Shown here: positions 1 through 64,000 of the stretch, piece by piece
How positions within the stretch are numbered: the first letter of the stretch is position 1
Layout: the number at the start of each line of letters is the position of its first letter
Assembly (NCBI GenBank): GCA_051362555.1
Contig: CM120644.1
Span: forward strand, 17,010,534-17,074,533
DNA: 64,000 nucleotides
From: Lingula anatina
Lineage: Eukaryota > Animalia > Brachiopoda
Reading direction: 5' to 3'
Translations under genes and position numbers: made by a program
Notes under the pieces: model-generated
Told to the model about the DNA's origin: nothing
Seen by the model: the letters and a program-made list of their open reading frames with translations, nothing else
The model's database searches: none

Positions 1-136
1 AACATCTTGGGCCAAAGCTTTCGAGTGTAAGTAATAGGGCCTTCCAGATGTGGAAAGAGTCGTAATGCGGTTCGATTTTTAAGAATGATGACCACCAGAT
101 GTGTAACAGAAATGCAATAGTGAGAGCGAACATATA

Positions 137-346
137 GACCCCATTCCCATAGAATTTATATAGATCTATCCCTGTGGGGAGTCTCACTAGATTACTGTCA
201 GCTTAGCCGGCTTAAGCGACGTCTGTCCCGCCTACTAAAAGCTGTAAGGGGGTAATTAACTATGGTGCGCGCACGGCTGACTGCAATTTAGCCTGAACCC
301 CCAGGGAGTTAGGTCGATCTAAATCTTAATCTCTGGGAATACACCC
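137..346. mobile_element. Degenerate MITE, probably PIF/Harbinger family
   Basis: Imperfect termini gaccccattcccat ... ctctgggaatacaccc; the interior aligns patchily, in inverted orientation, with 690-915. Confidence 0.4.
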
Positions 347-471
347 GTAGGGCCTACGGGCTGAAGATTATTTCCACCAACACCCTAACCCCCCTCCAAC
401 CCCTACCCCACTCCCGTCCAAACCAACTTTCCTTTTTGTCATATCGAGATTGGATCTGAAGGGAAAACTAA

Positions 472-915
472 GACTGGGTTCCCATATCTAAGGGACCGTT
501 CACATGGAAAGTCTATTTTCTAAAAATCTATTTTCTTTTCGCGGTATCTTGTGATCACGCTCTGTGCCCTGAATATCCCGCGGCGTAATTACTGGCAGCG
601 CGAGCCAGTTACTTCCGTGATCACAAGATACCGCAAATAGAAAATAGATTTTTAGAAAATAGACTTTCCATGCGAACGGTCCCTAAATCGATCTTACAGC
701 GAGGATCGATCCATGTCCGAGGGGTTTCTCGCTATTTAAATTGGTTTTAGCTTAAGCTGCTTAGATGACTGGCACGCGTACTGAAGCTGCCAAACGATAA
801 TTAATTACTCCCTAGCATTTTTAGTAAGCCACTTAAGCTGATAGCAGTTTAGCGAGAATTCGCCTCAGAGATAGTTTGATCCACAGTTAGTACAATAGGG
901 TCTGGGAATGGTCCC
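472..915. mobile_element. Older degenerate MITE related to 137-346, carrying a younger nested MITE
   Basis: Ends gactgggttcccata ... tctgggaatggtccc; its reverse complement shares blocks (ccattccca, tcagctta, tactaaaa, gtaattaa) with 137-265. Confidence 0.4.
492..683. mobile_element. 192-bp Tourist-like (PIF/Harbinger) MITE
   Basis: ~68-bp near-perfect TIRs (GGGACCGTTCACATGGAAAGTC ... GACTTTCCATGCGAACGGTCCC) flanked by TAA at 489-491 and 684-686, the TWA target duplication typical of PIF/Harbinger. Confidence 0.8.
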
Positions 916-1575
916 TCAATTTGTCGTTGATGCTAGAAATGAAAAATGGTTCCGTATTTTATTAATTTCAGCAATTATATATGGGGCATGGTTTGTCATT
1001 TTTATTTTGATGCCAGTACGTCGATATAAATACTGACGAAAGACCGGGAGTCGCAAACGTTAAAAGCATAGTGCTTTGAACTTTAGAAAGGGTAAGGGTC
1101 TTCCTGACCCGAGATGCCGCTCTAGCTCCCAGCCATTATATTAATACCAGATGTGAAGGCAGTGAGGTAATGAGAACGAACGTAAATTGAAACCCCCAAC
1201 ACACACCACCAACACCACAATCACCCAAAACCTCTTTCTTCTTCATTTTAGGATTTGCACACAAATTGCCAGAAAGGTATTCATGGAATTTTCTACTGGG
1301 CCTAAGACGCCATTTTTTCTTTGGCCGGAAGTACCGTATTACGCCATTTTGCGGTTAGTCCTGTCGTTTCTTTAAAAGCCCGCCAGGATTGCCAGAATCT
1401 GCATTTTTCTGGGTATTTTACTGCTGTAGGTTAAACAAGTTACAACGTATGCACCAAACCAACAAAAGTGATTCACTGATACAGGATTAAATACCCCTAT
1501 TTAACACAGACTTGTTTTTAGCCGGATGGTTGTCAGAAAGTCTGTGAACCATCACGAAAAGTAAATCCATCTCAC

Positions 1576-1599
1576 CTTTCCAGGGTCTTCTTCCTCCAT
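1576..1599 (-). CDS. Probable first coding exon (MEEEDPGK) of a gene running off the left edge; possibly an RRM protein of hnRNP A/B / DAZAP1 / Musashi type
   Basis: ATG GAG GAA GAA GAC CCT GGA AAG followed by a strong donor GTGAGA, in a locally CpG-richer region. The peptide resembles N-termini that precede K-(L/M)F(V/I)GGL in such proteins, but only 8 codons are visible. Confidence 0.35.
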
Positions 1600-3664
1600 C
1601 GTGCAGTCGTATAGTTTGCTGTTCAGCTAGCAACAAGTTTCAAAACACTGAAAAGTTAGCACGAATCCACCAATATATCTAACACTACGACAAATGCCCG
1701 CCGCGCTGTTAAGCCGTTGTATTTAACAAAGGCTGGAGTACGCAGGCGTGTCATCTCAGGCCACGAATCCCGTGCCAATATAGGTCAGTTTAACAGCGTA
1801 TCAGTTAAGGTGGTTTAATGAGTTGGAAACTTGGAAATTGTTGATTTTCTTATTGATAAAACATGAATAGGAACCCCTAATGCAACTTGGTATTTGAAGA
1901 GCATTTTAGCGACAGTGTTAAAACATTGAAAATATATATGCCATAATCAGTTTTTTTTTTCAAATAATGTAAGAAGTTGACCTGAAATGCCTCATCTTTC
2001 CACAAGTGACACCAGACGACTTGAATTTAGGCTCCTGGGGCCGGTGTCATAAAAGAACAAATAATCATTTTGATCAAACTTTGTATTTAGTTTTGTCCTT
2101 AGATAAACAATTAAATCACCCACTTGAAAGTAATAATGTACTTAGATAATAATGAAGAATTCATAAATAATTTAGACCAAAAGATTTTAGCTAGGACTCA
2201 TATAAAAACACTATTAGTTTTTGTCTATTGGTCATAGTTTTTAGTGAATCATAAAGTCAGCAGGCTCAATATACTTATTCAAAAAAAAAAAAAAAAATTA
2301 CACTGCCCAATATAAAGGCAAGAGAAGCAAAATTTTCTGTCAAATTTTGTTGAAGTTAGATAATGGGTATTAAAAGTCCTCAAAAAATGCAGTGGAAAGA
2401 GATTCTAATGAAGGCAAAACTATGGACTTCTTTACCATGTAACAACCGGAACTGTATATAAATTCATTTATTTCGTAATCGTACATTCTTGAACAACAAT
2501 ACTCTTCACAAGCAGAAGTAGTCTACAAAAAGTGAAATAACTAAATAAATGAAAGTAAATTAAAAAACCTACACAAACTACTGCTTAGAGTAATGGTCAC
2601 AATAAATTTTTTGTATATAATTATAAGGAAATACACTCATTCTATTGGGTCCATGCAATGTATACTATATATCACCTCTGCTTAAGACCAGATAAAAGCA
2701 GTTATGAACTACTTTAAAGTTGACTGAATATACTCATATCTGACCAATTGTTGTATAATTCTGAATACTCTTAATGATTCTAATTGTTCATATTGAAAAA
2801 CCTATGCTTAAAAATAGAATAGAACAGCAATAATTTCACTTTTTAATCTTATCACGTGGCATGCAGTGGTCACATGCAGTGCAGGGGAGGAAGGAGAGAC
2901 GGTCTTCCTACACAATATCTATGTCAATATATTGTATACATTGTTGAATACAATATATCAATATGTGTATAAGTATGTTTAATGTATCAAAATATCAATA
3001 TTGGAAAAAAAAAGAAAAAGGAGGAAATTTCTTCTAAATCCAGAATTTTAAAGCAGGCAAAGACAGAAGCATCATTTCTCAGTCTAAAAAAGAGGCTGGC
3101 ACATCAGTAGTTGGTTATTGGATTTTTTAAAAAATGAATGCTACATTGTAATACCTTTTTCAAACATCTTTACCCTCCTCAATGCCAGTGTTATTCTTTT
3201 GCATCACTATGGCAAAGTTGTACCAAAGTTTTGCAGTGAAAGCAGTTTTTATAAACTTAATCTTGACAGAAACTTTGCATCTCAAATAGGTGAGCTGGGT
3301 GTAAAAGTTGTGCCAAAAGTATGCAGTGAAAGCACTTTTTCATAAACTGAATCCAGACAGATACTCCACATTTCAAATTGTTGAGCTGGGTGTAAAAATT
3401 CCATGATGCACATAAATCATCATTTTTGCCCAGAAAGAGACATCATTCTCACTGCATTTTTTCTCCTTTTTTTCTTTTTTCTCTCTCATTGTTCACATTA
3501 AAATTCACATGACGAAGATTCACTGTTGTCTTATTATAACCTTGGAGGTCCAGTACATGTAAATGAATGTGAAAAAAATTATATATACAAATAAATCTCC
3601 CTTGACTTTCCACAAAAAAGGAAAGTCCCCCAATCTCAAAATGTACTTTTTTCCCTAAGTGCAT

Positions 3665-6600
3665 TTATACTGTTTTTTGTCGGCTCAGATACAAAGCGTG
3701 ATGAGACACGACTTTTGCTGCGATCCTCCTTCCTGCTGCGGAGTTCATGTCACACACATTGAGTATAAAGCCAGTACTGAAATCATCCGGGAGCATCTTC
3801 AGTAATTGTGGCACCTGGGGAAGACAAGGAGAGAAATAAATGAAAGTGTGAATGAAAACTTATCTATTCTACAAAGTGATCACATTGGCTGATTTGTTTT
3901 ATTGCTTTATTTTGGCTAAACATCATAAAATTCTATTTTAATATAAATAATATAAACAAATGAAAAACGTGCACTTTGTCACAACATTCCTGACAATTTT
4001 TACATATTTCTTTTCAGATCTACATAATAAAAACATGCTTTTAACGTCAGGTTTCCAATTATGATGATCTGTTCCTACTTCCTGAACTAGGCAAAATAAC
4101 TGACAAATATTCAGACACCAATCAATAGTAACCATTGCCAAAATATTTACAAAATAAGAATAAATAAATAAAAAAAAAACTTTGTGTGTGAGTGTGTGTG
4201 GGATGGGGGGGGGGGGGGGGGGGGAGGGGGGGGCATACACCTACCATTGTTTTAGGCATAAACTGCAAAATAAACCTTGAGAAGTCTCCACCCACGTGTA
4301 TGGTCTCTTCCAGAAAAGACAGCACAAAGCCCGTCTTTGGACTAATACAGCTGTCTGTGACTATGTCTGTAAATAACTGGAACAGGGCAGCTGAAAGATA
4401 TGGAAAATATGGAAGTGTTACTTAGGGATGATGTCCTCTTTCTTCTTCTATATCATTTTTTAAATTTTATTTACTTGGAGAGGTTCTGTGTCTATATATA
4501 TGCTGAGATGAGTATTTTGACAAAAGACCTTTTGTAGCTAGATGCTGCCACATTGACCTCTTGTTTGCTGAAAAGCTTGCTCTCCAGATAACAAAAGAAT
4601 GCTGGAGAGCAAAACCTCTTCAGTAAACAAAAGAAGTCTACATCTAGCTGCAAAAGGCCTTAATTAAAGCACATCAAATGCATTTTAATAAAACTACCAC
4701 AGATACGAATATGTAAGAAAATTAAAAATTAAGAAAATTAAAAATTAAAATTAAAAATTTTTAATCTGCAAGTCCTATGCTTTATCATCTGTTGATTGTA
4801 ACTCATTCTTTACCTAGTGCTTTGTTCAAAGGATCTTTGACATCATAGGTCGGACTGCTTGGTGTCTCTTCTCTGTTATAAATTAAATCTGGAATGAACG
4901 TACAGGATTTAGGTATTGAAATAATAAGCTGTGCATTATTCATCATTAAATATATTGTCAGAATTAGGGAGTAAAATGACTTGAATGACAGGGGAAGAAC
5001 CAAAAATTAATTCTGAAAGAATGAAAGCATCTTAATGCACAAAACTTTCTTAAGAACATGCAAGCATCCAAATGCAATTGGGAACCTAATTAGGCAAAAC
5101 TATTGAAATGTCCAGACAGGGTGGAAAAAGGAAAATAAATGCAATAAAACATGACCATCAACCTAAATTGAACCCCTCTGCATCAAGTGTTATTTGCTGA
5201 TGGGCCTCGTCTTGGGTCTTTCTTATTTTGGAAGGTCTTGCTTCTCCAGTGCCAAATTCTATGTCCTGAAACATTCATTAAAATATGCTGAAAAAATCAA
5301 TATATATGGTACACCTGTTGTTAATCATAAGTGAAGTGCTAAATCTTTGAAAGTTCAATCTTTTATTTAAAAAAAGATGAATCAAATTTATGGTACATAT
5401 CATTTAGAACTTTAAAAATGTAATTTTTGGACAGGGTGTTCTTTATTTCTCACCTCAATTTCGACCTCTCTTCTTGAACGCTTCTTTCCGCCTGATTTCA
5501 TTGGAGATGAAGGAACTGAATAGAAAAAATAAAATAAACTAAAGAAGGAGTACAAACCAGAAAATATGGCCACTTTTTTTTCTCTTTTTAACAATTCTCT
5601 GTTGTACGGTTGAAGAAACAACTGAAAAGTAACCACTGGCATCTGACACAGGACAGATATTCAGTCTTTCTCAATTGAATCAAAATGCCACACTGTTTCC
5701 TAAAAACAAAGAATCATTACAATTGTGACAATGAATTGTTTTTCCTATAAGGATATTTATTTTATCTTTCTAACTATTATTTTATCTTTTTGGCAATGCC
5801 AAATTTTTAGTGGTCCAGGAATGCAGTTATCAGTTCAGAACTAAAAAGCACTAATTTGTTCATTCAAGGCCATCAAATAAAAAGTAAAGTCCATTCGAGA
5901 GAAAAATTAAACTTTACAAACTTGACAGTAAAAGTTACCAACATGCCCTTTTCAGGACCAGCAATCTCACCTCTTGGGAACCCTTTCATAGTATGTGTTG
6001 CCCCTATGCAAAAAACGCAGAGTCTGATCAAAGCTCTTCCTCGGGGGTCCACTATCCCAGGCTTGAATGACATCCCCTGAAGAATCTGTGGCAGGGTGCT
6101 GTGGAGGAGGCTCAAAGTCAGCTGATCCATGTCGATGAAGAAAATGGCAGACACAAGTGCAACGGCGTGCTCGAGTTCTTCCACGCGTGTGAACTGTAGC
6201 ATTTCCTACCAAAATATGAAATGGGTGATCAAAAGTGGTGCAAGTGATTCATCCTTAATAAATAAATACTTTTTTTGCGTTAAAAAATCAATAAACTAAT
6301 AAATGTATTTAACTGATAAATTGCTAAAAAAAATGTTAAATTAAGTTGGAAAAATCTGGTTCAATAGATACAGGCATATACTTTTTTCATTCCTACCCCC
6401 CCCCCCCCCCCCTTTTGTTCACATTATATGGTGATTGATCCATCAGCAACTAGTAAAATTCACATGCTGAGGATTTACTGTTGTTTCATTATAACATTAT
6501 AGGTCAACTGAATATAATCAGATATCTATAAAATCAATATACTTAAAATTAAAATAAAAAAGCAATTATCAGATTGCAATCCTTTTACCCTATTTACCTT

Positions 6601-8787
6601 GACTAGTGTTTCACAGAACCACTCGGCACCCCCAGTACAGTACAGCTGCTCTAAATCATGCAGAGCCTGAATACTGAGCCAACCTTTACGATAACTGGCC
6701 AGGAATGTCTGCTTCAAGGTCGCGTGAAGGTCAGATTTACCAGACAAGCTGGTTTTGTTAGTCGTTGCTGGGAGTAAGTCCGCGGCCATCTTGAGGATAA
6801 TGTTATTCATGAGAGTGGATCTGAATTGGAAGATCATGAATCAATATTTAAGAATTATCAAATATAACGAATTGGTTATTTGACTATAGAGAAATACAAA
6901 TAGATGAGCACTATATAATTCACTGACACTATATAATTCAGCAACTTAAAGTCCAAATTAGTCCAAAGTTTTTGACTGAATCAACAGTTTATAGATATAA
7001 ATGATAAGAGATAATATTACATTTGTAATGTGTATTAGAAGAAATGAAACTCAAAACAAATTTTAAAAAAATTAATAAATACAAAATAACCTAAAATAAA
7101 TTACAACACTAGCTAAGCCACATCGCAGAATGAACATCTCTGAAGTCCCACAAAATCCTAACCTTTCACTATAATACTGATTGGCAGTATCTGGTGTCTG
7201 GGAGTGAACCACGGGCTGCTGTAACATATCTATCATCTGGAGAGGTTTCATTCTGGCTGAACTGTTCAGAGAACTGATGTGTGTACACAGCCATGAAACC
7301 ACCACCACTGGGAGACAACACAGCTTGGACTTGATGTTACCCATCATTGTCTGAAAATTATTAACATATAATGTGTATATTCAATATGATTTTATACTTA
7401 TTGTTATTATTTTTAATCTATTTCTGGGCCTTCGATGAGCATCAATAGGTGAATCCTACGGTGATGTTGCATCTTCATCCTCATGACAACCTCCCAAATT
7501 TAGTACACAAATAAAACAATTAATCAAACAATTTTTTTTCTATAAAAAAATGATAATCTTTACTTTTAACCCATATTTTTCTAGCGTACTTTAAAGAAGA
7601 CAAGTGCACATGATATGCCATTATTATCCAAAATCACAAATGACTAATGCTTGAGAATGCTAGTTGCTTTATTCCAGGCCACTTATTTGGATTTTTCTTG
7701 CATAGTTGAACACAAAAAAAGGTAGTCTTCAAGTTTTTAAGCTAAAATGTTGCTCACCCTGACAGTGTCTCTCATGATGGCCCCATGTTCCCAGGCGTAC
7801 AACACCTCCTGCACCATGAAGGGAATGTTATTACACACGTCCTGCCACTTGGTATGGCTGGAATGAAAAAGTTATTGCATATTCAGCTTCTATTATGATT
7901 ACTTAAATGCTTTAACAGAATTTGTGGCTTGGCAAAAATGACAGTATGACAGAAACAACAATTTACACAAATGCAAATATTAACTAATCAAATGATTTTT
8001 AATTACTAAAGCTTTGCAACACCATTTTGGGTCTTCAACACAACTAAAAGGTTAAATCTAAATGCTGATCTATCAGGTCTTAAGCTTTAAACAATCTTTT
8101 CATTTCAATTTTTAAAGGTAGGGGGCATTGTCCAGAAAAGGGGTTATTCAGGGTCAAATGAGGGGGGGGGGGGGTCTTCAAATCCTTCACCTGCACCCTG
8201 AGTCCCCTACCTTGTTTTCAGCTCCCCTCCAGCATTAAACTGCTGCAGCAGGGACTCCACTTTCAGGGGGTCTGGCTGAAAGCTGTTGTTGTCCAGGCAT
8301 TTGGCTTTCCCATCCTCCGGCAGACAGCGCTTCACCCACTGCGCAAAGAACGAGTCCGAACATTCTATGTTGGAGCTGATTATCTGTGTATTGAAAATGT
8401 TATGAATATAAATATGAAAAAAATTCTATTTAAATGTGCGTACATAATATATAAATAGAATGAACAAAAAAATTAAAAACATTTAATTTTTCTCATGTTA
8501 AAAAAAAATATCCGTAAACCAAAGTGTCAATCAAAATGTCCATATATGACAGTCACTTTGAAGCAAAAAGTAGGTTACCCAGGTACAAATGGGGCAAGTT
8601 ATTAATTTTGAGACTTGATATTTGAGAAAAACAAAGTAACTTCTGTCGGTTTACATTTGACAAATGTGCCATTTAATTTCATGTTCACTCCAATCTTGAA
8701 ACAAAATACTCAGTGAAACCAATAACTTAGACATAGACTTCAGTGAAATATTTTCCTTATTTCCCTTCCAAAATTGAGAGAGAAATT

Positions 8788-8850
<63 letters not shown>

Positions 8851-11800
8851 GGGAAGTGGGGGGGGGGGGGGGGGGGGAGGGAGAAAAGGCCACCCAGACC
8901 TACCTCAGATCCATATAACTGTGCTATGTGACACACCATCAGGAAGGTGATATCAAACAAGAGAGCTGTCGTCTGCGCGGCCTGGTCTGTGTCGCCACTC
9001 GCCTGCTTGGCAAACTCGTTAAACCTGGAACACAAAAACAAGCAGATAGGAAATAAATAAATCAATGTAGGAGATAAATCAATATTTTTCCTATGCGTCT
9101 GGTTTATATACAGCATAGATATGTGGTTTACTTGATACAGGTTAGATATTTTTTTCCACAATAAATCTTCTTATGACCCTAAAGCCATTACAATGAAATC
9201 CCACAAGCCCCCCTCTCCCCTTACAATAAAATTGAGGACCATATGTAAGATAAGTGTATATACTTAACATGTTTAATCCACTCTAAATAAAGTTTATTAC
9301 CATCAATATTATTACAAATAGGTCCATAAACTGTTTCAAAAAATAAAAACAAGATTTCAACACTCACTTTATCATTTTCATAGCAAAACTCTGCAGTTTC
9401 CCTGTGGCAGCTGCAGCAGCAAGTATCAGTTCAAAACTTCTCCCAGATAACATGTGGAACAGTATACCCAGTAGAGATTCTTGGCTCTTGGAGTAGTCAG
9501 CGTCCAAAGTCTGGTTATAACAAATAAATACATAAATATGTCTAGTTTCAACAATTTTAAAGTGAATAATAGGCCTACCATCTCAGTAACTGAACAATTC
9601 TGCACATATGGCACCTGAGGAGCAAAAAAAAAAATCTGCCAGATAAAAGTCTGTATAATGATGATCATGTCTGAAATAAACCAATGCACTATGTCATGAT
9701 TTGCAAACATTGTATCTATCGGTTATGGCTGTATTAGTTTCTGCTGGATATAAAAAAAAATTCCACTAAAGTCTGGCAATCAAAATGAAGCTTGGCAATT
9801 AAAACAGCTTGAAAGCATAGGGACAGTCGGTCATCCGGGCACTTTACCTTAGTAACCGGCATCTGGGGTAAAACAAATCGGGCAACATGGCGGATCGCAT
9901 TGACTTCTATGTAAAAGTTGGCAGGCTTTATCCGAAGATATCATACTCCACAGTGCCTGACCACTTGTGTCAGTGAGGATGAGTTATTTACCTGGTTGAT
10001 TTCCTTTACAGGCTTTTGTAATTAGCTGCTGCACACCTGGTTAAGAGATAAAATCGGCCTTAACTGCCGATCGTTATCTGTGATCAGGAATCTTACAGTA
10101 GGAGATTGCAAAGACTCATTTGCTTACCTGGATGAGCATAATATTCACATCTCATTGAAAAGAAAACCATATGGAAGCAACTGATATTATCAAGGAAGGT
10201 TTCAATTGTACTAATAACTGTTGACGTTGCATATTGCTGACACATATGACGGGTACATTTTGCAGGTCTACTGAAGTGAACCGGTACTTTTTAACTCTCA
10301 GGCACGTACAAAAGTTAAATGGTGGAAGCTTGCTGTGTACCAGGTGACACTACCAACACATTAATAAAATCTAATGGGATTTGTTAAATTTCAAAGATCA
10401 ACGGAAAAGTAAACGACTGTTGCAGGCTATAGGTCGTGCAAACGTGACTACTGAGTAAAGACGAGATTGTTGATCGAAACAAGATTTGGTCGTAGCTATA
10501 CATGCACTACAAGATTTGTGTATGTGTGTATAGTTCATTTTATTATAGATAAGAGAAAGTCATTGTACCTTGTTTGGTATTTATGTTTTTCATTTGTTAC
10601 AGAAATTAGTTAGTACATGTAGTAGTTACAAGAAATTGAGATTGCATCTTGTTTTGGCATGTGTGACGGTATATCAATTCTTATAGTTAAAATTAATGGG
10701 CTATAATGTCAAACTTTTTTGTTGTAAGTTAATTGATGGCGTCATAAAGGTAAGAAAAAATATGTACGTCAGCATATTGACAAACCTGTGAGGTAATGTC
10801 TAAATCTTTAAGTTATCAAAGTAAAATTTTTAAAAAGTTGCCATAGATAAAGCGACCTTAACTGTTAAAATAACATACAGCTTTATTGCCGTGTTTGTTA
10901 TTCAATTTAATTTTAATCTTGTACGTTTTGAAACTTAACGTTCTGTCTTCCATGATATTTCGCCCGAAAAGTGCACAATAAGATTGTAAACACTCACATG
11001 ACGCGTAGCTGCCAATATTAATACAGGTAACACAACGTGTCTTCTCTTCCAAAAAGTTGGCAAGCAACTGTTTATGCTGTCCTTCCAGGCTTGCATTAAT
11101 ATACATATGAACTGTATACAGACCAAAGAGGCCATGGGACCGATGACATTGCCCCTATCCCGTTCCCCAGGCTATTGCAGCAGCAGGTGATTTAATCACA
11201 ATTTGTAGAAATCTTATTCTAATAACATCTCAGTGTTGCACATTTCCCAGGCCTTTCTTACGATCCACGTTCTAAGAAGCCATTCCTATTTCACTTCCAG
11301 TACCTCATGTACATGTACAGGTACTTATTGTGGACATTTGCGTATGCAATTAAGACCAACTTTATCCCGTAACAAGTTAAACAGTAGCTTATTACAAAGG
11401 CCTGCTAACTCAATAGTCCAGGTAAATGATTCAACGCGCCAGACACAAAAGGTCAAGCACTGCCTTTGCAAAATATCTTCTGCTGTAAAATTCCCGATCA
11501 CAGATAACGATCGGCAGTTATATTAAGGACGATTTTATCTCTTAACCAGGTGTGCAGCGGCTAATTACAAAAGCCTGTAAAGGAAATCAACCAGGTAAAT
11601 AACTCATCCTCACTGACACAAGTGGTCAAGCACTGTGAAGTATGATATCTTCGGACAAAGTCTGCCAACTTTTACATAGAAGTCAATGCGATCCGCCATG
11701 TTGCCCGATTTGTTTTACCCCAGATGCCGGTTGCTAAGGCGTGTGACGTCAGCCCGACTGTCCCTATGCCATTATTTCACTACAAACATTAACTAACTAA

Positions 11801-14800
11801 TAATTAATAACATGAAAGTGCTTTCTGTATAGCAAAAATATTACACAAAAAATGCATGCAAGAAGTCATTATTGTAAGGTAAGGGTCTGCTCTTGACAAC
11901 ACTAGGCATCACATTAAATCTACTTCAGTTAGTCCTATCATGCAGCTTAAATGTTACGATAGATTACACTACCAAACTTTGGATAGATGGCACTACAAGA
12001 TAGGACCAACTCACTCCTTTTAACTTATATAACATTGGTGAAGGATGATAACTTTCTGAAGTTAAAATAACTGCAACAAAATAGTTAACTACCAAGTGTA
12101 TCACTCCAATGCAGACTCATACCAATAGATAAAACTAGCTATTAAGACCAGAGGGTGAACAGAAAAGACAAACAGAAAAGTTTTACTTCAAGGAAGCATT
12201 TTGCCTGTACCAAGTTAATAAGCCAACTCTCCCACCCCCTCCCGTCCCTTACTCTGGCCTCCACCCACCACCCCTATCCCTAGAGAAAACAAAATTTGTC
12301 CACAACTTACAGAATTTTATCTATCATATTTATAGTATGTAAGTTCATTATGTAGCAGTGCCCAGACTGAACTGAAGGCAAAACCTCCCCTCCTCGAGCT
12401 GAGATTTCTGAGAAAACAGCACAACGATACAATAAAGTAGCTTTACATGAAGACCTATCATTAAGCCAAACCCTGAGAATGTATATTGTGACCCTTCATC
12501 CCCCCTCTACCACAAATCTATTCTACAGCACACAAAAGCACACTGATACAGTAAGCTAGCATCACCCAAAGGACATCATAGTGCCATACTCTGAGTACAC
12601 TCACACCACAACCCTCCAACCCCCCCCCCACCCCCACCCCCCACTTCAAATCTATTCCACTGCATACACACAGCACACTGATACAGTAAGCTAGCATCAC
12701 CTGAAGGATATTATATAGCTGTACCTTGAGTATGCTAGCCACAGTGGGCTCAGCTCTCAAGATGAGGCTAGCACTGGGTTGCTGGTTTTGTTGGACAGGC
12801 GTCTTTGGCTTCTGGGTGTCCTTCATCCTAAGAACAAGAAGGTAAAAAAATCATCAATTCCAAGTTTTCACCAGATTCAATGTTTTTACTCTAAATTTGG
12901 GATATTTTGTTTATAACTTATTTGAAAAATCATTTGGTGGACTTTACTGATATTAAATGTCATCGTGAAGTCCTTTGTAGAGATTTAGCAATGAAATATA
13001 CATCAAAATGTTGTAAAACCATTGAAAGGTTTTTTGCACACCCCCCCCCTCCCTGATCACACTTCATCCACCAAAACCCCAGTTTTACAACAGGAATCTG
13101 CTTACCGTCTGGCCAACAACTTTTTACACTGGGCGTCTGACAGCAAACCGTGTGTACACAGCTTTTTCAGGAACAAACTCAAACAGTCACAACTGAAAGA
13201 AAATAAAAATAGCAGATTTATTTTACAAATTACTGGAAACTATTTCTGGTGTCATGCATATGGCACATCTTATCACGTTTGTGCGAGGAAAACTTTACTC
13301 CACTTATAAAATTGTTTTTATAAATCACTTCAAATGTGTTTTTTCTTCTTATTTTGTTGAGTTCATTAAGTACATTAACAATCTGGGGTAGCGTTAACAC
13401 TCGCCAATTTAGCCAAATGCTAAAACTGACTTAAATTGGCTAAAGAAAAAGGGCTTAATTTGACATGTTTTAGCCAAATTATAACCATTTTGGTAACAAA
13501 TTGACAGATATGTGGTAATTTGGCTAATATTTCAAATGTTGAGTTGAACCAGAAATACAAGATAGAATAAACTCACTTGCACTTGGAATCTGTTAAGTCC
13601 AGTAGGGGAACGTAATTAAGGAATTTCTCAAATGCTGTCTCTAAATCTTTACTGCAGTCCCGTAGTGGAGACTTCTGGGAAAACTTGGCAAACAAGAGGG
13701 GCAGCTAAAGATGTGCAAATATAGAAATGTAACAGTTTAAACTCATCAACTGGTGCAAAAAAAATATCACTTTTATGACACATGACATTCATTCTCATTT
13801 CTTCCCCAATTTCCATATTTTTGTTATTCATTCTCCTTCATTTCAATTTACATATTCAAGAGTATGAACAATATGTGATAATAAGATTTTAACATGTGGA
13901 TGCAAATTGAGCAAGAGATCTCAGGGCCACAAGGTTCCATAAAAAAAAAAAACATGAAAAAAACACATGCAAAAAAAACCTGCAAAACTTCATAGCTAGG
14001 ATACTATAATAAACCAATACAAAAATATAATAAAAATAAATAAATAAATAAATATATATATTTATTAATAAATACCTTAAGATAAGTGAAAGCAGCCCAC
14101 TTCAACTCCTCTGTTCCATCTTTAGAGTCTATCATCCCCATGAAACATGCTCGCAATATCAGGCAGTAGAGGTCTGTACGCTCTACCTTCTACAATGATA
14201 AAGATTTCACTTAATTTTAAAGGAGGAAAGTTATAATTTTGTGACTTATTGGGTGATGAAATTCATTTGGCTACATTAGAAATGCTATAACGATGACAGC
14301 AACATTGGAGACACTTAACTGGAGTCAGAGCAATTCTGTTTTGTCCATTCCTCACAAACAAGTCCAAGCATTATCATATGACCGCATAGCATTGTTCAGA
14401 CTCAAATATTCAAACTTCCTTAAAGGATAAACTTTACTTCCATTGTTGAAGAGTATTAAATCATTTTGACCAAGTCTACTCACCTTATGATTAAGTAAGA
14501 CTAATTAATTTTGGCAACAGAAGAATTTTATTAACAATAGCGTCAATAATGAGTTCAACAGCTAAATCTACCTTTTTGGTTTCTAACATATTTCCCTTTA
14601 ACTTTTTTTTTCTCCAAAGAAGCAACAGAAAACAGTTTGTGAATTTCACTCCATTTTACCTTGGCTCGTTCCAACAAAATCAACTGCTCCATGATAGGAC
14701 GCACATCATTGGTCGGATTGAGAACTGCCTCGATGTTTAGCATGACGCTGACTGTGCTCAGGACTGATCTTGTTGTCATGGAAACAGATGGTTGCGAGGT

Positions 14801-17390
14801 TGTGGGGATAACATAAATGCTAAAATGAATCAAAATGTTCAAATGTTATTTTTCTCTTTGAAATAACAATAATTAATGCCAAAAAAAAAATGAAATTTAT
14901 TTAATTCATGATCTAATCCTAAAGTGCAGAAAATGAAGAAAACTGACTTATGTTTTAATGAAAGTTTTGCAGCATCTTTCCAATAATAATGTTAATGAAA
15001 TCAAATCCCTAAATAATAAACAAATCTAAAATATATTCAGTTTCTACATCTTCCTTCTCTACCAACTTGCATACAAATATCAAAATGCTGTAATCCAAAA
15101 GGACTAAGATGAACAGCTTGAAAACAAAACCTTTCCTTATTTTTTGAAAAACAAAATCTACACTCAAGCTACATAACTCACTTTTCAATCCCTTTCAATA
15201 TGCCTTCCACCTTTTCTTTCAGCTGTGCAGTGATACAGGCCGGCTGAAGTTGGTTGAAGACGCCGCGGACATTCATTTCTGTCTGCTCAAGTTGTCTGGC
15301 TGACTCTAAAATCGTGCAAAATAGTGACAAATATTGTAAAACTAAATTTTTTCTTCAGTTGTTTCAGAAAATAGTTAAGACATATTGAGTGATGGATGGG
15401 TGATGAATGACCCAAATATAGTCACAGTCTAGATCAGATCTTATATGTTCTCAATCTAAATATATTACTTATTTCCCTTTTATAACAAAAATCTAACAAA
15501 ATTTAAAATCCAATACCTGAATCATCAAACTTTGCAATATACATCAACGCTTTACTGGATTCACTTTTCATCACCATGGCAACCAAGTCACATGACCTAT
15601 CCACAATGGCGAGGTACTCTGCTGCCTGCTTGTTATCTTGTAGGCTCTGCAAGCCGCGGTAAGCAAGCTGTAATGCCCAGTTGACTGTCTGCTGCAGAGT
15701 CTTACACAGAGCGATCGAGTCTTCTGAATAGGCATGTGAGCTGGAAAAGAAAATGAAAATTTCTAAATTTGTCAGGTGAAGTTTGTAGCAAAAAAAAAAA
15801 AAAATAATAATAATAAATAATAATAAGAATAAGAATAAATTAAAATAAACAAAAGTAAAGTCTTCTGTCTTCACTGGTGAACCCTGCAAGATTAACACAT
15901 TTAAATGCTTATCCATAGTTTCTGTCAAATGAAGTAACTGAATTTCTCTTTTCCTGTCTAATATATTATTCTGCTTCAACACATGAAACCTGGGGTAGAA
16001 TAGGAACTTCTTCACTTTATAACTAGGTCTTCTTACCTAGTTAGAGAATGAAGAATTATATGAGAATATATATCCTTTTCTCTGAAATGTGAACACAATC
16101 TCACCTTATTTTGGCCAACATCCCAGTCACTAGCTCCAGTAAACTTTTTATACAATACGGGCGTGCCAAATCCTCGTACTTCATGACACTCTTTAACACG
16201 CTGGCTGTCGTGATGATCTGAAACAGGGATTGGATGAAACGGTGTACAATCAAACTTCTGGACATCAAATTTTTTACATCATATTTAATAAAAGGACACA
16301 ATTAATAAATGTTGTGATGCCCATGAAAAGTACAAAAAACAGTTTTGGATTGCCAAAATTGCATCTTTTATGTAAATTATACTGTAATAAACAAATAGTT
16401 TAACTTCTAGTAAAAAGAACTTATATATCACCTAAAGATTTCAAACTGAAAAATATTATATGAAGTAGCAGTAGGAGTAAAAATTGTGGCTCAAATATAT
16501 ACACAATTTCAGGAAGAAGATCAAAAAAGATCCTCCTTGGTGGAACAATGACATAAATGGTATTCTGAGATTCAAACATGAGGGAAAACTTTCTGTTTGT
16601 ACTTTTTAATGAAGAAATGAATTCATAAATACCTGAGTGCTTTGCACATGTTTGAGATACGAGAGCACCAAGGTGTTGGGGCTGGTTCCCACCAAAGCTT
16701 GCTGGAGGATCAAGTCTGAAAATAAAGGGGGAAAATTTAGGTTATTTTTTGGTTAAAAACGTACTGAAATTGTAAAAAAAATTGTTTTGTCAAATTTACG
16801 TTCTGCTTTTAAATTCTCACACACACACACACAAAAAAAAAAAAAAATGGACAAATAAAATAAATTAATAAAAGAATAAATTAATATCATATGTAATGTT
16901 ATGTCATAACACCACTCATTACAATATTCTTCATTACTAGCCAAGGTGAAATTTGTACAAGCCCACTTGTTTCCTTTGCTATAAAAAAAAAAACTGCCAC
17001 ACATAAACTCACCAGCTAAATTTGATAAACCTTTCGATGCACACTAGAACTGGGGCATAATTAAGCTGAGCACCTGTGATACATTTCATTCACACATTTG
17101 GGACGAAGAAAGCCAATTAAGATATGTAGTTATTCCTTGCAGATATCATTTTAAGTGTACTGTGAGACAAAATAACAAATTTATCAATAAACACAATGAA
17201 TTTACGTCTTGGGAGTTCAACCCCCTTGATTAAACTGACCAGCTAAATTACACATCTCAGCCTCTGCGAAGCGAGTGAGCAGCCTCTTCACAGTGATACC
17301 CCACTGTATGTCTGACCACCTCTCCCTCCATGCCCTCATAAGGAGGGACTTCATGCTGCTCATGTTTTTCTCTCCAGTCTGGGTAGTCAT
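3665..17390 (-). CDS. MED24: Mediator of RNA polymerase II transcription subunit 24 (22 coding exons, ~1001 aa)
   Basis: Phase-consistent exons: 17390-17240, 16715-16633, 16217-16105, 15740-15517, 15305-15182, 14819-14660, 14189-14076, 13704-13577, 13192-13106, 12827-12725, 9510-9368, 9024-8904, 8383-8211, 7857-7758, 7350-7163, 6820-6598, 6205-5971, 5515-5454, 5265-5163, 4888-4814, 4390-4245, 3814-3665. Hallmark peptides RAWRERWSDIQW, GTEELKWAAFTYLK, LILRAEPTVASILKTLDAD, LAAAAATGKL, ALLFDITFLMVCHIAQLYGSE, ILQFMPKTMV match MED24 as I recall it. Confidence 0.95.
8790..8880. repeat. (GT)n microsatellite followed by a poly-G tract
   Basis: Directly visible in a MED24 intron. Confidence 0.95.
9815..11769. 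mobile_element. ~1.95-kb non-autonomous DNA transposon with ~300-bp TIRs in a MED24 intron
   Basis: 9815-~10115 is the reverse complement of ~11465-11769 at high identity (gcatagggacagtcgg ... ccgactgtccctatgc). The target duplication is ambiguous (AT or TA) and no transposase ORF is visible. Confidence 0.85.
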
Positions 17391-18109
17391 TGGGAGTCAC
17401 TGGGTAGTTCCTGGGTCATCCATATGAGTGTTGAACCTGTTGCTGTGGACAAAGGTACACACTTGATTATTTTTATTCACTATTTTGTTTTTCTATTATG
17501 AAATAAATAAAATCACAAACCAAAAATTATTAATTGAAAACAAAAAAGGATTCTTATAGAAGGTTATTTATTCTTTTCAGTTTCTTCACTGCCATTAAGG
17601 TGACAGGTAAGGAAAAAACAGATAACATGTATAGCTCAAAACTATAAGCGTATATTTTCATAAAAAAGGTGATCAGAATCTTGAATCTCAGTTTTCAGTC
17701 TTACATGCTAGGCGGAATGCCTTACCCTAGGTAAACTTCACACTGCCCTGTGTTACAAACTCTCAGGGCTATAAATTCCCACATCCTTAATAAACTGAGG
17801 CTTCTTTATGACAAAACTCGGCTTAACCACTTGAGACAATATTCGTTTCTTTAATTTACTCAAAACAAAATGACAAAAGTAATAAAGACTATCATTTATG
17901 AGGTTGGCAAAACGCCGGGTGGAATATTGGCTTTTTTAAAACTGTTAAAACAGTTTTCTGTGACGTTTAGGTATGCCAAGCCTGTAAAAATGTAAAATCG
18001 AGGGCGTTTCCGCAAATCAATAAAATGCAAAATTTTAAGTATGTTATTTAAAAACAGCATAAAGCTGCATAATGTTTAACAAAAGACGTACCAAGTTATG
18101 CCGCTACAT

Positions 18110-18235
18110 TACGCCGGAAGTAGAGAGTTCTCCTAATTTTGGAGGCAATGTTTATCAGCAAGTCACGTGGTCTGTAGCTGGTTGACCAATGAGATTGCAG
18201 CTACAGCTACAGCTGCAAAATTTGAACGGTTCTAT
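18110..18235. promoter_or_regulatory. Compact bidirectional promoter shared by MED24 and RACGAP1
   Basis: Lies between a minus-strand donor (~18091) and a plus-strand donor (aag|gtaaga at 18331). Contains ETS CCGGAAGT 18114-18121, E-box CACGTG 18164-18169, CCAAT 18186-18190, and CHR TTTGAA 18221-18226 overlapping MYB-like AACGGT. Confidence 0.6.
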
Positions 18236-18629
18236 CCGAAGAAAGAGGGACTGATCTTTGAAAAAAATAATAGACAAAACATTGAAGAATTAGCCATTTT
18301 AAACCGCCAACAACAGATCACTCATCAAAGGTAAGACACTAAGAATGTGCTTTTTACTTGGTGCATGATTACAGATTGATTAAAGTGTCCAAATGAGATT
18401 TTGAATGAAAAATATGAAAACCGGCTGAAAATGGTTGATAACAACAGGAAACGAGACAGAGTAAGAAAAAATTACTAGACGAGGAAATGTTAATTTGTTT
18501 TCAAATCTTGTTAAACTGATATGATAAAATTGTAGCTCAGACAGGGTAAATATATCTCATTCTGTGTTGACAGGATGTTAAATGCAGTTTAATCTATCTC
18601 CAGATTAATAATACCTTATATTTGGAATT

Positions 18630-18796
18630 ATGGAGTCGTCGAGCAGGCTGTCTCTTGTGGCGGCCTTTGATGACTTGGTCAGAAATACCACTGTACTGAC
18701 TAGTGGAATTGAAGGAGGTAAGATAACAATATTCAGTGTGTTAGAAATTGAAGTAGGTGAGCTCAACACTATCTTGATCATACTGTACACCCCCCC

Positions 18797-18885
<89 letters not shown>

Positions 18886-21800
18886 AAATAAAAAGCAAAT
18901 CTGGTTGGGTTTTATTTCTGGTTTCAATTTTCAAAGCATATTACATAGTTAACCATTAGCAAGACAAATGTGCGTTCTCTTATTTATGGCATAAACTTAA
19001 GAAAAGGTAAAAATGTAATTAAAAATAAGAGGAAGATATTCTTTTCTTTAATTGCCATTTAATTTTTTTCCAGAGTTTATAACTTTTGCGAGAAATCAAG
19101 AAGAATGTCGCAAGAAGTGGCTGGAGGCAGAACAACACTCTAAGAAGCTGCATGATAAAATCAGAAAGTTGGAGACAGAGACCAATGCCCTGGAGACAAA
19201 GCTCAAACATGCCAGGTAAATAAATGTGACTATGTATTCAACAAAGTTGATTACTAGTACATATAACAGTAAAATTTAATTGATATGTTGCAGGCCTAGT
19301 ATTTGTCTTATTTTAGGGATCAGATACACTAGATTCAGTATATCTTTATTTTGAAGTCGAAGAGTATATCCTATTTCCATGCCTTGAATATGTTCCTTTT
19401 TTTTTCAAAAAAATTTTTTAAAAAATGTGAGTCTCACATAGATGCCTAGGTGTAGGTGTAAGAATTTGAGGGTGATAGATGCCCATTCTTTTGATGATGA
19501 TGGAAATTTTGCCAATAAGTTAAAAAAAATAAAACTGCTAAATTTTTTTTTGATATTGCAGGAGCCAGATAGAACATGAAATGAAGAAAAGAACCAAAGC
19601 AGAATCTGACAGAGACAGTTTGGTAAGATTTAGCTGCAGCTTTGTTTTAGGCAATAAGAAATTGTTTTACAAAAAAGAAAAAGCCAGTTAGAAATTATTT
19701 TTTGAAAAAGAATTCAAGTTCATTTTCAAAGATAAATCCAAAATATTTTGCATTACTGTTAGCCAGTTATCCGAATTCTTCGACAGTTTCCCACTTAAGC
19801 ATAAGGTTGTCATTTTACATCTTGAGGGCATTTGGAATTACACCGAAAAGAAGTCTTTTAGCTGGAACTTTTTCGTAATATTGTAAAATGTATACAGTAA
19901 TGCAGTTGATTTTATATTTCATATTCTGATCCTTCTTAAGTCTTCAACAATTTTTTAATTGATCTAAATATACTCACTCACATTTTTTTCCTATTTTCGT
20001 AATTTTTCATATCGCTTGTTGATTCAATAGGAGCGGCAGGTTGCCTTGATCAGAGAGTTGCTGAATGACAAGAAGAGTTCCAACATGCTGAATGACCAGG
20101 ATCGCGAGAAGCTGGCATTCCTCAGCACTTGCCAGGGCTCCCACATGGAGGGTAGTCCAAGCAGAAGGTGGGTTGATGGGGGCTTGGTTGCTGTGAAATT
20201 AATGAATTGAAGTGATTACACTGGAAATGATGATTGCTGTCTAATGCTAGGTGTTATTTTCTGAAGCAAATGCAATTGTATTTAGACTCGGGGTGAAAAG
20301 TTTCAGTTTCATATGCAAAAATTGTGCTAAAGGGAGCCTTGGCCTTGATGCTAAGCCAGCTCTTGTGGCTGTAGCCAGAGTTACATGCACCTTCATTGTT
20401 GAAATAGTTACTAGAATTTCAATCATGGTTTTGATTTCATATTTGTTTGGCTTTATATTTGTGTATATATATTTCTTCTTTTAGACTTGAAACCATTAAT
20501 GAATCCTCGGGCTCCGTCCTCTCTCCCTCTGACATCAGCTATGACAAAACAGAGGAGGACCTGGATATCTCCTACCTCCGCAGCGGGAGGAAGTTCAAGC
20601 GTGCATCAGCACCACCTATTGAGGAGGAGCACCGCCAGCACACCAAGCGCAAGAAGAGTTCCCATGGAGGTCGCGCAGACACCTCCATCACTGCCACTAT
20701 TCGCGTGGATCCGAGAGGCGAGCATGCCACGTGCGAGGTGACCAGCAACCTCCCCAAGCACAAGACGGAGACGAGAGTGTTGAGGAAGTCATTCTCTGAG
20801 AACCAGTTGAGATTTGGTGAGGCCTGTTTTTGTATAATTTCTAAATGATTTACAGTCCCATCAGTATTATCTTTTGTTCACATTTGGCTTTTTTTTTATA
20901 TTAAGAACTGTATATGATAGTGTAGTGTCTTTCACATCAATGACATTTTGCCACTCCAATCTTTCATGGTTGTATATATTTGGAACATTTATTCTAGTTT
21001 AGGCACTCCTTTTTCTTGATGATTTAATTTCTTTGATGATTATCTCCCACATTGGTTCAATTAAGTGAATTTAAAAAAAGACAATTGCAGAAAAATGAAA
21101 GATTGTATTGTATAAGTAATGGTATACTGGATTTACTTACTGTATGCTTCTTTTCCTCAGATGAAGTGGACTCTGATGGGGAATCATATTATGGTAGAAA
21201 ACCAAACAGTGCTGAGAACACACCCAGAACACCAGCGGCCAGGTGAGAACAGAGCAGTACTCTTAGAGGCACTGGGGTAGCCCCAACACTGGTCCATTTA
21301 TCCCAGTGCCAAAACTGACTTGAAATGGTTAAGAAAAATTGAGTTGATTTGGCTTGTTTTAGTCAAGTTTAGCCATTTGGAGAAGAAAGAGATGAAAAAC
21401 TTTAATTAGAAGTGATTTGGCTAAGTGGGAAAAAATTGCTAGCATAACCCCAGGGTCAATTTCATGTGAAGTTACAATCTAACAAATATTATTTACTTAT
21501 TTGTGTTTTTAACACCTGATTATGCTTTTATAAACTTATTAAAACTGAACAAAACCCTGGTATTTTTGCACCAAGTCCTTAAAATTTTATTGACTGGATC
21601 ATTGATTTCAGAGGGTCTCCAGCACTGCGCACCTTCAACTCTGGCAGCAAACCTTTTGGGAACCGAGGCCACTCTTTTGCCACCAAGACATTTGTGAAGC
21701 CAGAGACCTGCACACCAGTAAGTACTTGACAAATTATTGTGCAGTTAAAAGAAAATATGAAATGAAAAAAAATGGAAAGGGGAAAAACATTTTGAAACAT

Positions 21801-24800
21801 TTAGTTGATTAGTTGTCAACTTTGTGAACAAAGGGGACTACTCGTGGAACACTTACTGGTTATTTGTTTTAAAATTTACTGATTGCTTTTGTTTTATATT
21901 TTGTTTGGATGGATAGATGTCGTGTTGCGTTGTGGAATTATGCATTATACTTGTTATATTTTCTGGTTGTTGATGTAAACTTTGCCATTCCATTGAAAAA
22001 TAACAACTTGACAGTTGGATTGGAATATTTTCAAATAAGACCAAAATAAATTTCAATTATAGAGAACTGATACATGTTTTAAATTTTGTCATTTTAGTGT
22101 GGAAAGAGAATTATGTTTGGAAAGCCTGGTCTGAAGTGCAAAGGTTTGTTATTTTACATTTATATTCTCTCTCTCTCTCTCTCTCTCTCTCATGCATTGA
22201 TGAGATTTTCACTTTTATTCTCTTTCTCTCTCAGAAAACTGAAATTCGATTATATGAGATTCTGTTATCATCTTCCTCTCTGCTGTAACGAATTACTATC
22301 CTTAATTATTTATGAATGTTTAAGTTCATAATGCTTTTTTGTCTGTGTCCAGATTGTCGGTGTGTGTGTCACCCAGACTGTAAGGAGCAGATGCCATTGC
22401 CTTGTGTTCCTGTAGGCTCTGGAACTCCTGGAAACAAGACTCGCGGGGTAAGCACTGGGTATTTTTATCATAGAAGGTTTTATTATCTAGGTAAGTCAAT
22501 GAAATTTAACATACAGTGCCTACTCTAGAGTTTTTACTGGGACGATTAAAATTGCCTGTGGGGAAACTCTTAGTTATTTTTTTTTATTTTTTTTTTTCCA
22601 ATCGAGGTTATTTGCTTGAACTTGATTCATTTTCCATGCCATGTTTTCTACTATTCCAGCAAGGTATCATCTCGGACTTCACTCCATCCGAACCTCCCAT
22701 GATCCCTGGAATATTGGTAAGTACCTGTTTCCTGATACTTTCAAGTCACATTTGCTGGGGTGGTTCTTACGCATGACAACTGACTTTAATTGGCTGAAAA
22801 AATAGGATTGATTTGACCCTTTAAACTACTTGGAAACAAAATGAATGAAAAAGAAGTGATTTGGCTAAGCAAAATAAATAAAAAAAATTGCTAGCTCTAC
22901 CCCAGAAAAAGGGGTACCCCCCCCCCCCCCCTAATGTTTATCACCTTGTCAGTCAACAAGAGAAATAGAGTTATGAATGTTTTTCTTGAAAAGGGTATCT
23001 GAAATTTCATGTTTTTACATTTCATATTGTTCTTTACGTAAGAATATTAGAGTGAGTTTTCCTCTCTTCAGATTCACTGCATCAATGAGATTGAGTCCCG
23101 TGGACTGTCTGAAGTTGGCATCTACAGAGTGCCAGGGTAAGCTATTTGGACATAGTACATTTAAGAAGAAAATGGACTAGTACAATAATTGCATTTATCA
23201 AAATTATCAGTTTTATAGTAAGTATCTTAAAATATGTTGTTTTTTTTTCTTGAAACATGAGGCCTGTAGAATTGTTGCTACTAACTAGTGTTATCCATTT
23301 TTGAAAATGTAGCAAATTAAATCAATAGAAAAATGATATGGAATAAAAGATGAGATGATAAATGGGAAATGTTATTTACCCTGTTGTTTGTTCCATTAAG
23401 GTCTGAGAAAGAAGTTAAAGATCTGAAGGAGAAGTTCTTGAGAGGAAAGGGAACTCCAAACTTGGTGAGTACAGAGGAAAAATGACACTAAAAACTTGCA
23501 CTCGGCTGGCTGTTTGATTGATTCTGTTATTGATTGTTTTTTCTTGAAAGATTTAATTACTTGTAAATGAAGGGTAGGGTTTTTCACCTTAATGGTGTGA
23601 AGCTGAATTGTTTGAATCGATTTGATTTAATTTTTAGAAGGGCTATATATGTATCCTACGCAGAGATTTCTTGTATTAGTTGAGAGAAAAAAGGACAACC
23701 TTGAATTGTAATCCATTTACATCAATTATATTATGTGTACTCCTTGTGTGTATTGCTTTCTTTGAAGCAGCTTGAAAGATGAATACCATTTATAACAGAG
23801 TTTTTACTATTAAAAAAATTAGTATATTTGAGTGGTGTGCTTATGTCCCTTGGCATTCCTATTAGAGATGCGCACCTTCTGTGCTTGCTTTTTCCATGAT
23901 TTCTTCAGAGGTCCATTATCATCTCTGTTGTGACTGTCATTACAGGGTAACATCAATGACATCCACACTGTTTGTGGCTGTGTTAAGGACTTCCTGAGGC
24001 AGCTCAAGGAGCCACTGCTGACCTTCAGACTGTGGAGTGACTTTGTGAAAGCTGCAGGTAGGGGGTCTTTTCATTTACTATATATATATTAGAAATCTTC
24101 ATTTATTAACTCTTTAGTACATTAAACATTTATTAACCCCAAATAGCAGAGGCATTGAAATATTTATTATTACTATTATTATTATTTTAATGTTCTATGA
24201 ATGTTTTAGCTTAGATAGAAAAAGTGACTGATAAAAAACACCAAATTTTTTATTTATAAAAAGTTGTTCCATATTTCAGAAATGAATGACCTGGAGGAAC
24301 AGCTGAGTGGCACATACCAAGCCATCAGCATGTTGCCACAGTCTAACAGGGACACCCTGGCCTTCCTGATCCTACATCTCCAGAGGTACGTCTACTCATA
24401 GCCAAGAAGAGGCATGTTAAGCTGTTAATCTGATTGCATTCAGCAAAAATCTGCGTGGAGTTGGATGCATCTATATAGAACAGAAATTTCATTACGAATG
24501 AGCCCTTTAAGCACTATTCAATTTAACGTCTTGATATATGTGCTCTCGTATGGCTGGGCACGTGTCTAGTTTTCTGTCTTGATTTTGATATCTCTGTCAT
24601 CGTCTTCTGTTTGTAGAGTGTCGGAGTGCCTGGAATGCAAGATGCCGGCCAGCAACTTGGCTAAGGTCTTCGGACCCACTGTAGTCGGCTATTCCACCCC
24701 TGAGCCTGAGCCCATGCAGATGATCAATGAGACCAAGAAACAGGCCAAGGTAGGCTGGATTTCTGTGTTATTAGAATTGTGGAACAAAAGTAGTGTTCTG

Positions 24801-25916
24801 AATTTAATGGGGTCTGGTATCTCCCTACTGCATTTTATTACCTAGGAACATTTAATTTTTAACAATTGGGAGGTTTGACATGTTATACATCAGCATGATC
24901 TGCATTCTCTTCACCCTGGAGGGCAAGTTTTACTTCGGAAAGGACACAGAGACTATCTGTCTAACATGATATTCTGAAACCAGAGCCTGAAATCCAGAAA
25001 TGACATTAAAGATTTTATTATTTTATTTATTTATTTATTTATTTATTTATTTGTTTATTTATTTTTTTTTTTTTTTTCAAAATTTGGATCTTTTAGATCT
25101 TTTACCTTGTTCACATTTGCCATTCATAGGTAATGGAGGTGCTGCTCCAGATCTCCTCAGACTACTGGGTCAACTTCATCCAGGCGGACGATGAACCTAT
25201 GTGCCCAGGGCTACTCAGGACCCCCCAGACCCCCGACCCAGGTAAGGGATTATATGAGGATTGCTGATTAAGGAAATATACCTTGTTTAATATATATTGA
25301 TTAGAATGTGATAGCAGTGATGTCTCTCGGAGAGTGGCAAAAATGGATGTGATAGTAGGGAACCAACTTATACTTGAAGAGTAATTCCATTCCCATAATT
25401 AAAAGACTAAACTTATGCATGGTGGGTGAAAGTTTTCAGGATTATGGTATACTAGTGTGGAGTTCCAGTGCAGGGTAATAATGCATTGTTGTACCCTTTT
25501 TTTTGTTCTAGTTCCACACAGTATGCTGGGGCCCATATCCACCACCCCTGGGGTGAGCGAATCCGTCAAGAAGAAGTCCTTCTTCACACCAAGGTGATTA
25601 AATTTGTAATCCTCACTTGTTTAAGTATACACATACACATTACATATACATAGTGGTGGTTGAATGGGAGAGTATATAGAGGTTGGCTACAGAATATGTT
25701 TTATTGCCTTTGGTCAGTTTTGGAAGTGGTTCCAAGGCAAGAACAAAAAAAAATGTTGGAATAACCCCCCTCCCTTCCCTTTCCCCTATCTTTTCTTATG
25801 TTATAACATAATACATTGAATGATATTGATGCTGTTTATATTTCAGATTCGGCAGCAAGAGTAAGACCTTGAACAAGCGCCAAGCTAATTTCTTCTCCTC
25901 GCCAATGCTGAAGTAG
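18630..25916 (+). CDS. RACGAP1: Rac GTPase-activating protein 1 (MgcRacGAP/CYK-4; coiled coil, C1, RhoGAP; 18 coding exons, ~629 aa)
   Basis: Exons 18630-18717, 19074-19215, 19562-19622, 20031-20167, 20485-20816, 21161-21242, 21612-21717, 22098-22143, 22353-22447, 22660-22716, 23072-23136, 23401-23464, 23946-24057, 24280-24385, 24617-24749, 25130-25241, 25512-25593, 25847-25916. Motifs LETKLKHAR, LSPSDISYDKTEEDLD, C1 domain (HSF...CTPCGKRI...CKDCRCVCHPDC), arginine finger GIYRVPG, NLAKVFGPTVVG, C-terminus NFFSSPMLK. Confidence 0.96.
18798..18882. repeat. Poly-A followed by (TA)n microsatellite
   Basis: Directly visible in a RACGAP1 intron. Confidence 0.95.
21273..21453. mobile_element. Degenerate ~150-180-bp MITE family (CTGGGGTAG...CTACCCCAG); other copies near 13383-13555 and 22755-22905
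   Basis: Short TIRs plus shared internal motifs (aagtgatttggctaag, aaaaaattgctagc) between intronic copies. Confidence 0.5.
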
Positions 25917-26998
25917 AAGTATGGGCTGTCAGAAGAACCATTGGAAGCATAATGGGAATGAACGTTATCAGAAAAAATGGATGGTGTATCTGGCAGTAGG
26001 CAAATGGTTTTTGTTAGAGATCCTGTATTTCACAGTGTACAAACTCTAAACTTTATTGGGAATCATTTCAAAGGATATTACTACCATAGACTTTGTGTCA
26101 ACTGCTGAAGTAAACAAGATTTTTATTTTATTTTATTTCAGTTATTTATTTATTAGTTTTGTTAGTTTTTGATTTAATAATAGAAAAAGGGGTGAGTGTC
26201 TCTTTTAAGAACGCTCTGAAAAAAGGGCACTTCATTTGATAAGGCTTTTTGGGGGATTTTGAGAGAGGAGTTGTCACTTTGTAAATATGTATAATTAATG
26301 TAAAAATGTGTAGACATGTATTTGGAACTGACCTAGTTTTGAAACATTTGTAAGACTTATCAATCAACAAACCGAATCATGTCATTTGAACCCTCAAAAG
26401 TTTGAGATGACTGGCTCGGTTAATGGCACAAACTAAATTGTCATTTTACAAATCTACATGGTGTAAATTTAGGCACAATTTACCCATTTTGGCAAGAAAT
26501 TCTCATATTATTACCGTCTTAGTTTATCAACCTTTCCCCCCTGCAATTTGCCCCATTGTTATGGAGCAATAGATAAATTTATACTCTTATACTGTCAGCC
26601 TTGAAAGTAGTACAAAGTACAATCAACCTTGACCTTTGACACAGTCAACCTTGACCTCTTGCTATAGGGAACCTTGACCCAAATATGTATTTATAGAAGT
26701 ATATGTAAAAAGAAAACATGGAGTATGTATATTGTATGCTCCACTCAACATTTCTCTTTATTTACATTTATATCTCCTAGAAAATGTGTATATTTGTTGT
26801 TATATTCACTTATTTAATCAGTAGGTATGGTATTACTTGGACCCTCTCAGCAGCAGTGAGATGCATTTGTGCAATAAACTGATATGTGGATGTTAAATAG
26901 GTGCTATAGAGATTTTCAAAGGTTAGACTGAAGTGAGTCAGGGGTTTGGAATATGTGGTTAGTCACTATTTATTCTAAATACCCAAACAGTGCAACTA

Positions 26999-27033
<35 letters not shown>

Positions 27034-28544
27034 TTGAATGATGTCAATTTTAAGTGTGCACATGAATGTTAGTTTGAGTGCTAATTGGGCAATTTTTACT
27101 GACATCGGATCAAAATTGCTCTGTACCTGGGATATGTGTATGTGTGTGTGTAGGCTTGCCTTATAGAAATTGTATTTTTCAGATGGAAAAGTCAAAATTC
27201 AATGACTCTGCACTGAAAAAGTCAACTGTGGAAAATCTCTCTGCTTCTGGTTGGGGGTGCAAGTATTACATTTGTAAACTTCACTTTTAGTTTTCATGAT
27301 AAAGAATAGTGTTTAGGTAAATTTTATATCCTCAGAAAATGCCACATTATTTTGAGTTTCTCATTTAATTTCATCATTAATTTGCTTGTAAATTTTTTAA
27401 GTCAAACGGGCATTGAAATGAATAACAACTAGGAGTGCTTTACCAATATTTTAGTTGATTTCTTTTTTACTTTTGGCATTTCTGGGTTTTAAATGAAATA
27501 AAACTCAACCAAAGTATAATTGCAGTGTTTGTGTGCATTTCTTTTGTTGTCTTAATCAGTGCTTTTAATCTGATCTTCAAAAAAAAAAATTCCACATGAA
27601 ATTAGTCGAGATATATAATGGGGAGTAATAAAACAAAATGCTATAAGTAATAATTAATACTTATTCAAGTTTGATTTGATAAATAAACTAATGGACTATT
27701 TGACTAATGCTTGATCTTGTTATGATATTAAACATTCTTTACTAGATAAAAGTAAGAATCAGGATCATTAATTTCATTTCTAAAAATAAAAGAAAAATGG
27801 CAAATATAGTAGCTGTCTCACCCAACACCGCAGAAAATAAATCGGAAGAGACCAACCCTATTATCACATAATTTTAAAAGTCACAAAAATACTCCAAAAC
27901 TCCAAATTGCCAAAAAGTTTAAATGTGACACCCTTTCAAAATATCATGTATCTGTTGCTTGGAAGGAAAAAACATTTTTCTATGTATTGCAAAAAAAAAA
28001 AAAAAAGAAATTCTCACAAGCCGTTTACACTCAAATGATACAATGGAGAGTGTGAAAAAAATCCCCTAGAGACAATGATTATTGAAAAAAAGCATTTTAG
28101 CAATTGTGACGTGTAATTATCAAATCTAGGCAAAACGGAAGGACAAATCATGGTATCACTTACACCACCTTGCATTTACATTTTGAAGTCCAAAATTTGT
28201 AACAAATGGTTTGTAACCTTCTGAACATAAATAATTTTCTCATACAAGAACATAAACCTCATTACTGCACCCGCTGCTCTAAGTGGAAAATTTGGACCAC
28301 ATGACTGTTCCCTTCATCTTTATGCAAAAGTAACATCTGTTCAACATCTGTTCAACAAATTAAGGTGACAAATGCAAGTAATAATTTTATGATTAAAATC
28401 TTAAATATATACCTTATTATGTCCAAGAATGTACAATTTATTAAGCCCAACTCACTGAGAAACACTAACAACCAACACACTAAGACAATCCCATAATGTT
28501 TCTCGAGTTTGCGTCTTGTGTATATACTCATTAATGGCGCTGAA

Positions 28545-28770
28545 TTAATCACGACGGAGCGAGATCCACTCATTGGCCACTTGAAGTTTAGATGTCAGCT
28601 GTCGCACCTGATCTCGCAAAACCTCGTTCTCGTCTCGAAGTTGACCAACCGTGGGTGTGTCTTTTGGTTCTGTTTTAAAGAAAGATATATATTAACTGAA
28701 AATAACAAGTATATCCAAAATAATTCTGGGTGCAGTTTTTAGTGAAAAACGTGTTCATAGTGTACTGATT

Positions 28771-28801
<31 letters not shown>

Positions 28802-31800
28802 ATGAACCGAGATGAAAAAAATACCGTAATTGCCACCAATGTCATGAATTATCCACACGAAAAAAAGAACTAGCAAACTTAAGACAGCAAAGTAAAGCTA
28901 CTATATATAATATGTAAAATGTAAGGCAATTATATATACAAGTCAGAGCGTCAAATACCTTTAATGGCTTGTAAAAGCTTTGGGATCAATTCTTTGTCAT
29001 CGAAATGAATGTATTTCAAGCCTTTTATTTCGGAAGGAATTTCCTCAGGTGAAATGTTCATTACCACCGGAATGAGGACATCTCTTTTCGAATTGAGGGC
29101 TTCTTGCATGGCATACTGCAGCTCTTGTTTACACCACTGACTCTGAACAAAGTTATTGGACAGGAACGCAATGGTATGTTTGGATGCAATGATCGCTTCA
29201 CTTATGGAACTAATCACTTGTGTTCCAGGAATGAGGTCTTCTTTGGCATACCAAAGCTTAAACCCCAGTTTTTTTAGCTGGTGTAGAACTGGTTCTATCG
29301 TTTCTTCATCCTCGCCGCTGTACGCAATGAACGCGTCGTGGCGGTATTGATCCAAGGACAAACTGGGAATATAAAGTGAGTTGTGGCTGTGATAGAAATA
29401 CACACGTGTATATACACACTCTTGTTAAAATATGTATATGCACAATAAGCAAGGGCGCAGGCGTTTATGCTGTTTATGCAACCAAAATTGTAGAAAATGT
29501 TTGTTGTTAACAAAGCAGTAAATGTAAATACTTAAATATCTTTAAAATACCTGAGTGCCTTCAGGTGAATAAAAATAGCCTGACTAATTCTATTACTAGC
29601 TCTAACATTCAAAACTGCACTCACCTAGCATCTTGTTGGTCAGTGGTTGCCGAATGCGACGTGTGCATGTGCCTCGCAGTGACCAAAGTTCTACATCGTT
29701 CTTCAAATTCATCAGGGGTCATGTTTAAAATTTCCGTCACCACCCCAGCATAACAGTCCCCTGCTGCATCTGTATGGGAGAATAATTTAAAGTAGATATC
29801 ATAAGATGTGGAAATAGATGTGATAGGCCTACACATGTAGGTTGTGCACAATCATGAATCATTAGATGCTTTATAATATTTAATAACGACACGCTATTCA
29901 ATATTTTTGGAAATAAAAGCAAATGTTTACATCTTTGATGCAGTAACTTACCCGTTCATAGGCAGACATATAAGACTCACATTCACTGTCACTTTTTAAA
30001 AAATTAAATCTTGACATAAATATTCCATCAGTCTCCACGGTAAGCCTACCATCCACAATACGTGTACACGTACATACACATAAGAACAAATGATAAATCA
30101 TGCATTGTATAATTATATACACTTCTAATCTTACAGTCCAATTATTGACAGTTGTTACAACGATATTATGAAATATAATGTATTTTTATGTATATCAAAA
30201 TAATAAGTAAACATTGCTTTTACTTACCGGAAAGTCGTGGAAGGTTTGCAGACTGTAGCCCGACCCTTAAATCTCTAATGTTTTTATAATTGTTCTTGTT
30301 GACCCAGTCTTTCAGTTCCTGCACCTTTTGGAATTGTGAGACTTCAGGGAAGTTTGTGCTCAGGTTGGTCTGGTTAATAATGGTGTATTCAGCAGAATCT
30401 AATAGTTCAGCAAGGCGCTCCAAAGCCCTGGTCAGTACAAACCTCTGTAAATATGGCATCAATTAAATTATTTTACAGGAACTGGTATATTTGATGAAAC
30501 AGTTATTAAAATATCGTCCATGAACTCAGGACGTGCGCAGTTATAACCCAGGACACTTGACCTCTACACATCTGCCTTCCTATTGAATCATAATTGATCA
30601 TATAATTTAATAATATTGAACCATAATTGATACATAATTTAATATCTAAAAATACACATAAATGTGGTAAAGAATAAACAGCTTTGAAACAATTACTCGA
30701 ATTTATGTATTTTTCAACTGCTGATCGAAACTCTATGTATCATAATCCAATGCTATTCAAGGGCTAAAGGTTGACCACGTTCACACCGCTACATGTATAC
30801 CTGTACCTGTATATCTGGTATTTCAAAACGCCTGAACAACTCTACTACGGCAGCATGATCTTCGTCCTCTGCCACCATTCTTGGTGTCTTTCTCTCCTGT
30901 AATAGCACAACTTGTGTTACTTACTGTATGAGGAGGGAAAATGTAGCCTTTAAGTGCAGTCTAGTGAAATGGTACTTTCCCGTAATACGGTCTTAATATG
31001 ATTTCTTAAAAATGTGTAGCCGTATTCCTGTGCTCGGGCTCTTTAACACTCACCTCAGCCTGTATACTGGTATCCGCCCCGTGTTGGAGGAGAAGCTGAA
31101 CACACTGCGTGTGGCCGCGCTTGGCAGCAATGTAAAGTGATGTCCACCCATTCTGAAAATATGGACAAACAATGTGAGGGAAAATGTAGCCTTTAAGTGC
31201 AGTCTAGTGAAATGGTACTTTCCCGTAATACGGTCTTAACAGGGGCGGATTTAGGCCGTCTTCTGGGTCTTCCGGAAGACGGTCAGATTTTCAAGTTTAC
31301 ATTGACGGGTATCTAATTTTTTCTGTCGGAAGACGGTCAAAAAATAGAGGATGGATCAACAAAATATAATATGGAAGACCGTCAGAAAATATCTCTGGAT
31401 CCGCCCCTGCTTAATATGATTTCTTAAAAATGTGTAGCCGTATTCCTGTGCTCGGGCTCTTTAACACTCACCTCAGCCTGTATACTGGTATCCGCCCCGT
31501 GTTGGAGGAGAAGCTGAACACACTGCGTGTGGCCGCGCTTGGCAGCAATGTAAAGTGATGTCCACCCATTCTGAAAATATGGACAAACAATGTGAGTAAA
31601 GAGATAATCCATGCCGGAGGATCATGTTTATTTCCACTGGGTGTTTAAAGCAATCATTTACAAACAAAATCATTTGGCACAAATTTTCAGTGTGATATGT
31701 ACAGGGTGTAAACAATGTAAATCGATACATGCTTTAAGATAATTAGTTATAACTTAAAAGATCGCTAAGCAGGAGATGTAAACCTGGCACAATAACTTCT

Positions 31801-33420
31801 AATGTACATCGGAAAAGACATGTAGTTATTCGCAAGAGTAGCAATATTACTATGCTTAGACTATTCTGCGCTCACCTCAGTCTGTATATTGGTATCAGCC
31901 CCGTGTTGGAGGAGAAGCCGGACACATTGTGTGAAGCCAAAAAAGGCAGCCCAGTGTAGTGGTGTACCCCCATGCTAAGAATATGGACAAACAATGTGAG
32001 TAAACAGATAAGCCATTTTGCAGAATCAAATTTATTGCCACTGGGTGTTTAAAGCAAACAGTTATAAACCAAAATCGATTAGCAAAAACAAATATCACTG
32101 TGATATATAAAGGATATTAACCAGGGGCGGATTTAGGCCGTCTTCTGGGTCTTCCGGAAGACGGTCAGATTTTCAAGCTTACATTGTCGGGTATCTAATG
32201 TTTTCTGTCGGAAGACGGTCAAAAATGGAGGATGGATCAACAAAGATAATTTGGAAGACTGTCAGAAAATATCTCTGGATCCGCCCCTGTTAACGATGTG
32301 ATTCGATGCATATTTTAAGATGATTTAAGAGAAAGATGCAGAGTATGTAAACCTTGTACAATAACTTTTAATAAACTTCGAGAACGCAAGTGTACCGATA
32401 TTGTTATGCTTAGACTATTCTACACTCACCTCAGGCTGTATACTGGTATCCGCCCCGTGTTGGAGGAGAAGTTGGACACATTGCGTTCGGTTGTGCATGG
32501 CAGCCAGCCAAAGTGGTGTACAGCCACTCTGAAAATACGGACAGTGTGAGTAAACAGGTAATTTATATTTCAGAATCATGCTTATTTCCGTGTGGTGCTT
32601 AAAATCATCAGTTATTATCAAAGTCGGTCAGCAGAAATTCTCACTATGATATGTATAAACAACGTCGTGTCGAAGTATATGTTTGGGACAATAGGCTAAG
32701 AAAAGAATTTATAGTTACCAGTCCCAAATCAAAATTACTAATTGGCAGTAGAAAGTGACATATGGTAACTCGCAATGTGAATTTCGTTATGTGACCTAAT
32801 TAATGATTAAATGTTTATATCATTCTGTTGCTCTACAATACAGGTTGCAAAGTTCGCCTCAAATTCTTGTGGATATGTTTAAACCATTATTATTATAAAT
32901 CAATAGTAGCTTAGGGGTAAACAAAAAAATGAAATGAAAAATGAAACATGGCAAGCCAAAGCATATCGGTGAACGAAATCGTAAACTGCACAATTTATAA
33001 TCTCTTATTGTGGTATGTACACGGAAGAACAGAAACATATGGGTTTCTTGCTACCAAAATTCATGTTTTCCTGTACTGTATATCGATATCTTGTCCATTC
33101 CATAAATGTGAATGTTGTTCACAGCTACTATTATTATGATAATATCATAAAGCCCGTGCAGACAGTATGGAGTGAGGCAGTTACTAAGAGAATGTCCACG
33201 GAATTTGTAATGGGTCGTTTCTACAATAGTGTAAATACTTCAGTTTGTATCCTTACTGTAATGATAAATAGCTAAACGATATCGTGACTAGTGACAGAGT
33301 AATTAACGTTGTTACCTCGTCCTGCTGGACATTGATGTCGCACTCCCTGGCAGTCAGCAGTTCCTTTAAATACTCAATATCTCCATCCAATGCAGCCCAG
33401 AGAAGACTTTCGTCATCCAT
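28545..33420 (-). CDS. ANK-DD-TIR gene 1: ankyrin repeats, death-fold-like domain, TIR, C-terminal coiled coil (10 exons, ~493 aa)
   Basis: Exons 33420-33316 (N-cap), four 99-bp ankyrin exons 32528-32430, 31974-31876, 31570-31472, 31152-31054, C-cap 30896-30807, DD-like 30444-30228, linker 29769-29625, TIR 29362-28959 (HDAFIAYS, EDLIPG, FLSNNFVQSQWCKQEL), coiled coil 28669-28545. The frame is open throughout. The death-fold call rests on helical pattern only. Confidence 0.85.
31240..31409. mobile_element. 170-bp MITE, 5-bp TSD CTTAA
   Basis: TIR CAGGGGCGGAT...ATCCGCCCCTG; the empty site is visible in the adjacent duplicate (cggtcttaatatg at ~30988). Confidence 0.9.
32122..32289. mobile_element. 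Second copy of the CAGGGGCGGAT MITE, 5-bp TSD TTAAC
   Basis: Same TIRs and interior; the homologous intron site of gene 2 (~62990) is empty. Confidence 0.9.
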
Positions 33421-33838
33421 ACTGGTTGGTTGCTATATACCGTGTACCGGTATATATACTATATACCGATATTCTTACGAGGGCAAAGTACGGTATCTCT
33501 GAAATAAGACGCAGTGATCATTACAAGATAGTGATAAAATCCGTTTTACCATATCATCTGTCTAAAAATGAACAGTTCAAGGGCATACATGTATCAAAAA
33601 CAAGGACAGTAGTGTTGGGGGTATGAAACGCATAATTTTTGTTAACTGGATAGGGTTTTACCAAGGAGTTATAACTCCTTGGTTTTACTATCTAAAAGTT
33701 TTTTGAAAGCCAAAGAGGTGGTGTATAGGCTACATGTATTGCTTCTCTCTGTTAGAGTGTGTGTGTGTTTGAGCGTACACGTGTGTGTTCCTCTGTCAAA
33801 GTTTCCTGTGAATAGATATTCCTGGTATAGCTTTCAAT

Positions 33839-33990
33839 CATGGGCGTCCGCAGGGGGGTCAGTGGGGTCACTTGATCCCCCTGGAATTTTGGCAAGCACA
33901 TTATTTGCGGGTACCCAGCCAATCATTACCCCCCCCCCCACCCCCTTCGATGACTTTGACCCCCTGGAAAACTTTCTGCGCACACCCATG
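33839..33990. mobile_element. 152-bp hAT-type MITE upstream of ANK-DD-TIR gene 1
   Basis: TIR CATGGGCGTCCGCAG...CTGCGCACACCCATG; decayed 8-bp TSD ctttcaat / gttccaat. Confidence 0.65.
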
Positions 33991-34635
33991 GTTCCAATCA
34001 CAACAATAATACACAGTAGGCAGATTATATGAGTAGAAATATAGGAACGTGTCGTCTTGTAGGGCCTACATGAATATAGTAATACATATTTACAAAAGCA
34101 GTATTGATTTGCTTTGCCAGAGAGTTTACCGTGGCCTCTACGATGCTTGGGTCGGTGTATTGTGACCGTCCCTTTTCCTTCTTCCTTCATACACTGATTC
34201 ATTCGTAATGCAACTAAAAATCTAATGACTTTTAATATCTTAATTTTCATAACAACATATTCACCCGCAAACAGAAAGTGACGCCAAATTTCCCAGCTCG
34301 ACTACTAAGGGCAAACACTTCCAATCTTTATGATGCATTGCCACGAATTCTTACCCAGATGTTAAAGGACAAGGTTCACGGAAAAATCCATTTCTCGAAT
34401 TTTGAAGATTCAGCACTCAATCTATACACTAGAGGTATGTTTTAATCGATCCCCGCCATTTAAAAATTATAAAAACAATATATTTATAGTGAAAAAGCGT
34501 TTTAGTAAACCTCACCTCAATTCTTACAGTGGGATAGCCCACGTGACACCCATGTGCGCGCGCAGAAAAAAACGCGTGGGGACAAACTCCCTAGCAACCG
34601 CGATCAGTTCATGTATTAGACGTGGAGCAAGTAAC

Positions 34636-35650
34636 ATGCCAAAAACTTGTCGTGAAGCTGGCTGTTGTTCAAGAAAATACAAAGAGAGTTAGAGTCAAGT
34701 TCTCTGTTTTACCTAATGAGAAGTTTAGAAGAGAGAAATGGCTGTCAGCGATAAAAAGAGCAAGAGTAAATAGTGATGGCATTAGGTCTAAACTTTGGTC
34801 GCCGCGAAGAAGTTCTCTAAATGTCTGTTCCCTGCATTTTTCACAGGTTAGAGTCATAAGATGGGTTTTGCATTCTCTTTTACGTAGAATATTATATAAA
34901 TATACCGCATCTGTGGTAATGACAACTGTTGGCATGGGTAAATCAACGATTATATCATTGTCCAAATAATTCGAGACAGTCGTGAAGATTGTGTAGCCTT
35001 TTTTATATTTTTTTTCTTTCTGGAATTTTACAAAACTTGCCAAGGATGACACTAACAGCCGTTGAAAGCTGTTTGTGTCAGATCGACCAGCTTTCTGTTT
35101 ATTATGTCTATTATTGCAAGGTAAGGTGTTCAGGTGCCCACCTGGGTGATAATGATCAGTCATGTCTTTGAGTTAGATCAGTTATACTGTTAGTGTCAGT
35201 TCAATCAGTTTAATGTGAATTATGCAAGGAAAAGTGCTTTAATTGGCGTTCACCTGTGTGATAATGATCAGTGTAAAATAATTTGGGGTTGACACCTTGA
35301 TCGCACAATTACAGACCAGAGCTGTACAAGTGTTAAAAGCCTATCTGAATTTAAATTTGGTTTAAGTAGTTCTTTTGATGTCAAGCCAAAACAAAGCTGG
35401 CGTCAATCACGTGAAATCTTAAGGGCAAGTACTAGTCTTGTAACAATAAAAAGGGCAAATAATGACAAAGTTTTAAAAAATTCACTATGAAAAATGCAAA
35501 TAAGTAAACAAAACAAAAAAATCAGCAATCGTGCACACCCTGATAATGTGCCAAATGTTTCTCCTACTGTACATGTGTACCACGAGTGATCAGGTGATCC
35601 AAAAGGCAGAGATGAGAGTGGATCGGTATGAAAGGATTTTATTAACAAAA
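34636..35650 (+). pseudogene. THAP zinc-finger (transposase N-terminus) remnant
   Basis: MPKTCREAGCC / frameshift / KFSVLP...RREKWLSAIKR...WSP...VCSLHF up to donor 34846; second piece HPDNVPNV...DRYER at ~35525-35650. Frameshifts and stops are present and no DDE core is visible. Confidence 0.75.
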
Positions 35651-36169
35651 TGGATAAATGGTTCACTTTTGAGAACTTTGAACAAAAAAAAAAAAAAAAA
35701 TTGTTCCAATTTCAAATTTGTTTTTATTCTTTTCTTCTCTTCACCAGTTACTTGCGTGGATATATGCAATCCAAATGCACATTTCAAACATCCCGGACAT
35801 TATTTTTATTTGGGATATGTGAATAAAATATTTATCATAAAACTACTTTATTTAACAAAAAATTAAAACAAAAACAAAAGTGATTCATATACGTTATGAT
35901 AATACACACGAAACAAAGGTAATTCTAAGCATCAGATTCATTTTCCTCTTATAAAAATGTAACACTAAGCACTGACATCTTAATACACATTTTGCACTGT
36001 GTGATTGCATTATACTTGAATAAAATGCTGATTTTCCCATGAAAAATAGAAAAAATGAGCGCTAATAGCCATCAACAGACATTGCATAATGTGCTACTGC
36101 ATTATATTTTCCAATCGGATATGCAGTGCATAAAATAATTTCCCATGAAAAAAGCTCTTACATTTGTAT

Positions 36170-36425
36170 ACACTTATTGCACAATGTACGGCTGAGAAAA
36201 AACTGAACGTCTATTTTTATCATGTACACATATATATTGCACAATGTATGGCTGAGAAAAAAAACTGAGCACTTATATTCACACACACATATTGCATAAT
36301 GTCTGACTGAGAAAAAAACTGAGCGCTTACTAGTATATGCAATTGCACAACGTGTGACTGAGACAAAAGTTGACAACTTAAATTCAAACACACATATGTG
36401 GGACTGAAAAAAATGAGCACTTGTA
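36170..36425. repeat. Degenerate ~55-60-bp tandem repeat, about 5 copies
   Basis: Recurring attgcacaatgt..gctgagaaaaaaactgagcactt. Confidence 0.7.
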
Positions 36426-36439
36426 TCCATACACTCTGA

Positions 36440-37276
36440 GTCACAACATGGTATGCTGTCTGGGCCCAACAAGATGTGAAGAAGGTGTGAGCTTCCAGGG
36501 AACGATAGTTTTCCATGGCTTCCAGTGAGTGCAACCCTGAAAGTAATTCCAACATTTTTCCAATTTTAGAGACAGGTAATGAAGTGCTGTTCAATAAAAA
36601 GACACACACTCGCTTGTACAAAAAACAGACAATTTAAAATCTGCCTCTGTATTTCAAATTAACCTTGAAGTAATTAAAAACTCGGTGATCTAGAAACAAA
36701 CAACAAAGGGGCGGTCAATAACAGTACTACATGCAACCAAGGAATTATCTCCTTGATGCAACTTAGTGTCTAATATCACTGATCAGGCAAGAGGATTACT
36801 TTCTTAGTAAGAAATGCATGCTAGTAAGGAATGTAAAATTCAATTTTTTATTCTTTATTCAATTCTTTATTTCCGCTCATCAATTCGTTCAAACTAAGAT
36901 AGGGCGAATAAAAATATTTAGTGTGATATCAGTGCTTGGAACGTTATGATAAACATCGTCATCAGTACGTTTCATTGGAATTTTTAACGCTTCCTTCTCC
37001 ATAAATACTGGTAACTAGATAACCAAACACCTAAAAAAAGCACAAAAAGTAGTGCTGATCTTATTTAGGTAGACTTTTTAAGTATATACTTACTTGGGAC
37101 CTTAACCAAAAAGATGAAAATATCTAGAGTTTACACGTCTGGCGATTGTTTGGGATCATTTTCCACTCATCTGCTGGAAGCTTGTAAGGACAAATATCAT
37201 GCCCATAAAGATCAAGTTTTGCCCTATACCTGTTTAGTGAATCTGGACGAAGTCCTTCCTCATATTCAAACTCCAT
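36440..37276 (-). pseudogene. Decayed transposon accessory ORF (SWIM/YqaJ-associated type N-terminus)
   Basis: Exon 37276-37094 (RYRAKL...CPYKLPADEW / frameshift / NDPKQSPDV*TLDIFIFLVKVP) and exon from 36536 (YRSLEAHTFFTSCWAQTAYH) resemble the YKSLEAYNYF-SGWV family of transposon second ORFs. Confidence 0.6.
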
Positions 37277-40200
37277 TTTCACTCTTGAATTATATGAAAA
37301 TCGCTTTTTTTCGCAGAGCTTTTTGGTCAAGTCTTCATTGTAATACAAGGCGAGATGGCGCCTAACGACCGATTTAGCCCCCACGCGGTTGGTTGCTAGG
37401 GACTATATCCGGTTGTGACGTCATTCCGACTGGGAGAATATGCATAAATGAAGCAACAGATCTGGGTCACGTGGTACTGTGACGACAATCACGATAAAGG
37501 TCTATGAGACTCAACTGAGCTGCATGGTGCAAACAGACAGAATGATTTTGGAAAGTTGTGTTGAACGGAGTTGAGCAATTTTCTTTATGCCTCAGTGTGT
37601 TGCCGTGGGATTCACTAAAATTGCAGCACTCCTTGACTATCTTTCTTTATCTGTGACGGTCTTCCGTGACTAACTTGCTAACTTTGGTGACAATAGTTGC
37701 GATCCTCGCGATCTCGGTCACCTCAGGTGTTTTAGATCATATCAAAAGCTGATAGTCTTTTAGATACTGTCATCAGTTGGCAAGCGTACTAATTGCTGAT
37801 GCATTTTTAAATTCATTGTAGTTGACCAAGAGCTCGTTAACAATAAAACCTGTTAATTATGCACCGCTGCAATTCCCAAGCCAGGTAATAACAGGTATGA
37901 AACTCGTCTTGGTGGGCTTTCATATTTTTCAATATATCTCGTTTATTTCATGGGGTTATTTTATTGGTATTTGTAAATGACGTTATATATCAATACTTAA
38001 ACAATTAAGAGAGAACAGTTTCATTAGCTCTAAATGTATATATTCAAATTCCTGTTTATTATTTTGAAGATTCAGCACTCAATCTATACAATTCAATATT
38101 GGAGGTAATACCCACATATTTTACAAGCTCTTGATAAAAAGAAAAACAAGAATTTGAATTAAACAATTAAGTTCTAACACGGTCGCAAACATTAATAAAA
38201 GAAATTGCTCTCAGGGTATCTTGAAGCTTCCGTGGAAGAAAACGTGTTGAGGAAAAACAGGAAAAAGAGCGTTATATTAAAGAAAAAATGGGAACTGCTG
38301 TAATAAAATGGTTCGTTATCCTAATTCGTTTATGCATTGAGGATTTGTTTCTGAAGAGTATTTCATCTGAAATATTAAATAATTTAAAAGATTGATCATT
38401 TTATAACTTGAAACGCAAATTCTGCGTCAGTACGCAATTTTTTTTTTTTTTTTTTTTTTTGCAAATTTGTAAGCTTATAACACCGTGCTATAAAGATCTA
38501 CTCAAGAAAAAATTTTGCTTGGGTAAAATTGAGTACGGAATGAACTGGAGACACTTGGCTTGTCATTAAGTTTACACGAAAATATGTCAGGTAACTTTAT
38601 ACTGTCTTTGAAAGAGTAAAGATTGAAAGATAATTTTAGACAAACTTTGACGGAGGAAATACCTACGAAAAGTAATGGGCTATTTCGCCAACATCTTGTT
38701 GAACATTTTACACTGCAATTCTATTTAAATAAGCTAAGGAACTAATTGCCAAATTTATACTCTCATCACATAACAGGGGGATAACTAGACCTGCAAAAAT
38801 TGTACGCACATATTTTAAAAAATTACAAGCACATACAGCAAAATGTAGACTTACGCAAAACATGAAGGACAGCGTAATCACAGCAAATGTACCTCATATA
38901 GTAGCTTAATTTCCATTAATAATAAAATCATCATTTAAGTCAAAAATATTCTCGCGATTTAATAACTATTCTAATTTACCCAGAACGGTATATTTATTTT
39001 AAAGGCGGTTAACTGAAATATAGTTTTATGATGTGTGTGAAAATTGCCCATGTCACCCTGTTAGTTTGGAGGTCTAAGCTGGATCAAGTCCATGTTAAAA
39101 TTCCTATGAAGTTATGCAGGAAAATTTCTTCCTTTCTTTCTCTAGCTCCTCGATAAACCTGGTGTTCAGATTTTATCTAGTACCCCCAGGTCTACGGGAG
39201 CTGCTCTTTGTAACTAACGCACAGGTAGATTTTTACCTGAGATAACTGAGGTAAAGCTTAGATAGAGAGTGCGTTCGATACAAGCAAGACAAATTGAATG
39301 CCATTTAACCCTCTAATTAAGAGGTAAAGGAAGTTCCAGTTAGATGGATGATTAAGATAGGACTTGTAAAGGTAACGGGCATTGTTTACCTCAGTTTAAT
39401 AAAAGTATGCAAGACGGAGTGTCAGCGGTTTAATAAAATAAATTGAATTTCACAAATAACATGGACCTCATATGCAATAATCAACATTTCCCTTAACTCA
39501 TTCAAATGCAGTGTTTTATACAACTTGGGATAACCATGATTAAATGCTTGTTAAAGAATTGACTAGACGGGAAATGGTTTTACACAGCTTCACGAGGATT
39601 TAGACCCCTCGGGTAAGAGATTTGAATGAGTATAAACTTTTATCAGAAGCCAGAGAAGTCATCTTACAGGTAGACAATGCAGCTCAGTTTAACAGCTAAG
39701 CACGCTTTATTCTCCAGTGGCTCGATTGTCGTCATCAGACCACGTGACAACGTAGCTCATTTACTCTCAGGCCGAGCAAAAAGGACGTTTTTTAAAGCCA
39801 AAAATTTACAAAATGAGATTTTAATTTGCGTATTTGGATAAAGATATCGTTAGTTGGGCATGTTTTCTGAAGAATATTTTCCGTTCAGGCCATTCTGACG
39901 GCATGGAGCAAATCCTTTAACAACACACTGATATCCAAAGTAGAACTACTTGAATGTCTGTGGTTCGCATCGATGTGGTCGACATGTTACTTCAGAACTT
40001 CGAAAATTTTCAGTAACTTACCGATTTTACAAGCCTCGTGCAAATGGCGACTCTCTATTATTAGAAATGTCGAGGGGAATTCCCCTTTGTTGTTATTGGC
40101 TTCATTTTTTCAACTAAGGCAAACATCTTGTTCAAGGACGTTTATTGTCCAATGGAAGATGCATCTATAGTGTTAATTAATTAGCTTGATATGTTTAGGT

Positions 40201-40939
40201 GCTATTTATTACACATATGTCAGGGTGTCTCCCCCCCCCTCCCCCCCCATCCACACTCAGCTTGCAAGGTACCCCCTTCTACTCCTTTTCATATAATACA
40301 CCTGTTACGGAGTTTATGGGCTTCGTAACTATTGATAAAAGGAGTCAGTTTGTAGAATATACTTTGTTTTATTTCCGAGTGCAGTTTACAAGACTTCCAT
40401 GTGCTAACCTCAACCCTTTAAGTCACCACTCTTACTAGTTGTTGACCCTCTGCTCTAGCACTTCAGCTTTTTGGAAATTATCCAACTTTTCAATAAATTT
40501 CAGATATATTTATATTATAATAAATGGTGTACCGTGTGCAAATACATCAGTTCCGTGTGCATTTTACCATATATGGTCAGAATTACTTTACTTATTGAAC
40601 AATGCTGATTGCGTGGACAATACGTGAAATCATCAAACCTAAATGCTGGATTACATGAGATTGGTTATACAGATCATGTACGATATGCAGCTAATATCTT
40701 TACCTTATTATGTATAAAGTGATGCAGGAGGCAGGTCATTGTTTTTGCTTAGGTATCGATGTCCAAATTTGCCTTACAAATTGTCACGCTTCACAGATAA
40801 AACATGACTTTACACGTTAAATCCACAGACTATCATGCGGTGCACAATACAGTGCACAGGGTCAGAAAGTACTCAGTATACCGAAGAGGGGTTTACCAAA
40901 ATTATTATTTCAAATGTTATGTTACCCCGTGACACACCG

Positions 40940-41777
40940 AACAAAATTTAGCAAAGCCAAAAAAATCCCTTACCCTTGGTCTGTTCATGTGTGTGTGTGT
41001 GTGTGTGTGAGTGCGTGTGTCGCACATGATAGAGTCTACAAAAAATTAGTCCCCAAGCTTGTTAATACAAGGTCGTTCTTCTTTAAAAGGTTAATTCGAA
41101 CATCTTTTAGATGTGATTTATATACATAGGCCTATTCCAACTCAGTAGGCCTATTACGTATTATTCCAATATTTTTACAAACGATTTAACTTGAGTATTC
41201 AACCTGAGTACATTCACATACATATTCATGTACTTGTGCAAACAAAAGTTACATGTCATGTCACATACCCTGTTTTATTCTAAATTTTGATAACAACATA
41301 TTCACCTGCAAACAGAAAGTAACGCCAAATTTCCCAGATCGATCACTAAAGGCAAACACTTCCAATCTTTATGATGCCTTGCCACGAAAATTTTACCCAG
41401 AATTAACAACACACTGACATCCCAAGTATACCTACTTGAATATCTCTCGTTCACATTGTTGATGTGGCTGACATGCTACTGTAGAAATTCAAAAATTTCA
41501 GTGACTTACCGATTTTACAAGCCTCGTGCAAATGGCGACACTCTATTATTAGAAATGTCGAGGGGAATTCCCCCTTATTGCTATCGACTTCATTTTACAA
41601 CGAAGGCAAACATCTAGTTGGACGTTTAAAATTGTCCAATGGAGCATGCATCCATAGTGTTTTAACATTTAAAATATTAAAATAAGCTTGATATGTTTAT
41701 GTGCTATTTATTACACATATGTCAGGGTTGTGAGCCTATGACAAATTGAACACATTGATAACATAGGCCCTAATGTT

Positions 41778-41808
<31 letters not shown>

Positions 41809-42940
41809 CGCACATTATCAAGTCTACAAAAAATTTGTCCCAAAGCTTATAAAAACATGGTCGTTCCTCTTTAAAAGGTTATTTCGAACATCTTTTAAAT
41901 CTGATTTATATACATATTCCAACTCAGTATTACGTATTATTCCAATATTTTTTTACAAACGGTTTCACTTGAGTTTTCAACCTGAGTACATTTACATACA
42001 TTTTCATGTACTTGTGCAAACAGAATTACATGTCATTTCACATAATTATTCCAAATCTTAATGATGTCGTAAGCAGGACAGATTGTATTGCCCCATAGTT
42101 AAAAGCACACTGATATCCCAAGTACAGCTATTAGTATTTATATGCCTCTTGGTCTCAGTGATATGGTTGTCCCTTTCCTTCAGAATTTCGTAAAAACATC
42201 ATTACCTTACCTACTGCTAATGGCCGGTGGCTAACATTATTATTATTGTGAAAGTTTCTTTAACTTAGTCATTCATACCCTGTTTTATTCCAAAGCACTT
42301 TATATCTAAATTTTCATAACAACATATTTACTTGCAAACAGAAAGTAACGCAAAATTTCCAAGATCGATCAGGGCAAACGTTTCCAATCTTTATGATGTC
42401 TTGCCACGAATTTTTTACCCAGATGTTAACAATACACTTATATCCCAAGTAGAACTACTTGAATGTCTGTCGTTCACGTTGGTGTGCTTGACATGTTACC
42501 TCAGAAATTCGAAAAATGTCAGTATTACTTACCGATTTTACAAGCCTCCTGCAAATGGCGACACCCTATTTTTAGAAATGTCGAGGGGGAATTCCCCTTT
42601 GTTGCTATTGACTCTATTTTTTCAACCAAAACAAACATCTAGTTCAAGGACGTTTATTGTCCAATGGAATATGCATCTATATGGTGTTTTAACATTTAAA
42701 ATATTAAAATAAGCTTGATATGCTTATGTGCTGTTTATTACACATGTCAGGGATGTAGGCCTAATAGTATAACAAAATGAACACATTGATAACGTAATAG
42801 GGCCTACAGTGGCAGATCATGGGACACAGTAATCCACAGTGGGTCTCCGCCCCCTCCTCCTCTTTAGTTTGTGAGGTAGGCATTTCCCCTTCTGTCCCTT
42901 TCCAAATAATGATACACCAAGCAAAACAAGACAAAGCCAA
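40940..42940. repeat. Two diverged tandem copies of the ~1-kb GT-microsatellite / kappaB unit (others: ~34190-40230 split by the transposon, and 45820-47005)
   Basis: Shared blocks: (GT)n-cgcacat, ctttaaaaggtta, acagaaagtaacgccaaatttccc, gcaaatggcgac, gaggggaattcccc. Confidence 0.85.
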
Positions 42941-45570
42941 TAAAAAAAAAATTCACGTATTCCACTGCTCACTGCTGCTTGACACCAATTTATGAAATGG
43001 AATGTTTATGAAAGTATCGGTTTTATAAACCAAGTTCTAACAGTGCTGCCGTTTTTTTTTTTTTTTTCGAAATTGCAATTACGTTCAAACATTCATGCAT
43101 CTTGGTCTGTAATATGGTGGAGAAGCAAGATAAAATTTTCTGCTATAATTCTGAAAAAATATTTTCAATGATAAGTTAAAAACAACTCAAACAACCATAT
43201 TATATTATGTCACTTTACTTGCTGCACAATATCTGCATTTTGTACATCAAAACTACTAAATATCCTTTATAATTTTTCTCACTTCTCAAAACATCAAATC
43301 TTCCTTGACGTTTTCAAACAAAATCCCATTTTCACTTGTTTCTCCTCATTATTATAAACAACTCTACCTGCAACAACACATACAAACAATTTACAATACA
43401 AAATTATAGAAGTTTTCTTGTTATATAATATTGCTGGACTGTCACAGGCGAGTTACGGATTGAAGCACACCAGGGCCTCGTTTTACAAACAAACTCGACT
43501 TAAAAGTTGAACTCATAACCTTACCATCACAACTGACATCTTTTTTCATCAAAGGTAAATCCTTAGTAGCGTGCCAAAATACACCCCACTGTCAGCATTA
43601 AAAAATGTTTCTCTCAAATTAAAACCAAAGTCCAACCAGTGGTTTAATCGGATGCAAAAACAATTCTGTTACTCCAGTTTCTTTGTAAAATGGGGCCCAA
43701 TACTACCTATGGCCTTACTACAAATTTTATTTACAGATTGGTTCATTATTCATACATGTGTGTATATGAATACTGATGTTTCATGTATTGCACCTGAAGT
43801 GTGCAATTTTTGTAAATAACGAACGTGTAGTGCAATGTTACCTAAAAGAGCACCCAAAGTAGATGCCACGGAGGCCTCTACACGAATTCCCCACAGTCTG
43901 GCAATTGACATACTACAAGTTGGTGTAATTCAGCTATCACTTTAAACAAAAAACAAATGCTAAAAAAATTAGCATTTAAAAAAAATTAAATGAAATGTTT
44001 TCTTTTAAATATGTTGAATCTAGGGCAATCCTTATTGACAGAAATGGTGACTAGAAAGACAGAAACTTGAGCATCAAACATTGTCTTTCTACAAATTAAA
44101 AGATCTATCATTCTAGAAAAAATATTCACTCTTTTCTTTGATACGAAAATATAGGGAAAATGTCATCGAGTAAGAAGGTCAAGGTTTAAAACATAGTGAA
44201 TTATTTGGTAGTGGCTGTGCAATAAACTGTCACATTCATTTGCAAACAGCATAACCTATCACGTTTTTCACTGAAATGTGAGAAATGCCAAGAAAAAAAT
44301 TCCATCAGCCGCAAGTGTTATGAATTCAAAGTAACAATAACAGCATCTTCCAGCAACAAGTAAAACTCAGAGAGTCAAAGTGCTGAAGTGGTAAACTCTG
44401 AATTTTAGTGTTTTTATTTTAAGAAACCATTATTGTAACTGAGAAATATCAAATTTTCTTAACACCTGCTGCCAACTCTACCAAGCACAAGAAAAATCCT
44501 CAGAACCAGCTTTTCTATACCAGCCAATAGATGGCACTCATGCTCAAGATATCCTTTGACAAGTTATTGTAACCAACCTTTGCCAGTGACAGTCAGCAAT
44601 CTTCTACCGAAAAAAAAAATGTAACTTGCAGCTACCATAATTTCATTCTTTATAAAATGAAATTCTCACCACCATTGTAATTCATTGAAATTCAACAACC
44701 TAAAAAAAAATTAACAAAAAAATATCTCAAGATTAACTTTGCATACTATGTGCTGTCATTATATATTTCTCTCTACATATCTACGTTTGTACTATTTGTA
44801 TGCACTTCTGGGCAATAACAACATATTTAATATAATAATAATAATAATAGTGCTATGGTCAGCTTCTAGGCTGACCAAAAGTTGGGCATAACTGACCACA
44901 AGACAAGTGTTCAATGCACTACTGACAATATTAATCAAGTTTTGATACATTTCTTTCAATGATAATATACACATAATTTGTAGTAGCCACTTACAGAAAA
45001 ATCCTTTATACTTTGTGTACAATAATTTGTAGCCAGTTACAAAAATTTACTTCATACTTCGATCATATGCTGTGTATTGACTTATACATAACTGTGTATT
45101 AATCCTTTTTACAGATAAAATATACAAATATAATATCTATTCTTCAAACGTTATGTGTTCTAATTTACACATGCAGTAATAACAATAGTTGCTGTATCTT
45201 ATAATACTTATAATATTAATAACAATAATAGATCTACTCTGGAAAAAGAGGCTGCTATGAAAAATGCAAAGGATGCTGCTGCTGTTAGTAAAATGTCCCA
45301 TTTACTCCTTCAATACAAATCTGTCTTTTCACCTTCTTCATTATTTCAGAGTACTGTCAACGATTTTTCCATATAGCTACAGGTAACTTGAAGGGAGGGG
45401 GGTGAGTAAAATCAATTGCTACAGCTTAATTGTGATCAATTGTCATTTTGCTTGGCCAATTAAAATGATTTTACCAAAATTTACTTCCAGAAAGTTAAAA
45501 CTTGAAAATCTGGCCGTCTTCCAAAAGACCCAGAAGATGACCTCAATCCACCTCAAAAATTCAGAGCATT

Positions 45571-45606
<36 letters not shown>

Positions 45607-45880
45607 TTTTAAGTACTCTAAAACTGAAGGGTTTTTAAAAGACATTATTCCACAGACCTCAGACATACCACAACACAATCACCTTTGGATCACTCAAGCT
45701 CTCATAATACATATATACTGCAAAGCAAACCTGTTTTCAACCAAACCACTTGCACTTTTTCTCAATTCATCCCTAAGGGGTATCCACAGGCCAGGGGTAT
45801 CCACTTATATCCCCTTCTAAAAAATGATACACCAAGTAAAACAAGACAAAGCCAAGAAAAGCCTAAAACCCTGGGTCTGT

Positions 45881-45922
<42 letters not shown>

Positions 45923-46491
45923 GCTATATGTGTACACGTGTGTCGTACATGATCTACTCTACAAATAAATAGACCCCAAAAATAAATAGACCCCAAGTTT
46001 ATGAATACACCATCGTTTTTCTTTAAAAGGTTATTTGTAAAATCTTTAAATTTTGAAATATACCATGACTTTCCCAACACAGTATTACGTATTATTTCAA
46101 TCATTTGATTTTTTTAAATAAACGTTGGAACTTCAGTTTTCAACCTGGGTACATTTACATATGAACATATACGTGTTTCTGTGCAAACGGAAAGTTCATT
46201 GTAACGCAACATGATGATTCCAAATCTTTATGATGCCGTGCGTTGGACAGATAACATTGCCCCAGTGTTAACAACACACTGATATATATCCCAAGTACAA
46301 CTACAAGCTTGGTCTCAGCGATGTGGTTGACATGTTTCTTCAGAATTTTGTAAAACACCATTACCCTTACCTACTGCTAATGACTGGTGCCGTACAATGT
46401 TATTATTATTATTATTACTGTGACCGTTCATTTAACTACTTCCTTCATACCTTTTCATTCTTTTAAAATGCTCTTAATATCTTATTTTTTA

Positions 46492-48129
46492 ATAACATAT
46501 TTACGTGCAAACAGAAAGTAACGCCAAATTTCCCAGTTCGATCACTAAGGACAAACACAGTCAATCTTTACGTTAATTTTAACAGAGATGTTAACAACAC
46601 ACCGATAGCACAAGTTAAACTACTCTCTCTCTCTCTCTCTCTCTCTCTCATGTCTCTCGTTAACATTGATATGGTTGACTCGTTACTTTTGAATTTCGTC
46701 AAAATATCGGCAATTAAGTCATTTACCGATTTCAAACGCCCCGTGCAAATGGCGACTCTCTTTTATTAGAAATGACGAGGGGAATTCCCCTTTATTGTTA
46801 TTGACGCAACTAACGCGAACATCTAGTTGAAAGCCGTTTATCAATTTGTGCATCTATAGTGTTAATAAGCTTGATTTGATACATGCTTTTTGTTATACAT
46901 ACGCCAAGAAGGCAGGGCTATATGACAAACTGAACACAATGATAACATAATACATGTGCACTGGCGGATCATGGGACCCCCTAACCCCCCCCCCCCCCCC
47001 CCTCCATAACATATTTACGTGCAAACAGAAAGTAACGCCAAATTTCCCAGTTCGATCACTAAGGACAAACACAGTCAATCTTTACGTTAATTTTAACAGA
47101 GATGTTAACAACACACCGATAGCACAAGTTAAACTACTCTCTCTCTCTCTCATGTCTCTCGTTAACATTGATATGGTTGACTCGTTACTTTTGAATTTAG
47201 TCAAAATATCGGCAATTAAGTCACTTACCGATTTCAAACGCCCCGTGCAAATGGCGACTCTCTTTTATTAGAAATGACGAGGGGAATTCCCCTTTATTGT
47301 TATTGACGCAACTAACGCGAACATCTAGTTGAAAGCCGTTTATCAATTTGTGCATCTATAGTGTTAATAAGCTTGATTTGATACATGCTTTTTGTTATAC
47401 ATACGCCAAGAACGCAGGGCTATATGACAAACTGAACACAATGATAACATAATACATGTGCACTGGCGGATCATGGGACCCCCTCCCCCCCCCCCATAAC
47501 ATATTTACGTGCAAACAGAAAGTAACGCCAAATTTCCCAGTTCGATCACTAAGGACAAACACAGTCAATCTTTACGTTAATTTTAACAGAGATGTTAACA
47601 ACACACCGATAGCACAAGTTAAACTACTCTCTCTCTCTCTCTCTCTCTCATGTCTCTCGTTAACATTGATATGGTTGACTCGTTACTTTTGAATTTCGTC
47701 AAAATATCGGCAATTAAGTCACTTACCGATTTCAAACGCCCCGTGCAAATGGCGACTCTCTTTTATTAGAAATGACGAGGGGAATTCCCCTTTATTGTTA
47801 TTGACGCAACTATCGCGAACATATAGTTGAAAGCCGTTTATCAATTTGTGCATCTATAGTGTTAATAAGCTTGATTTGATACATGCTTTTTGTTATACAT
47901 ACGCCAAGAAGGCAGGGCTATATGACAAACTGAACACAATGATAACATAATACATGTGCACTGGCGGATCATGGGACCCCCTCCCCCCCCCCCTCCCCAT
48001 AACATATTTACGTGCAAACAGAAAGTAACGCCAAATTTCCCAGTTCGATCACTAAGGACAAACACAGTCAATCTTTACGTTAATTTTAACAGAGATGTTA
48101 ACAACACACCGATAGCACAAGTTAAACTA

Positions 48130-48160
<31 letters not shown>

Positions 48161-49645
48161 ATGTCTCTCGTTAACATTGATATGGTTGACTCGTTACTTT
48201 TGAATTTAGTCAAAATATCGGCAATTAAGTCACTTACCGATTTCAAACGCCCCGTGCAAATGGCGACTCTCTTTTATTAGAAATGACGAGGGGAATTCCC
48301 CTTTATTGTTATTGACGCAACTAACGCGAACATCTAGTTGAAAGCCGTTTATCAATTTGTGCATCTATAGTGTTAATAAGCTTGATTTGATACATGCTTT
48401 TTGTTATACATACGCCAAGAACGCAGGGCTATATGACAAACTGAACACAATGATAACATAATACATGTGCACTGGCGGATCATGGGACCCCCTAACCCCC
48501 CCCCCCCCCCCCCCCCCTCCATAACATATTTACGTGCAAACAGAAAGTAACGCCAAATTTCCCAGTTCGATCACTAAGGACAAACACAGTCAATCTTTAC
48601 GTTAATTTTAACAGAGATGTTAACAACACACCGATAGCACAAGTTAAACTACTCTCTCTCTCTCTCATGTCTCTCGTTAACATTGATATGGTTGACTCGT
48701 TACTTTTGAATTTCGTCAAAATATCGGCAATTAAGTCACTTACCGATTTCAAACGCCCCGTGCAAATGGCGACTCTCTTTTATTAGAAATGACGAGGGGA
48801 ATTCCCCTTTATTGTTATTGGCGCAACTAACGCGAACATCTAGTTGAAAGCCGTTTATCAATTTGTGCATCTATAGTGTTAATAAGCTTGATTTGATACA
48901 TGCTTTTTGTTATACATACGCCAAGAAGGCAGGGCTATATGACAAACTGAACACAATGATAACATAATACATGTGCACTGGCGGATCATGGGACCCCCCC
49001 CCCCCCCCCCATAACATATTTACGTGCAAACAGAAAGTAACGCCAAATTTCCCAGTTCGATCACTAAGGACAAACACAGTCAATCTTTACGTTAATTTTA
49101 ACAGAGATGTTAACAACACACCGATAGCACAAGTTAAACTACTCTCTCTCTCTCTCTCTCTCTCTCATGTCTCTCGTTAACATTGATATGGTAAACTCGT
49201 TACTTTTGAATTTCGTCAAAATATCGGCAATTAAGTCACTTACCGATTTCAAACGCCCCGTGCAAATGGCGACTCTCTTTTATTAGAAATGACGAGGGGA
49301 ATTCCCCTTTATTGTTATTGACGCAACTATCGCGAACATATAGTTGAAAGCCGTTTATCAATTTGTGCATCTATAGTGTTAATAAGCTTGATTTGATACA
49401 TGCTTTTTGTTATACATACGCCAAGAAGGCAGGGCTATATGACAAACTGAACACAATGATAACATAATACATGTGCACTGGCGGATCATGGGACCCCCTC
49501 CCCCCCCCCTCCCCATAACATATTTACGTGCAAACAGAAAGTAACGCCAAATTTCCCAGTTCGATCACTAAGGACAAACACAGTCAATCTTTACGTTAAT
49601 TTTAACAGAGATGTTAACAACACACCGATAGCACAAGTTAAACTA

Positions 49646-49676
<31 letters not shown>

Positions 49677-51159
49677 ATGTCTCTCGTTAACATTGATATG
49701 GTTGACTCGTTACTTTTGAATTTAGTCAAAATATCGGCAATTAAGTCACTTACCGATTTCAAACGCCCCGTGCAAATGGCGACTCTCTTTTATTAGAAAT
49801 GACGAGGGGAATTCCCCTTTATTGTTATTGACGCAACTAACGCGAACATCTAGTTGAAAGCCGTTTATCAATTTGTGCATCTATAGTGTTAATAAGCTTG
49901 ATTTGATACATGCTTTTTGTTATACATACGCCAAGAACGCAGGGCTATATGACAAACTGAACACAATGATAACATAATACATGTGCACTGGCGGATCATG
50001 GGACCCCCTAACCCCCCCCCCTCCATAACATATTTACGTGCAAACAGAAAGTAACGCCAAATTTCCCAGTTCGATCACTAAGGACAAACACAGTCAATCT
50101 TTACGTTAATTTTAACAGAGATGTTAACAACACACCGATAGCACAAGTTAAACTACTCTCTCTCTCTCTCATGTCTCTCGTTAACATTGATATGGTTGAC
50201 TCGTTACTTTTGAATTTCGTCAAAATATCGGCAATTAAGTCACTTACCGATTTCAAACGCCCCGTGCAAATGGCGACTCTCTTTTATTAGAAATGACGAG
50301 GGGAATTCCCCTTTATTGTTATTGGCGCAACTAACGCGAACATCTAGTTGAAAGCCGTTTATCAATTTGTGCATCTATAGTGTTAATAAGCTTGATTTGA
50401 TACATGCTTTTTGTTATACATACGCCAAGAAGGCAGGGCTATATGACAAACTGAACACAATGATAACATAATACATGTGCACTGGCGGATCATGGGACCC
50501 CCCCCCCCCCCCCCCCCCCCCATAACATATTTACGTGCAAACAGAAAGTAACGCCAAATTACCCAGTTCGATCACTAAGGACAAACACAGTCAATCTTTA
50601 CGTTAATTTTAACAGAGATGTTAACAACACACCGATAGCACAAGTTAAACTACTCTCTCTCTCTCTCTCTCTCTCTCATGTCTCTCGTTAACATTGATAT
50701 GGTAAACTCGTTACTTTTGAATTTCGTCAAAATATCGGCAATTAAGTCACTTACCGATTTCAAACGCCCCGTGCAAATGGCGACTCTCTTTTATTAGAAA
50801 TGACGAGGGGAATTCCCCTTTATTGTTATTGACGCAACTATCGCGAACATATAGTTGAAAGCCGTTTATCAATTTGTGCATCTATAGTGTTAATAAGCTT
50901 GATTTGATACATGCTTTTTGTTATACATACGCCAAGAACGCAGGGCTATATGACAAACTGAACACAATGATAACATAATACATGTGCACTGGCGGATCAT
51001 GGGACCCCCCTCCCCCCCCCCCCTCCCCATAACATATTTACGTGCAAACAGAAAGTAACGCCAAATTTCCCAGTTCGATCACTAAGGACAAACACAGTCA
51101 ATCTTTACGTTAATTTTAACAGAGATGTTAACAACACACCGATAGCACAAGTTAAACTA

Positions 51160-51212
<53 letters not shown>

Positions 51213-53213
51213 GTCTCTCGTTAACATTGATATGGTTGACTCGTTACTTTTGAATTTAGTCAAAATATCGGCAATTAAGTCACTTACCGATTTCAAACGC
51301 CCCGTGCAAATGGCGACTCTCTTTTATTAGAAATGACGAGGGGAATTCCCCTTTATTGTTATTGGCGCAACTAACGCGAACATCTAGTTGAAAGCCGTTT
51401 ATCAATTTGTGCATCTATAGTGTTAATAAGCTTGATTTGATACATGCTTTTTGTTATACATACGCCAAGAAGGCAGGGCTATATGACAAACTGAACACAA
51501 TGATAACATAATACATGTGCACTGGCGGATCATGGGACCCCCTCCCCCCCCCCCTCCCCATAACATATTTACGTGCAAACAGAAAGTAACGCCAAATTTC
51601 CCAGTTCGATCACTAAGGACAAACACAGTCAATCTTTACGTTAATTTTAACAGAGATGTTAACAACACACCGATAGCACAAGTTAAACTACTCTCTCTCT
51701 CTCTCTCTCTCTCTCTCATGTCTCTCGTTAACATTGATATGGTTGACTCGTTACTTTTGAATTTCGTCAAAATATCGGCAATTAAGTCATTTACCGATTT
51801 CAAACGCCCCGTGCAAATGGCGACTCTCTTTTATTAGAAATGACGAGGGGAATTCCCCTTTATTGTTATTGACGCAACTAACGCGAACATCTAGTTGAAA
51901 GCCGTTTATCAATTTGTGCATCTATAGTGTTAATAAGCTTGATTTGATACATGCTTTTTGTTATACATACGCCAAGAAGGCAGGGCTATATGACAAACTG
52001 AACACAATGATAACATAATACATGTGCACTGGCGGATCATGGGACCCCCTAACCCCCCCCCCCCCCCCCTCCATAACATATTTACGTGCAAACAGAAAGT
52101 AACGCCAAATTTCCCAGTTCGATCACTAAGGACAAACACAGTCAATCTTTACGTTAATTTTAACAGAGATGTTAACAACACACCGATAGCACAAGTTAAA
52201 CTACTCTCTCTCTCTCTCATGTCTCTCGTTAACATTGATATGGTTGACTCGTTACTTTTGAATTTAGTCAAAATATCGGCAATTAAGTCACTTACCGATT
52301 TCAAACGCCCCGTGCAAATGGCGACTCTCTTTTATTAGAAATGACGAGGGGAATTCCCCTTTATTGTTATTGACGCAACTAACGCGAACATCTAGTTGAA
52401 AGCCGTTTATCAATTTGTGCATCTATAGTGTTAATAAGCTTGATTTGATACATGCTTTTTGTTATACATACGCCAAGAACGCAGGGCTATATGACAAACT
52501 GAACACAATGATAACATAATACATGTGCACTGGCGGATCATGGGACCCCCTCCCCCCCCCCCCCCCCCCCCCCCCCCCCATAACATATTTACGTGCAAAC
52601 AGAAAGTAACGCCAAATTTCCCAGTTCGATCACTAAGGACAAACACAGTCAATCTTTACGTTAATTTTAACAGAGATGTTAACAACACACCGATAGCACA
52701 AGTTAAACTACTCTCTCTCTCTCTCTCTCTCTCATGTCTCTCGTTAACATTGATATGGTTGACTCGTTACTTTTGAATTTCGTCAAAATATCGGCAATTA
52801 AGTCACTTACCGATTTCAAACGCCCCGTGCAAATGGCGACTCTCTTTTATTAGAAATGACGAGGGGAATTCCCCTTTATTGTTATTGACGCAACTATCGC
52901 GAACATATAGTTGAAAGCCGTTTATCAATTTGTGCATCTATAGTGTTAATAAGCTTGATTTGATACATGCTTTTTGTTATACATACGCCAAGAAGGCAGG
53001 GCTATATGACAAACTGAACACAATGATAACATAATACATGTGCACTGGCGGATCATGGGACCCCCTCCCCCCCCCCCTCCCCATAACATATTTACGTGCA
53101 AACAGAAAGTAACGCCAAATTTCCCAGTTCGATCACTAAGGACAAACACAGTCAATCTTTACGTTAATTTTAACAGAGATGTTAACAACACACCGATAGC
53201 ACAAGTTAAACTA

Positions 53214-53244
<31 letters not shown>

Positions 53245-54741
53245 ATGTCTCTCGTTAACATTGATATGGTTGACTCGTTACTTTTGAATTTAGTCAAAAT
53301 ATCGGCAATTAAGTCACTTACCGATTTCAAACGCCCCGTGCAAATGGCGACTCTCTTTTATTAGAAATGACGAGGGGAATTCCCCTTTATTGTTATTGAC
53401 GCAACTAACGCGAACATCTAGTTGAAAGCCGTTTATCAATTTGTGCATCTATAGTGTTAATAAGCTTGATTTGATACATGCTTTTTGTTATACATACGCC
53501 AAGAACGCAGGGCTATATGACAAACTGAACACAATGATAACATAATACATGTGCACTGGCGGATCATGGGACCCCCTAACCCCCCCCCCCCCCCCCCCCC
53601 CCCCCCTCCATAACATATTTACGTGCAAACAGAAAGTAACGCCAAATTTCCCAGTTCGATCACTAAGGACAAACACAGTCAATCTTTACGTTAATTTTAA
53701 CAGAGATGTTAACAACACACCGATAGCACAAGTTAAACTACTCTCTCTCTCTCTCATGTCTCTCGTTAACATTGATATGGTTGACTCGTTACTTTTGAAT
53801 TTCGTCAAAATATCGGCAATTAAGTCACTTACCGATTTCAAACGCCCCGTGCAAATGGCGACTCTCTTTTATTAGAAATGACGAGGGGAATTCCCCTTTA
53901 TTGTTATTGGCGCAACTAACGCGAACATCTAGTTGAAAGCCGTTTATCAATTTGTGCATCTATAGTGTTAATAAGCTTGATTTGATACATGCTTTTTGTT
54001 ATACATACGCCAAGAAGGCAGGGCTATATGACAAACTGAACACAATGATAACATAATACATGTGCACTGGCGGATCATGGGACCCCCCCCCCCCCCCCCC
54101 CCCCATAACATATTTACGTGCAAACAGAAAGTAACGCCAAATTTCCCAGTTCGATCACTAAGGACAAACACAGTCAATCTTTACGTTAATTTTAACAGAG
54201 ATGTTAACAACACACCGATAGCACAAGTTAAACTACTCTCTCTCTCTCTCTCTCTCTCTCATGTCTCTCGTTAACATTGATATGGTAAACTCGTTACTTT
54301 TGAATTTCGTCAAAATATCGGCAATTAAGTCACTTACCGATTTCAAACGCCCCGTGCAAATGGCGACTCTCTTTTATTAGAAATGACGAGGGGAATTCCC
54401 CTTTATTGTTATTGACGCAACTATCGCGAACATATAGTTGAAAGCCGTTTATCAATTTGTGCATCTATAGTGTTAATAAGCTTGATTTGATACATGCTTT
54501 TTGTTATACATACGCCAAGAACGCAGGGCTATATGACAAACTGAACACAATGATAACATAATACATGTGCACTGGCGGATCATGGGACCCCCTCCCCCCC
54601 CCCCCTCCCCATAACATATTTACGTGCAAACAGAAAGTAACGCCAAATTTCCCAGTTCGATCACTAAGGACAAACACAGTCAATCTTTACGTTAATTTTA
54701 ACAGAGATGTTAACAACACACCGATAGCACAAGTTAAACTA

Positions 54742-54778
<37 letters not shown>

Positions 54779-55118
54779 GTCTCTCGTTAACATTGATATG
54801 GTTGACTCGTTACTTTTAAATTTCGTCAAAATATCGGCAATTAAGTCACTTACCGATTTCAAACGTCCCGTGCAAATGGCGACTCTCTTTTATTAGAAAT
54901 GACGAGGGGAATTCCCCTTTATTGTTATTGACGCAACTAACGCGAACATCTAGTTGAAAGCCGTTTATCAATTTGTGCATCTATAGTGTTAATAAGCTTG
55001 ATTTGATACATGCTTTTTGTTATACATACGCCAAGAACGCAGGGCTATATGACAAACTGAACACAATGATAACATAATACATGTGCACTGGCGGATCATG
55101 GGACCCCCCCCCCCCCCC
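46492..55118. repeat. Tandem satellite, 17 monomers of ~507 bp
   Basis: Monomer starts (ataacatatttacgtgc) near 46492, 47006, 47496, 47999, 48521, 49011, 49516, 50025, 50522, 51029, 51560, 52073, 52580, 53083, 53610, 54105, 54611. Monomers are near-identical apart from (CT)n and poly-C lengths and a few diagnostic SNPs. Confidence 0.98.
46779..46790. promoter_or_regulatory. Palindromic kappaB-consensus site GGGGAATTCCCC (first satellite copy; one per monomer, plus 40074, 41562, 42586)
   Basis: Exact match to the GGGRNNYYCC consensus on both strands. The motif is certain; function is not shown. Confidence 0.55.
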
Positions 55119-55406
55119 AAGCATGAAAGGGTCCACTGAGCTGTTATATAACTGTTTTTAAAGTAATGTATCGGCCCATTCATGTGTAGTGCCATTTTCC
55201 AACGAGAGCCAATATTGAGAGTGAAGAAATTATCAAATTACATCCCCTAATTAGAGCAGACAATAGCTGGTAACATTAACATATGTAGGCCTATATATAG
55301 ACCGAGAACTCTGGAAACTTTACTCTCCAACATCATAAAGGCAATCTCCTGAAGACTAATGTCGTTTTTTCTTACATTTATTTCCTAGAATTGTTTTATT
55401 GAGTGT

Positions 55407-55437
<31 letters not shown>

Positions 55438-57256
55438 GGGGGGGGGGGTTGAAGGGAGGAAAGGGGAACCACTGGGGTCTCCCTGTTGTTTGAAGTAGAA
55501 ATTTTAATTTAATTGAAATTTTCAAAAACGATTCCGACGCACAGAAACCAGTTTTATTTTTTTAATGATTCTGGCAACCTTTCAGAATTTACAAAACAAG
55601 AGAAACTTGTTATATTACAAATATAGACCTATGCTTGGAATTAATTTGCCCAGTTTTGACATCAAAGAGATTATTTAAAGTTATTAAAGCATGATTTCAA
55701 TCCTTATTTCCATTTATTAGTCAGCAAAATAATGATAATAAAAAATGATGAATTATGATTTGGAAAAAATATTCCATATTAAATGTCAAGTCTGTATGTT
55801 CAAGATGATGAGCGACAGTCGTCCTTATATCAATTTATATATCAAATATAACGTTATGTTTGAAAATCAGTACACATACTGAGTAAAAAGAAAATAAGAC
55901 TGTAGATTTATAAGAAAGCCGGTCACTTATACTGTCGCTTTAAACACCGATATTGTCACAACAAAATCTGGGCTTGTGGTAAGTTCACCATATGTATGAA
56001 ATATTCAGAAAATCACTAAGAATCAAATTCTCTTAATCAATTAATTGTTATTTTTAATGAACTAGAGAGCAAGCAACGAAGTAATTTTTTTGTACGTACC
56101 CAGAATTAAACGCAACAAGTGCAAAATTTTCAGAACTTAAAACTTTTTTTTTGGTTTAGAAAGAAAGGCCGTTTTTAATGTATGAGCAGTTAGCTATAAT
56201 CAAATAACACCTAACACAAACAATAAAGAATAACCAAATCGGCAAGTAATTTATTTCATTTAAAATAAAGTCTGTCGATTTTTGACTTACAATACTGATG
56301 ACATATCTTGATAAGAATTAAATCTGATGTTTCACAATTTAGTCATAGCAACAACCTGCTTTTACCAAAAGTTAAAACAAGATAATGTTTGTACTCTGAT
56401 CCATCTTGTCGCTTTGATTGTGGAAATAGCTTAACTAATTGCACACCTCAGGTAGAGGTTACAAGCAAGTTGTTAGCCTATTTTTGTATTCTATTGGTAT
56501 ATTTTTAAGCATGCCTTCGTAAAGTTATTCCTGTCCCAATTATCACCCATAATAAAAATTTAAACTTTTTCTTGGATTTTAAAAATTATAAAATCGTATT
56601 GTCCTTCAAACCTTTCATAAACTGAACGACATTTATTAAACTCATACCTAGACACATGGATAGGTATTTTACTTATTCTGAACAGTGAACAGAACTACAA
56701 GTAGGCCTAATAAAAAACATTCTTTCTTTTTCACAATATCAACAAGCCAAGCAGTTTAAACTGAATTATATATATATAGCGCTAGTTTATTTGTTTGTCA
56801 AAAAGCTCTGACTGACCTGTTATCTAAGTAGCCTAAATAAATTTCTCGCAAGCACGTGTTGAGCGGACAGTCACACAGCACATGTTAGATAGTCTGTACG
56901 CTCCTGCATGTGCACGTACTATTTCCCTACATACATAACCCTACGGGAGCATGTCGGCAACTTGCGCGACATCTCTGGCGTTTGCACTACTGTATTATGT
57001 TTTCTGATATATTTTTTAATTATCAAAATTATTATTAATATATAAATTATTAGTTTAAGGACTCATTCCCAATGAAACTATCGTTTTACGTAGATCGATC
57101 CAACTCCGCTGGGACTCTCACTGAATGCAATCAATTTAACAGTTAAAAGTACTCATATAATCAACCGTTTTTTTCTGTATTCTACTCAATGATAGGAGGG
57201 GGCCTGTTAATGTTCTGTACCAAGTACTTTGATGGAAAGGCAACAGAATGCACGCA

Positions 57257-57709
57257 TTATTGACACTTTGGGCGGAGTTTGGTCGTCAGCTCTCTGATTT
57301 GGTCTCGTAAAAACGCGTTTTCTTCCTGTGCATTCTGAAGCGCAATTCGAAGTTCCCCGTTGGTTGGAGACTCTGATGGACCTGAGGCAAAACAAATAAA
57401 AAATATATAAATATGTAAAACATGGTAAAAAGTTAAAAGAAGAATATACAAAAACATTTTCCCCAATGGGAATCAATTGACATCGACCCATAATGCCAAA
57501 ATTTTAATATCAGAATATAAAAATCTTTAATCACCAGTTATTGAACATATATTTGCCGAACATAGAGAAATATAAAGGGGTCGAACACGCGCTTTTAACT
57601 ATATAGCCTACGGCGTGGGCGGAAGCTGGGGTTGATTGGGGAAAATATGGTGTACTATTTTGAATTATCGTCACCATATAAGCTGTCAAGCCAGCAACTT
57701 GTCTCCGCT

Positions 57710-57743
<34 letters not shown>

Positions 57744-60700
57744 CAACCTAAAATCGAAACACAAGTAGGGCCTACCTTTAATTGTTTGAACCAACTTCGG
57801 TATTAACTCTTTGTCGTCGACTGGAATGTATTTCAGAGGTTTGAACTCATCGGGGATTTGCTCTGGAGGGATATCCATAAGGACTGGAATAACAACATCT
57901 TCTCTTGATTCCACAGCTTTATGCATGGCAAGCTCTCTTTCCTTTGCACACCAGGGGCACTCCATAAAGCTCTTGGACAGAAACACAACGGTGCGCTTTG
58001 ATCCGTAAACCGCTTCACCCATAGAGGTTATGACAGGCCTCCCTGGGTGGAAGTCACGTACCCCATAGCAGCACTGGACTCCCAATTCCTCTAGCTGCTC
58101 TATCACTGGTTCTACGACAGCTTTGTCTTCACTGCTGTGGGCAATAAATGCGTCGTGGCGAAGGGGCTCCATTGAAGAACTGTGGAGTGAAAACATTCTG
58201 TTTCAATGGGATCATTTCAACAAGTGGCGTAAGAAAGTAACTTTCAAAATTCAGAGAACACAAATAAAAACAAAATGCAGGAAAACTGCAGGAAAACAAT
58301 AGGATAAGTTAGAGAAAGTTGCTTATGTAAGTTCCAGTTTCATGGTTTTTCATTCTAATTCCAATGGATGGCTAAAAACATTTACTCTTCCATCCGATCT
58401 TAATATGGCCCTTACTTTATTTCTTGCTGGTTAGTGGTTGCTGAACATGTTATGCACATGTGTCTGGCAGTGATCAGGGTTCTACAAAGTTCTTCAAAGT
58501 CACCTGGGGGCATATCTGAAATATTCTTCACCACTTCAGCATAAAAGTCCCCTGCCGCACCTGTAAGCGAAACTAATCTTTTTTAAAGTGTCAATCGTAA
58601 GGTGCGGAAAGTGATGCAATGGGTTTTGCGCAACCAATCATTAGATGCTTTATAACATATAATTTATTTTTTGAGTGCACGATATAAAAGTCGCTGAAAG
58701 CAAGTGTGCTTTTCATGTACGCCTATGCATAATCAGACATTTGATAACTTCGTTAGCTGCCATCTTTTGTGTAAATTGTAGCCCAAAAAGTCTATCCCTA
58801 TCTTTACAATAAGCCTGCCATCTGCGATATACAAACACGTACATACAAATAAAAAAAAAATGATAGCGTGAAATGTAGAATTATATACACTTCTAATCTT
58901 ACAGTCCAGTAACCGTCGGTTGTTACATTGGTGTTATGGAGTACATGTGTATGGTACTGTTAAATATCTATAATGACATGACTATTACTTACTGGAAAGT
59001 CGCAGAAGGTTTGAATCCTGTAGCCGATCCTTTAGGTCTCTAATGTTTGTATAATTGTTCTTGTTGGCCCAGTCTTTTAGTTCCTGCACTTTTTGGAATT
59101 GTAAGACATCATGGAAGTTTGTGCTCAGGTTGGTCTGGTTAATGATGGTATATTCAGCAGGGTCTAATAGTTCAGCAAGGTGCTCTAAAGTCCTGGTCTG
59201 TACATACCCCTGTAAATATGGCATCAATTAAGTTATTTTACAGGAACTGGTATATTTGATGAAACAGTTATTAAAATATCGTCCATGATTTCAGGACGTG
59301 CGCAGTTATTAGCCTGGACACTTGACCTCTACACATCTGCCTTTCTATTGAATCACAATTGGTTATACCATTAAAAATATATATTGAACCATAATTGGCC
59401 ATATAATTTAATATCTAAAAATAATCTTTAAATGAATACATCTTCTTAATGGTACTCGCGAGGCGATGTAAAAAATACACATAAACGTGGTAAAAAATAA
59501 ACCGCTTTGAAACAAATACTCGAATTTATGTATTTTTCCACAACTGATAGAAACTTTATGTATCATAATCCAGTGCTATTTAAGGGCTAAAAGTTGACCA
59601 CGTTCACACTGCTACATGTTTACCTGTATATCTGGTATTTCAAAACGCCTCAACAGTTCTACTACGGCAGCGTGTTTTTTCTCTTCTGCCACCATTCTTG
59701 GTGTCTTTCCCTCCTGTAATAGCAAAACTTTTGTTACTTACTGGATGAGGAGGGAATTGTAGGATTTAAGTGCAGTCTAGTAAAATGGTGCTTTCCCGTA
59801 ATACGGTCTTAATATGATTTCTGAAAAAGGTGTAGCCATATTCCTGTGCATTGACTCTTTCACATTTACCTTATTCTGTATACTGGAATCCGCCCCGTGT
59901 TGGAGGAGAAGTATTATATACCAATCTGTTACGAACTGATTACGATTAAACCACGAATCCTGAAATTTTTGATTCCTGGCGATTCGTGGGATTCGTGATC
60001 TGTGTGAAATAGGGGCATTAGCGATCTTTCAAGTTATAACTAATGATCTTAAAGCATGTAACGAATTTCATTGTATATACGCTGTACATATTACAGTGAG
60101 AATCTTTGCTTACCGATTTTTTGTTTATAGCTGATTACTTTGAACACCCCGTGGAAATAAACATGATTCTACGGCATGGATTATCTGTTCACTCACATTC
60201 TTTGTCCATATTCTCAGGGTGGGGATACACCACGTTACATGCTTTAAGATCATTAGTTATAACTTGAAAGATCGCTAATGCCCCTATTTCACACAGATCA
60301 CGAATCCCACGAATCGCCAGGAATCAAAAATTTCAGGATTCGTGGTTTAATCGTAATCAGTTCGTGAAGTTCTTAACAGATTGGTATATAATAGTAGTCA
60401 GTTCTTGCACTTCTTGATCAATCGGGAATTCGTGGCAAAAATTTTTAGCTGTTCAAAGTTTTGGCCACAAACTCCCGATTCCAAAAAATCGTAGTGAATG
60501 TCTGGACAATATTCGTGCGATTCAAGCCGAATCCCAGAATATTCGTAACAATATCGCACCTGTATCGTAACTGAATCGGAGAGCGTGTCGAATTAGGAAC
60601 TTCAGAAAAGACATAATGCATATTTTTAAAGATGATTACTTACAACTAATGAGAAAGATCGCTATGCAGAATATGTAAACCATGTACAATAACTTCTCAC

Positions 60701-63700
60701 TTCGGGAAAGATATGTAGTTAAACACAAGTGTAGCGATATTCTACACTCACCCTAGCCTGTATACTGGCATTCGCCCCGTGTTGGAGGAGAAGCTGGACA
60801 TATTGCGTGTGGCCGCGCCGGGCAGCCAAATGAAGTGGTGTCCACCTATCCTGAAAATATGGACAAACAATGTGAGCAAACAGATAATCTATGCCGTAGA
60901 ATCATGTTTATTTCCACTGGGTGTTTAAAGTAATCAGCTATAAACAAAAAATTGGTAAGCAAAGATTCTCACTGTAATATGTACAGAGTATAAACAATAA
61001 GATTCGACACATGCTTTCAGATAATTAGTTATAACTTGAAAGATCGCTAAGCAGGATATGTAAACCTGGCACAATAACTTCTAATGTACATCGGAAAGAC
61101 ATGTAGTTTTAGGCAAGAGTAGCAATATCGCTATGCTATGAATATTCTACACTCACCTTATTCTGTATACTGGTATCTGCCCCATGTTGGAGGAGAAGCT
61201 GAACACATTGTGAGCGGCCATTGTAGGTACATGTAGCAAGGTGAAGTGGTGTATCCCCACCCTGAGAATATGGACAAAGAATGTGAGTGAACAGATAATC
61301 CATGCCGTAGAATCATGTTTATTTCCACGGGGTGTTCAAAGTAATCAGCTATAAACAAAAAATCGGTAAGCAAAGATTCTCACTGTAATATGTACAGCGT
61401 ATATACAATGAAATTCGTTACATGCTTTAAGATCATTAGTTATAACTTGAAAGATCGCTAATGCCCCTATTTCACACAGATCACGAATCCCACGAATCGC
61501 CAGGAATCAAAAATTTCAGGATTCGTGGTTTAATCGTAATCAGTTCGTGAAGTTCTTAACAGATTGGTATATAATAGTAGTCAGTTCTTGCACTTCTTGA
61601 TCAATCGGGAATTCGTGGCAAAAATTTTTAGCTGTTCAAAGTTTTGGCCACGAACTCCCGATTCCAAAAAATCGTAGTGAATGTCTGGACAATATTCGTG
61701 CGATTCAAGCCGAATCCCAGAATATTCGTAACAATATCGCACCTGTATCGTAACTGAATCGGAGAGCGTGTCGAATTAGGAACTTCAGAAAAGACATAAT
61801 GCATATTTTTAAAGATGATTACTTACAACTAATGAGAAAGATCGCTATGCAGAATATGTAAACCATGTACAATAACTTCTCACTTCGGGAAAGATATGTA
61901 GTTAAACACAAGTGTAGCGATATTCTACACTCACCCTAGCCTGTATACTGGCATTCGCCCCGTGTTGGAGGAGAAGCTGGACACATTGCGTGTGGCCGCG
62001 CCGGGCAGCCAAATGAAGTGGTGTCCACCCATCCTGAAAATATGGACAAACAATGTGAGCAAACAGATAATCCATGCCGTAGAATCATGTTTATTTCCAC
62101 TGGGTGTTTAAAGTAATCAGCTATAAACAAAAAATTGGTAAGCAAAGATTCTCACTGTAATGTGTACAGAGTATAAACAATAAGATTCGACACATGCTTT
62201 CAGATAATTAGTTATAACTTGAAAGATCGCTAAGCAGGATATGTAAACCTGGCACAATAACTTCTAATGTACATCGGAAAGACATGTAGTTTTAGGCAAG
62301 AGTAGCAATATTGCTATGCTAAGAATATTCTACACTCACCTTATTCTGTATACTGGTATCTGCCCCATGTTGGAGGAGAAGCTGAACACATTGTGAGCGG
62401 CCTTTGTAGGTACATGTAGCAAGGTGAAGTGGTGTATCCCCATCCTGAGAATATGGACAAACAATGTGAGTAAACAGATAATTCATGCCGTAGAATCATG
62501 TTTATTTCCACTGGGTGTTTAAAATAATCAGCTATAAACAAAAAATTGGTAAGCAAAGATTCTCACTGTGATTTGTACAGGGTATTAACAGTGTGAATCT
62601 ATACATGATTTAAGATCATTAGTCATAACTTGAAAGATCGCTAAGCAGATATGTAAACCTGGCACAATAACTTCTAATGTACATCGGAAAGACATGTAGT
62701 TTTAGGCAAGAGTAGCAATATTGCTATGCTAAGAATATTCTACACTCACCTTATTCTGTATACTGGTATCTGCCCCGTGTTGGAGGAGAAGCTGAATACA
62801 CTGCGTGGGGCCGCCCGCGACAGCCAGGTGAAGTGGTGTCCACCCATCCTGAGAATATGGACAAACAATGTGAGTAAACTGATAATCCATGTTACAGAAT
62901 CAAATTTATTTCCACTGGGTGTTTAAAGCAATCAGTTATAAACCAAAATCGATTAGCAAAAACAAATATCACTGTGATATAGAAAAGATATTTACGACGT
63001 GATTTGATACATATTTTAAGATGATTACTTATAATTTAAGAGAATGATCGCTAAGCAGAATACGTAAACCTTGTACAATAACTTCTAATAAACTTCGAGA
63101 AATATATGTAGTTATACGCAGGTGTAGCGATATTGCTATGCTAAGACTATTCTACACTCCTCACACTGATATCCGGCCCGTTTTGGAGGAGATGCACAAG
63201 ATATTCTGTGTTGCCGTTCCTGGCAGCCGAGTGAAGTTGTGTCCACCCATTCTGAGAATATGGACAAACAGTGTGAGTAAACAGGTAATTTAGGTTGCAG
63301 AAACATGCTTATTTTCATGCGGGGTTTAAAATTAACAAATTAACAAAAATCGGTCAGCAGAAATTCGCACTATCATGCAGGGGCGGATTTAGGCCATCTT
63401 CTGGGTCTTCCAGAAGACGGTCAGATTTTCAAGTTTACATAGATAGGTATGTAATTTTTTCAGGCTGAAGACGGTCAAAACTGGAGGATGGATCAACAAA
63501 GATAATTTGGAAGACTGTCAGAAAAAAAGCTCTTGATACGCCCCTGCTATGATATGTATAAACAATGTCGTGTCGAAAAACATGTTTGGGACAATAGTCT
63601 TGAAGAATAAGGTTTTAAGAAAAGAATTAACAGTTACCAGAAGGAAGAGGAGCAGTAAGGAGTGAGGCAGTTACTTAGAGAATGTCCACGGAATTTGCAA

Positions 63701-63931
63701 TGGGTCGTTTCTACATAAGTGTAAATACTTCAGTTTGTATCCTTACTGTAACAATAAATAGCTAAACGATACCGTGACTAGTGACAGAGTAATTAACGTT
63801 GTTACCCAGTCCTGGACATTGATGTCGCACTCCCTGGCAGTCAGCAGTTCCTGTAAACTCTCAATATCTCCATCACATGCAGCGAGGAGAAGCTTTTCGT
63901 CAGGCTTACTGGTTGTACCGAGTATATCCAT
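57257..63931 (-). CDS. ANK-DD-TIR gene 2, paralog of gene 1 (about 566 aa if the degenerate exon is included)
   Basis: Exons 63931-63806, degenerate 63251-63165, ankyrin exons 62848-62750, 62444-62340, 62033-61935, 61261-61157, 60850-60752, (broken exon 59870-59911 skipped), 59713-59624, 59209-58993, 58560-58416, TIR 58179-57776 (HDAFIAHS, RDFHPG, FLSKSFMECPWCAKE), 57381-57257. The last five exons have the same lengths as in gene 1 (90, 217, 145, 404, 125). Confidence 0.82.
60234..62599. repeat. Direct tandem duplication with 1183-bp period, two ankyrin exons per unit
   Basis: Exon donors at 60752/61935 and 61157/62340 are both 1183 bp apart; introns are near-identical, including a truncated repeat starting gcccctatttcacacagatcacgaat. 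Confidence 0.9.
63378..63546. mobile_element. Third, more diverged copy of the CAGGGGCGGAT MITE
   Basis: Same TIRs and interior; the homologous site in gene 1 (cactatgatatg, ~32642) is empty. Confidence 0.85.
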
Positions 63932-64000
63932 ACTGGTTATGCCGTGGATATTCTTCCGAAGAGCAATGAACGGTATCTCCTAAATAAGACGCAGTGATCA

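Follow-up and report, generated by a model that had tools for sequence, protein, structure and literature searches.

Two ankyrin/death-fold/TIR genes and their surroundings

The window, a 64,000-nucleotide stretch of Lingula anatina DNA, contains two minus-strand genes of 493 aa (gene 1) and 537 aa (gene 2), and both were open when spliced by coordinates. The order was the same in both genes: N-cap, phase-0 ankyrin exons, C-cap, death-fold domain, TIR and leucine zipper.

33316..33689, minus: first exon of gene 1, with the N-cap ankyrin repeat (ATG at 33420) behind an unspliced 5′ UTR that reaches about 33689 (RNA contig X9)
32430..32528, minus: gene 1 ankyrin exon A1, 99 nt, phase 0-0 (spliced to the N-cap in X9; absent from RefSeq model P0004)
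31876..31974, minus: gene 1 ankyrin exon A2 (same peptide in RefSeq model P0004)
31472..31570, minus: gene 1 ankyrin exon A3
31054..31152, minus: gene 1 ankyrin exon A4, an exact copy of A3 (246-bp tandem duplication)
30807..30896, minus: gene 1 C-cap exon
29625..30444, minus: gene 1 death-fold domain in two exons (30444-30228 and 29769-29625), without the helix-3 segment
28959..29362, minus: gene 1 TIR exon, TLR-like, with BB-loop PG and alphaC WCxxE (both flanking introns spliced CT..AC)
28545..28669, minus: last exon of gene 1, which encodes a leucine-zipper-like coiled coil and contains the stop (HALZ/bZIP_2 below the Pfam cut-off)
63806..63931, minus: gene 2 N-cap exon, with a 5′ UTR extending beyond the window
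63165..63251, minus: gene 2 degenerate ankyrin exon B0, 87 nt, positional partner of A1
60752..62848, minus: gene 2 intact ankyrin exons B1-B5 (62848-62750, 62444-62340, 62033-61935, 61261-61157, 60850-60752)
59851..60233, minus: gene 2 broken last repeat, a 3′ half exon (59911-59851) with donor
58416..59713, minus: gene 2 C-cap and death-fold exons (59713-59624, 59209-58993, 58560-58416)
57257..58179, minus: gene 2 TIR exon (58179-57776) and coiled-coil exon (57381-57257); the TIR clade differs from that of gene 1

The original prediction had placed one ankyrin repeat in each symmetric phase-0 exon, and all nine exons were found at their places with AG/GT ends. Its repeat counts (four in gene 1; five intact, one degenerate and one broken in gene 2) and the homology of the introns around the ankyrin exons were also confirmed. 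Since each repeat is a single phase-0 exon, it can be duplicated or lost with the frame intact. Recent exon duplication and loss were indeed found in the window, which agreed with the predicted reshuffling by copy number as far as this one sequence is concerned. In gene 2, B2-B3 and B4-B5 form a 1229-bp duplication with 97.6% identity, and two of the five intact exons have 105 nt, not 99. Exon B0 lacks 12 nt before the donor and is still open in phase 0, and the acceptor of the broken repeat was removed by the inverted duplication preceding it (59912-60233). A MITE lies within the first copy only of the 246-bp A3/A4 duplication of gene 1. The proteins have no hydrophobic segment, as expected for the proposed cytosolic placement. 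An Rfam search of 28000-64000 in the window gave 0 matches.

Spliced transcripts, also anticipated, were seen for gene 1 as minus-strand spliced joints in RNA reads (the read mapping covered gene 1). RNA contig X9 matched 33325-33689 with 0 differences and carried the joint 32528-33316 (CT..AC), which connects the N-cap to A1. Tandem repeats were present in mRNA (148 reads in X18), and the 35 and 29 RNA contigs on the fixed repeat half showed many repeat variants with one framework. Gene 1 was weakly expressed, and most reads came from paralogues at 90-95% identity. Among the joints listed (15 of 191 and 15 of 25), there was no skipping joint unique to gene 1.

Upstream of gene 1 lie 20 copies of a unit of about 505 bp with a perfect, kappaB-like palindrome, as judged from the letters, and an insertion.

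46480..55100, no strand: 17 near-identical tandem copies of the ~505-bp unit, each with the kappaB-like palindrome GGGGAATTCCCC
39917..42825, no strand: the unit again in three older copies, 78-88% identical and all carrying the palindrome; the third copy resumes with its tail at 34365-34158
34366..39916, no strand: Kolobok-like insertion splitting the unit nearest gene 1, with TTAA on both sides and AG..CT ends

THAP domains occur in Kolobok elements, and a THAP remnant was found in the insertion at 34595-34966 on the plus strand (E 2.7e-6, three frames scanned). The TTAA duplication and RR..YY ends by which Kolobok is defined in the available text of PMC9587614 were both present at 34366-39916. 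Special conservation of the kappaB site was considered and rejected, as it was not above the unit background (longest-run permutation P 0.8) and one copy had an extra C. The idea that the 505-bp unit is a repeated promoter and first exon of gene 1 was also rejected, because X9 runs unspliced through the supposed acceptor to 33689. The unit copies checked with RNA reads had almost no depth. The palindromes might make gene 1 inducible by NF-kB, which we consider a real possibility but not the expected outcome.

Fixed framework and variable face of the repeats

Analysis of entropy by position showed that the second half of the repeat is almost fixed and that the turn and helix-1 residues are variable, as had been described. 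Positions 17-29 of the ankyrin exon had 0-0.64 bits versus up to 3.2 bits in generic repeats, and positions 2, 3, 5, 13 and 14 retained 2.6-3.4 bits. The variable positions also vary in generic ankyrin repeats, and the unusual feature, on comparison of the sequences, is the frozen half that contains the predicted helix 2. The identity of the helix-2 half alone was 0.83-0.91 in seven of eight Lingula proteins and reached at least 0.8 in 2 of 67 controls, and the whole-repeat mean identity was 0.73 and 0.74. All 44 RefSeq repeats from 10 Lingula proteins were unique, while 20 of the 44 shared one identical 13-residue framework. Two-residue loop insertions were present in some ankyrin repeats. 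The claim that the variable residues are largely those randomised in designed ankyrin repeat proteins (DARPins) was right for five of the six positions, but position 33 was nearly fixed as Q, and positions 1, 10 and 16 also varied.

An excess of amino-acid change at the predicted binding face had been expected, and we found it in omega, pN and exon/intron comparisons. With site classes fixed beforehand, omega was 4.2-4.6 for binding-face codons and 0.69-0.76 for framework codons (p < 1e-4), estimates that were obtained from 6-8 short exons and that conversion or multi-base changes may inflate. On a star tree the binding-face omega was 3.9, or 9.0 with a free class rate (p = 0.013), and a framework omega of about 0.6-0.8 means weak constraint. 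The binding-face pN was 0.385, compared with 0.171 in introns and a framework pS of 0.225. The positional partners A2 and B1 differed at 24 of 99 exon sites versus 19 of 260 flanking intron sites (p = 3.5e-5). Exon-level conversion was examined as a candidate process, but the intron clades were not rejected by the exon alignment (AU p = 0.106 and 0.109); the exon alignment is thus compatible with the intron tree, and exon-level conversion is unsupported.

Death fold, TIR and the Lingula family

Pfam confirmed Ank and TIR but gave no death-domain match in either gene, and no usable match for the middle domain was found in the Protein atlas. Nevertheless, the death fold proposed for this domain was supported by fold comparison and profile alignment. 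The predicted structure had pLDDT 83, and the first 14 Foldseek rows were all death domains, none at E ≤ 0.001. VIA gave Z 10.1, rmsd 2.9 and 89 aligned to the FADD death domain, and the structure tool itself warns that Z below about 13 can reflect a common arrangement in helical models; the p100/p105 death domains stood low in the fold list (Z 4.9). The family HMM matched the Pfam Death region of the sister proteins P0017 and P0011 (E 2e-6 and 2e-4), and hhalign gave 90.6%, against 0.2% for the reversed control. Relative to sister death domains there was a gap of about 10 residues at helix 3, with coil there (pLDDT < 50). Pfam scans of the exons and 13 relatives contained no NACHT/NB-ARC or ROC-COR.

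The death and TIR domains had been called a MyD88-type signalling pair, which did not hold. The helix-3 segment (about 10 residues) is missing, and the TIR is nearer to TLR TIRs (E 6e-15 to 1e-13, or to 3e-12 over TLR15/TLR2/TLR1) than to MyD88 (E 7e-9), so the proteins are not MyD88. The WCxxE glutamate, on the other hand, was present in both genes as predicted (WCKQE at 394 in gene 1, WCAKE at 438 in gene 2). TLR2 has WCxxE as well and showed no activity when assayed in bioRxiv 2026.04.20.719644. According to the available text of that preprint (bioRxiv 10.64898/2026.04.20.719644), of 61 animal TIRs with the glutamate 12 were active and 49 inactive, and cADPR production by a Lingula TLR TIR depended on the glutamate; the TIR set of the preprint may include members of the present family. 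A homodimer prediction of the death-TIR-zipper fragment, with the alignment unused, scored 0.02, which speaks neither for nor against dimerisation. The structure model of paralogue P0018 has a predicted long helix at the leucine-zipper-like part.

The death-like HMM matched 23 of the 278 proteins compared, all from Lingula or the window, which correspond to about 17 family loci and 2 sister ankyrin-death loci. Among the best 150 of a representative search, the death-like plus TIR combination was found only in Lingula, and the sampling of phoronids and of other brachiopods may be thin there. Members in RefSeq include XP_013402582, XP_023932464, XP_013378974/6 and XP_013388856; they are named "uncharacterized" or after unrelated ankyrin proteins, with the death fold unannotated. 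Family arrays had 1 to about 14 repeats. Several members were broken or partial (partial: P0005, P0010, P0134, P0136), and the alphaC motif was altered or lost in several TIRs. Among the isoforms predicted in RefSeq, P0006 and P0009 differed by three whole repeats, and between P0011 and P0131 a repeat was swapped. We found no description in the literature of a Lingula ankyrin/death-fold/TIR/zipper family, although Gerdol 2017/2018 may list its models, and it is not described in the available text of PMC8195603, PMC6321704, PMC5094078, PMC11463336 and PMC5135030.

XP_013402582 (Lingula anatina RefSeq) equals gene 1 letter for letter over the part that starts with the N-cap and ends with the second death exon, with 2 internal repeats versus 4 in gene 1 and a different TIR (103 of 120 identical). 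In RefSeq model P0004 (2 repeats), the N-cap is joined to A2 and A1 is absent. This difference in repeat number may come from a gene-model or assembly error or from exon skipping, and such arrays are reported to mis-assemble from short reads (PMC12222747, available text).

The identity between gene 1 and gene 2 was 0.89-0.91 and dropped to about 0.63-0.67 past the first death exon, and the death and TIR trees were in conflict (AU p = 0.0008 and 0.0002). As read from the alignments, the predicted 5′ sensor half (ankyrins and first death exon) and the predicted 3′ signalling half (TIR, zipper) have separate histories, so these predicted sensors are re-paired with outputs between paralogues. Family size, the swapping of these halves and the kappaB-unit array go beyond the original prediction.

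A probable family of variable intracellular sensors

Copyable one-repeat exons, a fast-changing predicted binding face and signalling domains together make a variable immune sensor repertoire likely. We therefore consider both genes members of a Lingula family of soluble ankyrin/death-fold/TIR/zipper proteins that probably act as variable intracellular immune sensors without a NOD. The frozen framework would keep the repeats stackable and supply homology for unequal crossing-over and conversion, and the ligands of the variable groove would be proteins of microbes or viruses. Ligand binding would then cluster the TLR-like TIRs, with the zipper assisting. The clustered TIRs would, by a slight preference on our part, recruit MyD88/TLR TIRs toward NF-kB, and alternatively or additionally they could make cADPR, which we hold to be rather doubtful. 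The death-fold domain without helix 3 would more likely be a rigid spacer or an altered oligomerisation surface than a Myddosome seed. More tentatively, the family might be a NOD-less germline repertoire of DARPin-like receptors, in which single-exon modules are copied, swapped and diversified, TIR outputs are re-paired after the first death exon, repeat number differs between individuals, and inducibility is tuned by the copy-number-variable array of NF-kB sites; taken as a whole this wider proposal is possible but unlikely.

Signalling might instead be enzymatic. A self-contained sensor-enzyme, whose TIR cleaves NAD+ to cADPR or drains NAD+ in a SARM1-like way with no MyD88 step, would have its sensor step in common with the reading above. 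It has a modest chance, given the catalytic-position glutamate in both genes and the cADPR-producing Lingula TLR TIR among a minority of active animal TIRs (12 of 61), set against the 49 of 61 that are inactive, TLR2 included (bioRxiv 10.64898/2026.04.20.719644, available text), and the altered or lost motif of several family members. Birth-and-death repeats under relaxed selection, with neutral slippage or conversion, a framework alike only through youth and no recognition role, would account for the broken and degenerate exons of gene 2, the partial family members, the framework omega of 0.6-0.8, the low expression of gene 1 and the TIRs that lost the alphaC motif. We judge this improbable, because change is concentrated at sites named in advance and exceeds intron and synonymous divergence, the frames are open over 493 and 537 aa with spliced transcripts, and all 44 RefSeq repeats are distinct while the framework is common across loci.

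The proteins could also be feedback inhibitors or decoys induced by NF-kB, with a TLR-like TIR that sequesters MyD88 or the many Lingula TLRs and does not signal. The twenty kappaB palindromes upstream of gene 1 fit this, a death fold without helix 3 may fail to seed signalling, and the ankyrin-death half presumably resembles the IkB-like tail of p100/p105, whose death domains do appear, at a low rank, in the fold list. But a fixed host target should conserve the groove, which diversifies, and by sequence the array matches DARPins and ankyrin-1 best rather than IkB, so we give this explanation little probability. Finally, diversity could arise in a Dscam-like way, mainly from exon skipping within one animal and not from germline change. 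Phase 0 permits any skip, the RefSeq isoforms P0006/P0009 and P0011/P0131 differ in repeats, and the gene 1 N-cap is joined to A1 in X9 and to A2 in the RefSeq model. Those isoforms are, however, predictions, the joints listed (15 of 191, 15 of 25) include no skipping joint unique to gene 1, and arrays as short as these (1 to about 14 repeats) give few splice combinations, which makes this source of diversity very unlikely. The variable-sensor reading is the one we retain.

Such sensors would resemble MyD88 in having a death fold, a linker and a TIR, and differ from it in the added ankyrin array and zipper, the alphaC glutamate and the multi-gene, fast-evolving family. With DARPins (PMC9611651, PMC8683736, as described in their available text) the arrays have in common an N-cap, self-compatible repeats, a C-cap, a constant framework and a variable turn/helix-1, and a DARPin was the PDB entry that a family array matched best in sequence; the Lingula arrays are natural, keep position 33 fixed, vary at positions 10 and 16 and sometimes carry loop insertions of 2 residues. 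Fungal NLRs with conserved ANK/TPR/WD arrays (Podospora; Dyrka et al. 2014, PMC4986451; het-d/het-e, PMC12222747) are described as similar in homogenised framework, concave-face positive selection, repeat-number change and chimeric domain reassortment between paralogues, though in Lingula repeat-number change was seen only versus RefSeq. Fungal NLRs have a NACHT/NB-ARC switch, which the Lingula genes lack, and fungal conserved arrays are given as at least 85% identical over 100 aa, compared with 73-74% for Lingula repeats. The Lingula genes are also animal, with an N-terminal sensor, a C-terminal effector and an own exon for each repeat. Brown-algal ROCO LRR and NB-ARC-TPR candidate receptors (PMC11378527; Zambounis 2012 as cited there) likewise have one repeat per exon, duplication and shuffling, and diversifying selection according to the available text; alternative splicing was proposed for them, and their immune role is putative, as in Lingula, which uses ankyrin instead of LRR/TPR and death-fold, TIR and zipper instead of ROC-COR or NB-ARC. 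Invertebrate ecTIR-DC (Gerdol et al. 2017, 2018, as cited in PMC6321704) are cytosolic TIR proteins too, proposed as adaptors or regulators, but are described there as widespread and conserved, whereas the Lingula family was found only in Lingula; this comparison was by description.

Given the small size and solubility of the proteins and the known location of their variable sites, experiments such as ligand pull-downs, repeat swaps and TIR assays are directly within reach. It is an open question by what means invertebrates diversify intracellular recognition, and the answers available for animals are mostly LRR-based NLR and TLR expansions. The arrays would be a natural counterpart to DARPin design, in which evolution varies positions 2, 3, 5, 10, 13, 14 and 16 and freezes others. 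If the reading is true, the family would be a third animal route, coupled straight to a death fold and a TIR of the TLR type and converging on the fungal ankyrin NLRs and the brown-algal one-exon-per-repeat receptors.

Exon turnover and the variable ankyrin face

Both genes were modelled by scanning for AG-open frame-GT exons and splicing them by coordinates, and the features concerned are as follows.

28545-33689, minus strand: gene 1
57257-63931, minus strand: gene 2
31240-31410, 32120-32290 and 63377-63550: three insertions of a high-copy MITE of ~170 bp bounded by CAGGGGCG..CGCCCCTG, located in introns of the ankyrin region in each gene

Gene 1 contains an N-cap exon, four 99-nt ankyrin exons (A1-A4), a C-cap exon, two middle-domain exons, a single TIR exon and a terminal coiled-coil exon, with 493 aa open. 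Gene 2 follows the same plan with a frame open across 537 aa, and has five intact ankyrin exons (B1-B5, two of them 105 nt), a degenerate one of 87 nt that is still in frame (B0) and a last one whose 5' half was removed by an inverted duplication. Every ankyrin exon is phase 0 at either end and the introns are homologous, so the exon scan and intron comparison bore out both the one-exon-per-repeat plan and the exon counts of the original prediction. Exons of 99 nt may be common in animal ankyrin genes, which would make the exon plan by itself ordinary. No hydrophobic segment was found in either gene (maximum 19-residue hydropathy 1.27 and 0.96). A 246-bp tandem duplication gave A4, an exact copy of A3, and a MITE is present in only one of the two copies, which argues against an assembly echo. 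In gene 2, B2-B3 and B4-B5 form a 1229-bp duplication with 97.6% identity.

The six positions randomised in DARPins are 2, 3, 5, 13, 14 and 33. Entropy analysis of 31 unique family repeats, limited to the 33-residue pattern and so leaving out insertion-bearing repeats, showed 0-0.64 bits at positions 17-29 versus up to 3.2 in generic repeats, and 2.6-3.4 bits at positions 2, 3, 5, 13 and 14, roughly equal to generic repeats. Thus the predicted match with the DARPin sites held for these five positions and failed for position 33, which is almost fixed, and positions 1, 10 and 16 vary as well. The available text of PMC9611651 gives the number of randomised positions as six.

A codon model with site classes named beforehand was applied to eight exons (identical A4 and degenerate B0 excluded, the two longer exons masked at three codons), and omega was 4.2-4.6 for the face and 0.69-0.76 for the framework (p<1e-4). 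A star tree of six exons gave 3.9, and freeing the class rate raised this to 9.0 (p=0.013). These estimates come from a small sample and a model that takes no account of conversion, and the framework omega is high. Mean pN of face codons was 0.385; divergence of the upstream intron was 0.171, and pS in the framework was 0.225. A2 and B1 are positional partners by the intron tree (support 99/98), yet they show 24 differences over 99 exon sites and 19 over 260 sites of the intron; the exon alignment did not reject the intron tree. The expected excess of non-synonymous change at surface positions was therefore found, within the limits of the sample and model.

Domains, family and expression

The Pfam scan of both genes gave no death domain match in the middle domain, and the sister ankyrin-death proteins P0011 and P0017 have a Pfam Death domain at the corresponding place. 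The family profile matched this sister region at E 2e-6 (hhalign 90.6%, reversed control 0.2%). The AlphaFold model of the Lingula RefSeq protein P0004 (XP_013402582), identical to gene 1 in this stretch, had pLDDT 83; the first 14 Foldseek rows were all death domains, with 0 at E<=0.001, and VIA-align against FADD gave Z 10.1, a tool that urges caution for helical models. The profile match and fold tests support the predicted death fold. About 10 helix 3 residues are absent and their place is modelled as coil. Death domains generally assemble through surfaces to which helix 3 contributes, and its absence makes a role in a Myddosome doubtful. The full model of the paralogue P0018 runs from the C-cap helix straight into the death fold, then through a disordered linker and TIR to a terminal 31-residue helix.

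The TIR is nearest to TLR15, TLR2 and TLR1, and keeps both the BB-loop PG and the alphaC glutamate. The WCxxE glutamate was confirmed in both genes; the proposed MyD88-type death-TIR pair was not supported, with the TIR nearest to TLRs and the helix 3 segment missing. In the available part of a preprint (bioRxiv 10.64898/2026.04.20.719644), a Lingula TLR TIR produced cADPR, but activity was seen in only 12 of 61 animal TIRs that carry the glutamate, and TLR2 was inactive. The death-domain tree grouped gene 2 with gene 1 (99/99), and the TIR tree grouped it with P0018, P0021 and P0030 (100/99). In AU tests, with long-branched P0030 excluded and groups taken from the other domain's tree, each alignment rejected the other's grouping (p 0.0008 and 0.0002). 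The two genes share a DNA identity of 0.89-0.91 up to the end of the first death exon, and of 0.73 and 0.63-0.67 afterwards. Judged from these sequence comparisons, the sensor and signalling halves have therefore been reassorted.

The TIR search returned six proteins among 240 candidates, all from Lingula anatina. P0004 reproduces gene 1 letter for letter in the N-cap, in A2, in a single A3/A4, in the C-cap and in the two middle exons. A1 and the other A3/A4 are missing from it, and only 103 of 120 TIR residues are identical. The middle-domain HMM matched 23 of 278 fetched proteins, all from Lingula or the window, which represent about 17 family loci and two sister ankyrin-death loci (some maybe uncollapsed alleles, some partial). 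Six of these loci share one 212-kb scaffold, and repeats range from 0-1 to about 14 (P0132). In the top 150 out of 1.84 billion representatives, no death-like plus TIR match lay outside Lingula, whose relatives may be poorly sampled. The sister family (P0011/P0131 and P0017) shares the ankyrin framework (8-11 repeats read), with a complete death domain, no TIR and at least four annotated isoforms at one locus; its members are possible partners or ancestors. P0007, P0133, P0136, P0138 and P0139 comprise family TIRs in which the alphaC WCxxE motif is lost and a tandem TIR-zipper-TIR-zipper protein (P0136), all possible decoy members.

Expression evidence came from 6 of 21 listed runs, whose reads were aligned to gene 1 and parts of the sequence upstream of it, and the joint tables hold the best rows, 15 of 191 joints in one and 15 of 25 in the other. 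According to the stranded runs X12 and X15 the RNA comes from the minus strand. Spliced CT..AC joints covered the TIR/coil and death/TIR introns (X18, X7) and N-cap to A1 (X9), which supports the spliced transcripts foreseen, as far as gene 1 is concerned; X7 and X9 are recorded as 'DNA?' yet carry spliced joints, and come from the same study as the best-matching DNA run, so they are perhaps not independent of the window. Expression of gene 1 proper is weak, and the majority of reads, 90-95% alike, are paralogues or alleles. Depth on the A1 fixed half was 13,875 (X7, 35 contigs) and 16,079 (X9, 29 contigs), where the variable half reached 9 and 110, and loose-end agreement in X18 was only 0.72-0.83, which indicates many variable halves on one framework; these reads take in sister ankyrin-death genes too. 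In X18, 148 reads carry a joint that leads through unknown letters back into that fixed half, which means tandem repeats in the mRNA.

Sequence between and beside the genes

46480-55100, 39917-42825 and 34158-34365: ~505-bp unit, 20 copies, each with a perfect kappaB-like palindrome GGGGAATTCCCC
34366-39916: Kolobok-like insertion flanked by TTAA on either side and carrying a THAP remnant; DNA run X3 shows parts of it at high copy
About 43300-45763, minus strand: unannotated, apparently unspliced RNA of ~2.5 kb, 5' pile-up at 45763, longest ATG frame 60 aa
About 5900-16000, minus strand: Mediator subunit 24 (Pfam Med24_N), a neighbouring housekeeping gene
About 18600-24800, plus strand: RhoGAP gene (weak Pfam match), a neighbouring housekeeping gene that resembles RacGAP1

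The original prediction was silent on the ~505-bp unit. Of its copies, 17 are young and in tandem, with 11 variable columns and a loose higher-order pattern of three units; the other 3 are older, with 78-88% identity. According to its available text, PMC5700166 used the 10-base core of the palindrome as its kappaB probe. In shuffling trials, 1.5% of units carried some kappaB consensus and 0.02% carried this core, for a motif picked post hoc in copies that share one ancestor, and the site is no more conserved than the remainder of its unit. The copy nearest gene 1 is interrupted by the 5.5-kb insertion, and with this removed the nearest site would fall about 840 bases upstream of the observed 5' end of gene 1. 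The unit as first exon of gene 1 was rejected on X9 RNA evidence. Depth in X3, which in this tool is no copy number, was 136 on the young unit versus 93-113 in adjacent single-copy bins, a hint that the 17-copy array is absent or much shorter in that animal. The 45763 pile-up lies about 1 kb downstream of the array's last kappaB-like site, and the RNA is a candidate lncRNA.

Proposed mechanism and alternatives

Our literature search returned no description of a Lingula ankyrin-death-TIR family; it did not reach Gerdol 2017 and 2018, the two surveys that matter most here. The family proteins are not MyD88. As far as the available texts describe them, fungal NLR ankyrin arrays (PMC4986451) and brown-algal one-exon-per-repeat receptors (PMC11378527) evolve in the same way as the Lingula family, but it is a member of neither.

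What was observed is a set of modular exons, some of them gained or lost recently, a framework that stays frozen while the face changes fast, a reassortment of halves, and splicing. A sensor-enzyme, which has its sensor step in common with the explanation we prefer, is unlikely. Relaxed birth-and-death of repeats seems to us rather improbable, a feedback decoy still less probable, and diversity led by splicing the least probable of all. We regard our preferred explanation as moderately probable when taken as a whole: the ankyrin groove would bind foreign proteins, this binding would cluster the TIRs, and the clustered TIRs would give MyD88/NF-kB signalling or a cADPR output.

What the first reader, a model, noticed from the sequence alone, without database searches (positions are those of the whole stretch)
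40074..54917. Twenty perfect kappaB palindromes amplified as a satellite upstream of a TIR gene
Seen: GGGGAATTCCCC occurs once in all 17 monomers and in three older, visibly diverged progenitor units (40074, 41562, 42586). It and nearby GCAAATGGCGAC (YY1-like) stay invariant while flanks drift. All lie 5' of gene 1, and with the 5.55-kb insertion removed the first site is about 1.1 kb from its ATG. Established: this is a canonical Rel/p50 site, and TIR signalling activates NF-kappaB. Inference: an immune-responsive promoter module became a satellite that may act as a copy-number-tunable enhancer or an NF-kappaB sink, forming a feedback loop.
Basis: partly seen in the sequence, partly recalled or inferred. 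Interest (0 to 1): 0.85.

Follow-up and report, generated by a model that had tools for sequence, protein, structure and literature searches.

The report
Tandemly copied kappaB promoter in Lingula
In the lamp shell Lingula, a 0.5-kb piece holding a perfect NF-kappaB-type site and a splice donor, likely the promoter and first exon of an ankyrin-TIR immune gene, occurs 20 times in a row; 17 near-identical copies are likely a very recent expansion, and any effect on the gene is untested.

Summary
The motifs are real: 20 GGGGAATTCCCC and 20 GCAAATGGCGAC at the stated places. The locus is Lingula, between two ankyrin-helical-TIR-coiled-coil paralogues. The 17 monomers differ by only 0.75%, so a 12-mer would be invariant by chance with P=0.75; they count as one lineage. 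Across the four independent lineages the kappaB, YY1-like and a GTAAGT-donor motif are the three longest invariant runs, with modest support (scan P 0.02-0.05; not significant in a three-way test). Two older homologues lack the site. New: on the gene's strand every unit reads kappaB site, GCCATT, then a splice donor, and both genes have an acceptor-like motif before the ATG exon. The unit is likely a duplicated promoter plus untranslated first exon, and the 5.55-kb Kolobok-like transposon would then lie in intron 1. RNA reads did not show the splice. DNA contigs of one run show the unit as low-copy with no 17-fold signal, so the array may be polymorphic. A sink is implausible (about 20,000 consensus sites expected per genome). 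A tunable enhancer is open but untested. This is a new variant of a known kind (promoter or enhancer tandem repeats).

The parts
46492..55104 (-). Array of 17 monomers of about 505 bp, each with one kappaB palindrome, one YY1-like motif, one donor motif, a (CT)n tract and a poly-C linker; monomers 1-5 equal 11-15 at all diagnostic sites (10-mer duplication)
39917..40230 (-). Old unit nearest gene 1 (right part): kappaB 40074-40085, YY1-like 40040-40051, donor with last exon base 40022; likely the working promoter and first exon (inferred)
34238..34365 (-). Left part of the same unit, separated by the transposon
41274..41772 (-). Old unit 2 (kappaB 41562, donor 41510)
42299..42806 (-). Old unit 3 (kappaB 42586, donor 42533)
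42095..42270 (-). Older homologue (type B): donor-like CTTACC kept, no kappaB palindrome
46265..46440 (-). Second type B homologue, no kappaB palindrome
34366..39916 (.). Kolobok-like DNA transposon: TTAA duplication, AGGA ends, frameshifted THAP domain at about 34630-34850; high copy elsewhere
28545..33498 (-). Gene 1: ankyrin exons, helical middle domain, TIR exon, coiled-coil last exon; ATG at 33420; acceptor-like TTATTTCAG ending at 33499
57257..63979 (-). Gene 2, paralogue of gene 1, with the same acceptor-like motif before its ATG exon; the array lies about 2.1 kb beyond its stop codon
43000..45850 (-). Low-copy segment transcribed on the minus strand, no ORF over 60 codons, directly downstream of the array; link to the array not shown

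Best explanation
The repeated unit is likely the NF-kappaB-type proximal promoter and short untranslated first exon of a Lingula ankyrin-TIR gene, copied locally several times, and the 17-copy array is likely a very recent, probably polymorphic by-product of unequal crossing-over that adds redundant promoter copies with little effect of their own. Shown: motif order on the gene's strand (kappaB site, 22-23 nt, GTCGCCATTTGC, 19 nt ending in the donor G|GTAAGT), an acceptor-like motif before the ATG exon in both paralogues, local origin, near-identity of the monomers, transposon boundaries. Inferred: Rel binding, transcription start near GCCATT, splicing from 40022 to 33498 (intron 968 bp, 6523 bp with the transposon), neutrality and polymorphism of the array.
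For: Donor TCG|GTAAGT in 18 of 20 units and TCG|GTAAAT in 2 of 20; GGTAAGT occurs only twice on that strand outside the units, once at a real gene 1 donor, and has P about 0.004 in a 60-bp stretch. The three longest invariant runs over four lineages are the YY1-like motif (13), kappaB (12) and the donor (10); core 58 of 68 columns invariant against 133 of 217 in flanks; scan-corrected P 0.005-0.018 on the right part and 0.018-0.051 on the whole unit. The acceptor-like motif is shared by genes 1 and 2. In run X19 the depth of bin 33473-33511 equals two reads ending at 33499, with none beyond (bin arithmetic only). Array divergence 0.75% is below the 1.6% heterozygosity reported for Lingula (PMC4595640, passage). 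X1 contig depth over the first monomer is 190 against about 1400-2800 expected for 17 copies on one or both haplotypes.
Against: No joint or loose end showed a first exon in 4 RNA runs laid on 33200-34365; most reads came from paralogues, and about 3 reads in X17 and X18 run unspliced across the acceptor. In one search RNA over the unit-bearing bins was 19-89 bases in X17, and the bin of the nearest unit is masked by transposon reads. A motif-blind shuffle gives two runs of 12 or more with P=0.14, up to 0.32 with block shuffles. In the three-way alignment of the long units the core is not significant (P 0.16-0.37) and other runs of 17-20 are longer. Type B homologues keep a donor-like motif without kappaB. 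The tool warns that contig depth is no copy number and that records are filtered, so polymorphism rests on one run and is weak.
Confidence: 0.5

Rival explanations
1. Copy-number-tunable enhancer or bank of alternative first exons: the 17 extra kappaB modules raise induced expression of gene 1 (or gene 2) in proportion to their number.
For: All 17 monomers keep the site, the YY1-like motif and (15 of 17) the GTAAGT donor; they lie 13-21 kb 5' of gene 1's ATG exon in the gene's orientation; tandem repeats act this way at maize b1 (PMC3798267, abstract) and rice IPA1 (PMC5364388, abstract).
Against: Retention in the array is expected by chance (P=0.75); one of the 11 variable columns lies in the donor motif itself; almost no RNA over the first monomer; the array may be absent from run X1.
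Confidence: 0.2
2. The units serve the 2.8-kb non-coding transcript at 43.0-45.85 kb: the array's promoter fires and splices to, or activates a start in, that segment.
For: The segment is transcribed on the minus strand at depth 12-26 in stranded run X14, more than gene 1 (1-3), and lies 0.9 kb downstream of the first array donor; a pyrimidine-rich acceptor-like motif ends at 45817; 6 of 25 molecules begin at 45763 in X17.
Against: No joint from a unit was among the 15 listed of 212 joints; depth at 45888-47100 is near zero; the RNA comes from other individuals whose array state is unknown; depth in X11 is only 0-2.
Confidence: 0.12
3. Neutral duplicated intergenic DNA: the palindrome is an ancestral chance motif carried along without function.
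For: Motif-blind shuffles are not significant, three-way scan not significant, older homologues lack the site, no RNA proof.
Against: A perfect 12-bp palindrome is expected about 5 times per genome, yet it lies 5' of an immune-type gene, next to a correctly oriented donor, and survives four lineages (P about 0.01 at the unit's overall rate).
Confidence: 0.1
4. Part of the array is an assembly over-expansion.
For: Monomers 1-5 and 11-15 are identical at all 11 diagnostic columns; X1 shows no 17-fold depth.
Against: Monomers carry a patterned set of diagnostic variants and (CT)n lengths with three-unit periodicity, and pairs 6/16 and 7/17 differ; this needs a real array of at least 7-10 units.
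Confidence: 0.06
5. NF-kappaB sink: the array titrates Rel dimers away from other targets.
For: 20 perfect palindromes exceed the about 5 expected by chance in a whole genome.
Against: About 22,000 GGGRNNYYCC matches are expected per 425 Mb, so 20 sites are about 0.1% of candidate sites.
Confidence: 0.02

Closest known systems
rDNA spacer promoters and enhancer repeats (PMC12326227, passages read)
   Same: A gene's own promoter duplicated upstream in the same orientation and expanded into repeats; reported effects range from dominance to promoter interference.
   Different: Those are RNA polymerase I units with shown initiation; here a polymerase II, inducible-factor-type module with a splice donor, and initiation is not shown.
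Maize b1 853-bp tandem repeats (PMC3798267, abstract and outline) and rice ipa1-2D repeats (PMC5364388, abstract and outline)
   Same: Locus-specific tandem array of a several-hundred-bp unit upstream of a gene.
   Different: There the effect on expression is shown genetically; here it is untested, and the unit carries a single defined kappaB palindrome and a donor.
Multimeric kappaB sites in viral enhancers and reporter constructs (recalled, no call)
   Same: Reiterated perfect kappaB sites.
   Different: Those sites are tens of bases apart next to the start site; here they are 500 bp apart, each within a whole promoter-like unit.
Kolobok DNA transposons (PMC6004289, passages read)
   Same: The 5.55-kb insertion has the TTAA duplication, AG ends and a THAP domain.
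   Different: It concerns the insertion only; its reading frame is broken and the DDE domain was not tested.
Cytoplasmic TIR adaptors (MyD88, TIRAP) and IkappaB-type ankyrin proteins
   Same: TIR fold closest to Hydra TRR-2 (Z 19.9, rmsd 1.3, 122 aligned), MyD88 (18.8, 2.2, 130) and TIRAP (18.6, 2.7, 137); N-terminal ankyrin repeats.
   Different: Ankyrin + helical domain + TIR + coiled coil; all 14 named relatives checked are Lingula anatina proteins; no signalling role tested.

Membership tests
NF-kappaB (Rel) binding site | Matches GGGRNNYYCC (consensus recalled), palindromic p50-type | tested here: met
   20 of 20 sites are GGGGAATTCCCC
NF-kappaB (Rel) binding site | Bound by the organism's Rel protein and inducible | not testable with these tools
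   needs EMSA, ChIP or reporter
NF-kappaB (Rel) binding site | More conserved than flanks | tested here: inconclusive
   four-lineage scan P 0.005-0.05, motif-blind run test P 0.14-0.32, three-way scan P 0.16-0.37
Satellite DNA | Head-to-tail homogenised monomers with higher-order structure | tested here: met
   17 monomers, 0.75% divergence, 10-mer duplication
Satellite DNA | High copy number in the genome | tested here: not met
   8.6-kb local array; X1 contig depth 88-190 over units against 1e4-1e5 over transposons (one run, depth is a rough guide)
Duplicated promoter plus first exon (spacer-promoter-like) | Donor in gene orientation and acceptor before the ATG exon | tested here: met
   (sequence motifs only)
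Duplicated promoter plus first exon (spacer-promoter-like) | Transcripts start in the unit and splice to the gene | tested here: inconclusive
   no joint or loose end listed; about 2 reads stop at the acceptor in X19 and about 3 cross it in X17 and X18
Copy-number enhancer repeats (b1, ipa1-2D type) | Expression depends on repeat number | not testable with these tools
   no matched DNA and RNA from the same animals
Spliced-leader RNA gene array | The short exon is found on very many mRNAs | tested here: not met
   RNA over unit bins near zero in 3 of 3 runs
Kolobok transposon (insertion) | TTAA duplication, AG termini, THAP domain | tested here: met
   (THAP E 2.4e-6), criteria
Kolobok transposon (insertion) | DDE catalytic domain | not tested
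   not searched
MyD88-like adaptor | TIR domain | tested here: met
   Pfam TIR_2 E 1.6e-25; fold search
MyD88-like adaptor | Death domain next to the TIR | tested here: inconclusive
   helical domain predicted; no Pfam death hit in 2 exon queries or 10 relatives; fold lists were filled by TIR and ankyrin hits, the domain was not folded alone

The most novel reading that the evidence does not exclude
The array is a segregating battery of 17 working NF-kappaB-inducible promoters with their own first exons, so that repeat number sets how strongly a lineage-specific ankyrin-TIR gene (or the neighbouring non-coding RNA) answers infection, and the gene product feeds back on the pathway.
Probability: 0.15. 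Interest if true: 0.7.

Novelty: new variant of a known kind. Interest (0 to 1): 0.4.

Why it matters
If the unit is the promoter, the locus marks a candidate direct NF-kappaB target in a brachiopod and shows, in one 20-kb stretch, the steps by which a promoter is duplicated, split by a transposon and turned into a young tandem array. If array length varies among animals, it gives a natural dosage series for testing whether promoter copy number tunes an invertebrate immune gene. If the array is inert, it is an ordinary local expansion in a fast-changing gene cluster.

Tried and rejected
Whole genome: none held, so the unit predicted upstream of gene 2 and genome-wide copy number could not be checked. 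Metagenome scans: the two-motif pattern gave 0 matches; the protein query gave 77 pattern hits and 0 confirmed; neither says anything about Lingula. No RNA holder was listed by the run index; RNA runs came by species label. Rfam on 39900-47500: 1 match, to a GT tract, far below its gathering score. Spliced-leader gene array considered because of the exon-donor layout and rejected on RNA depth. Dispersed mobile element as the source of the unit: rejected on low DNA depth. Death domain for the middle region: no Pfam, PDB-sequence or Atlas hit; not excluded. The second Atlas query did not complete. Earlier-finding look-ups returned nothing. Literature: searches listed no paper on a kappaB-bearing tandem array or on this gene family (titles and abstract starts only). 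Gerdol et al. 2018 on Lingula immunity is not held (seen only as a reference) and it or its supplements may already describe the ankyrin-TIR family.

Full report
Observation. GGGGAATTCCCC occurs 20 times in the window, at 40074, 41562, 42586 and 17 times from 46779 to 54906; GCAAATGGCGAC occurs 20 times 34-35 bp to its left; no other match with up to 2 mismatches to the palindrome exists. Chance expectation is 0.0008 per 64 kb. The insertion between gene 1 and the first site spans 34366-39916 with TTAA on both sides and AGGA ends; removing it leaves 1099 bp to the ATG at 33420. It holds a frameshifted THAP domain and meets three Kolobok features given in PMC6004289 (passages).

Organism and genes. 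The TIR exon's 3 hits are all Lingula anatina proteins; P0003 is 97-100% identical to four ankyrin exons of gene 1 and 84% over the TIR. Genes 1 (28545-33498) and 2 (57257-63979) are minus-strand paralogues with ankyrin exons, a helical middle part, a TIR exon and a coiled-coil last exon. All 14 family members whose names I saw are from Lingula (10 of the 150 listed hits were looked up). The TIR fold is closest to Hydra TRR-2, MyD88 and TIRAP. A W-C-x-x-E motif, recalled as the catalytic glutamate region of enzymatic TIRs, is present in 6 of 13 members scanned. A death domain was neither found nor excluded. So a role in NF-kappaB signalling is plausible but assumed.

How much conservation is there? 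The 17 monomers have 11 variable columns of 460 outside the microsatellite, mean pairwise difference 0.75%; any 12-mer is invariant with P=0.75. They are one lineage. Monomers 1-5 equal 11-15 at all diagnostic columns, with a three-unit pattern beneath, as expected from unequal exchange. Aligning the three old units with one monomer, 191 of 285 ungapped columns are invariant; the longest runs are TGCAAATGGCGAC (13), the palindrome (12) and TTACCGATTT (10). The 68-column core has 58 invariant against 133 of 217 in flanks (Fisher P 2e-4, boundaries chosen after the fact). A sliding-window correction gives P 0.005-0.018, and 0.018-0.051 when the left half of the unit is added (275 of 405 invariant). 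Against this: a motif-blind shuffle gives two runs of 12 or more with P 0.14-0.32, and in the 715-column three-way alignment of the long units the core is not significant (P 0.16-0.37) and runs of 17-20 occur elsewhere. Two older homologues lack the palindrome. Constraint is therefore suggested, not shown.

On the gene's strand each unit reads kappaB site, a 22-23 nt spacer, GTCGCCATTTGC, and 19 nt later TCG|GTAAGT (18 of 20; GTAAAT in 2). GGTAAGT occurs only twice more on that strand, once at a true donor of gene 1. Both genes have TTATTT(C)AG about 80 nt before the ATG. The simplest reading is a proximal promoter with a short untranslated exon 1; intron 1 would be 968 bp, or 6523 bp with the transposon, which then does not separate the site from the start. 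The labels YY1-like and kappaB rest on recalled consensus sequences.

Read evidence. (3 RNA runs from 3 studies, 1 DNA contig set, 28500-47100): gene 1 is expressed at low depth on the minus strand (1-5 in the two stranded runs). RNA over the bins of units 2, 3 and the first monomer is 19-89 bases in X17 and at most about 250 in the others; the nearest unit shares its bin with the transposon end. Only 15 of 212 joints and 24 of 1344 loose ends were shown, all from repeats. (4 RNA runs from 2 studies, 33200-34365): no joints; the 20 of 34 loose ends shown come from paralogues and a small repeat. Depth in X19 fits two reads stopping at 33499, X15 also drops to zero after that bin, while about 3 reads in X17 and X18 continue unspliced. 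The first exon is thus neither shown nor refuted. DNA contig depth in X1 is 88-156 over the old units and 190 over the first monomer, against 131-208 over gene 1 and 1e4-1e5 over transposons; 17 copies would give about 1400-2800. The unit is not a common dispersed repeat, and X1 seems to lack the amplified array; the tool warns that depth is no copy number and that records are filtered. Array divergence is below the reported heterozygosity of 1.6% (PMC4595640, passage), which fits a young, unfixed array.

Mechanism. Most likely (0.5): an ancestral kappaB-type promoter and exon 1 were duplicated as 1-1.5-kb blocks, one copy was split by a Kolobok-like element, and the 0.5-kb part of the farthest copy was recently expanded; the nearest copy does the work and the array is mostly redundant. 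Rivals: number-dependent enhancer or alternative first exons (0.2); promoter of the minus-strand transcript at 43.0-45.85 kb (0.12), which is expressed above gene 1 in X14 and X17 but hardly in X11 and has no ORF over 60 codons; no function (0.1); partial assembly artefact (0.06); sink (0.02), since about 22,000 consensus sites are expected per 425 Mb.

Comparison. It works, if at all, like rDNA spacer promoters (PMC12326227, passages) or the b1 and ipa1-2D repeats (abstracts); the defining test of those, an effect on expression, could not be run. Searches listed no paper on a kappaB-bearing array; the library lacks most subscription papers, including the Lingula immune survey.

Verdict. Real sequence feature, overstated by counting 17 near-identical copies as evidence; better read as a tandemly copied promoter and first exon; new variant of a known kind; interest 0.4.

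Noticed in passing
window 43000-45850: Low-copy segment transcribed on the minus strand (depth 12-26 in X14, 21-45 in X17, 0-2 in X11), no ORF over 60 codons, A-tract near 43052-43067 on that strand, flanked by a 61-bp direct repeat (42885-42945 and 45800-45860); identity unknown.
   Followed up: partly
window 30992-32560 and 59840-63290: Each ankyrin repeat is one exon in a tandem exon-intron unit of about 410 bp; gene 1 has two identical exon copies (187 bp, 100%), gene 2 has a 1.2-kb duplication at 97.6% and an inverted piece at 59912-60393 that truncates one ankyrin exon. Ankyrin number varies from about 1 to 14 Pfam matches across the family.
   Followed up: partly
window 34366-39916: Kolobok-like transposon with both ends high-copy in DNA contigs; an internally deleted form (joint 34518 to 37437) appears in 2 RNA runs and the DNA contigs.
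   Followed up: partly
window 31236-31414, 32117-32293, 63382-63549: A 180-bp high-copy element with GGGGCGGAT ends inserted independently in introns of both genes; abundant in RNA reads.
   Followed up: no
window 5873-16036 (-): Exons of a Mediator subunit 24 gene (Pfam Med24_N in 3 of 3 ORFs tested).
   Followed up: partly
window 18600-24850 (+): Exons that look like a RacGAP-type gene (name recalled; no Pfam hit in 3 ORFs tested).
   Followed up: partly
left half of each unit, e.g. window 41312-41345: GCAAACAGAAAG and AAATTTCC form a second well-conserved block across the four lineages; it resembles an IRF-type element (recalled consensus) and would lie in intron 1.
   Followed up: no
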